64,000 nt of DNA from Rhodosorus marinus CCMP1338 (GCA_029953675.1 JAMWBK010000011.1:992001-1056000); one strand, 5' to 3'. Shown: positions 1-64,000, counted from the stretch's first letter. A program made the numbers and translations. Notes: generated by a model not told the origin, from the letters alone.

Positions 1-2340
1 CCTTCCAAATATAACTCATCCGATTAGGAATAGAGTGAAAATCAATTAAATTGAAGCTTAAAAAAGCGGCCTGCCCTATCACTGTCGACTTCGGATGGGA
101 TCCTTCTGCACACATTTGCACTGACATTAAACCATTCGTTCGACATTCTCCGTGTTTTCATACGAATCAAACTTTTTGACTCCAGACTTGAGCTGCCGTT
201 GGCCGGGGTGCAGACGGATGAACAGTGATGGTATTTTGACGAAATGTGTGCTCTTCTTCAAGGCCTGGCAACCCCGTGCTCAATTGGTTGGTAAAACTAA
301 CAGTAAGTGCAACGGCTGCCCGTTGAGCGATACAAAAAATCATTTTGAGTTTTGGAAATTTTTGGCCAAAAAATGCAAGTATTCCGTAGATTCATCTATT
401 ATTAATTGAAAGTAGTGCTGCGGTTAAATACGATGAACACCACCATGGAGCCGGATGCTCATTCCCATCCGAGGTGCGCTCCGAAATCAGCATTCGCGTC
501 AGGCTCCATTCTCGTTTTTGGAAGGCAGGGTTCACCGGGCCTTTGTTCATTCGGTTCCATTTCCTCTTCCCCCCCGTCGAGAGTGTTTGAGGTAGCCACA
601 GAAATGGCCAACTCACATTTCTTCGAGCATCATCTTGAAGTCATTCAGCTATCCATACACCGAAAGTGTCCACCCTATCAAAATATCATCTGTGAGAAAA
701 TCTAAGTCTCATGGAGGGGGAAGCTGCGTTGAAACCCCTACCCTCCAGCAAAGAAGAACATGCTCCCGGGGGGGGGGTAATCCATACCTATTGAGCCCCA
801 TAACCAACACCACACCATCAAATATTTATTTATCATAATTCAATTTGTCACTCACCACAAAGAGATTTTTCACATCCAGCATCGCATAGAATAAGCCTTC
901 ACTCCCAAATTTCCGGGGAGGAGCTCGCTCGATCGATCGGATGCAACGGATCCGGTTAAAGGCCACTTCCCACAAAACCGTTGAGGTTCTCTAAGCGAAG
1001 TCAAGTGAAAAGTGGCTACTATTCTAATAATACCAACATGACGGCCGTACTCAGTTTTTACTTAATAACCAATTACATAAAAAACAGAGAGGTCCAGTCT
1101 CACAAGTTAATTTAATAGGATTATTTGTTACTTGGTAAAAAATTAGATAGATTGATATGGATTTTAGGAAATAAACAACCAAATACCAGGGAAATGTAAA
1201 GTTCTTGTCCCGAGAGGAAAAAAAGTTATTTTATTTAGGGAGAACCACGTCAACGGCGTTAAACATCTGATGTTGTACTATTGGATAGTTAGATGATGAT
1301 GAACTATCAATTGCTTTTTGGTATTGGGTTTTTGGGCCAAATTGCCCTAAAAAATGCTCGCTTTTTTCTTCTGTCGAAATGGTTTGTTATCTATTTTATT
1401 GTATTTAAAGGATTTTTAGTGGCTATTAAAAACCCCATTTAGGGCAATTCTTGAAGGCAGGTTTTTGCAGCGATTTTGGAAAATGAACGCAGATAAATTG
1501 AGCGCATCAAAATGGGACCAGCCCACTATGGAAAAAAATAACTGCCAACTCCGATTATTTAGGAGCGCAAAGTTGAGATTGAATATTCGAATATATTTCG
1601 GACTTCCTCTTTTATTGGTTGTTCGTAGCTGAAATGCAGAATATTTATAACCGTTTTCCCGCCTATCAATTGGGTCGTTGCAACGCGTGGACAATAAGGA
1701 CATTGAAAAAACTTTATAAATTAAACATACATTTTCAGATATGTCAGATGAAAATTTGTACGTTAGTTACTTCAATGGAAGAAACCGGTGTTTCTTGTTT
1801 GCGGCATTGTACTGTACCGTGGAACACGGCTCAACCTTCTTAGCGAGGGACTAGGGGGAAGAGTTCTTCTTTTCCGAGATTTTGGTGCCAAGACCGCGCA
1901 AAAGTCCGTGGACTGTTGCGCCTAAGGTGGCGAAAATAAGTAGAAAAGGTAAGCAGCACGTTAGACGGGAGTCCTCCTTGTTATGGTGGTTTTCGAGCAG
2001 GTTGGTATTGCGGATTCGTACTGAGAATCCGACTAGGGGCAAGGTTGTTTGGTGACAGCTTTTGTCAATACGCAGTCGTTGCAGGATCATAATAGGGTTA
2101 TCCCGAAGCAAAATAAGGCCCAAAGGCATTGGACAAGTCTAAAAAAAAATTTCGTCCCCCGGGGCACGAGTCGGAGGATCTCCCCCCCAAACCCAGAATC
2201 AAATGGTCTCCCCGGCAAGTTCTTGTGGAGCTTGCTTGTGGTGGGTTTCCTCGCAAAAATTTTTGATCGTTTTTTGTCGCCTTACCACATCCGATCTCTC
2301 CACTTTTCACATGGTTACTGTTTCCTTATCGCGCTTGACC

Positions 2341-2624
2341 ATTTTGGATCGAAATGAACCCCGTTGGATGCTTCAGAGCTGGAATTTAAACCTCGAAATA
2401 ACTGAATTCAGTGAAAGAAAAGTTACCCATACTGGATGAGTCTAACGGCTATTCTGCCCTGGGAATCCAGAGGGTTGCACTCGACAATTTTGGATCCAAA
2501 TCAACCCCGCGGAATGCTTCAGAGCTGGAATTTAAACCCCGAAATAACTGAATTCAGTGAACCACAAGTATCACAAACATACTGGACGAGTCTAACGGTT
2601 TTTCTACCCTGAGAATCCAGAGGG
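2341..2624. repeat. Imperfect direct repeat, two ~135-bp copies (2341-2474 and 2487-2624)
   Basis: Both copies start ATTTTGGATC, share GCTTCAGAGCTGGAATTTAAACC.CGAAATAACTGAATTCAGTGAA and GAGTCTAACGG, and end GAATCCAGAGGG. Confidence 0.8.
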
Positions 2625-2934
2625 AAGGATCTTCCCTCCGGTGCCAACGGCATGTGAGGAATATTTATATACCCATTCTTGATTGTGGTGGGTTTCCTCG
2701 TCCGTCCCTCTCTGACGGGTGTTCTTTTGGATGGTAGTGGGGGAGACGCAAGCTCACAAATATAATAGCTATACAAATTTATTCGTCAAGGAGTACTGTT
2801 TTGATAATTAAGTCACCCGTGAGGGGAACACCTCAAAGGAGCGTCGAATCAACCAACACAGCGATCCTCTCGCTTTAAAGTTGCTGGCATTTTAGTAACC
2901 TCAATTCCTCGCGATCTTGCTGTATAGTTCAATC

Positions 2935-3201
2935 TCACGTTGTTCCCAAGGAGCTCAACTGGTGGATCCCACGGCGAAAGACCTCATAGGTTGTAAGCAC
3001 CGGAGCCGACGTAAGGAGGGATCCCGCCAGCTGCAGCATAGAGGGAGCAGTCATCTATCCAGACCCCGTTCCTCTGGCGGCTCGGAACACCCCCATTGTC
3101 TCGCGCAAAGGTCAGCTCGTACTCGCCGGATTCTTTGATCATCACGTCGACTTCTTGATTGTTCCATTCGGCATTCGGTACCGGAAAACTATTTGGATCT
3201 G
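2935..3201 (-). pseudogene. Disrupted CBM-like module fragment directly downstream of hydrolase gene 1
   Basis: Translates FPVPNAEWNNQEVDVMIKESGEYELTFARDNGGVPSRQRNGVWIDDCSLYAAAGGIPPYVGSGAYNL*GLSPWDPPVELLGNN. This is nearly identical to module A2 of genes 2-4, with a TGA where gene 2 has Pro. Confidence 0.85.
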
Positions 3202-6200
3202 CTAGCGATCCCTGGACCTGAAGAGAGTACAAAAATCGACTATACACTCGCTTTCTCCGGTATTTCGGAGGACAACCTCGTGCGCTATTCCAGCCCCGTC
3301 GAAAACTAAATCCTCGTATCCCCACCGGCCACGCGATATTGGTACAGCAGACCCAGCCGTGTTCTTAGCTACGCGCTTACCCTTAAAAATAATCTCCATG
3401 GTTAGCAGTCCTGGTCCAGCTACATAACATCGTAGTCTATACCTTGTCCCCTTCACCATCTGGACGGCCTGCTTTGCTACGGTGCTCGACGGATAGATAT
3501 ACAGCGCTCGGGTACCGTCCAAAACTTCGAGCGTAGTAAACTGCACCCGACCGCTCAAATCCCAGTGGAATATTTTCCGCTCTTCAAAGCTAGGGTTTTT
3601 GATCTTCGCGTCTTTGCCTTGAAGATCGGCTTGTGGATCCCAGGGCTGGACCGTCTGTGGATAATCAAAAGACTCAGAACCTACAGGGGGTGCGAATCCC
3701 TCGAGAATAGGGTAGAGAGAGCACTCATCTGCCCACGCGCTTGCGGTCTGCTGGCTAGGCTGGCCGTGATCGTCACGCTCAAGAACGATGCTATACGTCA
3801 GTGATTTTCGAACTACAAAGTCGACCTCTTGGTTCCTCCACCTGGAGCCTGGAACGTTGAATGTATCTCCGATATTCTCACCAAATAAGGTAGAATCAGC
3901 CCTTATCAAAACACGTATGCTTCCTATCACGTAGCAGTGTAACCTGTACGCCACTTCTCGCTTCAGGGCCACACTTTGTGCGGCTGTGGAGCCTTCCTGG
4001 CGGAGTCTGAGGCCACGGTCTCCCACGAAGCTCTGGCCAACAGAGATACCAGCGCCATTGGACAGCAACCACGGCCCAGGCGCTTGCTCGAAACCGGAGT
4101 TTTGCAGAAGCTGCTCCGGTTCGGGGTAGGTCAAAGGTCCCGTGAACTTGAACAGCGTGCAAAAGTCGACTGTACACTCGCGCTTCCCGCTGTTATAGAG
4201 CGATACCTGATGAGCAATACCTTCCGCGTCGAACACCAAATCCTTGTATCCCCATGGACGACGGGAGAGGGACACAACAGGTCCAACAGAGTTCCTAGAG
4301 ATCCTTTCTCCTTTCAGAGCAACTTCCATACTGAGCGAACCTGGACCAGCGACATAGCATCGGAGCCTGTACCTCCGCCCCTTGGTCAAGAAAACCGTCT
4401 GCGTTGCGACGGTGTCAGACGGATAAACATACATCGCTCGGATTCCATGCAATGCCTCCAGTGATGTAAACTCTTGACGACCGCTGACCTTCCACTGAAA
4501 GCTCTTCTGCTTCTCGAAGCTGGGATTTTTAAGCTTTCCGTTGTCGCCCAGAAGAACGGCTGGTGGATCCCATGCCGAGGGACTGGGTGGGTAATGGAAG
4601 GACGGGGAGCCGATGTGTGGATATCCGTTGATAGATTCGTACAGCGAGCACTTGTCTGTCCAGACCCCGGACTCTTGTAGGCTAGGTTTGCCTTGATTGT
4701 CCCGTTCGAGCACTATCCTGTACTCACCAGACTTACGGACTGCAAAATCTACCTCTTGATTCTTCCAGCTCGAGTTTGAGTTGGGAGTATCAAACCAATC
4801 TCCGAGATTCTGTCCCACCAACGTCGAGTCAGCCCATACTGTAAACCGCAGGCTTCCCTTCACGTAGCAGTGCAACCTGTAGAAACCTACTCGCCTCAGA
4901 GGAACAATTTGAACGGCCTTGGACCCTTCGGCATTGAACCTCAGAGCTCGAGAACCTCTCCTCGACCTTGGAACAGTTTGCATCTCTGTGCTGTCAGAAA
5001 GCGACCAGACCGATGACCTTATCTCAAAACTTGGGTTCCTCAGAAGCTGCTCCGGCTCCGGATCTGTCAGAGGTCCGTCAAACTCAAAGAGCGTACAAAA
5101 ATCCACAAGGCAGTTATCCGTTCCAATGTTATAGATGGATAACTCGTGTGTGATTCCCTCCGCATCAAAGACCACATCTTTATATCCCCATGAACGCCGT
5201 CCAATGCGCTCAATGGGCCCGTACGAGTTCTTAGAAATCCTATCTCCCTTGAAAAGAACCTCCATTGTCACCGTTTCCTGCCCGGCGACATAGCACCGCA
5301 GCCTGTACCTCTTACCCTTATCAAGGGTGACGGTTTGCTTTACAACGGTGCTGGATGGATAGACCTCCATGGCCCTCGATCCTTCCAAAGCTTCGAGTGC
5401 CGTAAACCGCAAGCGCCCGGTCACCGTCCATCGAAAATCCTTCCAGTTCTCAAAGCTCGGGTTTCTGATCTTTCCGTTGTCGGCTAGAAGAAAGCCTGGT
5501 GGTTTCCACGTGGTGCGTTCTTGTGGGTACTTGATAGACTCAGAACCGACGAATGGTGGAACGTTGGGAGCAGAGTAGACAGAGCACTCATCCGCCCAGA
5601 CGCCAGGGATCTGCAGGTTTCGATTACCTCCATCATCTCGCTCCAGGACGATCTCGTACTCGCCCGAGTCACTAATGCGAAAGTCCAGCTCTTGACTCCT
5701 CCACGTTGAGTCAGGCGTGCTCATGGTTTCTCCAAGATTCTCTCCAAAGAACGTCGATTCAGCCTGTATGGAAAGCCGGATACTCCCTCTCACGTAGCAG
5801 TGCAATCTATAGACGTTGCTTCCCCTTAGGTAAACGCTCTGGACAGCCGTGGATCCTTCCTCTTCAAACTTGAGGCTACGGTCCCCAGTAAATACATGCG
5901 CCCGGCTGGTCACTGCACCGCGGGAGAGAGACCACGACTTGGCGCCTTCTTCAAAGCCAGAGTTCTTCAAGTGCTGCTCGGCATTTGGTGTTGACCTTCT
6001 TGGAAAGCTCTCCGTTCCAGTTGTTGTTCCGCACTTTGGTTGATCGTGGCTGCCGCCCAGGAGGCAGCAAGATGAGCCATCACACTCATCAACTTCCAAA
6101 ACTACGGTGCTCAGCCATCCTCCTCCGTCAGGGTACCGCACTTTGATCCGTGGCGCTGCTCCCAGCTCGGTTAGTGGGTACGTAATCACAAACGTGCCAA

Positions 6201-8031
6201 AATATTTGTTTCCATATGGCCTCTTTGGCCCTGCCATTCTGTGATCGTACTCGGCGATTGGTTGTTGGGCATCGTTTACCCAAACGCGGGGCTTGTCCTC
6301 AGTGTTGGGGTTTCTAGAGTGTCCGATACGAATATATCCAACGCCGTTCAGGCTCTGTGGAATGTCTTTGAACAGAAACGTATACGTCTCGTCCTCCTCA
6401 ATGGATACTGGAAACTCTCGACCTTTGTCTGTGCCATCGAAGATCTCCGCCATGTAGTGTCTAGATCGCTGCACCTTTCGGAGCTCAAGAACAGGCCTTT
6501 CAAAATTAACAGCCAATACGTGCATGGCCTCCGGTTGAATCTGAACGCTCTCCGGCACCGCGCTCAGTGTCTCGTTGCTCCACATCATCGTTCCCGCTCT
6601 CTTGAGTCTCTGGGCTCTGTCCTCCTCGGTCAAGTCGCTCTCCTCGAGCCAGATCTTTCTTTCAACGCAGCTTCTTACAGATCCTTGTCCGTACGGAAAT
6701 CTCAGATCGACCTTCACGGCATCGCCCTCCGTTGCCAGGTTCTGAAGAAGGATGTACGCCCGATTCGAGTTTGACACGACGTGTACCTTGACGTTCGGAT
6801 CATCGCTGTAAGAATACACAAAGTCTCCCTCGACGCCTTTGAACAACTCCAAGTAGTTCAGAAGTGGAGTCCAGGTGACCCTCTCCCCGCGTCCACCTTC
6901 CGTAAGCGACCACGGATATCGATGCGGCTGATTGCTGCGGTCGTCGTTGGGGTCCATAGTCAGAAAGTTAATAAACTTGAGGACATTGTCATGGACTCGC
7001 ATTGAGCTCATGAAAGCCTTGAAAGAGTCAGAGAGAATGATAAAATCCCTGCCTGATCTCGGCGGAGCGGGTAAGCCAGTTTTCTTCGGGTACCAGGACC
7101 CATCAAACGCTCCAGCCTCCGTGATCATGTACTTCACTGGTTTTCCATCATCGGATGTCTTCATGGTGTAGGTCTCGAGAAGATCCAGGTTGGCATCCTG
7201 AACAGCCCCTCCCGACGAATAGATGTGCTCTGAAATGAAGTCGAGACATCCCGCAAGGCGCGCAGAGTCGATGAAGTTCTTCATACGCGTCCGCCATCGG
7301 CCAAAGTCTTGCAGATGAGGTCTCGCACTGTTCGCCGCCGGGCCACCCACGATCATATCCGAGTGAGCCGAAGTGATCTCTCTGCACATCTGGCCGCAGA
7401 TGTTTCCAATTCTGGACACCACCGATGACTCCGTCTCCCCTTTGACCAGCCTGAAGTCCTTCCACACTCCCATCGGCTCATTGAAGCACTCCGCGTATCG
7501 TGGCTTTGGGTACCCCTTCTCTTCGCTGAAAAACGCGGTGTAGTAGCTCGCGGAAAACGCGGCAGCTCTGGAGATTTGATTGGCACTCCCTTGTATCCTC
7601 ATCAATTCCGTGGCTTTGTCGGTAGCGACTCGCTCCGCGTCAATCAACCTCTTCCTCATCGGGTTGCAATGACTGCACGTCATCCGACGAACAAACTCCC
7701 TCCCTTCCTCATCCAGCTCGTCCAGCCTGTTCGGAAAGGCGTTTGATCCTGCGAAGGGACCTTCGACTGAAGTCCTCGAAAACCGCACGTCCAGGTCCAC
7801 AACCACGTACTCCATTTTGTCCTGAGCGTTCGCCGGCGCCGCAAGGTTTCCGTGGACGTTGAAAAAGCGGTGTCGATCGAACACATGCTTTCCGTTGGTC
7901 ACCAACGTCGTTCGGAAGTCAACCGTAATAATCGCGCCCTCCACATGCAGCAGCAATAGCGTCAAAAGTACATGCACTGAGCCCATCCAGGCCATCCGTG
8001 CACCTGCGGTAGAAGCGGATAGTCTCTCCAT
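3202..8031 (-). CDS. Gene 1: secreted GH86 beta-porphyranase/agarase-like hydrolase with 3 pairs of CBM4/9-like modules (likely start ATG 7995 or 7986)
   Basis: 1609-aa intronless ORF. Hydrophobic signal (VLLTLLLLHVEG-A). N-terminal FDRHRFFNVH, acid/base CFNEP (E185), RMKNFID..LDFISEHIY, nucleophile MITEAG (E305), then a C-terminal beta domain and six NPSFE/NSGFE-initiated modules. Family call is from recalled GH86 motifs. Confidence 0.8.
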   Translation of the reverse strand: MERLSASTAGARMAWMGSVHVLLTLLLLHVEGAIITVDFRTTLVTNGKHVFDRHRFFNVHGNLAAPANAQDKMEYVVVDLDVRFSRTSVEGPFAGSNAFPNRLDELDEEGREFVRRMTCSHCNPMRKRLIDAERVATDKATELMRIQGSANQISRAAAFSASYYTAFFSEEKGYPKPRYAECFNEPMGVWKDFRLVKGETESSVVSRIGNICGQMCREITSAHSDMIVGGPAANSARPHLQDFGRWRTRMKNFIDSARLAGCLDFISEHIYSSGGAVQDANLDLLETYTMKTSDDGKPVKYMITEAGAFDGSWYPKKTGLPAPPRSGRDFIILSDSFKAFMSSMRVHDNVLKFINFLTMDPNDDRSNQPHRYPWSLTEGGRGERVTWTPLLNYLELFKGVEGDFVYSYSDDPNVKVHVVSNSNRAYILLQNLATEGDAVKVDLRFPYGQGSVRSCVERKIWLEESDLTEEDRAQRLKRAGTMMWSNETLSAVPESVQIQPEAMHVLAVNFERPVLELRKVQRSRHYMAEIFDGTDKGREFPVSIEEDETYTFLFKDIPQSLNGVGYIRIGHSRNPNTEDKPRVWVNDAQQPIAEYDHRMAGPKRPYGNKYFGTFVITYPLTELGAAPRIKVRYPDGGGWLSTVVLEVDECDGSSCCLLGGSHDQPKCGTTTGTESFPRRSTPNAEQHLKNSGFEEGAKSWSLSRGAVTSRAHVFTGDRSLKFEEEGSTAVQSVYLRGSNVYRLHCYVRGSIRLSIQAESTFFGENLGETMSTPDSTWRSQELDFRISDSGEYEIVLERDDGGNRNLQIPGVWADECSVYSAPNVPPFVGSESIKYPQERTTWKPPGFLLADNGKIRNPSFENWKDFRWTVTGRLRFTALEALEGSRAMEVYPSSTVVKQTVTLDKGKRYRLRCYVAGQETVTMEVLFKGDRISKNSYGPIERIGRRSWGYKDVVFDAEGITHELSIYNIGTDNCLVDFCTLFEFDGPLTDPEPEQLLRNPSFEIRSSVWSLSDSTEMQTVPRSRRGSRALRFNAEGSKAVQIVPLRRVGFYRLHCYVKGSLRFTVWADSTLVGQNLGDWFDTPNSNSSWKNQEVDFAVRKSGEYRIVLERDNQGKPSLQESGVWTDKCSLYESINGYPHIGSPSFHYPPSPSAWDPPAVLLGDNGKLKNPSFEKQKSFQWKVSGRQEFTSLEALHGIRAMYVYPSDTVATQTVFLTKGRRYRLRCYVAGPGSLSMEVALKGERISRNSVGPVVSLSRRPWGYKDLVFDAEGIAHQVSLYNSGKRECTVDFCTLFKFTGPLTYPEPEQLLQNSGFEQAPGPWLLSNGAGISVGQSFVGDRGLRLRQEGSTAAQSVALKREVAYRLHCYVIGSIRVLIRADSTLFGENIGDTFNVPGSRWRNQEVDFVVRKSLTYSIVLERDDHGQPSQQTASAWADECSLYPILEGFAPPVGSESFDYPQTVQPWDPQADLQGKDAKIKNPSFEERKIFHWDLSGRVQFTTLEVLDGTRALYIYPSSTVAKQAVQMVKGTRYRLRCYVAGPGLLTMEIIFKGKRVAKNTAGSAVPISRGRWGYEDLVFDGAGIAHEVVLRNTGESECIVDFCTLFRSRDR

Positions 8032-9808
8032 ACTGGAACTCTCGGACCTGTCACCTGCTTCTCAGCATCACCCTCCGAAGGCAACCCATTTGTCCTTGCA
8101 TCAGGTCGCCATCTTGAATCATTCTCTCCTCAGCTCGTCTGTGGCTGCTTCCAGCCCATCAATCCGTTCTCGGCCATGAAGTAGTCTCCTTAATCTTTTT
8201 TTGAACCTCTGGTTATGTTCTGTGCATTTCGTTCTTCAGAGGCAAGCGGATGCATAAAAAACAAGCTGATCAAGGGTGACCCATAATGCACCTCTGGCAG
8301 AGAAATTAACCCCGCTTTACACCAAAACTTATCGTATCTGCAACACGCCGTCATCCTCCCCAACAGCGCCGAGCAGCATTGGCAACCATATAGGAATGTT
8401 TTTTCTCAATCAACAAGGGATGGTTGATCGCAAAACATTTCAACCCCGATGCTGGACAACCGGGTAACGCCCGGGTTTTTTGTGCGGATTCTTCTTTTTG
8501 CATGTCGTGGATCGCACGAACTGCACGCCCGGTTCTTAACGAGCCAAATCATCATCCGAACAGGAAGAACTAACCAAAGCCCCTACGAACTTTTCTTTTG
8601 CCTTTCTGTTTTCCTCCTTGCTACTCGAAAGACGGGAGCGACATTCAAACCCTAATCCTCCCCACCCCTCCAGAGAATCCGTTTCATAGAGCATCTACAC
8701 AACTTGACTCAGTACCGTACGCAGTTTAGGCACAAACCAAGCTATCGTGCCTATTACCACATTTTTGCTGAAGGTAATGTTAGTAAAACCTTCAATACAG
8801 CTGCTTTAGAAAACCCTACTGTCCCCCACTCACACGCTCAGATATGTTTTTGGAATCCCGATCTTGTTTTGTCTCCCTAGCTAGCGCATCTCACAAGACC
8901 CCAGGCTCTTGGACAATCCGATTTGATCCAAATTCATAATTTGGAGAATACAATTAAAGGCATGCTACCTCATATCAGTAAAGCCACCACCTCACATCAT
9001 CTCATAAACTCCATAATTCAAACTTTCTCCCAAAATTATCACCCCGGACGCTTCCGACACGAGCAGCTTTTTCGTGCTCGCGCCCCTGTTTCAGAGCAGC
9101 AATACGTGGCCTTCCAAAAAAACACAACTGCGGCCTTCGCAATCGGTCCTGCCGGGAAGCAAAAAGTACTGATGCAACCCATACAGTCGCGTAAAAATCA
9201 ACCCACGCTTCAGTATTCAGTGGATTCAGCTACTCTGAAGAAATGTGAGGACATGCAACATCCTTTTCTTGTATTTTTTTCCTTCTCGGTTGTTCTTTTC
9301 AGTCTGACGAATAAACTGTTTCCAATTCTTAAGCGATGATTTCTAGTAGGCATCGATAACACCTCCTTCGCCCTCTGTGAAAACATTACTCAGCGCCCAT
9401 AGGGGGAGACGTAGATTGAAACCGTTCAACTGTGAGAGCTAGAAAAACGGATCCTGACCGTTGTGGTCAGAAATTCTCATTATTCCTGGTAGCTTAGCAC
9501 AAAAGGTGTGCGATACGAATATGGAGCCAAAGATGCCCCCGGCCCCGAGCGCTTAATCATGAGTGGAATCTATCGTCTGGATCCCGAGTTCAGGTCAACC
9601 ACTCAACGGCATGGACCCGCCATGTGCTGCTAACCCCCCTCCTCAAGCTATTTTTATCGATCCGTCCCTAAATCGGAATTATTGTAATTTCTGACCGTTT
9701 GGGTGGTGGTTGTTTTACCACAGTGCAACCTAAACGGTTGCACTTTAAGGTCCCTCCGCACTTACCCTCTTCCATCATTTTGCCAACTAGTCCAGTAAGG
9801 ACCTAGTT

Positions 9809-9847
9809 GGCTATGCTAATAAAGCCAGTCCAATAAAGCCAGTAAGG
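9809..9847 (+). mobile_element. Possible isolated 3'-tail relic of family A retroelement
   Basis: GGCTATGCTAATAAAGCCAGTCCAATAAAGCCAG resembles the family A tail GGCTATGCTAGTAAAGTCCAGTAAAGTCC at ~56082-56120. Confidence 0.35.
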
Positions 9848-10256
9848 ACCAATACCAATACACCCCCGGATCTCTTCCAAATGGAACACACATGAGCGAT
9901 TAGCACCCAAAACCTCATCCAAGTTGGATTCCACCAAGGAAAACCACCATGAACCCAAGCTTGATGTTGCATATTGAATACTGTAATAAAATAAGCTTTT
10001 GCTGTTGAACCGACAATGGACGATTCACTTTCTGATGTGCTTTATCATTATTTCAATATATTTAGGACCTGCGCGCTGGCCTTTTGAGTTCATCTTTGTT
10101 TTAAATATTTCGTTCATTGTAAGCATTCAATCAATAATAATAATTACGTTGATTCAATTGTGTGTTTGGTTGGAAAGTAAACGCTCTCGAGGGGGAGACA
10201 AAGAAAAATAGCTGAAGGAGTCAAATGGGGGGGGGAGGAAGGTCAACATCAAAGCA

Positions 10257-10655
10257 TCAAAGCCGCAGATAAATGCGACAAAGGAAAATTGGAAGAGGTA
10301 GACAGCGACGGGAGCTGGTTGGGGCGATGCTCTCTGAGCACCCCGCGGAACCATGGGGAATCAACAGAGTCCAGCACACACGCTTAATTGGTAACCGCCC
10401 ATTGGCTGAGTGGCTATAAAGATTTAATTTGAGCGAAAACAAGTAGAGAAGGAAAGGAACGAAAATGAAACTCTTAATTACCAACGGTACCAGGCGATGG
10501 GCTGAAGCCAAAGCTCGAAATTCTGGGGTAGGCAAAGCCCGTTTCTCAAGGTCAACAATACGCAGTACGACATACCCAGTACGCCGGTTGCCTTCACGAG
10601 TGACAGTGTGGTCGGGAACACGACTCTCCTCATTCAGATAGTCCGCCATGGGCAA
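10257..10655 (-). mobile_element. Degenerate family-B-like RLE domain fragment
   Basis: RVPDHTVTREGNRRTGYV matches RVADLVITCDDSRRTTYV of element B. RALASAHRLVPLVIKSF matches RASALAHRLVPLIIECF. Confidence 0.65.
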
Positions 10656-12095
10656 GGACTTTTCACGCTAAGTTTCAAGACCAACGCTCTGCGCCGAAAC
10701 CTCCAGATTCTCTAAAATTCGCGATACAGCAAGCTCGGCCTTTGCGCTTTCCGGTTTACGGCTAATTAGCACAGATCTGGTCAAAAAATACAAATTTGGA
10801 GATCACAAGGTTGCTGAAGGGAATTATATCGCATTAAATACCCTAGTTAATTATCATCGACAATGATCTGAAACAAAACTTTTCCTGAAATAGAAACACA
10901 ATTAATATATATATAGAGTATAATTAACATAAATATTTTCGTTTTTGGCAAGTGATCTATTTGTGTCTGTTTTAGAATCATTTCTAGGCGAAATGAGATT
11001 CATTCACGCGGTGCCGCGGAAGAATTATATACGTGTCAATGATCAGACGTATTTCAGCAAACAACAAGCATTGATTTCCTATTAAAAAGGGGCTAGAAAT
11101 CCTTTTCTTCAATGTTCGGTTAGCCGAAGTTTTGTGCTTTGTTCAGTTCCATGAAAGCTTTTGTTTGAGCCCTGCTTGAGGGGCTATGCCATCGCAGTAG
11201 GACGGTTTTAAGACTGAGCTGCGATGGGGAGAGCAGGAGCTAACTAACTAACTTTTGTCGCGACTCATGGAGTCTGAATGGAGGCACGTGAGGAGCGCGC
11301 CTTATTCGCACAGGGAAGGCTTCCCAAGCGTGACCTTCACAGCCCACAGGTTGCTCCGAAAGATATGTGAAACTTTCGACACGAATTTCTACAGACATCA
11401 GATTCGACCATTGGAACTAGTTTGGCTCTCCAGTCTCCCGACGGCGAGTATTGCGTACTTTCCTGGATAATTACCAGAAGCGAGGCACTACCTTTGTGAT
11501 CGATTTCTGTTTGTTTAGTGCGTAAATTTTTTCTCTGTCTGTATGTTCCAATCCAATTAGAGTAGAGGTGACCAACTTACTGTATGTGAGAGATTTCACT
11601 GTCCGACAGAGACTTGTCGAAAGGCTGAGCGCAAGCGATCTTCTAGAGGGAAGAGACTAGATGAGGGTTTAGAATTCACTAGCTGACAAGCCAAGGCTCC
11701 GCTGATGCTTAGCTGCTCGAGGGAAGAGAATTTAGAGGCTTTGACTGGGGGAGCGTTGCGGGGTGTGCAAAAGAACAGGAGAAAAAAAGTACCTGACTGA
11801 CCAAGTTTCTCCATACTTCAAGAATACAAGAAATCCATAATGATGGTTTTACTAACATAGCCTTAAGCATTAGGCAGGGCGGAATACGAACCTAGTCAGA
11901 TTTGCCTTTCTCACGTCTCCCACGGGTTACACACTCGGTACTGCAAGCAAATGATAAAAACCATCCACCACCATCAGTTTGGACTCTGCCGAAGACACAC
12001 CCCCAACAGCAATCTGGTGGCGAATCATTTCGAGGTATACTATTCATCGAGTGATCTTTTGATAGGGAACACCATGCGCTAATATAGCGATCATC

Positions 12096-12956
12096 ACTCC
12101 TCGCGCAGATGGTCTCATCTTCTCGCGCTCGCGCCCGCCTACGTAGTCTTGGAGGGGTTCTTAGCTCTCAGTGGCTCATGACCGTACCAGCCTTTCCGCC
12201 ACTCACACTGTCGGATTTCGAAGTGCGTACTTCACTGCGCTTATACCTCGGCTTACATCAGCCCCCTTGGCCGTACGAGATGGGTTCGTCGTGCCCTCTC
12301 TGCTCTCAGACTGAAGACAACGCAGATTTTGGTGCCCACCTGCTCGCTAGTTGCCCGGCGGTGAAAGGTGCTCGAACCCGCCGCCACACACGGATCTTGA
12401 ACCTGTTATACCGGGAACTTCGGCCTATAGTCCGGCAAGCCGGTCTGGAAATCGAACGTGAGAAACCTTTACCCGTCGCGGACTTTCAAAATGATGAACG
12501 CCGTGTAGCCGACCTGGTGATCACCTGTGACGACAGCCGCCGTACCACATACGTTGATCTTGCTGTTCCTAACCCTCAAGCTAGTCGTTATCTCCCGGCT
12601 GCGGGGGAGCGCCGTGGATCTGCCGCCGCCAGCATGCAGCATGACGCCGCAAAGAGATCAAATACGCGGGGGCTTTGTCTTCCCCTGGTGTTCGTGCTTC
12701 GGCACTAGCACATCGCTTGGTACCCCTGATCATTGAGTGCTTTGGGTTCATGGACTCTGTTGGTTCTCGCTGGCTTCGGGAGTTGTTCCGCGAACGCCCT
12801 GACCGTCTTCAATCGTTGTTTACCCGCTTAAGTTTCCTGCTGTGGCGCATGAAGGCCGCTTTGATGTTGGAGGCGCGAGTACTTCGCCGCGCTTAGTCTT
12901 TTTTTCCCCTCGGGGTTTTTTTTTTTTCAGCCTCCGATTAAACCATTCATTCATTC
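12096..12956 (+). mobile_element. 5'-truncated family B CRE-like retroelement (RLE domain + 3' tail), 15-bp TSD
   Basis: Near-identical to the 3' part of element 57109-62337. Ends CCATTCATTCATTC. Flanked by AATATAGCGATCATC at 12081-12095 and 12957-12971. Has a small frameshifting change near 12635. Confidence 0.92.
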
Positions 12957-13117
12957 AATATAGCGATCATCTGGGAGAGTCCTTAGAATGGTACATACGA
13001 TGTTCATTTCATTTTGTAACCGTGAACGCTCTACTAAATGACCCCTATTGAGTTTAGACTTTGTCGAAGGCACTCCCCGTCAGCAATCTGGTTGTCCAAT
13101 CATTTCGAGCTATACTA

Positions 13118-13549
13118 CTGGATTTACTACATCGCCTGGCGCTAGGCAGGGCGTGAAAGGGGGCTAGGAACCAGGGAGAAAAGAGTGCAAACCCAGCCGG
13201 CGATGGCGCACCTCGGCGAGCATGCCGCCAGAACATAGCCAGAGGTCGCGTAGGCCCAGATATTCAACCGGATGGTCAGTAACATTTTGTCCCAGATATT
13301 CAACCGGACGGTCAGTAACATTTTCGCAGCCAATCCACGCTGGAATTTTGCAGGTGCCCAAAGCTTTCCACAGTGAAAGGCTGGAACCTGTGAGAACAGC
13401 CCTCCGCACGGGGGATACTGACCATGCTCTCAGTATACGGTCCGTCCTTGAGTCGGCGCAGTACAGAAGCTGCTTCCCCCCCCGCGAAGAGCGGCAGAGG
13501 GAAGATACTTGATTTGCTTCTTCAAGGGTTCCCAACTCGGATCTAGGGC
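13118..13549 (-). mobile_element. 5'-truncated family-A-related retroelement, 6-bp TSD
   Basis: Encodes ...DHPVEYLG...GMLAEVRHRRLGLHSFLP, versus element A EHPTEYLA...DMLSEARHRRLGLHASLP. 3' UTR TTCACGCC.TGC.TAGCGC...GTAGTAAATCCAG. ATACTA at 13112-13117 and 13550-13555. Confidence 0.75.
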
Positions 13550-13906
13550 ATACTATTCATCGAATTGATCTGTTTGATAGGCAACACCTGTCGCTGCTAG
13601 TAAAGCCCAATATATTGGTCAAATGAGAGCCCGGAGCATGGTTCATCCGATGTTCTTTTCATTTTGTAAGTAAAACCTGGATGCATCGAATGAAATATGC
13701 ATAAACGCTGATTGCTTGCTCATCTGCGGATATGTATTATCCAAAACATGGGCCTTTTCTGTTAACAGATTACATATATCCGCTTACAATCGAATGTTCC
13801 CCTGGTACGTGAATGGTTGCATTCAGCAGCGTTCCTGGTAGAAGTCCAGTTCCAGGACAACCATAGGCCAATCCACGGTGTGAGTAACCTATGATGAGTC
13901 CGATAT

Positions 13907-13974
13907 TACCGCCTCAGTTCCCCCTCTGCAAGCTCGATATTAATCGAGCTTGCAGAGGGGGAACTGAGGCGGTA
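13907..13974. repeat. Perfect inverted repeat: 32-bp arms, 4-nt loop
   Basis: TACCGCCTCAGTTCCCCCTCTGCAAGCTCGAT-ATTA-ATCGAGCTTGCAGAGGGGGAACTGAGGCGGTA; checked base by base. Confidence 0.95.
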
Positions 13975-14335
13975 GCATTGATGGACAGAGTCGGCTACTA
14001 AAACAGAGGACTTATATAGCACGAGATGTGATTCGTAGTTTGTCAGCTACTAGAGCCGTAAGGATCAAGCCTGGGTAGGATTAGGGGTTTTGCACGCCTG
14101 CACCTGCATGAACGTTTTCCGTAAGGCCAAAGATCTCAGAGACTGGTATTGCATACATAGCGATCCTAGAAACCATCAAATATGGTTGGTTCGGAATAAA
14201 AGGAGGCGATGAGAGGACGATATAATTTTCATAGACCTAGTTTTGTTTAACATTTTCTACCTGCGTTACGGCTCAATTTGAAAAGGACACTGCGACGCCA
14301 CCGATATCCTTGTAAACTTTATTGTAAGTTGCCAA

Positions 14336-14643
14336 TATGAGACGTCGCAAAGAGTTGAAATCTACAGCCTTTTCTTCCCCGGGCATTCGTGCTTCGGCTC
14401 TAGCTCATCGCCTGGTACCTCTAGACATTGAGTGCTTTGGGTTCCTTGATTCCGCTGGTTCTCGTTCGTTGGCTTCGGGAATTGTTCCGCGAACGCCCTG
14501 ACCGCCTGTCCCCTATTAAACCAATTCACTCTCATGGCAAGTTTCTTGCTGTGGCGTATGAACGCTGCTTTGATGTTGGAGGGGCGCGATGTTCGCCGTC
14601 TCGGGGTTGTTTCTTTCAGTCTCCGATTAAAAAATTCATTCAT
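14336..14643 (+). mobile_element. Older degenerate family-B-like 3' fragment
   Basis: TTCGTGCTTCGGC.CTAGC.CATCGC.TGGTACC..., RWLRELFRERPDRL, and tail CAGTCTCCGATTAAAAAATTCATTCATT. Confidence 0.8.
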
Positions 14644-14724
14644 TGTCAACCGGGCATGTCAACTCTGTTGTTAACCGGATTCTATGGTCAACCATAGGTG
14701 GTGCCGCTAGAGAGAGATAAAACA

Positions 14725-15100
14725 TCGGGGCAAACCCAGGCGGCGGGTGTCGCGCCTCAGCGAGCCTGTTTCTAGAATATCGCCAACGAGAGACGGAAAC
14801 GCTAAGCAGGGCGGAAAGTGAACTAGGTACTTGTGTTAAAAGCTTGCAAACCCAGGCGGCGGGTGTCGCGCCTCAGCGGACCTGGTGCTAGAATATCGCC
14901 AAGAGCGACGTTTAATCGGCGTAGGAGTACGAGGTACTCAGCAGGATGGTCAGTAAAACATTTCTGCAACCATTCCAAGCTGGACCTTTCAAGATGACCA
15001 AAGGTTTTCCTCAAATTTTTTGATGCCATGCGATACGATACTGCATTACCTAGACGGCGAATGGCGAAAAAGCTATACTCGAAGCTGAGATGGAAGCGTG
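14725..15100 (-). mobile_element. Degenerate family-A-like 3' fragment with internal duplication
   Basis: FGHLERSSLEWLQKCFTDHPAEYLVLLRRLNVAL matches element A FGHVDKSGLEWLRKCFAEHPTEYLALLRRLSVSL. AACCCAGGCGGCGGGTGTCGCGCCTCAGCG occurs twice (~14733, ~14849). Confidence 0.75.
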
Positions 15101-15425
15101 CTCTGTTTCCCGATTCCTTTGCAGTCCATTCTCATTTATGGGAGTTTATCGTGTTCAAAAATCTCGGTCTGATTCTGAACCATACACGGTGGCGCTAGAA
15201 AGAGACGAATGAGCCGTTGGGCTCTTGATCCTAGACCAGTTTGAAGAGTTGATTCAGGGGTACGAATAATCATGATGTTTTCTGGACAGTTTATTATGAA
15301 CTCCTTAAGGCCAGTTGACTGAAAGTCTAGAGATGATCGACTGTATCTCCGTCCACACATATGCGCAGTTGGTTGGTATTTAACTTTGGCCCCGCTTCGG
15401 CTGTCACGCACTGCTATAGTCAACG

Positions 15426-18400
15426 CTATGACAGCTCCGGATCCGTAAGTGCACCCGAGAACGTGAAAAGAGTGCAGAAGTCGACAATAACTTCCCTGTC
15501 TCCATTATTGTAGAGTGTCAGCTCGTGTGTTATTCCCGCCGCATCAAAGACCAGATTTGTATGTCCCCAGTCACCACGCGCAATTGGATTAACAGGCCCC
15601 ACGGAGTTCTTCGAGAGTCTATTTCCCTTAAATATGATCTCCATGGTTAGCATCCCTGGCCCTCTCACGTAGCAGCGGACCCTGTACCTCTGGTCTTTTG
15701 TCAAGAAAAACGTTTGACTGGCGACAGTGCTGGATGGATAGATAAACATCGATCGCGAACCATCCAAGGGTTCGACTGATGTGAATTTGAGTTCACCGCT
15801 CACAATCCACCGAAAATCGTTTAGCGGCTCAAAGCTCGGGTTCTTAATCTTTCCATCGGTTCCCCGCAGGTGAGGTGGTGGAACCCACGGCGATCGATTT
15901 GATGGTAGGCTGTAGGACTCGGAGCCAGCATACGGCGGTACTCCATCCGTGGCAGGGTATATTGAGCACTCATCCGCCCAGACGCCCGAGCTCTGTAGCT
16001 CAGGGCTGCCCTGATTGTCTCGCTCGAGGATAACATCATATTCGCCCGAGTCCTCAACCTCCAAGTCAACCTCTTGATTATTCCAATTAGAGGACTGCAC
16101 ATCAAATACATCTCCCAGATTCTCTGCCAGCATTGTGGATTCGCTCCATACGGACATGCGGATGCTCCCCTTCACGTGGCAGTGCAGCCGGTAAACAGCG
16201 TTCAACTTCAAGAATACTCGCTGAGCCGCCTTTGACCCCTCCTGAGTAAACCTGATGGCCCGATTTCCACCGAAACTCTGATCTGTCCGAATGTTGACGC
16301 CACCAGTCAATGTCCACGATCCAGCGGCTTGCTCAAAACTGGGGTTTCGCAAGACCTGCTCGGGCTCCGGGTCTGTCAGCCCTCCGCTGAACGGGAACAT
16401 TGTGCAAAAGTCGACAATACATTCGCGTTCGCCAACGTTGTAGAGACTGACAGTGTGCGAAATTCCTTCTGAATCAAAAACTAGATCCTTGTATCCCCAT
16501 CCCTCCCTCGCGATCGGCTTCACGTCCCCGAAAGAGTTCTTGGATACCCGATTATTCTTAAACAAAACTTCCATAGAAAGGGATCCCGGTCCAGAGACGT
16601 AACATCGGAGCCTGTATCTTTCGCCTTGGTTCAAATACACTGTCTGCTCTGCAACGGTGGTGGACGGGTAGACGAGCATTGATCGCGAGCCGTACAGTGC
16701 ATTGATTCTTGTAAACTCAAGGGGACCGCTCAGTGCCCACCGGAAATCGTTCATTTCCTCAAAACTCGGGTTCTTAATCTCTCCGCTGTTGTCCAGAAGC
16801 GCACTTGGAGGATTCCACGATGTAGGATCGGCTGGGTAGTTGAGCGACTCGGAGCCAATACCGTCCGGTAGCTGACCGTTGATGGCCTCATAAAGGGAGC
16901 ACTCATCTGCCCACACACCATTACTCTGGAGGTTGGGGTTGCCGCCGTCGTGTCGCTCCAGGACAATTTTGTAACCCCCCGACTCTCCGATGGCAAAATC
17001 CACCTCTTGGTTCTTCCAGTTTGAACTTCCGTTATCAAAGGTGTCTCCGAGATTTTCCGCATACAGAGTCGAAGCTTTCCATATGGAGAGGCGGATACTT
17101 CCCCTCACGTAACAGTGCAACCTGTAAACACCGCCTAACTCAAGGGATGCACTCTGAATCGCTCTGGAACCTTCCTCCGCAAAGCTGAGAGCCCGGCCTC
17201 CGCTGAATTTCTTAGCTGTCCGAATGCTCGCATCGTCGGATAGTAACCACGGGGTGGTGCCCTCCTCGAAGCCGGGGTTCCCCAGAAGCTGCTCATAATC
17301 TAGCTCAGGATCTGTCAGGGGTCCGTCAAATTCGAACAAAGTGCAAAAGTCGACGATACATTCGTGATCTCCGATGTTGTACAGCGATACATCCTGTACT
17401 CTCTTCTTCGCGTCAAATACCACGTCCTTTTGTCCCCAAGCACCTCTTCCAATCGGCGTCACAGAGCCAAACGAGTTCTTAGACACCCTTTCTCCTTCAT
17501 AAGTGATCTCCATAGTCAGCGGTCCTGGTCCACGAACGTAACACCTGAACCTGTACCTCTTGCCCTGCTCCAAATAGACCTTCTGACTTGCCATCGTGCT
17601 CGACGGGTACACAAACATCGACTGCGAGTCTTGTAATACGTTAACCTTCGTGAACTTGAGATCACCGGTAATCGCCCACCGGAAGTTCTTCTGTGCCTCA
17701 AAGCTCGGGTTCTTAATCTCCCCGTTGTTCCCAAGGAGCTCAGCTGGGGGATCCCACGGCGAAAGACCTGGTAAGTTGTAATCACCGGAGCCGACGTAAG
17801 GAGGGATCCCGTCAGCTGCAGCATAGAGGGAGCACTCATCTATCCAGACCCCGTTCCTCTGGCGGCTCGGAACACCCCCATTGTCTCGCACAAAGGTTAG
17901 CTCGTACTCGCCGGATTCTTCGATCATCACGTCGACTTCTTGATGGTTCCATTCGGAATTCGGTACCGGAAACGTATCTCCAAAGTTCTCTGCGTACAAG
18001 ATCGAATCCTTCCATAGCGTAAAGTGGATGCTCCCTGTTGAGTAGCAGTGCCATCTGTAGATATTTCCTCCCTCCAAATAGACGCGTTGAACGGCTGTTG
18101 ATCCCTCCTGGACAAACCGGAGGCCCCGCACCCCCGTAAATGTCTTAAATCCCCGTATACTCGCGCCATTGGAGAACAACCACGGCTCGGTGCCTAGCTC
18201 AAAACTAGGGTTTTGCACAAGTTGCTCATTTTCAGGATCTGTGATCGGCCCCGAGTACTTGAACATGGTGCAGAAGTCAACGATGCATTCACTGCCCCCG
18301 TCGTTGTAAAGGAAAACTTCCATCGCGATCTTCGGGGAGACGAAGACCATATCCTTATAGCCCCACGATCCATAGCTGATCGGCGTCACAGGCCCGTAAG

Positions 18401-21215
18401 AGTTCCTAGACACTTTTTCTCCATTATGGGAGACCTCCATGGTCAGCATCCCAGGTCCACTTACATAGCATCGGAGTCTATACTTCTGTTCCTTATTCAA
18501 GAAGACGGCCTGTTTTGCGACGCTAATTGAAGGGTAGATGTACATCGCGCGTGATCCTTCCAAGGCTTCGAGTCCAGTAAAATCTAGAGGCCCGCTCACT
18601 GTCCACCGGAACTCCGCTTCCATCTCAAAGCTCGGATTTTTAAGGGCTCCATTGCCGCCCTGAAGGAATCCTGGGGGATTCCACGGTTCCATAGGTTCTT
18701 CGGAGTTGACAGACTCTGAACCTACAAACGCAGGAACGTTTGCAGCAGCGTAAAGCGAGCATTCATCCGCTCGCACACCAGAGCTCTGGAGCCCTGATAT
18801 ACCCCGGCCGTCCCGCTCAAGTACAATCTCATACTCACCCGAGTCGCGAATGAAAAAATCGAACTCTTGATTCCTCCACTTCTCGTCGGGCCCTTGAGAC
18901 GTGTTGCCGACGTTGTCCCCGTAAAATGTTGAGTCAGCCCATATCGAGAAGCGGATGCTCCCAACCACGTAACAGTGAAGTCTGTACACGCTGTTTGCCC
19001 TCAGGTACACCCGCTGAACCGCCTTGGCCCCTTCCCGCAGGAACCTTAGGCGATGATCTCCAGTTATACTCAGGCCACGACTCTGGATTTCAGCCCCCTC
19101 GGTCAGCGACCACGCTCCGGCGCTTTCCTCGAAACTAGCGTCTCTCAAAAGCTGCTCTGAGTTTGGTGTCAATCTCCTCGGGTATTCTTCCGTGTTCGTT
19201 ATCGTTCCACACTGCAGATTGTCGTTGATACCACCACCCAAAAGGCAGCAAGCTCCTCCATCACATTCATCAACTTCCAAAACCACGCTGCTCAGCCACC
19301 CACCATCGTCGGGATACTGCACCTTGATCTCCGGCGCTGTTCCCAGCTCGACGAGAGCGTGTGGAATCACGAACACGCCAAAGTACTTGTCACCGTACAC
19401 CCGCTTTGGTCCCGCCATTGTTGGATCATAGTCCGTAATTGGCTGCTCGGCATCGTTTACCCATACCTTGGGCTTGTCATTGTCGTCGGGCTTTCTTGAG
19501 TGTCCGATGCGAATGTACCCAACTCCGTTAGGACTCTGTGGAATGCCGTTGAACTGAAACGTGTAAATATCGTTGGCCTCAACAGGTATGGGATAGTCTC
19601 GCACTTGGCCTGCGCCGTCCAAGATATCTGCCATGTAGTGCCTTGATCGCTCCACCTTGCGAAGCTCCAGCACAGGTTTGTCAAAGGTAATGGCCAGAAC
19701 GTGCATTGCCTCCGGTTTGATCTGAACCGTGTCCGGAACGGAGGTCATTGTTGAATTCCTCCACATGACCTTTCCCGGGCGCTGGATATTCTGCGCTATG
19801 TCTTCAGCTGTCGGCTCGCTCTCCCGTAGCCAGATCCTTCTTTCAACGACGTTCATCACCGAACCCACGCCGAACGGAAACCTTAGATCGACTTGCGCAG
19901 AACTGCCCTCCGTTGCCAGGTTCTGCAGAAGGATGTAGGCGCGATTTGAGTTGGCCACGGCGTGAACCTTGACGTATGGATCATCGCTGTGCGAGTACAC
20001 AAAGTCGCCTTCAACTCCTTTGAACAGCTCTAAGTAGTGCAAAAGAGGCGTCCACTCGACCACGTCGTCCAACCCACCCTCCGTTAGGGACCACGGGTAT
20101 CGATATTGTTTGCCGTTCCTGCCGTCGGCGGGATCCAAAGTCAGAAAGTTGACAAACTTGAGGACGTTGTCGTGGACTCTCATTGTGCTCATAAACGCCT
20201 TGAAAGAGTCAGCCATAATAATGAAATCCCTCCCCCCCAGCGGAGGTGCGGATTCCTCGGTGCTCTTCTGGAACCAGGATCCATCATATGCTCCTGTCTC
20301 CGTTACCATATATTTGACTGGCTTACCGTCATTGGATGTCTTCGCGGTGTAGGTCTCGAGAAGATCCAGATTGGCGTCCTGTACGGCCCCTCCCGATGAG
20401 TAAATATGCTCGGAAATGAAGTCGAGGCACCCAGCGCTGCGCGCAGAATCGATAAAGTTCTTTATGCGCGTATACCATCGACTGAAGTTTTGCAGGTGTG
20501 GTCTCGCGCTGTTTGCTCCGGGGCCGCCGGCGAGCATGTCTGGATTCGCTGCAGTGATATCCCTACACATCTGCCCGCACACCTTCCCTATCCTGGAGAT
20601 CACAGACGATTCTGTCTCACCTGCATACCTCCTGAAACTTTTCCAATCGTTCATCGGCTCATTGAAACACTCCGAGTATCGCGGCCTTGGATATCCTTCC
20701 GCAGCGCTAAAGAACGAACTGAAATAGTCGGCGGAGAAAGCAGCGGCATTGGAGATTCCTTGATTGCTTCCCTGGAACGTTTTTAGCTTATCCGCCCTGT
20801 CCGTCGCGACCCTCTCTCTGTCGATCAGTCTTCTCCGCAGCTGGTCGCAACTATCGCAATTGATTTGAGCACGTCTGAGTCTCCCTTCTTCTTCGAGCCC
20901 GCCTACATTGTCCGGGAAGCTATCCGATCCGGAAAATGGTCCCTCATTTGATGACCTCGTAAACATTACATCCAGGTCCACCACAGCGTACTCCATCTTG
21001 TCATCTGCGTTGCTAGGGGCCGCAAGGTCTCCGTGAGCGTTCACAAAACGACGTCGATCAAACGCTTGCTTGCCATTTGTTGCCAAGGTTGCTCGGAAAT
21101 CAACAGTCACAACCGAGCCATCCACACACAGAGCCAGCACCAGGAACACGTACAACATCTTGTTCGAGGCCATCAGCCTTGGTCCAGAAAAAAATTGACA
21201 GCCTGTCCGCAACAT
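15426..21215 (-). CDS. Gene 2: secreted GH86-like hydrolase with 4 pairs of CBM4/9-like modules
   Basis: 1929-aa ORF. Signal-like MASNKMLYVFLVLALCVDG-S (ATG 21173). CFNEPM and MVTETG catalytic motifs. Eight NPSFE-type modules. Ends TDPELS. Confidence 0.82.
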   Translation of the reverse strand: MLRTGCQFFSGPRLMASNKMLYVFLVLALCVDGSVVTVDFRATLATNGKQAFDRRRFVNAHGDLAAPSNADDKMEYAVVDLDVMFTRSSNEGPFSGSDSFPDNVGGLEEEGRLRRAQINCDSCDQLRRRLIDRERVATDRADKLKTFQGSNQGISNAAAFSADYFSSFFSAAEGYPRPRYSECFNEPMNDWKSFRRYAGETESSVISRIGKVCGQMCRDITAANPDMLAGGPGANSARPHLQNFSRWYTRIKNFIDSARSAGCLDFISEHIYSSGGAVQDANLDLLETYTAKTSNDGKPVKYMVTETGAYDGSWFQKSTEESAPPLGGRDFIIMADSFKAFMSTMRVHDNVLKFVNFLTLDPADGRNGKQYRYPWSLTEGGLDDVVEWTPLLHYLELFKGVEGDFVYSHSDDPYVKVHAVANSNRAYILLQNLATEGSSAQVDLRFPFGVGSVMNVVERRIWLRESEPTAEDIAQNIQRPGKVMWRNSTMTSVPDTVQIKPEAMHVLAITFDKPVLELRKVERSRHYMADILDGAGQVRDYPIPVEANDIYTFQFNGIPQSPNGVGYIRIGHSRKPDDNDKPKVWVNDAEQPITDYDPTMAGPKRVYGDKYFGVFVIPHALVELGTAPEIKVQYPDDGGWLSSVVLEVDECDGGACCLLGGGINDNLQCGTITNTEEYPRRLTPNSEQLLRDASFEESAGAWSLTEGAEIQSRGLSITGDHRLRFLREGAKAVQRVYLRANSVYRLHCYVVGSIRFSIWADSTFYGDNVGNTSQGPDEKWRNQEFDFFIRDSGEYEIVLERDGRGISGLQSSGVRADECSLYAAANVPAFVGSESVNSEEPMEPWNPPGFLQGGNGALKNPSFEMEAEFRWTVSGPLDFTGLEALEGSRAMYIYPSISVAKQAVFLNKEQKYRLRCYVSGPGMLTMEVSHNGEKVSRNSYGPVTPISYGSWGYKDMVFVSPKIAMEVFLYNDGGSECIVDFCTMFKYSGPITDPENEQLVQNPSFELGTEPWLFSNGASIRGFKTFTGVRGLRFVQEGSTAVQRVYLEGGNIYRWHCYSTGSIHFTLWKDSILYAENFGDTFPVPNSEWNHQEVDVMIEESGEYELTFVRDNGGVPSRQRNGVWIDECSLYAAADGIPPYVGSGDYNLPGLSPWDPPAELLGNNGEIKNPSFEAQKNFRWAITGDLKFTKVNVLQDSQSMFVYPSSTMASQKVYLEQGKRYRFRCYVRGPGPLTMEITYEGERVSKNSFGSVTPIGRGAWGQKDVVFDAKKRVQDVSLYNIGDHECIVDFCTLFEFDGPLTDPELDYEQLLGNPGFEEGTTPWLLSDDASIRTAKKFSGGRALSFAEEGSRAIQSASLELGGVYRLHCYVRGSIRLSIWKASTLYAENLGDTFDNGSSNWKNQEVDFAIGESGGYKIVLERHDGGNPNLQSNGVWADECSLYEAINGQLPDGIGSESLNYPADPTSWNPPSALLDNSGEIKNPSFEEMNDFRWALSGPLEFTRINALYGSRSMLVYPSTTVAEQTVYLNQGERYRLRCYVSGPGSLSMEVLFKNNRVSKNSFGDVKPIAREGWGYKDLVFDSEGISHTVSLYNVGERECIVDFCTMFPFSGGLTDPEPEQVLRNPSFEQAAGSWTLTGGVNIRTDQSFGGNRAIRFTQEGSKAAQRVFLKLNAVYRLHCHVKGSIRMSVWSESTMLAENLGDVFDVQSSNWNNQEVDLEVEDSGEYDVILERDNQGSPELQSSGVWADECSIYPATDGVPPYAGSESYSLPSNRSPWVPPPHLRGTDGKIKNPSFEPLNDFRWIVSGELKFTSVEPLDGSRSMFIYPSSTVASQTFFLTKDQRYRVRCYVRGPGMLTMEIIFKGNRLSKNSVGPVNPIARGDWGHTNLVFDAAGITHELTLYNNGDREVIVDFCTLFTFSGALTDPELS

Positions 21216-21392
21216 CCTTGAATAAGTTAATAAAATTCTGCTCCGAGTTGCTCGCGTTCACTTTCTCCACCTCCAGTCACACCCCAAATTTTTACCGCTG
21301 TACATCACTCGGACACTGTCTAGCGTGTCCCTTTCCCGCTCTCCTACGGTTACTCCTCCACACACGTTGTGAACATCCACTTGAGTCGTACT

Positions 21393-21400
21393 CTTATATA
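21393..21400 (-). promoter_or_regulatory. Candidate TATA box of gene 2
   Basis: TATATAAG on the minus strand ~180 bp upstream of the first ATG, comparable in position to TATAAA upstream of genes 3 and 4. Confidence 0.25.
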
Positions 21401-24400
21401 CACTTCATCGTAATCTGCAAGCAGTTGTACCCCTCCTCGACTGGAATAGTTTTGCAAGGCCAGAGAAAGAGTCGTGACTAAACATGCTCTGCCTGGTGTA
21501 TTGAACAAACACGTATATTGCTGCTGAGTGCGCAACTAGCATACGCTTAGCAGCAAAACACATAGCCAAAAGCACAATTCCAGCTCGAACGGCACCCAAC
21601 TGTGTACACACAAGGGAGGGATGACACATGGATGCTAAAATCGCTGTCTTCACTTGCGTGGTTGCTCTCGCAGTTTTTTGCTTACTCTAGGACGACCAGC
21701 GTGTGGACATAGATATACGCATTCATTCATTAATTCAGCAAGGCCCACGGGGTTGCATGCTGCATTGGATAAGGCCTGGTCTAGAAACCCTGCTACGAAA
21801 ATCCGTAAGAAGCTTTGTATTTGGTCCGTCGGGAGAGACGCCTAACCTAACCCCAGAACGATAGCACTATTCATCGGCCTCCTATCTGATCACAACGGCC
21901 AAGGCACGAGGTACAACTCCAATTGGATTTTTTTCTCGAGAACGGATATCCAATAATGAGCAAAGTACCTAGCGCCCCTTCGACCTTCATATCGGCTAAG
22001 GCCATGGGCAAAACCTAAAAGGTTCAAACCACGTTCTCTCACCACGAACAGGAACACGTAACATTTCCTTTTTCATAATCGTTTTCACTGACTTTGGTGA
22101 TATACCCAACGGGCGCAACGATCACCTGACCTCCGCCGCTCTCCAAACCCGTCCAAGCCTCCAAGGCCTGGCTTCAAGCTCACTTGTGTCCGAAAACTAC
22201 GAGTTATAGGAAGTAAATGGTGAATCTAGAGCTGAAATCTTGTCGGGGGATAAACACATTCATTCATTCGTCACAGGACCTTCACAAACCCCCCGCCTCC
22301 CTCTAAAAGAAAAGGGATTCCTAGTTTACCCTAGTAAATCCACCACCACAGTTCTCGTAGGTCCGTACGCAGCCCCGGTGATGGTCGTTGAAGGATTAAT
22401 GCGGCAGAAACCACCCGCCCTCTATTAATCTCCAAAATTAAAGAGACGACCTGAAATCATTGGATTTTAAGTACCATTCATATATTCTAATTCCGTGATT
22501 ACTGTAGTGGTTTTACTAGCGAGAGAGTGTGACCAAGATTTGGCAAGAAACCATAATAAAAAATACTCCTAATATAAACCCATTCAATCTAATTAGGCAG
22601 TCTGTCCGCAAGCTACGAACTTTAGATCATTCCCCCGTAATTAGAGATTCCACTTTCCACTGCCTGGACCAAATATTTTTGCTGTACTGAAACATCAGAT
22701 GGGATGGGCTTTCGGATTGGCGATTCTAAAGTGCGCATTCTTTTTTTTGGGTACAAATAAGGGGATACATAGTAATAGAGAAGAATAAGGCTGCTTACGT
22801 GGAAAGAATTCGATTATACGACAAAACAGGATTTTTGTGCTACATTAGCATCTTTCATTTCACTTAAGAAAGTAAACAAATCACTATTCTTTTCTTACAT
22901 CCGTTTTTGTTTTGCTTGGCCTATCAATATCATCCAGGCGCCTTTTTGGACGCGAAAATGAGCGTTTGGCTTATACTGGCTTTTATTGGACTGTTGAGTC
23001 TCCAAAAGGGCAATTTGGGCGTGCAGCTTTTCGACTTATTCTTATTTTGGATAATTTATTAGTGGTTCTATCACTTCTTACGAAAATTGAAGATGGACTT
23101 TATATGTCTTTTTTGCCATCTTTTTTTTTGTCCATTTTCAATTTTTGGTGTGATCGTTTCTGTATGCAACCAACCAGTGAGAGAATGGTTTGATTGTATT
23201 TTAGTAAAAACAAATCCAGCATATATGAAAAACGAAGATAAATTGATACTGTGAGGGGGGGTTTGTGCATTTTTTTGATCGGGGAACAAGAAAACTGTAA
23301 TGAATGGTCTGCGGGCATGTCTGCCTCTCGCGACGAAGAAGTTTGGACAGAGTTGGACTCCGTTAGCATCTGGGTTGGCTCTCCTCGCTGTTTTACCTGG
23401 TCAAGTTCTTTTGTTGTGGCGTGTAGACGCGTGATCTTCTGTGTTCAGTAATCTTTTTTTCCCCTGCGTGTTTTTGTCTTCACGTGCTGTAGAGACACCC
23501 GCAAAATAGTTTTGTTTGTGTGTGGAGATAGGTTGCATTCGGAAGATGGGCGAATTTTTTTTTTGGAGGGGTAGGGGGGGGTGGGGGGTTTGGTTTCACT
23601 GACAGGAGAGAGAGGGAGAGAGATGTCTGTAAGTGGAGATCTAAAGAGACCTGATTTTGCTGAGGGAGGAGAGATTTTCTGGCATTGATGTTAACTTGTT
23701 CGCTTTTCGTGGGTGGCAGGGGGGTGATGAACACGGTTTGTGCATTTGACCCTGTTGGCGGACAAGTCTGGACGGGGTTGGGATGTTGCTGCGTGAAAAC
23801 CTTTTTTTATAGCGTATTTCAGCATTTGGAAGTCTGAAGTCTCTGATTCCTCAGATCTGTTTTACGACCTGATCTATCTTGTGAAAAATTTGCTCGGCTT
23901 GAAGGGAAAAGGAGGTTTTAGTGACTTTTTTTAACAGCATTTCAAATCTGGGGTTCTCTGTATTTTGTGGATTTGAACGATTGTATGACCCAGCAATTCA
24001 AGCTTGTTTTTCTCTCCTCGTTTCATTCGGATCACATCCGAGGCTCCGCAAGGAAAGACACCCGGAGCTTAAAAAGGACCCCCTGGGACGTCGCTTACAA
24101 TGTTGGGCGCAACGCAATGCATTTTCGACGCTCTACAAACCTGAGCATCAGACCGTGCAGCATCGTCTCCGAGTTTCCAGACAAAATTTCAGCACTCGCA
24201 AGCATACGTGTGTTGTGTGCATCAATCCGTCCGCGATCCTGAACAAGTCTCGTCCGGAGCTGCTGACAAAAATACAGTCGCTCAAAACAAATCCTTGGGA
24301 ACTCGCTGACGAGAGTTTTGGGTGCAGAGGTACCCATTTGCGTGGTTTGGTATTCATCATTCTGCCAAGAGGGAAGCTCGTATTGCTCTTGCTCAAATCC

Positions 24401-24827
24401 CCGGTCTTCCTCAGGCAACGCATTCCTCTAACATCCTCCGCGTTCAGAGCGCGTTGACGTATCTCTCTGTCGTAAGATGTCGCTCGATTCTTCGGCGAAG
24501 GAAGATCCCGAAGAAATCGAAACGGGGTATCATTTTCTAGGATGAAAGAGAAAGGTTTTCGTGTTCGAGAAAAGGCTCTAAGAACGCTGTCGATATATGG
24601 GAGGAAGAGTGGAAGTTTTCTTCTTCTCATTGATCGGGCTAGAGCATCATATTTTTTATTCGAGGATCCATGATGAACGGTATGTACAATTCTTTTCCCT
24701 TAATGTATTTTGTCCTCCTTTTGGGTAGAGAATTCCACTCGAACCACCACCATCACCTTCTTCCAGTCACTGACTCGATCGCTCCCCTGCTTATAGTTGG
24801 TCATGATATTCGCGGCCCTAGGGTTTC

Positions 24828-27800
24828 CTAGCTCAACTCTGGATCAGTGAGCGCCCCGCTAAACGGCAGCAAAGTGCAAAAGTCAACGAGACATTCGCTG
24901 TTTCCTACGTTGTACAAAAGCACCTCGTTCGTGATTCCGGCGGCGTCAAAGACCATTTCCTTGTAGCCCCAGTCCCCATAGGGAATCGGAGTAACTGGTC
25001 CGAAGGAGTTCTTGCACAACCTGTTGTTCTGGTAGAGGATCTCCATGGTCAGCGGTCCCGATCCGCGGACATAGCATCGCATTCTGTACCGCTCGTCTCT
25101 GTCCAGCCACACAGTCTGACGAGCGACAGTCTCCGAGGGATAGAGATACATAGCTTGCACATTACGCAATGGTTGAAGTGCAGAAAACTCAAGAGAACCG
25201 CTCACAGTCCATCGAAAATTCCCTTGGGGTTCAAAACTCGGGTTCTTCAGCTCCTGACCTGGTTCTAAAAGTACCGCTGGAGGATTCCATGTCGGGAGAT
25301 CTGTTGGTAAGTTGTAAGCTCCCGAGCCGACTTCAGGAGGGACCCCGTCAGTCGCGAGATAGAGTGAGCAGTCATCTGCCCAGACGCCACCGCTCTGCGC
25401 TCCAGGATCACCACCATCGTCTCGCTCCAGAACGACCTCGTAGTCGGCCGAAAGAAGGACCTCAAAGTCAACTTCCTGGTTCTTCCAGTCCGAGTTGTCC
25501 AAATCGAACGTATCTCCTAGATTCTCCGCAAAGAGCGTCGAATCCCTCCATATCGAAAGCCGTATGCTCCCCTTCACGTAGCAGTGCAATCTGTACACCT
25601 GGTTACGGCTCAAAGAGACGAGTTGTAGTGCCTTTGAGCCCTCCTGTGTCAAGCTGAGAGCCTGCGTTCCACTGAAATTTTCAGATGTCGCCGTCTCGGC
25701 ACCGTCAGAGAAAGCCCACACCCCAGCGTTCTCTTCGAAGCTGGGGTCTTCCAAAAGTGAGTCGTACTCAGGATCCGTCAGTGGTCCCGAGAAGGGGAAC
25801 AGAGTGCAAAAGTCGACGGCGCACTCGCTATTACCGATGTTGTACAGAGATATATCCTGCGCTATCTTCGTCGCGTCAAATATTATATCCTTGTATCCCC
25901 AATCGCCCCTTCCAATTAGCGTCACCGCCCCGAACGAGTTCTTAGATATCCTCTCTCCCTGATGAGAAACCTCCATGGTAAGTGAACCCGGTCCACGCAC
26001 ATAACACCTGAGCCTGTACCTCTCGTTCTGCTCCAAATACACCAACTGCGTTGCAACGGTGTTCGGGTAAACAAACATTGAGCGCTCGCCTATCAACGGG
26101 TCAACTTCAGTGAACTTGAGATCACCGCTTACAGTCCACCGCAAGTCGGATTGGTGCTCAAAGCTCGGATTCTTGGTCTCTCCTCCAGCAGCCAAAAGCT
26201 CAGCTGGCGGATCCCACGGCGAAAGATCTGCCAAGTTGTAAGCACCGGAGCCGACTTCAGGAGGGACCCCGTCAGTCGCGAGATAGAGTGAGCAGTCATC
26301 TGCCCAGACGCCACCGCTCTGCGCTCCAGGATCACCACCGTCGTCTCGCTCCAGAACGACCTCGTAGTCGGCCGAAAGAAGGATCTCAAAGTCAACTTCC
26401 TGGTTCTTCCAGTCCGAGTTGTCCAAATCGAACGTATCTCCTAGATTCTCCGCATAGAGCGTCGAATCCCTCCATATCGAAAGCCGTATGCTCCCCTTCA
26501 CGTAGCAGTGCAATCTGTACACCTGGTTACGGCTCAAAGAGACGAGTTGTAGTGCCTTTGAGCCCTCCTGTGTCAAGCTGAGAGCCTGCGTTCCACCGAA
26601 ATTTTCAGATGTCGCCGTCTCGGCACCGTCAGAGAAAGCCCACACCCCCGCGTTCTCTTCGAAACTCGGGTCCGTCAGAAGTGAGTCGTACTCCGGATCC
26701 GTCAGTGCTCCCGAGAAAGGGAACAAAGTGCAAAAATCGACCACGCACTCGCCGTCTCCGATGTTGTACAGAGATATATCCTGTGCTATTTTCGTCGCAT
26801 CAAAAATCACATCCTTGTGTCCCCAATCGCCCCTCCCAATTAGCGTCACCGCCCCGAACGAGTTCTTAGATATCCTCTCCCCCTGATAAGAAACCTCCAT
26901 GGTCAGTGACCCCGGTCCACGCACATAACACCTCAGTCTGTACCTCTCGTTCTGGTCCAAATACACCAACTGCGTTGCAACGGTGTTCGAGTAAACAAAC
27001 ATTGACCGCTCGCCTCTCAATGCGTCAACTAAAGTGAACTTGAGATCACCGCTCACGCTCCATCGAAAATTCCCTTGGAGCTCAAAACTCGGGTTCTTCA
27101 GCTCCTGACCTGGCTCTAAAAGTAGCGCGGGAGGATCCCACGGCGAAACATCCGGTAAGTTGTAAGCACCGGAGCCGACGTAAGGAGGGATTCCGTCAGC
27201 TGCACCATAAATGGAGCAGTCATCTATCCAGACCCCATTCCTCTGGCGGCTCGGAACACCCCCATTGTCTCGCACAAGGGTCAGTTCGTACTCGCCGGGT
27301 TCTTCGATCATCACGTCGACTTCTTGATTGTTCCACTCGGAATTCGGTACCGGAAACGTGTTTCCAAAGTTCTCTGCGTACAAGATCGAACCCTTCCATA
27401 GCGTAAAGTGGATGTTCCCGGTTGAGTAGCAGTGCCACCTGTAGATATTTCCTTCATCCAAATAGACGCGTTGAACGGCTTTTGATCCCTCCTGGGCGAG
27501 TCGGAGGCCCCGCACTCCCGTAAATGTTCTAGATCCCCGTATACTCGCGCCATTGGAGAACAACCACGGCTCGGTGCCTTGCTCAAAACTAGGGTTTTGC
27601 ACAAGTTGCTCATTTTCAGGATCTGTAATCGGCCCCGAGTATTTGAACATGGTGCAGAAGTCAACGATGCATTCACTGTCCCCATCGTTGTAGAGGAAAA
27701 CATCCATCGCAATCTTCGGCGCGACGAAGACTACATCCTTGTACCCCCACGAACCATATCCGATCGGCGTTACAGGACCAAATGCGTTCTTGGACACACG

Positions 27801-30569
27801 ATCTCCTTGAAACGATACCTCCATGGTAAGCGATTCCGGCCCATTAACATAACAACGTAATCTGTACGTATCTTCTAGGTCTAAGAAGACGGTCTGGTTT
27901 AGCACCGTGCCTGGGAAAACAATCATCGCCCGAGTTCCTTCCAAATTGTTTTGCCCGGTCAACTGTAGAGGGCCGGTGACACTCCATCGAAAGTCTGCGG
28001 TCGAAAACTCAAAGCTCGGGTTTCTAATAACTCCATCGTCGCCCAGAAGTTCCGCTGGTGGATCCCACGCAGGTGTTGGCTCGGGAGGGTAGTTGACAGA
28101 TGCCGAGCCGACGAAGGGTGGAACGTTGCCAGCAGCGTAAAGAGAACACTCATCTGCCCGAACCCCTGCGCTCTGGAGGCCTCGAGTACCACCATTGTCT
28201 CTCTCGATGACAATGTCGTATTCGCCCGAGCTGCGGATCAGAAAATCGAACTCTTGATTCTTCCACCGGTTGTCTGGCCCTGGAAACGTGTTGCGGAGAC
28301 TGTCACCGAAGATCGCCGAGTCCTCCAATATCGAGAAGCGGATGCTCCCCCTCACGTAGCAGTGCAGCCTGTACACATTGTTTTCTCTGAGGTAGACGCG
28401 TTGAACGGCCTTGGCCCCTTCCTGACCGAGTTTGAGGCGATTAGCTCCCGTGAAAGCCTGGGCACTGCTCTGGAATTCGGCCCCGTCCAGCAAAGACCAC
28501 GCTCCGTCTTGTTCTTCGAAGCTGGGGTCCTTCAAAAGCTGCTCTGCGTTGGGTGGAGACCTATACGGGTAGTCCTCAGGATTGGTTATCGTTCCACACG
28601 GCAGACCTTCGTTTACCCCACCACCCAAGAGGCAGCACGCTCCCCCCACGCATTCATCAACTTCCAAAACCACGCTGCTCAGCCAGCCGCCATCGTCAGA
28701 GTACTGCACCTTAATCTCCGGAGATGATCCCAGATCTTCCAGCCTGTAGGGAACGACAAAAGTCCCAAAGTACCTGGCGTCATAGTTCCGCTTCGGACCA
28801 GCCATTCGCTCGTCATAGTCGGCAATCGGTTCTGCGGCATCGTTTACCCACACCTTGGGCTTAGCATCGTCGGAGAGCCTTCTGGAGTGTGAGATACGTA
28901 TGTAACCAACGCCGTTCGGACTCTGTGGAATGCCGCTGAACTGAAACGTATAGGTCTCGTTCGCCTCAACGGGCACCGGATAGTCCCGAGTTTGTCCAGT
29001 GCTGTCCAAGATCTCGCCCATGTAGTGCCTTGACCTCTCAACCTTGCGAAGTTCACGTACAGGTGTAGTGAAGGTAACTGCCAGAACGTGCATCGCCTCC
29101 GGTTCGATCTGGACGCTTTCCGGAAGGGAACTAAGAGTCGAGTTGCTCCACCTGACCGTTCCTGCTCGTGCGATACTCTGAGCTATGTCGTCCGCAGTCG
29201 GTTCGCCCTCCTCCAGCCAGAGTTTTCTTTCAACGACGCTCTCTACAACGCCAGATCCGAATGGAAGGCTTAGGTCGACCTGGGCCGTATCGCCTTCTGT
29301 GGCCAGGTTCTGAAGCAGAACGTAGGCGCGGTTCGAGTTGGCCACAGAGAGAACCTTGACGAATGGATCGTCGCTGTAGGAGTACACGAAATCTCCTTCA
29401 ATGCCTTTAAACAGCTCCAAATAGTGCAGAAGCGCCGTCCACTCGAGCACGTCGTCTTCTCCTCCATTCGTAAGCGACCACGGATATGGATGGGTCAAGC
29501 CGTTCCGGCTATCCGTCGGATCCAAAGTTAGAAAGTTAATGAACTTGAGGACATTGTCGTGTACTCTTATTGTACTCATAAACGCCTTGAACGAGTCGGC
29601 CATAATGATAAAGTCCCTTCCTCCCGTCGGCGGGAGAGACTCCCGGGTGTCCTTCGAGTGCCATGAGCCGTGATACGCACCGGTCTCAGTTATCATGTAT
29701 TTGATGGGCTTGCCATCAGCAGATGTCTTCATCGTGTAAGTCTCCAAAAGATCCAGATTGGCGTCCTGGACGGCACCTCCCGATGAGTACGGATGCTGCG
29801 AGATAAAATCGACACAGCCTGCACTGCGTGCAGAATCGATAAAGTTCTTCATACGTGTCTGCCATCGGCTAAAATTCTGAAGATGTGGTCTGCCGCTGTT
29901 TGCCCCTGGCCCTCCGGCGAGCATGTCAGGGTTTGCCGCTTTAATATCCCTACACATCTGACCGCAAATGTTTCCGATCCTGCTGACTACCGAGTACTCG
30001 GACTCCTCTGGATATCTCCGGAACAGATTATATTCGCCCATCGGTTCATTGAAACACTCCGAGTATCGTGGCTTTGGAAATCCTTCCTCAGCGTTGAAGA
30101 ATCTGCTGAAGTACTCCCCGGAGAACGCGGCGGCATCGGAGATAAGTTGATCGCTGTGCTGGAACCTGAGTAACTGGTCTGCCCTGTCGGTAGCGACTCG
30201 CTCTTCGTCTATCAGTCGTTTCCTGAGAGGGTCGCAGTTGTCGCATTTAATCTGGTTGAGTCTCAGTGCACCTTCCTCCTCGAGTCCGTCCACGCCGTCC
30301 GGGAAGCCCTGTGATCCTGAGAAAGGACCCTCATTCGACGACCTGGTAAACCTCACGTCCAGGTCAACCGCGAGGTACTCCATCATAGCCCGCGCGTTCG
30401 TTGGCGACGCGAGGTTTCCATGAGCGTTAACGAATCGGTGTCGATCGAACACTTGCTCTCCGTTGGTTACCAGAGTCGTTCGGAAATCAATAGTCACAAC
30501 CGCGCCCTTGATGCTCAACACCAACATCAATAACAGCAGCACCACCTTGCTCGAAGCCATCGATCTCAT
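24828..30569 (-). CDS. Gene 3: secreted GH86-like hydrolase with 4 module pairs (one a recent 924-bp internal duplication)
   Basis: 1913-aa ORF. Signal MASSKVVLLLLMLVLSIKG-A. CFNEPM and MITETG motifs. Modules A3 and A4 are near-identical. Confidence 0.82.
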   Translation of the reverse strand: MRSMASSKVVLLLLMLVLSIKGAVVTIDFRTTLVTNGEQVFDRHRFVNAHGNLASPTNARAMMEYLAVDLDVRFTRSSNEGPFSGSQGFPDGVDGLEEEGALRLNQIKCDNCDPLRKRLIDEERVATDRADQLLRFQHSDQLISDAAAFSGEYFSRFFNAEEGFPKPRYSECFNEPMGEYNLFRRYPEESEYSVVSRIGNICGQMCRDIKAANPDMLAGGPGANSGRPHLQNFSRWQTRMKNFIDSARSAGCVDFISQHPYSSGGAVQDANLDLLETYTMKTSADGKPIKYMITETGAYHGSWHSKDTRESLPPTGGRDFIIMADSFKAFMSTIRVHDNVLKFINFLTLDPTDSRNGLTHPYPWSLTNGGEDDVLEWTALLHYLELFKGIEGDFVYSYSDDPFVKVLSVANSNRAYVLLQNLATEGDTAQVDLSLPFGSGVVESVVERKLWLEEGEPTADDIAQSIARAGTVRWSNSTLSSLPESVQIEPEAMHVLAVTFTTPVRELRKVERSRHYMGEILDSTGQTRDYPVPVEANETYTFQFSGIPQSPNGVGYIRISHSRRLSDDAKPKVWVNDAAEPIADYDERMAGPKRNYDARYFGTFVVPYRLEDLGSSPEIKVQYSDDGGWLSSVVLEVDECVGGACCLLGGGVNEGLPCGTITNPEDYPYRSPPNAEQLLKDPSFEEQDGAWSLLDGAEFQSSAQAFTGANRLKLGQEGAKAVQRVYLRENNVYRLHCYVRGSIRFSILEDSAIFGDSLRNTFPGPDNRWKNQEFDFLIRSSGEYDIVIERDNGGTRGLQSAGVRADECSLYAAGNVPPFVGSASVNYPPEPTPAWDPPAELLGDDGVIRNPSFEFSTADFRWSVTGPLQLTGQNNLEGTRAMIVFPGTVLNQTVFLDLEDTYRLRCYVNGPESLTMEVSFQGDRVSKNAFGPVTPIGYGSWGYKDVVFVAPKIAMDVFLYNDGDSECIVDFCTMFKYSGPITDPENEQLVQNPSFEQGTEPWLFSNGASIRGSRTFTGVRGLRLAQEGSKAVQRVYLDEGNIYRWHCYSTGNIHFTLWKGSILYAENFGNTFPVPNSEWNNQEVDVMIEEPGEYELTLVRDNGGVPSRQRNGVWIDDCSIYGAADGIPPYVGSGAYNLPDVSPWDPPALLLEPGQELKNPSFELQGNFRWSVSGDLKFTLVDALRGERSMFVYSNTVATQLVYLDQNERYRLRCYVRGPGSLTMEVSYQGERISKNSFGAVTLIGRGDWGHKDVIFDATKIAQDISLYNIGDGECVVDFCTLFPFSGALTDPEYDSLLTDPSFEENAGVWAFSDGAETATSENFGGTQALSLTQEGSKALQLVSLSRNQVYRLHCYVKGSIRLSIWRDSTLYAENLGDTFDLDNSDWKNQEVDFEILLSADYEVVLERDDGGDPGAQSGGVWADDCSLYLATDGVPPEVGSGAYNLADLSPWDPPAELLAAGGETKNPSFEHQSDLRWTVSGDLKFTEVDPLIGERSMFVYPNTVATQLVYLEQNERYRLRCYVRGPGSLTMEVSHQGERISKNSFGAVTLIGRGDWGYKDIIFDATKIAQDISLYNIGNSECAVDFCTLFPFSGPLTDPEYDSLLEDPSFEENAGVWAFSDGAETATSENFSGTQALSLTQEGSKALQLVSLSRNQVYRLHCYVKGSIRLSIWRDSTLFAENLGDTFDLDNSDWKNQEVDFEVLLSADYEVVLERDDGGDPGAQSGGVWADDCSLYLATDGVPPEVGSGAYNLPTDLPTWNPPAVLLEPGQELKNPSFEPQGNFRWTVSGSLEFSALQPLRNVQAMYLYPSETVARQTVWLDRDERYRMRCYVRGSGPLTMEILYQNNRLCKNSFGPVTPIPYGDWGYKEMVFDAAGITNEVLLYNVGNSECLVDFCTLLPFSGALTDPELS

Positions 30570-30797
30570 CCTCGGAATTATAGGACAGCCTGTCTTCCTC
30601 GTTTGAATAGAATGCTCTCCTAACTCTTCATCTCCTCAAGGTGCGTATCATTTCCAATCCAGAATTAGATCTTCAGGTTAAATAAACTTCACTCTCCTAG
30701 TGCTCCACTACGTTGCGCGCTTGTACTGGCTTTATTAGCAAAGCCTGAAGCGCTTCTACTTGCAGGTTGGCTCCGCTCTTTGCGCAACTCACGGGGG

Positions 30798-30805
30798 TTT
30801 ATAAA
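30798..30805 (-). promoter_or_regulatory. Candidate TATA box of gene 3 (same motif at 45517-45524 for gene 4)
   Basis: GACTTTATAAACCCC ~200-230 bp upstream of the start. It is conserved in both units, but so is the surrounding sequence. Confidence 0.3.
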
Positions 30806-31572
30806 GTCTCGACCTCGCGTCCAAGGCGATTTTTTGTTCTGCTTCCAAGATAGTAAATCCAGCCCGGGGGGGTGGGTTATTAGATGCATTGCCTTGAACG
30901 GCCACTTTTTCATCAGCCTAACACTGGATCTGGTGCAACGAGCTCATGTTCTTTCCGTTCTGCAGCAGTTATGAACCGAGTAGTCCGAGTTGTGGACTTA
31001 TCGGCTCATATGCACGATGTAATCCCGAAATGTGAAAAAAAACACAGACAAGTAGCAATCATCCCAGATGAATGGGTGTGTTCCGGCCGATAGGCCTTCG
31101 AATAAAACGAAGCAGTTCCAGAATACAGTGAAACTCAATTAAATTAGGCCATTATGTCGTTGACGTGTCTTTGCCCCTCTCCTACTCTGAAAAAATGCTG
31201 ACCGTAACACAAGTCAAGCTTTTGGAAGCGAACTTGAATTCCCGGAGGGTGCGAGAGGTACCACTGTACCTAGTGGATACTTTGTGAAAATCTACGGACT
31301 AAGGCATTTTAGCAAAAAGTACACTCATCTTCAAACCAAAAAAAAAATTCGTTGGGAGACCTTGTGACTTTGTTGGTTATCATGACCATCGGCAAAATCA
31401 CCCACTGAAAGGCCGTTTCCACTGCCCCCAAAAAGAAGTCGGATACTGACTGGACAGCTTCAACTGAAAGGAGATTCTCATGAGACCTTTAACAATTAAT
31501 CAAAATAGTAGTACGGTGAAATGTGAAGAACACCCATGTAAGCGATATGAGAGACACATCCTTTTTTTCATG

Positions 31573-31635
31573 AACGAATGGTTTAATCGGAGGCTGAAAA
31601 AAAAACCCCGAGGGGAAAAAAAGACTGAGCGCGGC
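31573..31635 (-). mobile_element. 63-bp family B tail-only insertion with 9-bp TSD
   Basis: Exact family B 3' end (GACTGAGCGCGG / CCCCGAGGGG / GAATGGTTTAATCGGAGGCTG). Flanked by TTTTTCATG at 31564-31572 and 31636-31644. The paralogous site at ~46415 is empty. Confidence 0.88.
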
Positions 31636-32088
31636 TTTTTCATGGAGCGCTATGTTTTGGTTAATCCCATCCGGAGTACCCTCTCGGGGCACACAGGCGC
31701 ATAAGGTTCCTCTCATGCCCATGGAAACAACTTTTTTCCTTTCGGTCCGGATTCCCCTCCTCCCCTTGAAAGAATAGATAAAGCAGGACACTTCTGGAGT
31801 ATACACAGAAACTAACTGCTCGGTTGTTGATGCGATGGCTGTATCCAGCCAGCCACCACCCTTGGCAAAAAGCATAGTCGTCCCCTGAGGTCTCAACTCT
31901 TAACCCGAAAGAAGAAATGACTCCAGTGGGGGTTGTGGGGGGGGCTGGGAAGGGTGAGAGAGGGAAGCGCACGAATCACTTTTCAAGTTGGAATGCGAAT
32001 TTTTTTAACGAAATCCTGAGGACCTTCCGTCAAAATCTATGGAGCTCTTGATCAGATACTTCGTTTCCTGACTTTTGGGTTGTCATCT

Positions 32089-33580
32089 CCGTCCGATAAA
32101 AAAACGTCCGATTGTGTCCGATAAATATTGGATGGTCCGATAAGCGTTCATCAGACATGTATTGCGTAATAATAATGCATATATTCTTTTGACCCCCGTC
32201 CAATATGAGTTTATTGGACCTGAATATAAAAGCAAAATCGGTCTTCATCTGATAAATGGTCCGATAACGACCGATTGCGTCCGATATTTTTCAATGCCTC
32301 TTTTTCGGGGCATTTTCGTTTGCTGTTGGGCTTTGGGATTTTCGCTTGGCTAACTAGGGGTGCTGAATGGTAACGTTGTCGAAACAAACCCATTCGAGTA
32401 TTGGATGCAAAGAGTCGAGCCAAGCTGCTCGATTCGTTCTCGGATACTGCTCTCACGTAGCCGACTGTGAGAGACTGTTGTTCCATCTGCGGGACGCTAA
32501 TCAGTAACAGGCTCGACCTTGCGACGCTCACAAAAGTTGAAGCAATCAAACTCTTTTTTATCGCACATCTGCACGGAAGACAGGACGGGTTTCGGTTCTT
32601 GAATACTATTGACACCTCCACGAGCATGAGAGATATGTTAGAAGTACGTTCACGATCATCCTGAAAACTCTGGGCGCACCATTTGACTAGAGTACTATGT
32701 TCAAATTAAAACAAGCCCCAAGCTTCATAAAATAATGCTCATACTGGAAGAACCCTAGGTTTTGATGCCACAAGCAACCGCTCCGTAACGCATAACATTC
32801 ACTAGCTGCGATCTTAAGTATACTTGTTGCTCCTCGCATATTCCGGGTTTCGGAGGGTTCATCCAGACTCTGGGCTTGAGATCGCAAACCACTTCATTGC
32901 CGGCACAAGAATTTCCCATCTTCGTTCTTAGATATACACCTCTTCAAGCAACTCATGGTTCCCACAGGACTGAAGCTACTGGTCATGTGACTCGAAGAAC
33001 CAGTCGAGACGGCTTGCTCCTAGGGTAGCTCCCCCGGGTGCTAAGGAATACGAACTGCACAAAGAGCTCGCCTCCAGAATAAGGGCGGTTTAACTCCGCC
33101 ACTCGGTTAACCCGAGAAGACAGTGAAACACAACCATGTGATCGATCCCTAAAGTACTCATGATATCAGAGGACACGAGAAAACTCCCTTCGGAATGCGC
33201 TTGTTCTACTCCAAGTCCTTGCCACCTTAACCACCTTCAACCAAAATTTGCCACCCTGTCTAGCCCCAGAAGCAATCATGATGCATTACATGATAGTCGC
33301 AGCTACTCACACCGAGTAATCATGATTCATGATATACTAGTGAGAGTTTGGTAGGACCAAGAAGTAATCATAATTCAAAACCTGGATCGAAGATGATTGA
33401 TTGTTGGACTAAGATTGATTGAATGTCGGACGATTTATCTGTCCAGTTTATCAGACGGGAGATCGGACCCGTTTTTTTGAAGATTTGCAATCAGTCATCT
33501 GTTAATTATATACTGATTTTCAATAGTTTGTCCCTTTCAAAAAATTATCGGACCGTCAAAAAATGCACATTATCGGACGG
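32089..33580. mobile_element. Putative non-autonomous DNA transposon (second copy ~46872-48140)
   Basis: 11-bp inverted ends CCGTCCGATAA / TTATCGGACGG. Clustered TCCGATAA motifs at the left end and TTATCGGA motifs at the right end. No TSD or transposase seen. Confidence 0.4.
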
Positions 33581-36500
33581 CCCAGGACTTGCCTACTGAC
33601 TTGCATAAACCGGTAGAGTTCAAGGCTACATCCGGAACAGAAAATGACTACTGGAACAATTCTTATGTTAAAACAGTATTACGCATTGCCATCAATATTC
33701 AATTTTGTTACGAAATATTAGTTGGAAAAACAAAGTTTACGGACCATGATTTTTCCTCTCCGAATGTATAGGCCAATATTATGTTTAAACGAAGTAAATA
33801 CGGAATACCAGAAAATTCGCGGGATATCTCGGTCATTTTTTGGCGTTTTGGTCCCAACCACGTTAACAGCATGAACGCTATCGATTTTTTTGAAGTACTT
33901 GGAGGGTGAGAGTAATTTATTTATTGTACGGATTCATTTTGGAAAAAGAACGTCCCCTCTACCGATTTGTTTTTGCCGATATTTGGCTTTTATTTACTCG
34001 TATGTGAAAGATTTATTTAATACATCCATTGTTTAAGGCAGTTTTTTCGGGCGGTTAGAAAAAGTCGTGTGCAGCAACTCTTAATCACTCTGCAATTCTT
34101 TCCAATTCGATCTCAGTTTTTTTGAAAGCCGAGATTGAATACTCGAGAAGTTTTGCACTTTAATCTTTTTTTTTCGCCTCCTTGAAGTTAAGTAAAAACA
34201 TTTGTTTCTTTATACGAGTTCTCCGTCTTGACCTAACGATCTAGGGGGGCGTAAATTTATCTGGTGAAAAATGAAAGCAAAGGATACTCTTGATTTATAC
34301 AATTTTCATATATATATATATACCGTAAAAGAAAATTGGACACTACGTAATTTTCTGGAATATAAGATTAGCTTATACAAGGGGTTCTTCTCCATTGGAT
34401 ATCATACTATCCCAACTTCATCATGGAGTTATATGGATCGAACAGGGAAGCCTCCTAGTTATTCCCAACTTGTAGTGAAAATTGGAAGGTGGGTAGCAGC
34501 AGCGGTGAGAACTCACAGTACCAATAGAATGAAGATGTCGAAAAAAATTGGGAAACCTAACTTTCCGCGGTATTCGCTGGATGGGCCTTGACGATCGAAA
34601 CGATGTGGGTCCAAGCAACTGCAAAACCTCAAACGTACGCAAGGACGCTTCATGTTAGCCACTTTGAATATTACCATCCTCTCCATGTGTTACGAATATG
34701 CCACATCGCATGCGGATAAAGAAGACCTGTTCGCAGAAGGGGGGGAAAGCATGACGTCCTCCCCCCCTAAACTGCGAGACTTGGAGTAAATATCGATTTT
34801 ACAACCATTAGACTCATCCAATGTGTTTGGGAAACTTCCGGTTTTGATTTACTTTCAAATTTCAGTTCCGAAGCATTTCGCTGAGTTGATTTTGATCCTC
34901 TTTTCCTGAGTGCAAACAAAGAAACACTGACCTCCTGTGAAACTTGGGGGTATCTGATGGAAGGAGGCAACAGAACGCGATTAAGGAAAGCTCCTATCAT
35001 ACAATATGTCAAGGGCAAATTGGCCGAGTGTTAGCCAGCTGAACATTCGGTACGGGCTTTGGAATGCGGGCGAGGGGGAGAAACTATTTTTGGGGCGGAC
35101 CAATTGTTGAATACTTCACGGCTCACACAGCGAAGTGAGAGCAAGGGGAGAGAGAAAGGGGTCGGACAGACCCGTCAGCTCATTTTGAACCTGTACAGCG
35201 AACCCCGCCACGTTATGATCATCCAATGATAGTCCACGGAGAACTCGCTGTTCTCCGCAGATTGACAAGGGCAAGCAGGGAGAGAATCGCCCTTGATATC
35301 TAATGCAGGTAAATTGTGCAGGTTCTCAGCAGTGCAAAGACCTGGCACTTGCTGCAGGGAACGATCACCATTATCTAAGAGATCTACAGCAAAACGGTTC
35401 CCAAGCTTCTTCCGAGGTTCTTTCAAGTCTGAGGTTTGGTGGTTGCTAACACAATGATCGCGAGATTGTTTTGTCCATGGAAATTTTCCACCCGAAAACC
35501 CAGGGTCCAAGGGGCCCTAAGGCTAGACGTTGCCATCCCTTCCAGCTACAGTGGAGTTCATTCACCATGTGGAGCCTAGAGCTGGTCACTTCGAACGACC
35601 AGGAGATATGAAAAACAATCATTGTGTAACAAATGCATTTGAACTGCTCGTTGAAAGCAGAAACTGAGAAGACAGAACTCCAGGTCAGCTTCCCTGGACT
35701 CTGCCTAATCGTTTTCTCTAATATTGCACTTGGGATTTGTTTGAGTCCAGCAGATAGACGAAGAAAGAGCTTTATCGGCCGTTCTGGAACCGAATAGGAA
35801 AGCTCAGCTCCTCTTTTTCTTCTCCTATTCATGAACACTTGCAATCTCCCCCGAGAGAACGATCACCTTCCCTCCACCATTTCCAACCCATCCAATCATG
35901 CAACCCTGGTTTCAAGCCCGAGGGCGGGGGGAAAACGACACTTTATAGGACGTCGAGGCACAATCTAGAGCTGCGAAACATACAAAGAACTCTTTGTATG
36001 TTTCGCAGCTCTAGATTGATAAAAAAAACTTTGCTTTGTCACAGTTTTTGTTCCAAAAAAAGATGCAGTTCTAGTTCACCCAGATGTCTTCGTAGTCAGA
36101 CGACCAATGTTGTGGAGTAATTGAAAACGAGCTATCTTCCAACAGCATCACGTGGCATACACCCGCTCTCCATTAATTTCGATAATTAAAAATCCTGTAC
36201 CGATCCGCATCCCGAGCTCCACAAACCCATGTGAGTACTTTTCAGTATTCAGTGTCGGCTCTGAAAAACTTTGCCCGTGTTGGTCGGGAAGGCCATTCCT
36301 GATCATCCCTGAGGGGGTACTGCGGTAGTAGAGCAGCATCATAGGTAGTTTGTAGACAACCGGTACGTAGTAGCGTAGATTATATCGTGATTGGACTGGA
36401 TCGTTCGTCCTCGTCGAACGACCGTGGACTACCCGATCGAGTACTCAATGAATTGTGAATTGTAGGCACTCAGGCACGCTAGGGATCAATAGAGCCGGGC

Positions 36501-36799
36501 TACCGGTTCTGGGGAAATTTGGAGTACAATTTCGTGAACAGCCCAAGGAGACAAAAATGTACCCAAGATTTTCAATCCTAATCATCTCAATATAAACCAA
36601 TTCACTCTAATTAGGGAGTATATCCGCAAACTACGAGTTTTAGGCCCACTTCGACCTTATACATTTTCCGGAATTCTGCGAAAAGTCAGCATTATACCAA
36701 TTCTCGTCTTAAAATTGATCCAACGATATCCTAAAAGGCTTCATAATTAAATACCAAATTATAAACTTGACCATATGTGACTTTCGTGCTCGGATTAGG

Positions 36800-37180
36800 A
36801 TGACCGCCTGGTACCTTTGGTCATTGAGTCTTCTGCCATCTGTTGGTCCCCGTTGGCTCCACAAAGTATTCTGTGAGCGCTCGGACCTGCTCGCTTCGCC
36901 GTTTACCAGTTTGAATTTCCTGTTGTTGTAAGCCACCACTTGGAAAGCTAACAAAGTCTGTAGAGTGTCCCACGAGAGAGAAGCAGGAGTCACAGGTGTG
37001 CGTGTGTGCTAAACAACTCGTCAATAAACACTAACTACAAAGAAATACTGGTAGGACCTGTAAAACCAACCCTGTTGTAGCGTATGAGCGCGGTTTTGAT
37101 ACTAGAGGCGCGGCTATTCGCTTTGAGTAGTCTTTTTTTTCGCCCTCCGACCTCCCTTTCAGTCTCTGAATAAACTTCTT
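36800..37180 (+). mobile_element. Ancient family-B-like relic predating the segmental duplication (paralogue ~49445-50140)
   Basis: RLVPLVIES, then SVGPRWLHKVFCERSDLLASPFTSLNFLLL versus SVGSRWLRELFRERPDRLQSLFTRLSFLLW. Degraded tail GAGGCGCGG..TAGTCTTTTTTTC..TTTCAGTCTCTGAATAAAC. Confidence 0.65.
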
Positions 37181-37943
37181 CATCTGAGTTGACGAGGTTC
37201 TTTTCGAGTTGGGGGGAGGGGAGCGCGGAGTTGCGATTTAGTTGGGTCCCTGGTTCTGGGGAAATGTGCTGTGCCGTACCCTTTCGTGGGCACCAGATCG
37301 GAGGGTCTACACAAAAAGATATTCACGACCTAATTGCGCCTCCAAGGGAATGCGTTAATGGATCCGTTCTCTCGAAAACTCCACGTCGGAATTGTCCTCT
37401 GATGCGGTTTTTGTGTTCTGCGACTCGACTGGCAACCGTTTGTGATATGCCGATGCTGAGATCTATAGAAGCCCCTATCCTATGGCTTTCTTTTCGGCTT
37501 CCAGTTCTCCTGCAGGTCAGGTCCATATGAGAACCACTCTCCCTCAGTGCTAAACCAGACGAAAACCGAGTACGCGATCCCCGATTCTCACTCGCATCGT
37601 TCCAGAAAACTCACCCGGGCCTCCTCGCATCAGAGTTTTCTCTGTCTCGTATTCGGGCCTTTCTTGAATGCTGCGGTTCGTGCAAGGCCAAAGAGTCATC
37701 AGCCCGGATAGCTTCGAAACTCTTTTTCAATCTGAGTTTAACTTTTTGCTTTGTACAGTTTGGTTATTTGGCATTAACGGCGCTCGCCACTCATTAGGTG
37801 GTCTACTGATAAGGTCCACTCATAAAGTCCTTTGCGTATTAGCTCTATAGAGTCTCCTTTGGCTACTTTAAAATAGGCCACTCTTGCGTATCCTTAGTGC
37901 TAGAATCACTAGCTGAAGTAACCCTACTACCTCTACGTCGAGG

Positions 37944-38790
37944 TCAGGTTAATGTGTAAACACCACAGTCGTCGACGTAGGCGAAGTCATCACTTCGCGT
38001 TCTCACGACGAAAACGGACTTCCCGTTACATGGCGTCGTGAATTCTAGGTTTCTCTCCGTTCATTCCCAACTGGACGTCGTCGCCTCACGCTCTCCACTA
38101 ACCACAAGCGTTTTGCCCTTCTGTGTCCATGATCACGGGTGAGCTCCTCCATACCATGTACTGGAAACGATATTCAGTTCCGCTCAAAAGCTCAACTCAC
38201 TGGAACGCTCCGCTTACTTGTCTTCTCAACTTAACTGCTCCTGATCCACTTCGTACAATGCTACTCTGGAATATCGCGAGCCCCAAAAGGGTCTAGTGCG
38301 TCTCAGATTTAGATTCCAAGTTTCCATCTGGAAGCAGCTGCACAACAGGCTCCAATGTGGGCTCATGCGTGAGTTCAGGCGTAGACTCAGCGTGGGCTCA
38401 GGCGTGGGTTCAGGTGTGGGTTCAGATGTGGGCTGAGGTGTGGGCTCAGGCGTGGGTTCAGGTGTCGGCTCGGGTTTGGGCTCAGGTGTGGGCTCAGGCG
38501 TGGGTTCAGGTGTGTGATCTGGCGTGGGCTCTGGTATCGGCTCTGGAGTCGCCTCCTGCGTCGGGTGAGATGTAGGCTGTAGTGTTGGGTCGGGCAGAGA
38601 GAACCCATCCGCCCAGACCCCTGCGCTCTGCGATTCTGGGTTGCCAAAGTTGTCGCGCTCCAAGACGTTTTCATACTCACGCGACTCGCGAATTACGAAA
38701 TCAGCTCCTTGGCTCTCCGAAACCGTGCCGGGCAAACCAAACGTATCGGCACAGTTATCTCCGAACAACATCGAATCAGCCCATACTGTA
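37944..38790 (-). pseudogene. Pseudogene: partial A module, (PEPT)n linker and a distinct C-type CBM-like module
   Basis: [16 protein letters not shown]...[19 protein letters not shown], then PEPT repeats, then [19 protein letters not shown]...RSGSGAVKL...AFQ*VELLSGTEYRF...DDFAYVDDCGVYTLT*, with internal stops and frameshifts. Confidence 0.7.
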
Positions 38791-40464
38791 CGAATTTATT
38801 GTGCTCCAAGTGCTTCTTTCATTTCAATTAATAAATTAAGCAAATCACGATTCGCTTTTTATATCCGTTCTTGTTTTGATTGAGCTATCAATATAGTCAA
38901 TGCACCCTTTTGCTGCGAACATGTGCGGGTTGGCTTGTACTGACCTATATTAGAGTGGTGAGTACCGAAAAGGGCAAGTTCGGCGTGCTCTTTTCTGCGG
39001 ATTATTATTTCCAATAATTTATGGACCTAGTTTAACACTTTCTTCCGCTAATTGAAGATGGACATATAAAGTCCTTATATGTCTTTCTTCCTGACATCGT
39101 TTTTTTTTGTCCTTTCTCCAAGGCAACATTCTCAGAAAAGATCACTCTGAGTGATCTTTTCTGATGCAACCAATAGGAGAATGTTGTAGTTGTATTTTCG
39201 TACAAATTCGAGCGTATGTGAAAAATGAAGGAATCTATTGAAACGTTGAAGATAAATTGATACTGTGCGGTTTTGGGGGTTTCTGCATTGAATTGATCGG
39301 GGGATTAAGAAGACTGTAATGAATTGGACGGCATGTGTGGCTCTCGTGACGAACAACTTTGGACAGAGTTGGACACCGTGAGCATCTGGTCTGGCCCTCC
39401 CCGCTGTTTGCCAGGTCAAAGTTTCTTGTTGTGGTGTGTAGAGGCGGTTTTGATGTTGGAGACGCTTGATCTCGTGTGTTGAGTATGTTTTTTTCCCCTC
39501 GTGTTTTTGTTTTCACGTGACTATAGAGACACCCCCCAGTAGTTTTGTTTATGTATGGAGAGAGGATGTATTCGGACTTCCGAAGAGCGTACTCGGCCTG
39601 AGGAGAAAAGGAGGTTTTATTGACTTTTTTGTAACATCTTTTCAAATCTGGAGTTCTCGGTATTTTTTGGATTTGATCGATTGTATGACACAGCATGTCA
39701 AGTTTGTTTTCTCTCGTTGTTTAGTTCGGACCTCATCCGAGGCTCCGCAAGGAAACACATCCGGAGCTTAAAAGGGATCCCCTGGGACGTCGCTTACAAT
39801 TGTTGGGCGCAACGCAATGTATTTTCGACGCTCTAAAACTCTCAACAACAACATCAGACCGTGGGAGCACCGTCTCCGACTTTCCCGCCAAATTCCGCAC
39901 TAGCAGCATACGTGCGTTGTGTACTTCAGTCCGTCCGAAATCCTGGACAAATCTCGTCAGGAGCTGCTGACAAAAAAAATGCAGTCCCTCAAAGCACATC
40001 CTTGGGAAATCGCTGACGAGAGTTTCGGATAGAAAGCCTACTTTGCTCCAGATGCTTACCAAATAAGCGTCATGCGAGTCATGTGCATAGTAACCCGGGT
40101 ACGGCAGTCAATTTTTGCGTGTTAGTAGTGGAGGTTTTCCTTGGTAGCCTCAATTGTAGAAAGCCCCCCGGCTCTCTCTCTAACACACGAACTGTTCGAG
40201 AAAATGTAAGAACGACTCTCGATATATGGGAGGAGGAGTAGAATTTTTCATCTTCTAGTTGATCGGGCTTGGCTAGAGCAGGCAGATTTTTGTTCGAGGC
40301 TCCATGATAATAAGGGCCTGTATAAAACTTTTCCCCATTTCCTATTTTGTTGTCCTTTTGGGAGGATTCAACTCGAACCACACCACCATCACTTTCTCCC
40401 AGTTACTGAATCGATTGCTCTTCCTGACCACAGTTGACCATGAATTTCGCGGCTCTAGGGTTCT

Positions 40465-43400
40465 CTAACTCAACTCTGGATCAGTGAGCGCCCCGCCAAA
40501 CGGCAGCAAAGTGCAAAAGTCCACGAGACATTCGCTGTTTCCTACGTTGTACAAAAGCACCTCGTTCGTGATTCCGGCGGCGTCAAAGACCATTTCCTTG
40601 TAGCCCCAGTCCCCATATGGTATCGGAGTAACTGGCCCGAAGGAGTTCTTGCACAACCTGTTGTTCTGATAGAGGATCTCCATGGTCAGCGGTCCCGATC
40701 CGCGGACATAGCATCGCATTCTGTACCGCTCGTCTCTGTCCAGCCACACAGTCTGACGAGCGACAGTCTCCGACGGATAGAGGTACATAGCTCGCACATT
40801 ACGCAATGGTTGAAGTGCAGAAAACTCAAGAGAACCGCTCACAGTCCATAGAAAACTCCCTTGTTGGAGCTCAAAACTCGGGTTCTTCAGCTCCTGACCT
40901 GGCTCTAAAAGTACCGCTGGAGGATCCCATTTCGGGAGATCTATTGGTAGGTTGTAAGCTCCGGAGCCGACTTCAGGAGGGAACCCGTCAGTCGCAATAT
41001 AGAGTGAGCAGTCATCTGCCCAGACGTCACCGCTCTGCGCTCCAGGATCACCACCATTGTCTCGCTCCAGAACGACCTCGTAGTCGGCCGAAAGAAGGAT
41101 CTCAAAGTCAACTTCCTGGTTCTTCCAGTTCGAGTTGTTAACATCGAACGTATCTCCTAGATTCTCCGCATAGAGCGTCGAATCCCTCCAGATCGAAAGC
41201 CGGATGCTCCCCTTCACGTAGCAGTGCAATCTGTACACCTGGTTACGGCTCAAAGAGACTAGTTGTACTGCCTTTGAGCCTTCCTGTGTCAAGCTGAGAG
41301 CCTGCGTTCCACTGAAATTTTCAGATGTCGCCGTCTCGGCACCGTCAGAGAAAACCCACACCCCAGCGTTCTCTTCGAAACTCGGGTCCGTCAAAAGTGA
41401 GTCGTACTCCGGATCCGTCAGTGCTCCCGAGAAAGGGAACAAAGTGCAAAAATCGACCACGCACTCGCCGTCTCCGATGTTGTATAGAGATATATCCTGC
41501 GCTACTTTTATCGCATCAAAAATCACATCTTTATATCCCCAATCGCCCCTCCCAATTAACGTCACCGCCCCGAACGAGTTCTTAGATATCCTCTCTCCCT
41601 GATAAGAAACCTCCATGGTCAGTGACCCCGGTCCACGCACGTAACACCTTAGCCTGTACCTCTCGTTCAGGTCCAAATACACCAACTGCGTTGCAACGGT
41701 GTTCGGGTAAACAAACATTGACCGCTCGCCTCTCAATGCGTCAACTAAAGTGAACTTGAGATCACCGCTCACAGTCCATCCAAAATTCCATTGGAATTCA
41801 AAACTCGGGTTCTTCAGCTCCTGACCTGGCTCTAAAAGTAGCGCGGGAGGATCCCACGGCGAAACATCTGGTAAGTTGTAAACACCGGAGCCGACGTAAG
41901 GAGGGATCCCGTCAGCTGCAACATAGAGGGAGCAGTCATCTATCCAGACCCCATTCCTCTGTCGGCTCGGAACACCCCCATTGTCTCGCACAAAGGTCAG
42001 CTCGTACTCGCCGGGTTCTTCGATCATCACGTCGACTTCTTGATTGTTCCACCCGGAATTCGGTACCGGAAACGTGTTTCCAAAGTTCTCTGCATACAAG
42101 ATCGAATCCCTCCATAGCGTAAAGTGGATGTTCCCGGTTGAGTAGCAGTGCCACCTGTAGATATTTCTTTCATCCAAATAGACGCGTTGAACGGCTATTG
42201 ATCCCTCCTGGGCGAGTCGGAGGCCCCACACTCCAGTAAATGTTCTAAATCCCCGTATAATCGCGCCGTTGGAGAGCAACCACGGCTCGGTGCCTTGCTC
42301 AAAACTAGGATTTTGCACAAGCTGCTCATTTTCAGGATCTGTAATCGGCCCCGAGTATTTGAACATGGTGCAGAAGTCAACGATACATTCACTGTCCCCA
42401 TCGTTGTAGAGGAAAACATCCATCGCAATCCTCGGCGCGACGAAGACTACGTCCTTGTACCCCCACGAACCATATCCGATTGGCGTTACAGGACCAAATG
42501 CGTTCTTGGACACACGATCTCCTTGAAAGGAAACCTGCATGGTAAGCGATCCCGGCCCATTAACATAACAACGCAGTCTATACGTCTCTTCTAGGTCTAA
42601 GAAGACGGTCTGGCTTAGCACCGTGCCTGCGAAAACAATCATCGCTCGCGTTCCTTCCAAATTGTTTTGCCCGGTCAACTGTAGAGGGCCGGTGACACTC
42701 CATCGAAAGTCTGCGGTCGAAAACTCAAAGCTCGGGTTTCTAATAACTCCATCATCGCCCAAAAGTTCCGCTGGTGGATCCCACGCAGGTGTTGGCTCGG
42801 GTGGGTAGTTGACAGATGCCGAGCCGACGAAGGGTGGAACGTTGCTAGCAGCGGAAAGAGAACACTCATCTGCCCGAACCCCTGCGCTCTGGAGGCCTGG
42901 AGTACCACCATTGTCTCTCTCGATGACAATGTCGTATTCACCCGAGCTACGGATCAGGAAATCGAACTCTTGATTCTTCCACCGGTTGTCTGGCCCCGGA
43001 AAAGTGTTGCCGAGACTGTCACCGAAGATCGTTGAGTCATCCGATATCGAGAAGCGGATGCTCCCCCTCACGTAGCAGTGCAGCCTGTACACATTGTTTT
43101 CTCTGAGGTAGACGCGTTTAACGGCCTTGGCCCCTTCCTGATTGAGTTTGAGGCGAAGCTCTCCCGTGACAGCCTTGGAACTGCTCTGGAATTCGGCCCC
43201 GTCCAGCAAAGACCACGCTCCGTCTTGTTCTTCGAAGCTGGGGTCCTTCAAAAGCTGCTCTGCGTTGGGAGTAGATCGATTCCGATAAGGGTAGTCCTCA
43301 GGATTGGTTATCGTTCCACACGGCAGATCGTCGTTTGCTCCACCACCCAGAAGGCAGCACGCTCCTCCCACGCATTCATCAACTTCCAAAACCACGCTGC

Positions 43401-45324
43401 TCAGCCAGCCGCCATCGTCAGAGTACTGCACCTTAATCTCCGGAGATGATCCCAGATCTTCCAGGCTGTATGGAACGACAAAAGTCCCAAAGTACCTGAG
43501 GTCATAATTCCGCTTTGGACCAGCCATTCGCTCGTCATAGTCGGTAATCGGTTCTGCGGCATCGTTTACCCACACCTTGGGCTTGGCATCGTCGGAGAGC
43601 CTTCTGGAGTGCGAGATACGTATGTAACCAACGCCGTTCGGACTCTGTGGAATGCCGCTGAACTGAAACGTATAGGTCTCGTTCTCCTCAACGAGCACCG
43701 GATAGTCCCGAGTTTGTCCAGTACTGTCCAAGATCTCGCCCATGTAGTGCCTTGACCTCTCAACCTTGCGAAGTTCACGTACAGGTGTAGTGAAGGTAAC
43801 TGCCAGAACGTGCATCGCCTCCGGTTCGATCTGAACGCGTTCCGGAAGGGAACTAAGAGTTGAGTTGCTCCACCTGACCATTCCTGCTCGTGCGATACTC
43901 TGAGCTATGTCGTCCGCGGTCGGTTCGCCCTCCTCCAGCCAGAGTTTTCTTTCAACAACGCTCTCTACAACGCCAGATCCGAATGGAAGGTTCAGATCGA
44001 CCTGGGCCGCATCGCCTTCTGTGGCCAGGTTCTGAAGCAGAACGTAGGCGCGGTTCGAGTTCGCCACAGAGAGAACCTTGACGTATGGATCGTCGCTGTA
44101 GGAGTACACGAAATCTCCTTCAATGCCTTTAAACAGCTCCAAATAGTGCAGAAGCGCCGTCCACTCGAGCACGTCGTCTTCTCCTCCATTCGTAAGCGAC
44201 CACGGATATGGATACGTCAAGCCGTTCCGGATATCCGTCGGATCCAAAGTTAGAAAGTTGATAAACTTGAGGACATTGTCATGGACTCTCATTGTACTCA
44301 TGAACGCCTTGAACGCGTCGGCCATTATAATAAAGTCCCTTCCTCCAGTCGGCGGACGAGATTCCAGGGTGACCTTCGAGAACCATGAGCCGTGATACGC
44401 ACCTGTCTCAGTTATCATGTACTTGATCGGCTTGCCGTCGTCAGATGTCTTCGTAGTATAGGTCTCCAATAGATCGAGATTGGCGTCCTGTACGGCACCT
44501 CCCGACGAGTAGATATGCTGCGAGATGAAGTCGACACAGCCTGCACTGTGGGCAGAGTCGATAAAGTTCTTCATACGTGTTTGCCATCGACTAAAATTGG
44601 CAAGATGTGGTCTCGCGCTGTTTGCTCCCGGCCCTCCGGCGAGCATGTCAGGATTCGCCGCCTTGATATCCCTACACATTTGGCCGCAAATGTTTCCGAT
44701 CCTGGTGACGACGGAGGACTCGGACTCCCCTGGATACTGTCTGAGCATCTTGTACTCTCCCATTGGCTCATTGAAACACTCCGAGTATCGTGGCTTTGGA
44801 AATCCCTCCTCAGCGTTGAAGAACCTGCTGAAGTACTCCCCGGAGAACGCGGCGGCATCGGAGACAAGTTGATCGCTGTGCTGGAACTTGAGTAACTGTT
44901 CAGTCCTGTCGGTAGCGACTCGCTCTTCGTCCATCAGTCGCTTCCTGAGAGGGTCGCAATTGTCGCATTTAATCTGGTTAAGTCTCAGTGCACCTTCCTC
45001 CTCCAGTCCGTCCACGCCGTCCGGGAAGCCCTGTGATCCTGCGAAAGGACCCTCATTCGACGACCTGGTAAACCTCACGTCCAGGTCAACCGCGAGGTAC
45101 TCCATCATAGCCCGCGCGTTCGTTGGCGTCGCGAGGTCTCCATGAGCGTTAACGAATCGGTGTCGATTGAACACTTGCTCTCCGTTGGTTACCAAAGTCG
45201 TTTGGAAATCAACAGTCACAACCGCGCCCTTGATGCTCAGGACCAACATCAAGAACAACAGCACCACCTTGCTCGAAGCCATTGATTTCATCCTCGGAAT
45301 TATAGGACAGCCTGTCTTCCTCAT
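40465..45324 (-). CDS. Gene 4: secreted GH86-like hydrolase with 3 module pairs; recent paralogue of gene 3
   Basis: 1619-aa ORF collinear with gene 3 except for one 308-codon module pair. Same catalytic motifs (CFNEPM, MITETG). Confidence 0.82.
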   Translation of the reverse strand: MRKTGCPIIPRMKSMASSKVVLLFLMLVLSIKGAVVTVDFQTTLVTNGEQVFNRHRFVNAHGDLATPTNARAMMEYLAVDLDVRFTRSSNEGPFAGSQGFPDGVDGLEEEGALRLNQIKCDNCDPLRKRLMDEERVATDRTEQLLKFQHSDQLVSDAAAFSGEYFSRFFNAEEGFPKPRYSECFNEPMGEYKMLRQYPGESESSVVTRIGNICGQMCRDIKAANPDMLAGGPGANSARPHLANFSRWQTRMKNFIDSAHSAGCVDFISQHIYSSGGAVQDANLDLLETYTTKTSDDGKPIKYMITETGAYHGSWFSKVTLESRPPTGGRDFIIMADAFKAFMSTMRVHDNVLKFINFLTLDPTDIRNGLTYPYPWSLTNGGEDDVLEWTALLHYLELFKGIEGDFVYSYSDDPYVKVLSVANSNRAYVLLQNLATEGDAAQVDLNLPFGSGVVESVVERKLWLEEGEPTADDIAQSIARAGMVRWSNSTLSSLPERVQIEPEAMHVLAVTFTTPVRELRKVERSRHYMGEILDSTGQTRDYPVLVEENETYTFQFSGIPQSPNGVGYIRISHSRRLSDDAKPKVWVNDAAEPITDYDERMAGPKRNYDLRYFGTFVVPYSLEDLGSSPEIKVQYSDDGGWLSSVVLEVDECVGGACCLLGGGANDDLPCGTITNPEDYPYRNRSTPNAEQLLKDPSFEEQDGAWSLLDGAEFQSSSKAVTGELRLKLNQEGAKAVKRVYLRENNVYRLHCYVRGSIRFSISDDSTIFGDSLGNTFPGPDNRWKNQEFDFLIRSSGEYDIVIERDNGGTPGLQSAGVRADECSLSAASNVPPFVGSASVNYPPEPTPAWDPPAELLGDDGVIRNPSFEFSTADFRWSVTGPLQLTGQNNLEGTRAMIVFAGTVLSQTVFLDLEETYRLRCYVNGPGSLTMQVSFQGDRVSKNAFGPVTPIGYGSWGYKDVVFVAPRIAMDVFLYNDGDSECIVDFCTMFKYSGPITDPENEQLVQNPSFEQGTEPWLLSNGAIIRGFRTFTGVWGLRLAQEGSIAVQRVYLDERNIYRWHCYSTGNIHFTLWRDSILYAENFGNTFPVPNSGWNNQEVDVMIEEPGEYELTFVRDNGGVPSRQRNGVWIDDCSLYVAADGIPPYVGSGVYNLPDVSPWDPPALLLEPGQELKNPSFEFQWNFGWTVSGDLKFTLVDALRGERSMFVYPNTVATQLVYLDLNERYRLRCYVRGPGSLTMEVSYQGERISKNSFGAVTLIGRGDWGYKDVIFDAIKVAQDISLYNIGDGECVVDFCTLFPFSGALTDPEYDSLLTDPSFEENAGVWVFSDGAETATSENFSGTQALSLTQEGSKAVQLVSLSRNQVYRLHCYVKGSIRLSIWRDSTLYAENLGDTFDVNNSNWKNQEVDFEILLSADYEVVLERDNGGDPGAQSGDVWADDCSLYIATDGFPPEVGSGAYNLPIDLPKWDPPAVLLEPGQELKNPSFELQQGSFLWTVSGSLEFSALQPLRNVRAMYLYPSETVARQTVWLDRDERYRMRCYVRGSGPLTMEILYQNNRLCKNSFGPVTPIPYGDWGYKEMVFDAAGITNEVLLYNVGNSECLVDFCTLLPFGGALTDPELS

Positions 45325-45886
45325 TTCAATAGAATGCTCTCCTAACTTTTCACCTCAAGGTGCGTATCATTTCCAATCCAGAATTCGATCTCCAGGTTAA
45401 ATAAACTTCACTCTCCTAGTGCTTCACTACATTCCGCGCTTCTACTGGCATAATTAGCATAGCCTGAAGCGCTTCTACTTGCAGGTTGGCTCCGCTCTTT
45501 GCGCAGCTCACGGGGGTTTATAAAGTCTCGACCTCGCGTCGAAAGCGATTTTTGTTGATGCCTCCAAGATAGTAAATCCAGCCCGGGGGGTGGGTTAAGG
45601 CAATGCATCTAGTAAAGCTTACGGTTACTAGATGCATTGCCTTGAACGGCCACTTTTTCATCAGCTTAACACTGGATCTGGTGCAACGAGCTCATGCTCT
45701 TTCCGTTCTGCAGCAGTTATGAACCGAGTGGTCGGGTTCGAGTTGTGGACTTATCGGCTCATATGCACCATGAAATCCCGAAATGTGAAAAAAAACAGAC
45801 AACTAGCAATCATCCCAGATGAATAGGTGTGTTTTGGCTGATAGCTCTTCGAATAAAACAAAGCAGTCCAGAATACTCAATTAAAT

Positions 45887-45979
45887 GAATGAATGAATGG
45901 TTTAATCGGAGGCTGAAAAAAAAAAAAACCCCGAGGGGAAAAAAAGACTAAGCGCGGCGAAGTACTCGCGCCTCCAACA
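45887..45979 (-). mobile_element. ~93-bp family B tail-only insertion
   Basis: GAATGAATGAATGGTTTAATCGGAGGCTG...GACTAAGCGCGGCGAAGTACTCGCGCCTCCAACA. The paralogous site at ~31140 is empty. Confidence 0.88.
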
Positions 45980-48900
45980 ATATTATTGCGCCATTTTGTC
46001 GTTGAGGTGTCTCTGCCCTCCGGTTCTGAAAAAATGTTGCATCGACCTCCTGTAACAAGCAAGTCAAGCTTTTGGAAGAGCAGTTCCACCGAAGGTGCGG
46101 GAGGTACGGTGGATACCGTGTGAAAATTTACGGACGAAGGCATTTTAGAGAAAAGTACACTCATCTTCAAACCAAAAAAAAATTCGTTGGGAGATGAGTT
46201 TGTTGTTTACCATAACCATCAGCAAAATAAACCACTGAAATACCGTTTCCAATGCCCCCAAAAAGAAGTCGGATACTGACTGGACAGCTTCAACTGAAAG
46301 GAGATTCTCATGAGACCTTCAACAATTAATCAAAATAGTAGTAAGGTGAAACGTGGAGAACACACATGTAAGCGGGTGAGAGACACATCCCTAAGCGATA
46401 TGAGAGACACATCCTTTTTTTTCCATGGAGAGCTATGTTTTGGTTAGTCCCATCCGGGGTACCCTGCGGGGCACACAGGCGCATAAGGTTCCTCTCATGC
46501 CCATGGAAACGACTTTTTTGCTTTCGGTCCTGATCCCCCTCCTCCCCCTGAAAGAATAGATAAAGCACGACTTCTGGAGTCTACACAGAAACTAACTGCT
46601 CGGTTGTTGATGTGATGGCTGGATACACAACAACAGCAGGGTGGTGGCTGGATACAGCCATCACCCTTGGGAAAAAGCATAATCGCCCAGGAGGCATCGA
46701 TTCTTAACCCGTGGGGGGTGAGGGAAGGGGGGAAGGATGAGAGAGGGAAGCGCACGAATCACTTTTCCACTTGGAATCCGAACTTTTTTAACAAAATCCT
46801 GAGGACCTTCCGTCAAAAAATCCATGGAGCTCTTGATCGGGTACTTCGTTTGCTGGCTTTGGGGTTGTCATCCGTCCGATGAAATTACGTCCGATTGCGT
46901 CCAATAAATATTGGATGGTCCTATAAACGTTCATCGGACATGTATTGCGTAATAATAAATCTCATATTCTGTTGACCCTCGTCCAAATATGAGTTTATCG
47001 GACCTGAATATAAAGCAAAATCGGTCTTCATCCAATAAATGGTCCGATAACGACCGATTGCGAAGCCTGTTTTTCGGGCATGTTCGTCTTCTGTTGGGCT
47101 TTGGGATTTTCGCTTGGCGAACTAGGTGTGCTGAATGATTACGTTGTCGAAAAAAAGCCATTCGAGTATCGGATGCAAAGAGTCGAGCCAAGCAGCTCGA
47201 TTCGTTCTCGGATACTGCCCTCAGGTAGCCGACTGTGAGAGACTGTTTTTCCATCTGCGAGACGCTAATCAGAAACAGGCTCGACCTTGCGACGCTCAAA
47301 AAATTTGAAGCAATCAAAGCACCCTAGGTTTTGATGTCACAAGCAACCGCTCCGTAACGCATAACATTCACTAGCTGCGATCTTAAGTATACTTGTGGCT
47401 CCTCGCATATTCAGGGTTTCGGAGGGTTCATCCAGACTCTGGGCTTGATGTCGCAAACCACTTCATTGCGGGCACAAGAATTCTCCATCTTCCTTTTTAG
47501 GTACACACCTCTTCAAGCAACTCATGGTTCGCACATGCCAGAAGCTACTGGTCATGTGACTCGAAGAACCAGTCGAGACGGCTTGCTCCGAGGGTAACTC
47601 CCCCGGGTGCTAAGGAATAAGAACCGCACAAAGAGCTCGCCTCGAGAATAAGGGCGGTTGAACTCCACCACTGGGTCACCCCGAGAAGACACTGAAACGC
47701 AACCATGTGGTCGATCCCTAAAGTACTCATGCTATCAGAGGGCACGAGAAAACTCCCTTCAGAATGCGCTTGTTCTACTCCAAGTCCTTGCCACCTTAAC
47801 CGCCTTCTTCAATCAAAACTTGCCACCCTGTCTAGCACAGAAGCAATCATGCTGCGTTACATGATATTCGCAGCTGCTCACACCGAGTAATCATAATTCA
47901 TATGCGAGTGAGAGTTTCGGAGTACCAAGAAGTAATCATAATTCAATACCTGGATCAAAGATGATTGATTATTGGACTAAGGTTGATTGAATGTCGGACG
48001 ATTTATCTGTCCAGTTCATCAGACCCGAGATCGGACCCGCTTTTTAGAAGATTTGTAGTCAGTCGCCCGTTAATTATATACGGTTTTTCAATATTCTGTC
48101 CCCTTCAAAAGATTATCGGACCGTCGGATGAACATTATCGGCCCGTGTTTTCCACCCGAAAACCCAGGGTCCAAGGGGCCCTGAGGCCAGACGTTGCCAT
48201 CTCTTCCAGCTACCATGGAGTTCATTCACCATGTGAATGAACTGTGGAGCCTAGAGCTGGTCACTTCGAACGCCCAGGGGGTATGAAAAACAATCCTCGC
48301 GTAACGAACGCATTTGAATGTCTCGTTGAAAGCAGAAACTGAGAAGACAGAACTCCAGGTCAACTTCCGCGGACGCTGCCTAATCGTTTTCGCTAATACT
48401 GCAATATATATTTTTGTTTGAGCTCCCGCAGATAAACGAAAAAAGAGCTTTATCGGCCATTCTGGCACCGAATAGGAAAGCTCAGCTCCTCTTTTTCTTC
48501 TCCTATTCATGAACACTTCCAATCTTCCGCGAGAGAACGATCACCTTTCCTCCACAATTTCCAACCAATCATGCAACCCTGGTTTCAAGCTCGAGGGCGA
48601 GCGGAAAACGACGCTTTTTAGGACGTCGAGGCACAATCTAGAGCTGCGCAACACCATACAAAGGGCTTTGCTTTGTCACAGTTTTTGTTCCAAAAAAACC
48701 AGCAGTTCCTAGTTCACCCAGATGTCTTCGTAGTCAGACGACCAACCTTGTGAAGTAATTGTGGGCAAGCTATCTTCCAACAGCATCACGTCGCATACAC
48801 CCGCTCTCCATTAATTTCGACAATTAGAAATCCCGTACCGATCCGCATCCCGAGCTCCCCAAAATCCGTTTGAGTACTTTTCAGTATTCAGTGTCGGCTC

Positions 48901-49715
48901 TGAAAAATTGTTCTCGTGTTGGCCCGGAAGGCCATTCGGGATCATCCCTGAGGGGGTACTGCGGTAGTAGAGCAGTATCATAGGTAGTCAGTAGACAACC
49001 GGAACGTAGTAGCGTAGATTGTATTGTGACTGGATCGTTCGTCCTCGTAGTACGCGACCGTGGACTACCCGATCGAGTACTTAATTGTAGGTGCTCATGC
49101 ACGTTAGGGATCAATAAAGAGCGGCTACCGGTTCTGGGGGAAAATTGGTGATAGTTCAGTTTTGTGAACAGCTCAAGGAGACAAAAACGTACCCAAGATT
49201 TGGCAGACTTTCGATCCTAATCATCTCAATATAAACCAATTCACTCTAATTAGGGAGTACATCCGCAAACTACGAGTTTTAGGCCTACTAAACCGGCCTT
49301 ACAGATTTTCCGGAATTCTGCCCTAGGTCAGCATAATACCTATTCTAGTCTAAAAATTGATCCAACGATATCCTAAAAGGTTTCATAATTAAATGCCAAA
49401 TTGTAAGCTTGACCATATATGAGTTTCGTGCTCAAATTAGGCTACTCGCCTGGTACCTTTGGTCATCGAGTGTTCTGGCATCTGTTGGTTCCCGCTGGCT
49501 CGACAAACTATTCCGTGAGCGCTCGGACCCGTCCGCTTCGCCTTTTACTCGTTGAATTTCCCGTTGTTGTAAACCACCACTGGAAAGCAAGCAACATCAG
49601 TAGAGTGTTCTAGGAGAGGGAAAGAGGAGTCACAGGTGTGCGTGTGTGATAAAAAACTCGTCAATAAACACAAACTACGAAGAAATACTGGTAGGACCTG
49701 TAAAACCAACCCTGT

Positions 49716-50010
49716 CGCCAGCATGAGACGCCGCAAAGAGATCAAATACGCGGGGGCTTTGTCTTCCCCTGGTGTTCGTGCTTCGGCACTAGCACATCGC
49801 TTGGTACCCCTGATCATTGAGTGCTTTGGGTTCATGGACTCTGTTGGTTCTCGCTGGCTTCGGGAGTTGTTCCGCGAACGCCCTGACCGTCTTCAATCGT
49901 TGTTTACCCGCTTAAGTTTCCTGCTGTGGCGCATGAATGCCGCTTTGATGTTGGAGGCGCGAGTACTTCGCCGCGCTTAGTCTTTTTTTCAGCCTCCGAT
50001 TAAACCATTC
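49716..50010 (+). mobile_element. 5'-truncated family B copy inside an older family-B relic
   Basis: Encodes ASMRRRKEIKYAG...EARVLRRA and ends TAAACCATTC. The paralogous site 37074-37086 is empty. Confidence 0.9.
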
Positions 50011-50639
50011 GTTGTAGCGTATGTTGCGAATGGTTGTAGCGTATGAGCGCGGTTTTGATACTGGAGGCGCGGCTATTCGCTTTGAGTAGTCTTTTTTTCG
50101 CCCTCCGACCTCCCTTTCAGTCTCTGAATAAACTTGTTCATCTGAGTTGACGAGGTCCTTCTCGAGTTGGGGGGAGGGGGGGGAGCGCGGAGTTGCGATT
50201 TAGTTGGGTCCCTGGTTCTGGGGAAATGTGTTGTGCTGTACCCTTTTGTGGGCACCAGATCGGAGGGTCTACACAAAAAGATATTCACGACCTAATTGCG
50301 CCCCCAAGGGGAATGCATTAATGGATCCGTTCTCTCGAAAACTACACGTCGGAATTGTCCTCTGTGCGGCTTTTGTGTTCCGCGACTCGACTTGCAACCG
50401 GTTATAATATGCGCATACTGAGATCTATAGAAGCCCCTATCCTATGGCTTTCTTTTCGTCTTCTAGTTTTCCTGCAGGCCAGGTCCATATGAGAACCACT
50501 CTCCCTCCGTGCTAGACCAGACGAAAACCGAGTACGCGATCCCCGATTCTCGCTTGCATCGTTCCGAAAAACTCATCCGGGCCTACTCGCATCAGAGTTT
50601 TCTCTGTGTCGCATTCGGGACTTTCTTGAATGCAAAAAA

Positions 50640-51075
50640 AAACTCCAATGTGGGCTCATGCGTGGGTTCAGGCGTAGACTCAGCGTGGGCTCAGGCGTGG
50701 GCTCAGGCTTGGGATCAGGCGTGGGCTCGGCGTGGGCCCGGGCGATGGTTCAGGTGTGGGTTCAGGCGTAGGTTTAGGTGTGGGTTCAGGTGTGGGTTCA
50801 GGTGTCGGCTCAGGCGTGGGTTCAGGTGTCGGCTCAGGCGTGGGTTCAGGTGTCGGCTCGGCGTGGGCCCGGGCGATGGTTCAGGTGTGGGTTCAGGCGT
50901 AGGTTTAGGTGTGGGTTCAGGTGTGGGTTCAGGTGTCGGCTCAGGCGTGGGTTCAGGTGTCGGCTCGGGCTTGGGTTCAGGTGTGGGCTCTGGCGTGGGC
51001 TCTGGTGTCGGCTCTGGAGTCGGAACCGGCGTCGGGTGAGATGTAGGCTGCAGTGTTGGCTCAGGCATAAGTTCA
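50640..51075 (-). repeat. (Pro-Glu-Pro-Thr)n coding minisatellite, distal part of the pseudogene linker
   Basis: 12-bp units GGTTCAGG(T/C)GTG on the plus strand, translating PEPT on the minus strand. Homologous to 38352-38580. Confidence 0.85.
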
Positions 51076-51543
51076 GGTGCAAGTTCAGTAAAGTCCAGTC
51101 CAGTTCAGGGGTGCTAGTAAAGTTCTTGAAGATAGCATACTTACCTGGCCGGGCTGATCGCTCCTCACGTAAGAGCATCTGCTTGGATGAGAGTGAGCAT
51201 AGCACGTCACTTTGTCTTTTCGGACAACTGTGGCAGTCTCGCTTGACTCCTACGAAGTCACCTCTGTGTGACTGTCGACGGCTTAATTTCTGACCATGGG
51301 GAGATTCGCGTTCGCGCGACCTCCCCTAACTCCCCATGGGAACTCTTGAAGATAGCGGAAGCGCTTCCTCTGGTACGCCTTCCCCTCGATTTTCCGCGGG
51401 GCGTCGTTTGCATTTGCAACTACTTCTGTCTTCCGGGTGGGTGAGTTGCGGGGCCTTTCCTATTTGGGTTGGGTTTGGTCGATTATTCTCTCGGTGCGGT
51501 TTCATATTGGTGGTGCAACGTTTCCTTGGCGGATTCCCTCAGG

Positions 51544-53006
51544 ATGGTAGGGATATCTCCGCACTCGACGGAGCCTCCTCCCAAGGAGGCACTGCCAGGT
51601 GGGGGACTCCGTGTTCGCCTCAGCTGCGGCACGTTTTCTTCCGAGGTTGACTTGGAAGGCGCTTCTGGCACCCAGGCGCGTTCACTTATCTCCGCTGTCA
51701 CCAGCCTGATCACGGCTGCGAGTGATCGTGGAGTGCTCCCTCAGCTCACCCAGAAGCTAGGTGGGCTGGAATCGGGATTGCTGGCCAGGTCAAATTCAAA
51801 TTCGGACGAGAATTTGAATTGCGCCAGAGTGGCAGCGTTGGCTGAAGGCAGTCAACATCCGGTCAATCAACATGAACCTGTCCCGGGACAGGCGAGGGCT
51901 GTTGCTTCTGCGCGGGACAGTACGACGTTGGGGAGCGGCAGGCCGGGCCAAAACGCGCTTCAGCGCTCGGGGACTCGAGGCAATGGTGGTGGTGACTGTG
52001 CGGCAACCGGTGTGGAGGAGACTGCAGCTGTGGACTTCCCTCTCTTGGACCAGCCCTCAGGTCGTCACCAGCTCCCGGCTACTTCGGGGGCACGTGGTGG
52101 CCGCAAGGGGGCGCTTCGTACGCATCAGTCTTGCGGAAGGGCACCACTGCCACACGTACGGCGGCTATGCTCCGTTTCATACCATCTCGCGAGCCTCAGG
52201 ATGGACCTGTGGAGACCACTCTCCAATTTCTGTGGGTGCGAAATGTCCGGCCCCAGACTACACGAGGACAGGTTCCGTCTATGCGAGACTTCCGGGACAC
52301 TTTTGCGGAATCGTTAGGGTGCAGCCGGGGTGATTTCTTCTTCGCAAACTATGAGGGCCGCGATGTGCTGTTTTTGGTCTCCGCCACCGCCGCCAAGTAC
52401 CTGGAGGCCTTGCTGGCGAAGCCTACCGAGCAGTGGCCTGAGAGCGCCCGGTGGCCGCGCTGCAACCCGCAGGTGGTTTTGCACTTCGATTTTGACCGTT
52501 TCTCGGGCAATTTCCTGTCTCCGGGAGAAACGGCAGGGCTCTCTGAGCATGAGAGCAGCGTGAAGGCGGCAGCGATCCATTGGCTACGGATTCAGCGCCT
52601 TGAGAGGATCTTGTTGGAGCGGTTCCGGTCGGGCCCTCGTCACCTGCGCATGGCGCTTTCCAGTTTCTTCGATCTGGAGAGGCGACTTGTGCTGACTTCG
52701 CGCTACAAGACAGAGCTGCAGCGGGTGGGGATTTTGGAGGGCTCTGCTTCCAGCACTACTTCCAGCGAGAGTGGTGAGGCAGGGGAGCAGACTGAGGGCA
52801 TGGCGGTGGAGGACGCCCAGGTTACTTTGCTGAAGCCCGCGGGATCCGTTCCGCGAGCCTCGCGGAGTGGGAGGCTCACGACTTTGGTGCGGATAGGAGG
52901 TAAGAGAGCGAGGACCTACTCCCCGGGTCTAAGGGGGAGAAGCACGATTAGCGCTCAGGCACGGCTGCGAGGTCGCAGCCTATGGATCTACAGTCTTATG
53001 TCCTGA
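51544..53006 (+). pseudogene. Element A ORF1 (uncharacterised, possibly RRM-like), split by one frameshift
   Basis: MVGISP..RVRLSCGTFS..VTSLITAAS (frame of 51469) and GASYASVLRKG..FLWVRNVRPQT..RDFRDTFAESLG..FDFDRF (frame of 52131) align in order with element B ORF1. Confidence 0.7.
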
Positions 53007-53028
53007 AGGAGGGCGGAGACTGGGGCAT

Positions 53029-56000
53029 TTGGCGTACGCGTTTTCGGAGTTGGCTCCGGCGGTGGATTTCTTTGGAAGGAGGCTCGCTTCCCCTCCGTGG
53101 GGCATTCCCCCAGTCGTCCTTCCTCGTGGAGACCTTCTAGTAGCTGGAACCATTCTCGATTTCATCTTCACGAGCCTGGCTCGCAACATTCGGGACACAG
53201 TCATTTGGGTTTTTCTGGGGGTCATGCCGCGCCTGATTCTGGCCCCCATTCACACATCGGAGCGCAGATGGCGAGTACGAGACCGACTGGCCCTGTTCTT
53301 GAAGGGAGACTTCGAAGTACTACAGCGCAGCTATTTGGCGTCGTCAGCACCATCCGCCCGTCGGACTCGGCATGGCACAGTGTCGCCCGTGCCAGCTCGA
53401 GTACAGAAATTGGTAGCAGTGGGCGATTTAAGTCGAGCGGCGCGGGTTTTGGAGGGCCAGGCGCCTGTCCTCCCCTACGATGATAGTCTCGCCCAGACGG
53501 TGTGGTCTTTGTTCCCTGAGTCCGACGTGGATTTGTCCCCTGAATTTGAGGTATTCTTGGACCGTCCGGAGTTGGCCAGGTTTCGCATCGATCTGACGCT
53601 CAGTGAGTCTGACCTGGAGGATTTGCTTCGTACCTCGCGTCGGGGACGCTGTCCCGGACCCTCCGGACTAAGAACAGAGCTATTGCAGGCCCTGAGCCAG
53701 CCTGGCCAGAGCGCGCTTCTGAGGATCCTTAACAAGTTGTTCCAGGGCGTATCGGGTGCGTCTGCGCCATGGGAACATCTCCGGCAGGCACAGCTTTGCT
53801 TGCTCACGAAACCTGACCACCAGCCGGCCCACCCGCGTCTCCGGCCGATCGGGATGGTGGAGAGCCTACGGAAGTTGGCCGGGAGGTGGCTATGCCAGCG
53901 CCTTCGCCAGCGCGTCACAGCTTTTATGGCGCCCTTGCAAGTAGGGGTGGGATTTTCTGGGGGTTGCGAACTGATCACCCATGGGATCGAGCTAGAACGC
54001 GCCAGTAGGCCGGAGTGGGGAGTCTTGGTGGTTGATTTCCGGAACGCATTCAACAGCGTGTCGCGGACGCATGCGCTAGAGGTGCTCCGACGTGTGTTTC
54101 CGGAGGCGTGGCCGTTTCTATCGGGTATTTACGGAGGGGAGAGCCTCCCCTACTTGACAACGGAGGGCACGGTTTTTCAAGCACATACTGGCGTCCAACA
54201 AGGCGACCCTTGCGGACCTCTTCTTCATGCCTGTGCCCTACAGCTCGTACTTTTACGTCTTTCGACTGAGGTCTCGGATCTTCGAATCTGCGCGTACCAC
54301 GATGACGTAACATTGCTGGGCACCCCTGACACCCTGGCTAGGGGACTGACCGCGATCGAAGCGATTGCACGTCGCGTCGGTTTGACTGTGGAAACAGAAA
54401 AATGTCGCTTTCTCCCCGCGAGGGACGTGTCGCTGAACTCTCTGCCACCCACTCTGCGACTAATTAGCGAACGTGAAGGGTTCGAACACCACGGCGTCGG
54501 ATTGGGGACTGACAACTTTGTCCAAGCATCCTGCGAGCGAGTTTTGGCACGGCACAAGCAACTCACCGACGCCATTCAGCACCTACCCGACAGCATGCTG
54601 CAATCGGCCTGCTTGCTTTCCCGCTTTTGTGCCGGTCCCAGACTCAACTACTGGTTGCGCAGCCTGCCTCCAGCTTGGGGCTCGTGGATCGCGGCTAAAG
54701 CCGACGAAATGACCCTGCAACACTGGGGAACGCTCTTGGATGAGCCCCTCGATCTTGAAGCTGCTCCCGACAGGGACTTAATTCGTGCACAGATCGCTCT
54801 CCCGTTGCGATTAGGGGGATTCGGCGTCGCAGACCGTGGGCTGGTATGCTCGCCAGCGGCGGTTGCCTCCTGGGCTACCGCGCTGCGAACGTTGGTGACC
54901 TTCCAGATGCGAAGTGCCTGCCTCTTGGCTCGAGCTTTGACCAACGAGGATCCAGTGACCCTGCCGCCCCCGCTTTTGACAATTTATGATGGTCTTCAAC
55001 ACGCGTTCAGGAGGTGCAACGCCGTGCCGGACGCAAATCGGTCCCGCTTTCGTTTCTGGAGGGAGCTGTTATGGGGACGAGCTGAAGCGATTGAGGATTG
55101 TCCCCTCGACCGAGTTCTTGCCGATGACGGAGAGGCTAGCCCCGGGTCCCCTGTTGCAGACTACCCGGGTTTGAGCCGATTGTGGAGCTCCCGCACTGAT
55201 GTGATTCAACATAGCCTCACCTGGGGCCAACACAGTGCCGCTCACACAGTCATGCTCAATTCTCCTCTCACGCCGCCTACCACTGCCGCTCGTCTCCGCG
55301 GCATGGGAGGCCACCTCTCGCACTTGTGGTTAACCACTCTACCGTCGTCATTGAGTCATCGTCTCGATGCTTTCCAGTTCCGTTCTGCCGCACGGATCTA
55401 TCTCGGTTTGCCACAGGCTCCGTGGCACTCTAATCGGCCGTCTTTCTGTCAGGGATGTGAGAGCCGGATTGACGCTTGTGGCTACCACTTCCTGGGTTCC
55501 TGCGGACTGTTGCGAGGTCTCCGTACGAGGCGTCACACTCGCCTCAAGTACATCCTCAGCGAGTTTTTGACTCGGATAGGGCATACGGTTGAGGTTAAGT
55601 CGGAACTGCCCAGATCCATCTCGGACTCTGCACAGCCCCGTTGTATAGCCGATCTTCTCGTCTCCGACGCTGCTGCCAGACGCTCAACATATGTGGACCT
55701 TGCGATTACCTGCCCCGTGGCCAGCGCCCACCTCACCGCAGCCGCCCGCCGCCGGGGGGCCGCGGCTTCAGCCCTTCGAAGAGTTAAGGAACGACGGTAT
55801 GCTGAGAGCATGGCCAGTCTGCCTTGCGCTGAGGGTCGCTCTCACCGGTTCCAGCCATTCATTGTGGAAAGCTTTGGTCACGTGGATAAGTCGGGTTTAG
55901 AGTGGTTGCGGAAATGTTTTGCTGAGCATCCTACTGAATATTTGGCGCTCTTGAGGCGTTTAAGTGTCTCCCTTTGGCGATATTCCAGCGACATGCTTTC

Positions 56001-56052
56001 CGAGGCGCGCCATCGGCGCCTGGGGTTGCATGCTTCCCTCCCTAGTTATTAG
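53029..56052 (+). CDS. Element A ORF2: reverse transcriptase + CCHC + restriction-like endonuclease
   Basis: CPGPSGLR, LRPIG, QVGVG, VDFRNAFNSV, GVQQGDPCGP, AYHDD, RLGGFG, CQGC..HFLGSC, RTRRH, ADL..YVDLA, FQPFIVESFG. The true start is probably ATG 52982 with a 1-nt shift near 53100. Confidence 0.9.
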   Translation: MAYAFSELAPAVDFFGRRLASPPWGIPPVVLPRGDLLVAGTILDFIFTSLARNIRDTVIWVFLGVMPRLILAPIHTSERRWRVRDRLALFLKGDFEVLQRSYLASSAPSARRTRHGTVSPVPARVQKLVAVGDLSRAARVLEGQAPVLPYDDSLAQTVWSLFPESDVDLSPEFEVFLDRPELARFRIDLTLSESDLEDLLRTSRRGRCPGPSGLRTELLQALSQPGQSALLRILNKLFQGVSGASAPWEHLRQAQLCLLTKPDHQPAHPRLRPIGMVESLRKLAGRWLCQRLRQRVTAFMAPLQVGVGFSGGCELITHGIELERASRPEWGVLVVDFRNAFNSVSRTHALEVLRRVFPEAWPFLSGIYGGESLPYLTTEGTVFQAHTGVQQGDPCGPLLHACALQLVLLRLSTEVSDLRICAYHDDVTLLGTPDTLARGLTAIEAIARRVGLTVETEKCRFLPARDVSLNSLPPTLRLISEREGFEHHGVGLGTDNFVQASCERVLARHKQLTDAIQHLPDSMLQSACLLSRFCAGPRLNYWLRSLPPAWGSWIAAKADEMTLQHWGTLLDEPLDLEAAPDRDLIRAQIALPLRLGGFGVADRGLVCSPAAVASWATALRTLVTFQMRSACLLARALTNEDPVTLPPPLLTIYDGLQHAFRRCNAVPDANRSRFRFWRELLWGRAEAIEDCPLDRVLADDGEASPGSPVADYPGLSRLWSSRTDVIQHSLTWGQHSAAHTVMLNSPLTPPTTAARLRGMGGHLSHLWLTTLPSSLSHRLDAFQFRSAARIYLGLPQAPWHSNRPSFCQGCESRIDACGYHFLGSCGLLRGLRTRRHTRLKYILSEFLTRIGHTVEVKSELPRSISDSAQPRCIADLLVSDAAARRSTYVDLAITCPVASAHLTAAARRRGAAASALRRVKERRYAESMASLPCAEGRSHRFQPFIVESFGHVDKSGLEWLRKCFAEHPTEYLALLRRLSVSLWRYSSDMLSEARHRRLGLHASLPSY

Positions 56053-56123
56053 TTCATCTTCACGCCTTGCGTAGCGCTTCAGGCTATGCTAGTAAAGTCC
56101 AGTAAAGTCCAGTAAAGTCCTGC

Positions 56124-56990
56124 TCAGGGGTGAGGTCAGGCGTCGGTTGAGGCGTGGGCTCCGGCGTCGGCTCCGGCGTCGGGTGAGTGTGTGGTCTGTA
56201 GTGTGGATTCAGGCGTTGGTTTGGGTGTTAAATCTGGAGTTGGTTCTGGTGTCGGCTCAGGCGTAATGTCAGGATGCTCCGGATCCGTTAGAGATCCTGA
56301 AAAATTGAACAACGTGCAAAATCCGACTATACCGTCCTGTTCTCCGATGTTGTAAGACGAATCTCCTGCGTGATTCCTCCGACGTCAAACACCCATATCC
56401 TTGAATCCCCATGAGCCCGCTCAATTCCCACAACCGGGCCATAGGAGTTCTTGGATAGCCTGTTGCCCTTGTAAACAACTTCCATTGTCAGGGTCCCGGT
56501 CCGGATACATAGCATCGCAACCTATACCTCTCTCCTTTGTTTAAGTAGACAGTTTGATATGCGACGGTACTCGATGCACGGATGTACAGCGTTGGGGCAC
56601 CATCCAACACATTCAGCGGTGTTATCTCCTTAGGGCCGCCACTGAACGCCCACCGAATTCCGGTGTCCGGCGAGAAGCTCGGATTTCTAGTTTCTCCTTT
56701 GCCCTGAGGTTCCGCTGGTGGAACCCACGGAGGTATTTCCGGCGGGTAGGCGAAGGACTCGGAACCAGCATTTGTTCGCCCTTCTGGATCAGGGTAAAGA
56801 GAGAACCCATCCGCCCAGACCCCTGCGCTCTGAGATTCTGGGTTCCCAAAGTTGTCCCGCTCCAAGACGATTTCATACTGACGCGACTCGCGAATTACGA
56901 AATCAGCTCCTTAGCTCTCCGAAACCGTGCCGGGAAAACCAAACGTATCGGCACAGTTATCTCCGAACGACATCAAATCAGCCCGTACTG
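56124..56990 (-). pseudogene. Pseudogene: partial A module, complete B module and start of PEPT linker
   Basis: [83 protein letters not shown] followed by PEPT, with stops and frameshifts. Homologous to 38590-38790. Confidence 0.85.
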
Positions 56991-57162
56991 AGGAACGAAT
57001 TTATTATGCTCGCTCAAGTACTTCTTCCATTTCAATTAAGAAATTAGACAAATCACGATTCGCCTTTTTTATATCCCTATTTGTTTTGATTGAGCTATCA
57101 ATATCGTCGAACGAATGGTTTAATCGGAGGCTGAAAGAAAAAACCCCGAGGGGAAAAAAAGA

Positions 57163-59472
57163 CTAAGTGCGGCGAAGAACTCGCGCCTCCAACATCAAAG
57201 CGGCATTCATGTGCCACAGCAGGAAACTTAAGCGGGTAAACAACGATTGAAGACGGTCAGGGCGTTCGCGGAACAGCTCCCGAAGCCAGCGAGAACCAAC
57301 AGAGTCCATGAACCCAAAGCACTCAATGATCAGGGGTACCAAGCGATGTGCTAGTGCCGAAGCACGAACACCAGGGGAAGACAAAGCCCCCGCGTATTTG
57401 ATCTCTTTGTGGCGTCTCATACTGGCGGCGGCAGATCCACGGCGTTCCCCCGCAGCCGGGAGATACCGACTAGCTTGAGGATTAGGAACAGCAAGATCAA
57501 CGTATGTGGTACGGCGGCTGTCGTCACAGGTGATCACCAGGTCGGCTACACGGTGTTCATCATTTTGAAAGTCCGCGACGGGTAAAGGTTTTTCACGTTC
57601 GCTTTCCAGACCGGCTTGCCGGACTATAGGCCGAAGTTCCCGGTATAACAGGTTCAAGATCCGTGTATGGCGGCGGGTTCGAGCACCTTTCACCGCCGGG
57701 CAACTAGCGAGCAGGTGGGCGCCAAAATCTGCGTTGTCTTCAGTCTGAGAGCAGAGAGGGCACGACGAACCCATCTCGTACGGCCAGGGGGGCTGATGTA
57801 AGCCGAGGTATAAGCGCAGTGAAGTACGCACTTCGAAATCCGACAGTGTGAGTGGCGGAAGGGCTGGTACGGTCATGAGCCACTGAGAGCTAATGACCCC
57901 TCCAAGACTACGTAGGCGGGCGCGAGCGCGAGAAGATGAGACCATCTGCGCGAGGAGTCGGCCATATGCAGCACGGTGCAAGTCCCAAGAAATGATATTT
58001 TGCATCGCATCCGTGCGTGCTTGAGCTCGGCTCCCAGCGCGCTGGGAATTATCAGGAGGATCAACTGGAACTTCTTCTTCTGCGGCAACCACTGGGTCAA
58101 TCTCCACTAGAACAGGTTCAGGCGCAGGACGAATCCCCGAGGCGGAGCCTCGAGAGCGGTCAAATACAGCTCGCCAGTCAGGAAGACGGGGTTGAACGGT
58201 TTCGGGGAGACTAGTACAGGAATTCAGGGCGGCTTGGAGCTCCAGAAACAAGTCTTGGGCGCTTTCCGGTACGCTGGGAAGCAAGACACCCCGCGAGAGG
58301 CTCGCCATCAAATTGCGGAACTTCGAGATACCCAAACTGCTCAAAGTGGGAAGTGCGGTTCCCCAGGCCCCTACTGCGGCTGCAGGTTGGACCACAACAC
58401 GGTTGCAGAGGCCCAGTCCCCCCAATCGCAATGGGAGGCCTACCTGGGCGCGCACAACATCACAGGTGGGTCGCGACAGAGCGCGCAGCTCCTCATCGAG
58501 AAAATACCCAAGGTCACGGAAACTTTCAGCATCCGCACGAGTGGCCAACCACCGGCCCCAATGAGTTGGAAGTGAGCGGAGCCAATAGGTTAACCGCTCA
58601 CTGCAACAATACCGAAACAACAACGACGAGCACTGGAGGAAGCCCGGAGGTAGCCGTCGAAGCTCTGCAACCAGCTGTCTGTGCTTACCGAGGAGCTGCA
58701 GCAACTCGCCTTCAACGAAGGACGGCGACCCGTAGGGGATGCCTAAGTGGAAAAAACCATCCGGTCTCCAAATATCCTGGAACGACGCAGGTACCTGCTG
58801 CTCTTGTGCAGCTACACCTCCCCAGTAGAACGATTTGTGATGATTAACCTCCAAGTCAACCCGCGAAGCCAAGGAGCGTAGACGATCATAAGCGAGCGCT
58901 AGAGTATCGGGGGGCCCCAAGAGGCACACATCGTCGTGGTATGCAACCGTACGAACCTGCGGGAATTCGGAGCGAAGACAAAGCAAGACGAGTTGTGGTC
59001 CACAGGCATGTAGGAAAGGAGACAAGGGATCACCCTGTTGTACCCCTGTTCGCGCCGCAAACGTGTGTGAGGAAGCGCCAAGGGTGTCATAGGTAGCCCC
59101 ACGACCAAGCGGAGAATAAAGACTACTAACAAAAGGAAAGCCTACAGGGAAGACTTCGCGCACCACGTGCATGAGAGCCGGACGAGAGACGCGGTTGAAC
59201 GCATTGGTAAAATCTACAGAGAGGAGCCCAGAATCTGGAGAGTACGCCATTTCCGAACGGAGTAAAACAGACAACAACTCACAGCCACCACGATAGCCCA
59301 CGCCTAACTGCACGTGCCCAAAGAAACGGCGGGATTCGGGAACCAGGATTTTCACTAACCACCGCGGCGCCAATTTGCGGACCACCTCAACCAGGCCAAT
59401 AGGGCGAATAGCAGGGCTCGAGGCCGTGTGACCGGGCTTCGAAAGCAGACACAACTGCGAACGCCCGACCAA
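57163..59472 (-). pseudogene. Element B ORF2, 3' part (RT core, CCHC, RLE)
   Basis: IRPIG, QLGVG, VDFTNAFNRV, GVQQGDPLSP, AYHDD, RLGGLG, CPLC..HLLASC, RTRRH, VADL..YVDLAV, LVPLIIECFG. Separated from its 5' part by the nested copy. Confidence 0.9.
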
Positions 59473-60179
59473 GAACGAATGAATGAATGGTTTAATTGGA
59501 GGCTGAAAAAAAAAAACCCCGAGGGGAAAAAAAGACTAAGCGCGGCGAAGTACTCGCGCCTCCAACATCAAAGCGGCATTCATGCGCCACAGCAGGAAAC
59601 TTAAGCGGGTAAACAACGATTGAAGACGGTCAGGGCGTTCGCGGAACAACTCCCGAAGCCAGCGAGAACCAACAGAGTCCATGAACCCAAAGCACTCAAT
59701 GATCAGGGGTACCAAGCGATGTGCTAGTGCCGAAGCACGAACACCAGGGGAAGACAAAGCCCCCGCGTATTTGATCTCTTTGCGGCGTCTCATGCTGGCG
59801 GCGGCAGATCCACGGCGCTCCCCCGCAGCCGGGAGATAACGACTAGCTTGAGGGTTAGGAACAGCAAGATCAACGTATGTGGTACGGCGGCTGTCGTCAC
59901 AGGTGATCACCAGGTCGGCTACACGGCGTTCATCATTTTGAAAGTCCGCGACGGGTAAAGGTTTCTCACGTTCGATTTCCAGACCGGCTTGCCGGACTAT
60001 ATGCCGAAGTTCCCGGTATAACAGGTTCAAGATCCGTGTGTGGCGGCGGGTTCGAGCACCTTTCACCGCCGGGCAACTAGCGAGCAGGTGGGCGCCAAAA
60101 TCTGCGTTGTCTTCAGTCTGAGAGCAGAGAGGGCACGACGAACCCATCTCGTACGGCCAAGGGGGCTGATGTAAGCCGG
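59473..60179 (-). mobile_element. 5'-truncated family B copy nested in element B ORF2
   Basis: Duplicates ~57110-57807 almost exactly and ends CCATTCATTCATTCGTTC. Its removal rejoins ...ECAWF to LVGRSQ... in frame. Confidence 0.92.
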
Positions 60180-61013
60180 GAACCACGCACACTCACACAG
60201 GGGATCACCATTCACAAGCGCTTCGACCACCGACGCCAACGCCTTCAAACCTTCATCACTTAAGAAACGGAGATATTCCACCCGCAGCCCCGAGGGCCCT
60301 GGAGAACGGCCCTTCGGAGCATCATGAACCAACTCACGTACCGCCTCCAGATTGACCACTAACCGCGCATTGGGATGTGGCGCGGCGCGGTACTCTTCCA
60401 ACACTGATTCAAACGAGGAGTCCCAAGGGGAGCCTTCCGAGGGAAAGAGCAAACGGAGCGGTGAAGAAAGATCATCGGAGTATGGAACCACAGGTTGCCG
60501 CTGCTGGAGGATCCCGGCTGCCCGCCGCAGATCACCGCCTGCCACCGCGTGACGCGCCCGATTCTGTCGAGAAGACCTGAAAGCTGAGGGAGCACTAGGA
60601 GAAAAGGAAGAGAGAGAAGCGAAATAAAGACGTTCGAGGTCCTCAAAGTCGCCGGAAAGGAACATTTGCAGTTTTCGGCGAGGGTGGACCCGGCGAGGAT
60701 GTGGGTTGAGGGTGACGGTAGAGGAGGTGAGCACGAGGCGGGGAAAAAAGAACAAGAGTTCCCATAGAAGAGAGCAGTGAGGGTTCGCGGCGACCTGCTG
60801 CCAGAGAAAATCCAACACCAATCCTAGGGGCTTATGAAGTCGACGAGGGAGCCGTACGGCCGTGCTCCCACGACAAAGGGGAAGGGAACCGTCCGGGTAG
60901 GAGGCGACAAGGTGCGAAAACCACGAGAGAACACGCTCATGCCAGGCTGCGCGGTCACTGGTAAACAGGGGTAACCGGGACGACACGCACGCGGAGGAGG
61001 AAGGCTCAGACAT
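60180..61013 (-). pseudogene. Element B ORF2, 5' part (from ATG 61013)
   Basis: FPRLVL..FLSGDFEDL..GDLRRAA..SPGPSGLR aligns with element A MPRLIL..FLKGDFEVL..GDLSRAA..CPGPSGLR. The ATG overlaps the ORF1 stop at 61006. Confidence 0.85.
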
Positions 61014-62303
61014 CGGGCCTCCCCTCAGTCGGGAAGGCAGATCGAATATCCGGAGGAGGTGCCTCGGAGGGAGGCTCAGGAGCCGCACGACGCTTACGTG
61101 GGGGGCGCACAAAGGAACTAAAAGACCTGAAGAAAGTAGACACAGGGTTTTCAGCTGCGGAGTCTTGACTGAGGGTGTCCAGAGCCAGCGGATTCGGAGA
61201 GGCCGATGGTGCTTCTGCCATGTCGGTGTCACGAGCCTCGGAGACAGGGCGAGGGGAGGAAGGGTGCTCAAGAGTCGGCGGCAGAAGGTCAAACGCCGGG
61301 TGGGCTTCCAGCAGGGTGGCCTCGGTGGAGAGGAAGGCCTCTAGCGCGGTGCGGAGGACCCCGCGAGGAGGAAAACGCGCGAAGAGGCTCGCCTGTATGC
61401 GCGAGAGCCGCGCCGCATGAGTGTGTAGCGCGACAACCGAAGCCTGCGAGGCATCCAGGTTTTGCAAGGCCGACGGAGGAACCCAGCCGGCGTCAAAACG
61501 ATCGAACTCGACAAACAAAGAGACATGGGGACGAGTCAGTATCATGTTGGCCAGAGCAGAGCGCTGGGGCGCGGGGGTGGTTACAAGGGATTGAAGGAAG
61601 TGGTAAGCCGAGTCAGTAACAAGAAAACAGTATGAGGGCCCGTGAAGTCCACATATAGGAATTCAGACGGGGCGACCCCAAGGGAGGAAGCCATGGTGTG
61701 GCGAAAATCGCGGTAGTGGACGGGCGCGCGGCCCCGACCACGAGAGGGGGTCTGGGGACGCACGTTCGTCATCCAAACAAAGTGGAACGGAGATAGTTGG
61801 CGAGAAGAGTCAATAGGGGTGTGTTTTGGCATCATACGCACCATTGCCGTCGTGCGTTGTTCAGAAGAGCCCCTGCGGAGGACCTGCGAATAGGAAGCAC
61901 GTGGGGCACTGGAGGGAGCAGGATTCGGGCCCGACGCGGGCCCAGGAGGCGTCTGTCCTTCGATAGGGGTAGGCCAGTCGGAATCAGGAATGACCGGAGC
62001 GGAGCGCTCGGGTCGGTTGAAGGCAGGCCCCGCTGTGCCGTGCGGATCCGCGGGGACGTCCACCGGGGGGTATGGGGCAGGCGCGGAGGCGGAGAAGCGC
62101 TCCAAATAGGCGATCAGCAGGGGCAGGCGGTGTTCCTGGGAAGCAGTCACAAGAAGACTCGTCAGTTTCGAGCAGATCCCATGGGCCAACTCGTCAGCGC
62201 AGTCCGTGAGGGTGGCCGCGGTACTAAACCCGCCCACGCTGAGCTCCACGCGCGCTGAGAGAACGGCTCCGTCCACCGGAATAGGTGGGGAAACCCCAAC
62301 CAT
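61006..62303 (-). pseudogene. Element B ORF1 (uncharacterised, possibly RRM-like), split by a 1-nt frameshift near 61625
   Basis: MVGVSP..RVELSVGGFS..ASYSQVLRRG..FVWMTNVRPQT..RDFRHTMASSLG, then in the next frame FLVTDSAYHFLQSL..FVEFDRF. Collinear with element A ORF1. Confidence 0.75.
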
Positions 62304-63414
62304 AACGATAGGAAGGTGTGAAAAACCGATTCCCCCACAATATCGTCAATGCGCCTTTTCGCGGCCAAAATGTGCGGTTCGCTTGTACTCAACGTTGTTA
62401 GACTGGTGAGTACCAAAAAGGGCAAGTTGCGCTTGATCTCGTGGGTTCAGTAATTTATTTTTCCCTCGTGACTTGTTTTCACGTGACTATAGAGACACCC
62501 GCAAATAGTTTTGTTTATGTATGGAGAGAGGATGTATTCGGACTCTCGAAGAGGTTACTCGGCCTGAAGGGAAAAGGAGGTTTTATTGACTTTTTGCAAC
62601 ATCCTTTCAAATCTGGAGTTCTCGGTATTTTGTGGATTTGATCGATTGTATGACACAGCATGTCAAGCTTGTTTTCTCTCGTCGTTTCATTCGGACCTCA
62701 TCCGAGTCTCCGCAAGGAAACACATCCGGAGCTTAAAAAGGACCCCCTTGACGTCGCTTACAATTGTTGGCCGCAACGCAATGTATTTTCGACGCTCTAA
62801 AACCCTCAACAACAGCATCAGACCGTGCAGCACCGTCTCCGAGTTTCCCGCCAAATTCAGCACTAGCAGTACACGTGCGCTGTGTACTTCAGTCTGTCCG
62901 AAATCCTGCAAACACACAAAAAAAAATACAGTCCCTCAAAACACGTCCTTGGGAACTCGATGGACCAGAGTTTCGGGTAGAAAGCCTACTTTGCTCTAGA
63001 TGCTTACCAAATCAGCGTCATGCGAATCATGTGTATAGTAACGAGAATACGGCAGTCACCTTTTGCGTGCTAGTAGTGGAGGTTTTCCTCGTTTTCCCCC
63101 CTAACCTCAATTGTAGACAGCCCCCGGCTCTCTCTCTAACACGCCAACTCTTCAAGAAAATGTAAGAACGACTCTCGATACGCGGCAGGAGTGGAATTTT
63201 TCATCTTCTAGTTGATCGGGCTTGGCTAGAGCAAGCAGATTTTATTCGAGGCTCCATGCTAATAAGGGCCTGTATAAAACACCCCATTTCCTATTTTGCC
63301 GTCCTTTTGGGGAGGATTCCACTAGAACCACACCACCATCACCTTCTCCCAGTTACTGAATCGATTGCTCTTCCTGCTCACAGCTGACCATGAATCTCGC
63401 GACCCTAGGGTTCT

Positions 63415-64000
63415 CTAACTCAGCTCTGGATCAGTGAGCGCCCCGCTAAACTGCAGCAACGTGCAAAAGTCAACGAGACATTCGCTGTTTCCTACGTTGT
63501 ATAAGAGCACCTCGTTCGTGATTCCGGCGGCGTCAAAGACCATTTCCTTGTAGCCCCAGTCCCCATAGGGAATCGGAGTAACTGGCCCGAAGGAGTTCTT
63601 GCATAACCTGTTGTTCTGGTAGAGGATCTCCATGGTCAGCGGTCCCGATCCGCGGACATAGCACCGCATTCTGTACCGCTCGTCTCTGCTCAGCCACACA
63701 GTCTGACGAGCGACAGTCTCCGCGGGATAGAGGTACATAGCTCGCACGTTGCGCAGTGGCTGGACTGCGGAAAACTCAAGAGAACCGCTCACAGTCCATC
63801 GAAAATTCCTTTGGGGCTCAAAACTCGGGTTCTTCAGCTCCTGACCGGGCTCTAAAAGTACCGCTGGAGGATCCCATGTCGGGAAATCTGTTGCTAGGTT
63901 GTAAGCTCCCGAACCGACGTAAGGAGGGACCCCGTCAGTAGCGAGATAGAGTGAGCAGTCATCTACCCAGACGCCACCGCTCTGAGCTGCGGGATCACCG
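63415..64000 (-). CDS. Gene 5 (partial, 5' end outside window): C-terminal modules of another GH86-like paralogue
   Basis: Frame is open from 63999: GDPAAQSGGVWVDDCSLY..ELKNPSFEPQRNFRWTVSG..VDFCTLLQFSGALTDPELS*. Near-identical to the ends of genes 3 and 4, with the same 3' flank. Confidence 0.85.
   Translation of the reverse strand, partial: GDPAAQSGGVWVDDCSLYLATDGVPPYVGSGAYNLATDFPTWDPPAVLLEPGQELKNPSFEPQRNFRWTVSGSLEFSAVQPLRNVRAMYLYPAETVARQTVWLSRDERYRMRCYVRGSGPLTMEILYQNNRLCKNSFGPVTPIPYGDWGYKEMVFDAAGITNEVLLYNVGNSECLVDFCTLLQFSGALTDPELS

What the first reader, a model, noticed from the sequence alone, without database searches (positions are those of the whole stretch)
3202..64000. Expanded tandem array of giant secreted GH86 porphyranase/agarase-like enzymes in an apparently eukaryotic genome
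Seen: at least five co-oriented, intronless 1600-1900 aa genes with signal peptides and both catalytic Glu motifs (FNEP and [IV]TE[AT]G, 120 aa apart in gene 1), in a retrotransposon-rich, operon-free context. Known: these motifs match GH86 clan GH-A beta-porphyranases/agarases, whose characterised members I know of are bacterial. Inference: this is a dedicated, amplified system for cutting or remodelling red-algal sulfated galactans, either the host's own wall or mucilage or a food or host substrate. I am not aware of a description of such a eukaryotic array, but could not check.
Basis: partly seen in the sequence, partly recalled or inferred. Interest (0 to 1): 0.85.

Follow-up and report, generated by a model that had tools for sequence, protein, structure and literature searches.

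The report
Tandem GH86 galactanase genes, red alga
A piece of a eukaryotic (most likely red-algal) chromosome carries a tandem array of at least five very large secreted enzymes of family GH86, a family so far studied only in bacteria that digest agar and porphyran; the same family and a similar, mis-annotated array also lie undescribed in the published Rhodosorus marinus genome.

Summary
Four complete, co-oriented, single-exon minus-strand genes (1609, 1929, 1913 and 1619 aa) each have an N-terminal signal-like hydrophobic segment and the FNEP and [IV]TE[AT]G motifs exactly 120 residues apart. A fifth copy is cut by the window edge, and three decayed fragments are also present.

GH86 membership is firm. 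Only GH86 structures match by sequence (E 1.6e-35 to 1.7e-28) and by predicted fold (TM about 0.7). The two Glu align with the bacterial catalytic pair.

The contig is eukaryotic: it carries a full-length U1 snRNA and R2-like LINE copies between the genes. All named close relatives come from the red algae Rhodosorus marinus and Bangiopsis, so the host is very probably a related rhodophyte.

Each enzyme carries 3-4 pairs of a lineage-specific, CBM-like beta-sandwich module. All paralogs are under purifying selection (dN/dS 0.14-0.20).

Rhodosorus has a homologous three-gene tandem array, so the array is not unique to this organism.

The most likely role is remodelling or lysis of the alga's own galactose-rich sheath. 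This is inferred, not shown. Four cleft-type residues conserved in bacteria are replaced, so the substrate may not be classical agarose or porphyran.

No paper describing a eukaryotic GH86 was found. Verdict: new variant of a known kind, interest about 0.6.

The parts
3202..8031 (-). Gene 1 (1609 aa): signal-like N-terminus, GH86 region, then three A-B module pairs. It is the most divergent paralog (65-67% identity to the others in the catalytic region).
6052..7932 (-). Gene 1 GH86 catalytic region (aa 34-660): a (beta/alpha)8 barrel plus two beta-sandwich domains, ending in the Cys-rich CCLLGG linker.
   Evidence: PDB phmmer 2e-18 to 5TA1; profile 1.6e-35; AF2 model pLDDT 68.5, pTM 0.73; Foldseek TM 0.69-0.72 to GH86 structures
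7477..7479 (-). Gene 1 Glu185 codon (FNEP), the predicted acid/base.
   Evidence: Aligns with the NEP motif of the GH86 structures; E in 21/21 red-algal and 99% of presumed-bacterial sequences
7117..7119 (-). Gene 1 Glu305 codon (ITEAG), the predicted nucleophile.
   Evidence: Aligns with BuGH86 E322, which is Q in the 5TA0 E322Q mutant; invariant in all 143 aligned sequences
3205..5973 (-). Gene 1 C-terminal region: three A (about 168 aa) and B (about 142 aa) CBM-like module pairs.
15426..21215 (-). Gene 2 (1929 aa): signal-like N-terminus, GH86 region, four A-B pairs; Glu186 and Glu306.
24828..30569 (-). Gene 3 (1913 aa): signal-like N-terminus, GH86 region, four A-B pairs; Glu175 and Glu295. 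Pairs 3 and 4 are its most similar pairs (dS 0.65), suggesting a comparatively recent internal duplication.
40465..45324 (-). Gene 4 (1619 aa): signal-like N-terminus, GH86 region, three A-B pairs; Glu186 and Glu306. It is a recent duplicate of gene 3 (93% aa identity in the catalytic region, dS 0.20).
63418..64000 (-). Gene 5, C-terminal 194 aa only. The reading frame is open to the window edge; 94% identical to gene 3 and 90% to gene 4.
   Evidence: its downstream DNA 62430-63999 is 89% identical to 39463-41052 downstream of gene 4
2927..3226 (-). Module fragment at the 3' end of gene 1. It is 94% nt identical to gene 2 (17715-17972), far above the 64-70% gene 1 / gene 2 background. Likely an ectopic recombination or conversion patch at the point where gene 1 ends early.
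38595..38930 (-). Decayed module fragment downstream of gene 4.
56277..57100 (-). Decayed, frameshifted A-B fragment (pseudogene piece) between two LINE insertions; homologous to the fragment at 38595-38930.
51137..51326 (+). Full-length U1 spliceosomal snRNA gene, a marker of a eukaryotic nuclear genome.
   Evidence: Rfam RF00003, 85 bits against a gathering score of 69.5, model positions 1-166
51469..56104 (+). Non-LTR retrotransposon: ORF1-like region 51469-53006 and ORF2 53029-56052 (reverse transcriptase plus a C-terminal Cys/His and nuclease-like region).
   Evidence: PDB: R2 retrotransposon protein 9NL3 at 2.6e-14, LINE-1 ORF2p at about 1e-7; named database relatives are from Pyropia and Porphyra
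57109..62303 (-). Two adjacent copies of a second LINE family (57109-59472, 5'-truncated; 59477-62303, longer), inserted between gene 5 and the pseudogene fragment.

Best explanation
The window is part of a nuclear chromosome of a red alga, probably a member or close relative of the Stylonematophyceae and not Rhodosorus marinus CCMP1338 itself. It holds a tandemly duplicated family of secreted, catalytically competent GH86 enzymes.

Each protein has four parts. (1) A signal peptide. (2) A GH86 unit (TIM barrel plus two beta-sandwich domains), which should cleave a beta-galactosidic bond by the clan GH-A retaining double-displacement mechanism. The Glu of FNEP would act as acid/base and the Glu of [IV]TE[AT]G as nucleophile. 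(3) A Cys-rich linker. (4) Three or four pairs of two related, lineage-specific CBM-like beta-sandwich modules (A and B). These would hold the enzyme by multivalent binding on a gel-like polysaccharide.

The most likely job is controlled cutting or loosening of the alga's own galactose-rich, cell-bound sheath or wall. Examples are growth, cell separation and release of monospores from the thick matrix.

The family most probably entered an ancestor of these algae once from bacteria. It then diversified into many paralogs. In this lineage it was amplified by tandem segmental duplication (genes 3, 4 and 5 most recently) and by internal duplication of the A-B pairs.

Shown: the gene structures, GH86 homology and fold, conserved catalytic residues, purifying selection, the eukaryotic context, the red-algal relatives, and the duplication structure.

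Inferred: secretion, activity, substrate, carbohydrate binding by A-B, the biological role, and the HGT origin.
For: GH86 membership:
- phmmer of gene 1 hits only GH86 chains, plus one marginal match (E 0.059) of the repeat region to an alginate-lyase chain: 5TA1 at 2e-18, 8H97 at 1.4e-12, 4AW7 at 2.3e-12.
- The family profile gives 1.6e-35, 1.1e-30 and 1.7e-28 and nothing else at E <= 1e-3.
- The seven best Foldseek matches of the AF2 model are the GH86 structures (E 6e-34 to 1e-29, TM 0.63-0.72). The next families (GH30/39/51/79) score E >= 1e-14 and TM <= 0.5.

Catalytic residues:
- The TE[AT]G Glu aligns with BuGH86 E322, the experimentally assigned nucleophile, which is Q in 5TA0.
- E181, N184, E185, H269, Y271, D283, E305 and N586 are invariant in 21/21 red-algal sequences and conserved in >=98% of the 122 presumed-bacterial ones.

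Functional constraint: dN/dS is 0.14-0.20 in the catalytic regions, including the young pair gene 3 / gene 4 (dS 0.20), and 0.1-0.3 in the modules.

Secretion: N-terminal h-regions are present and there is no C-terminal hydrophobic tail.

Modules:
- The AF2 model of an A-B pair shows two beta-sandwiches (pLDDT 73).
- Fold matches include the tandem CBM22 (4XUP) and a porphyran-binding CBM (8XMZ, TMt 0.70).
- Relatives carry weak or faint PF02018 CBM_4_9 hits.
- A and B are homologous (hhalign 98.5%).

Eukaryote and red alga:
- U1 snRNA and R2-like LINEs, whose named relatives are Pyropia and Porphyra.
- The closest proteins (41-52% identity) are Rhodosorus marinus transcripts.
- In an NJ tree of 143 sequences the four window genes are monophyletic (100%). 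They sit inside a 15-member clade whose named members are all Rhodosorus (100%). A 21-member clade that adds Bangiopsis is separate from all the other sequences, of which every named one is bacterial (96%).
- Rhodosorus homologs are single-exon genes among XPG, Cpn10 and cyclin genes on a 2.47 Mb contig.

Substrate context:
- Stylonematophyceae keep their polysaccharide bound to the cell, with 58-87 mol% galactose in three genera. A sulfated galactan is reported from the Chroodactylon sheath (PMC9031348; PMC8523428).
- The class reproduces by monospores formed from vegetative cells inside thick matrices.

Precedent: Chondrus crispus makes its own GH16 beta-porphyranase, thought to derive from bacterial HGT (PMC9771727).

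Expression of the family: the Rhodosorus and Bangiopsis members come from MMETSP transcriptomes.
Against: - No expression, secretion or activity data exist for the window genes themselves.
- The source species is not identified. The proteins are absent from the 15-billion-protein collection.
- Identity to characterised GH86 enzymes is only 18-29%.
- Only 34 of 56 positions conserved in the presumed-bacterial sequences are kept. R346, W363, W397 and R404 (gene 1 numbering; R or W in 107-117 of 122 presumed-bacterial sequences) are replaced by V/T/I, D/Q, L/F and F. Subsites outside -1 may therefore be rebuilt, and the substrate may not be agarose or porphyran.
- The position matching the BpGH86A sulfate-pocket Ser is Thr here, but that column also varies among bacteria, so it is not diagnostic.
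- Sequence similarity of A/B to any defined CBM family is marginal (best E 0.002). The A-B model is of moderate confidence and its inter-domain geometry is unreliable.
- The NJ tree uses simple distances and cannot name a donor lineage.
- Some Stylonematophyceae are epiphytes, so an outward-directed role is not excluded.
Confidence: 0.6

Rival explanations
1. Same enzymes and same self-directed role, but a different substrate. The red-algal GH86 clade would have shifted specificity to a non-agar polymer of the sheath, such as a xylose- or methyl-substituted galactan, a xylogalactan heteropolymer or a glycoprotein glycan. 'Agarase/porphyranase' would then be misleading.
For: Four positions that are R or W in 107-117 of 122 presumed-bacterial GH86 sequences are replaced across the red-algal clade, and only 34 of 56 conserved positions are kept. 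Bound polysaccharides of Stylonematophyceae vary widely: galactose is 19-87 mol% and xylose up to 59 mol%. The A/B modules have no clear match to known agar- or porphyran-binding CBM families by sequence.
Against: The -1 machinery is fully conserved. Every characterised GH86 enzyme found in the literature searches here acts on agar-type galactans. A sulfated galactan is reported in a Stylonematophyceae sheath. One single-domain fold match of the modules is a porphyran-binding CBM.
Confidence: 0.3
2. Outward-directed weapon or tool. The enzymes would be secreted to soften or digest the agar or porphyran walls of other red seaweeds on which the alga lives as an epiphyte (attachment, penetration, nutrient scavenging), or to compete with neighbouring red algae.
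For: Several Stylonematophyceae genera are described as epiphytic. Gene-family amplification and long multi-CBM tails are typical of enzymes that attack insoluble foreign polysaccharide. Family members of known function degrade seaweed walls.
Against: The family is also large in Rhodosorus marinus, a free-living unicell. Red algae are phototrophs with no known uptake pathway for agar fragments. No companion genes such as GH117, GH50, sulfatases or transporters are present in the window.
Confidence: 0.12
3. Wall-building transglycosylases. As retaining enzymes they might mainly cut and re-join galactan chains, as plant XTH enzymes do with xyloglucan, and so integrate new polymer into the sheath rather than degrade it.
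For: The retaining clan GH-A chemistry allows transglycosylation. The altered cleft residues could favour sugar acceptors. Permanent tethering by 6-8 binding modules fits a matrix-resident remodelling enzyme.
Against: None of the papers read or searched here reports transglycosylation as the main activity of a GH86 enzyme. No sequence feature examined here separates hydrolase from transglycosylase.
Confidence: 0.08
4. Not a working enzyme system: the copies would be decaying duplicates or non-catalytic lectin-like matrix proteins.
For: Three decayed fragments show that copies do die in this locus. No direct expression data exist for the window genes.
Against: Four ORFs of 4.8-5.8 kb are intact. 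dN/dS is 0.14-0.20 even for the youngest pair. Both catalytic Glu and the conserved core are invariant. Homologs are transcribed in Rhodosorus and Bangiopsis.
Confidence: 0.03
5. Bacterial contamination or a chimeric assembly: the GH86 genes would belong to an associated agarolytic bacterium.
For: GH86 is otherwise known from bacteria. Red-algal cultures carry agarolytic bacteria.
Against: The genes are interleaved with R2-like LINEs, 5'-truncated LINE copies and a U1 snRNA on one contig. There are no bacterial genes, operons or tRNAs. Intergenic spacers of 3-18 kb are duplicated along with the genes. The nearest relatives lie among eukaryotic housekeeping genes on Mb-scale Rhodosorus contigs. 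The closest hits outside the red-algal clade, of which the named ones are bacterial, are only 26-29% identical.
Confidence: 0.02

Closest known systems
Bacterial GH86 beta-agarases and beta-porphyranases (BuGH86 5TA1/5TA0, BpGH86A 4AW7, Aga86A_Wa 8H97)
   Same: Same family by sequence profile (E 1e-28 to 1e-35) and predicted fold (TM about 0.7): a (beta/alpha)8 barrel plus two beta-sandwich domains. Same NEP acid/base and (S/T)E nucleophile. Conserved H, Y, D and N core.
   Different: Only 18-29% identity. Eukaryotic nuclear genes with a eukaryotic-type signal peptide. Four strongly conserved bacterial R/W positions are replaced. The C-terminal array of 6-8 lineage-specific modules replaces the Ig-like or other accessory domains seen in the bacterial hits. 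The genes form a paralog array, not a polysaccharide-utilisation locus with transporters and exo-enzymes.
Rhodosorus marinus and Bangiopsis GH86-like proteins (e.g. KAJ8904124 NDN08_000651, KAJ8904075, KAJ8901447; MMETSP transcripts)
   Same: Same clade (100% and 96% bootstrap). Same architecture: signal-like N-terminus, GH86, CCLLGG linker, A-B modules. Single-exon genes. Rhodosorus has a co-oriented three-gene tandem array and a convergent pair of genes with about three A-B pairs each, all within about 62 kb on contig JAMWBK010000011.1.
   Different: 41-52% identity at best, so a different species. The direct counterparts in Rhodosorus carry one A-B pair (about 980 aa) against 3-4 pairs here. 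The window array has at least five copies interspersed with LINEs. The Rhodosorus genes carry only automatic names or truncated models, and no publication on them was found.
Chondrus crispus CcGH16-3 beta-porphyranase (PMC9771727)
   Same: A red alga encoding its own endo-galactanase of a family otherwise known from marine bacteria. It is thought to derive from bacterial HGT followed by duplication, and is proposed to act on the alga's own matrix.
   Different: A different family and fold (GH16 beta-jelly-roll, against GH86 TIM barrel). Three dispersed genes in a macroalga, against a large amplified family in Proteorhodophytina-type algae. For CcGH16-3 the activity is demonstrated; here it is not.
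Multi-CBM bacterial glycanases (e.g. tandem CBM22 of Xyn10C, 4XUP; porphyran-binding CBM, 8XMZ)
   Same: The predicted A and B modules are beta-sandwich domains in tandem, attached to a glycoside hydrolase. The fold matches these CBMs.
   Different: No significant sequence match to any defined CBM family (best E 0.002). There are two conserved Cys per module. The word-limited search of the 5.8-billion-cluster collection returned only two further proteins carrying the module, both from Rhodosorus. Binding has not been tested.

Membership tests
Glycoside hydrolase family 86 (CAZy GH86, clan GH-A) | Significant sequence similarity of the catalytic region to GH86 members, and better than to any other GH family | tested here: met
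   phmmer gives 2e-18 to 2e-12 to 5TA1, 8H97 and 4AW7. The profile of nine family members gives 1.6e-35, 1.1e-30 and 1.7e-28, with no other PDB sequence at E <= 1e-3. Full HMMER scan: 274 relatives, of which every named one outside the red-algal clade is a bacterial agarase-type protein.
Glycoside hydrolase family 86 (CAZy GH86, clan GH-A) | (beta/alpha)8 barrel followed by two Ig-like beta-sandwich domains | tested here: met
   AF2 model of gene 1 aa 31-660 (pLDDT 68.5, pTM 0.73): alternating strand/helix pattern to about residue 370, then beta-rich. Foldseek ranks 1-7 are all GH86 entries, TM 0.63-0.72 over 549-646 columns; the next families score TM <= 0.5. The model is of moderate confidence.
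Glycoside hydrolase family 86 (CAZy GH86, clan GH-A) | Catalytic acid/base Glu in the N-E-P motif and nucleophile Glu about 120-130 residues downstream | tested here: met
   E185/E305 (gene 1), E186/E306 (genes 2 and 4), E175/E295 (gene 3). The nucleophile aligns with BuGH86 E322, which is Q in 5TA0. Both are invariant in 21/21 red-algal sequences and in 99-100% of the 122 presumed-bacterial ones.
Glycoside hydrolase family 86 (CAZy GH86, clan GH-A) | Pfam porphyranase domains PF18206 (catalytic subdomain 1) and PF18040 (BPA C-terminal) | tested here: inconclusive
   Precomputed hits exist for the closest relatives (P0001-P0005, P0006, P0008, P0012). No Pfam or dbCAN scan of the window proteins themselves was possible. 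NCBIfam gave no hit.
Glycoside hydrolase family 86 (CAZy GH86, clan GH-A) | Endo-beta-agarase or beta-porphyranase activity with retention of configuration | not testable with these tools
   Needs a recombinant enzyme. The cleft-type positions R346, W363, W397 and R404 differ from the bacterial consensus, so specificity cannot be transferred by homology.
Carbohydrate-binding module (beta-sandwich type, CBM4/9/16/22-like) | Beta-sandwich (jelly-roll) fold appended to a carbohydrate-active enzyme | tested here: met
   The AF2 model of one A-B pair gives two beta-sandwich domains (pLDDT 73; the linker is below 50). Foldseek matches the tandem CBM22 4XUP (1e-8) and the porphyran-binding CBM 8XMZ (TMt 0.70, rmsd 3.8).
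Carbohydrate-binding module (beta-sandwich type, CBM4/9/16/22-like) | Significant sequence similarity to a defined CBM family | tested here: inconclusive
   Profile against PDB: the N-terminal domain of an alginate lyase at E 0.0022, and chains of an S-layer-associated endoglucanase (3OEB/2ZEX) and an arabinogalactan endo-galactanase (2XOM) at 0.16-0.55; these last are, from my memory and not checked here, CBM16 and CBM61 modules. Relatives carry weak or faint PF02018. The profile search of the large protein collection found only Rhodosorus proteins.
Carbohydrate-binding module (beta-sandwich type, CBM4/9/16/22-like) | Demonstrated carbohydrate binding | not testable with these tools
   Needs affinity electrophoresis, ITC or glycan arrays with isolated A, B and A-B constructs.
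Eukaryotic (rhodophyte) nuclear gene | Physical linkage to eukaryote-only features and phylogenetic nesting among red-algal nuclear genes | tested here: met
   U1 snRNA at 85 bits. R2-like LINEs with red-algal relatives. The window clade nests within Rhodosorus paralogs (100% bootstrap). Rhodosorus orthologs are flanked by XPG, Cpn10 and cyclin genes. The species itself is not identified.

The most novel reading that the evidence does not exclude
This would be the first recognised eukaryote-encoded GH86 family. A single ancient bacterial-to-rhodophyte transfer would have been domesticated into a large multigene family (at least 10 divergent clusters in Rhodosorus and a tandem array of at least five genes here). 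It would have fused to a previously unclassified, rhodophyte-specific CBM family (the A/B modules), and would serve as the autolysin system that opens the galactan sheath for cell separation and monospore release. Its cleft would be rebuilt for a red-microalgal galactan unlike agarose or porphyran, giving a new GH86 specificity and a new CBM family.
Probability: 0.4. Interest if true: 0.75.

Novelty: new variant of a known kind. Interest (0 to 1): 0.6.

Why it matters
All GH86 enzymes found in the literature here are bacterial tools for eating red seaweed walls, including the well-known transfer of porphyranases into the gut bacteria of seaweed-eating people. A large, selected, amplified GH86 family inside red algae would reverse that picture: the producers of the polymer would also hold this enzyme family.

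It adds a second, independent case, after the Chondrus GH16 porphyranase, of red algae using bacterial-type galactanases on their own matrix. It also offers a way into how early-branching red algae with thick sheaths grow, divide and release spores.

On the practical side, it points to possible new specificities for structural analysis or processing of red-microalgal polysaccharides, and to a candidate new CBM family. It also flags concrete annotation errors in a published reference genome.

Tried and rejected
- NCBIfam scan of genes 1 and 2: no family. The library is prokaryote-centred and has no GH86 model that fires.
- Exact look-up of the gene 1 protein in public assemblies: not on record, so the source species could not be named.
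- Word-indexed homolog search: only five Rhodosorus proteins. The exhaustive HMMER scan was needed to see the wider family.
- JGI/TARA metagenome scan with the family alignment: only three distant hits at 22-34% identity, from marine and human-gut metagenome contigs, and no close relative.
- Naming the organism behind Logan run SRR22824290, which holds two divergent family members: no name could be obtained. The Stylonematophyceae paper lists only a BioProject.
- Using the -2 subsite determinant (BpGH86A S326 / BuGH86 Met) to call porphyranase or agarase. The window enzymes have Thr there, but the column is T/V/L/P/I/M among bacteria, so I rejected it as diagnostic. The paper's 'M396' could not be reconciled with SEQRES numbering. 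The Met that aligns with S326 is at SEQRES 372, which is 369 in the paper's numbering. The BpGH86A E279 numbering used for this offset is recalled from memory.
- The idea that the U1 snRNA was carried in by the adjacent LINE, as with an snRNA-targeting element. The duplicate segment upstream of gene 3 lacks both U1 and LINE, but it also lacks part of the neighbouring pseudogene fragment. A deletion there explains the difference equally well. The second LINE family has no U1 at its 5' end. Left open.
- Bacterial-contig and pseudogene readings: rejected, see the rival explanations.

Full report
**1. What is in the window**

The minus strand carries four very long ORFs: 3202-8031 (1609 aa), 15426-21215 (1929 aa), 24828-30569 (1913 aa) and 40465-45324 (1619 aa).

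A tblastn of these proteins against the window found more copies.
- A fifth copy has only its C-terminal 194 residues visible (63418-64000). It is 94% identical to gene 3 and its frame is open to the window edge.
- Three decayed fragments of the repeat region lie at 2927-3226, 38595-38930 and 56277-57100. The last is full of stops.

Each complete protein starts with a short polar stretch. This is followed by a 12-residue hydrophobic core (mean Kyte-Doolittle 2.4-3.4) and a small-residue cleavage-type site. None has a C-terminal hydrophobic tail. FNEP and [IV]TE[AT]G are present in all four, with the two Glu exactly 120 residues apart.

The caveat is that only four of the 'at least five' genes can be checked in full.

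**2. Family assignment**

Three lines agree on GH86.
- *Sequence.* Apart from one marginal match (E 0.059) of the repeat region to an alginate-lyase chain, phmmer of gene 1 against all PDB sequences returns only GH86 chains: BuGH86 5TA1/5TA0 (2e-18), Aga86A_Wa 8H97 (1.4e-12) and BpGH86A 4AW7 (2.3e-12). A profile of the four window catalytic regions plus five Rhodosorus proteins raises these to 1.6e-35, 1.1e-30 and 1.7e-28. It matches nothing else at E <= 1e-3.
- *Fold.* An AlphaFold2 model of gene 1 residues 31-660 (pLDDT 68.5, pTM 0.73) finds the GH86 entries as its seven best Foldseek matches (E 6e-34 to 1e-29, TM 0.63-0.72). The next families, GH30, GH39, GH51 and GH79, follow at E >= 1e-14 and TM <= 0.5.
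- *Catalytic residues.* The TE[AT]G Glu aligns with the residue that is Glu in 5TA1 and Gln in 5TA0. The structure paper identifies it as the nucleophile E322.

I aligned 143 sequences to a family HMM. E181, N184, E185, H269, Y271, D283, E305 and N586 (gene 1 numbering) are invariant in all 21 red-algal sequences and conserved in at least 98% of the other 122 sequences, which I take to be bacterial.

Conservation is not uniform, however.
- Only 34 of the 56 positions conserved in at least 85% of those presumed-bacterial sequences are kept.
- Four positions that are Arg or Trp in 107-117 of the 122 are replaced in most of the red-algal clade. These are R346 (to V/T/I), W363 (to D/Q), W397 (to L/F) and R404 (to F).

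I read this as intact chemistry at subsite -1 with a rebuilt outer cleft.

**3. The C-terminal two-thirds**

After a Cys-rich linker (…DEC.G..CCLLGG) the proteins consist of alternating modules. Module A is about 168 aa with its linker, and module B about 142 aa. Both begin with NPSFE and both contain YRL.CYV and a second conserved Cys. Genes 1 and 4 have three A-B pairs; genes 2 and 3 have four.
- A and B are homologous to each other (hhalign probability 98.5%, E 3e-15).
- An AF2 model of one pair gives two beta-sandwich domains joined by a disordered Pro-rich linker (pLDDT 73).
- Foldseek matches tandem beta-sandwich accessory domains. These include the CBM22-1/CBM22-2 pair of a xylanase (4XUP) and the carbohydrate-binding-like C-terminal domains of several insecticidal crystal proteins. 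As a single domain it also matches a porphyran-binding CBM (8XMZ, TM 0.70, rmsd 3.8 Å).
- By sequence the link to defined CBM families is only marginal (best E 0.002).
- A profile search of the 5.8-billion-cluster collection found the module only in Rhodosorus.

I therefore call these modules CBM-like and lineage-specific. Binding is an inference.

**4. Whose genome**

The window contains a full-length U1 spliceosomal snRNA at 51137-51326 (85 bits, model positions 1-166, with the 5' splice-site-pairing end and the Sm site). It has no tRNAs.

Between the GH86 genes lie non-LTR retrotransposons.
- One is on the plus strand at 51469-56104. Its ORF2 matches R2 retrotransposon proteins (2.6e-14) and LINE-1 ORF2p.
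- Two adjacent copies of a second family lie on the minus strand at 57109-62303.
- 5'-truncated copies lie at 12096-12956, 14328-14644 and 49716-50013.
- The only named database relatives of the ORF2 are from the red algae Pyropia and Porphyra.

The closest relatives of the GH86 region (41-52% identity over 88-99% of the query) are proteins of the unicellular red alga Rhodosorus marinus.

An exhaustive HMMER scan of 1.84 billion representatives found 274 relatives. Every named sequence in the top tiers is from Rhodosorus (transcriptomes and the GCA_029953675.1 genome) or from Bangiopsis sp. CCMP1999. From about E 1e-25 downward, the named hits are bacterial agarases from Agaribacterium and Lentimonas.

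I built a neighbour-joining tree (143 sequences, 572 columns, 100 bootstraps).
- The four window genes form a clade (100%).
- That clade groups with Rhodosorus P0001-P0004 (75%).
- It lies inside a 15-member clade whose named members are all Rhodosorus (100%).
- A 21-member clade that adds Bangiopsis is separated from all the other sequences (96%).

Other Rhodosorus paralogs branch outside the window clade. The window organism therefore shares old duplications with Rhodosorus, so it is most simply a related red alga.

It is not R. marinus CCMP1338. The window proteins are absent from the collection that holds that genome, and the best identity is 52%.

In Rhodosorus the homolog NDN08_000651 is a single-exon gene. 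It lies between XPG nuclease, Cpn10, HAD hydrolase and cyclin genes on a 2.47 Mb contig. This excludes bacterial contamination for the family as a whole.

**5. How the array arose**

Self-alignment shows tandem segmental duplication of gene plus flanks.
- The gene 3 unit (about 24.6-33.6 kb) matches the gene 4 unit (about 40.2-48.1 kb) at 91% in the gene and 80-90% upstream.
- The DNA downstream of gene 5 matches that downstream of gene 4 at 89%.

Divergence in the catalytic region is dS 0.20 for genes 3 and 4, and 1.1-1.4 for all other pairs. dN/dS is 0.14-0.20 throughout. The modules show 0.1-0.3. All four complete copies have therefore been kept by purifying selection since duplication.

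Two further points:
- Gene 3 has one more A-B pair than gene 4, and its pairs 3 and 4 are its most similar (dS 0.65).
- A patch 94% identical to gene 2 sits at the premature end of gene 1. This indicates ectopic exchange within the array.

**6. The array is not unique**

I searched the Rhodosorus loci directly.
- Contig JAMWBK010000011.1 (1,083,342-1,104,349) holds three co-oriented GH86 genes about 7 kb apart. Each has one A-B pair and is 48-51% identical to gene 2. Only their C-terminal tails are annotated, as 176-, 335- and 248-aa hypothetical proteins.
- About 17 kb further on lies a convergent pair of GH86 genes with about three A-B pairs each. One of them is annotated in truncated form.

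So the tandem arrangement and the multi-module architecture predate the window organism. What is special here is the degree: at least five copies, each with three or four pairs.

**7. Most likely function**

I propose secreted retaining endo-beta-galactanases. Their multivalent CBM-like tails would hold them on the alga's own cell-bound, galactose-rich matrix. They would cut that matrix for growth, cell separation and spore release.

The biological context comes from papers.
- Stylonematophyceae retain their exopolysaccharide on the cell. Galactose makes up 58-87 mol% of it in Chroothece, Bangiopsis and Rhodaphanes (PMC9031348).
- A sulfated galactan has been isolated from the Chroodactylon sheath (cited).
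- The class has thick walls and matrices and reproduces by monospores formed directly from vegetative cells (PMC8523428).
- The Chondrus crispus GH16 beta-porphyranase is a precedent for a red alga using a bacterial-type galactanase, interpreted as HGT followed by duplication (PMC9771727).

The main uncertainty is the substrate, because of the replaced cleft residues. Smaller rivals are an outward-directed role on host seaweeds, since some relatives are epiphytes, and a mainly transglycosylating role. Pseudogene and contamination readings are effectively excluded.

**8. Novelty**

Five full-text searches combined GH86 with red algae, Rhodophyta, Rhodosorus, Porphyridium, nuclear genome and horizontal gene transfer. 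They returned only bacterial work. The Chondrus paper does not mention GH86.

The sequences are nevertheless public. They carry automatic names such as 'Beta-porphyranase A C-terminal domain-containing protein'.

I rate this a new variant of a known kind. It is a known enzyme family in an unreported domain of life, with a new accessory module and an amplified tandem organisation. The function is unproven and the source species unidentified.

Noticed in passing
window 51137-51326 (+), next to 51469-56104 (+): A full-length U1 snRNA gene, with a 30-nt expansion in one stem-loop, lies 140 nt upstream of a full-length R2-like LINE. The duplicated segment upstream of gene 3 lacks both. U1 and the LINE could have arrived together (an snRNA-associated LINE), or the other copy could have suffered a deletion.
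   Followed up: partly
window 57109-59472 (-) and 59477-62303 (-); fragments at 12096-12956, 14328-14644 and 49716-50013 (+): A second LINE family is present as two head-to-tail copies (97-98% identical over their 3' ends) and several 5'-truncated copies, one with a 100% identical 275-nt stretch. This points to recent activity. The ORF2 C-terminus has a Cys/His motif and a nuclease-like region, as in R2-type elements.
   Followed up: partly
window 38357-38543 and 50649-51000: A 12-nt minisatellite (GTGGG[CT]TCAGGC, 15-29 copies) is conserved at the same position in two duplication units. In one frame it reads as Gly/Ser/Val repeats and creates spurious ORFs.
   Followed up: no
window 2931-3187 versus 17715-17972: A 257-nt patch just after the stop codon of gene 1 is 94% identical to an internal module of gene 2, although the two genes are otherwise 64-70% identical. 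This is evidence of ectopic recombination or gene conversion, and it coincides with the truncated last B module of gene 1.
   Followed up: partly
L004 (Rhodosorus marinus JAMWBK010000011.1:1083342-1104349), 372-2987, 8093-10990, 15220-18147: Three co-oriented tandem GH86 genes in the published Rhodosorus genome. Only the C-terminal A-B tails are annotated (176, 335 and 248 aa 'hypothetical proteins'); the catalytic parts are unannotated.
   Followed up: yes
L003 (Rhodosorus marinus JAMWBK010000011.1:1121488-1145381), about 8753-13888 (+) and 20543-15501 (-): A convergent pair of GH86 genes, each with about three A-B pairs. The annotated model NDN08_007293 starts inside the catalytic domain and so is truncated.
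   Followed up: yes
L001 and L005 (Logan SRR22824290 contigs): One unnamed sequencing run holds two divergent members of the eukaryotic GH86 clade (P0006, P0012). P0012 also carries precomputed Pfam hits PF27624 (Porph_assoc) and a weak CBM_4_9. The organism is unknown, probably another red alga.
   Followed up: partly
PMC5849685, text on the BuGH86 -2 subsite: The Met called 'M396' does not fit the SEQRES numbering derived from E322. The Met that aligns with BpGH86A S326 is at SEQRES 372, which is residue 369 in the paper's numbering. This may be a digit transposition in the paper.
   Followed up: partly
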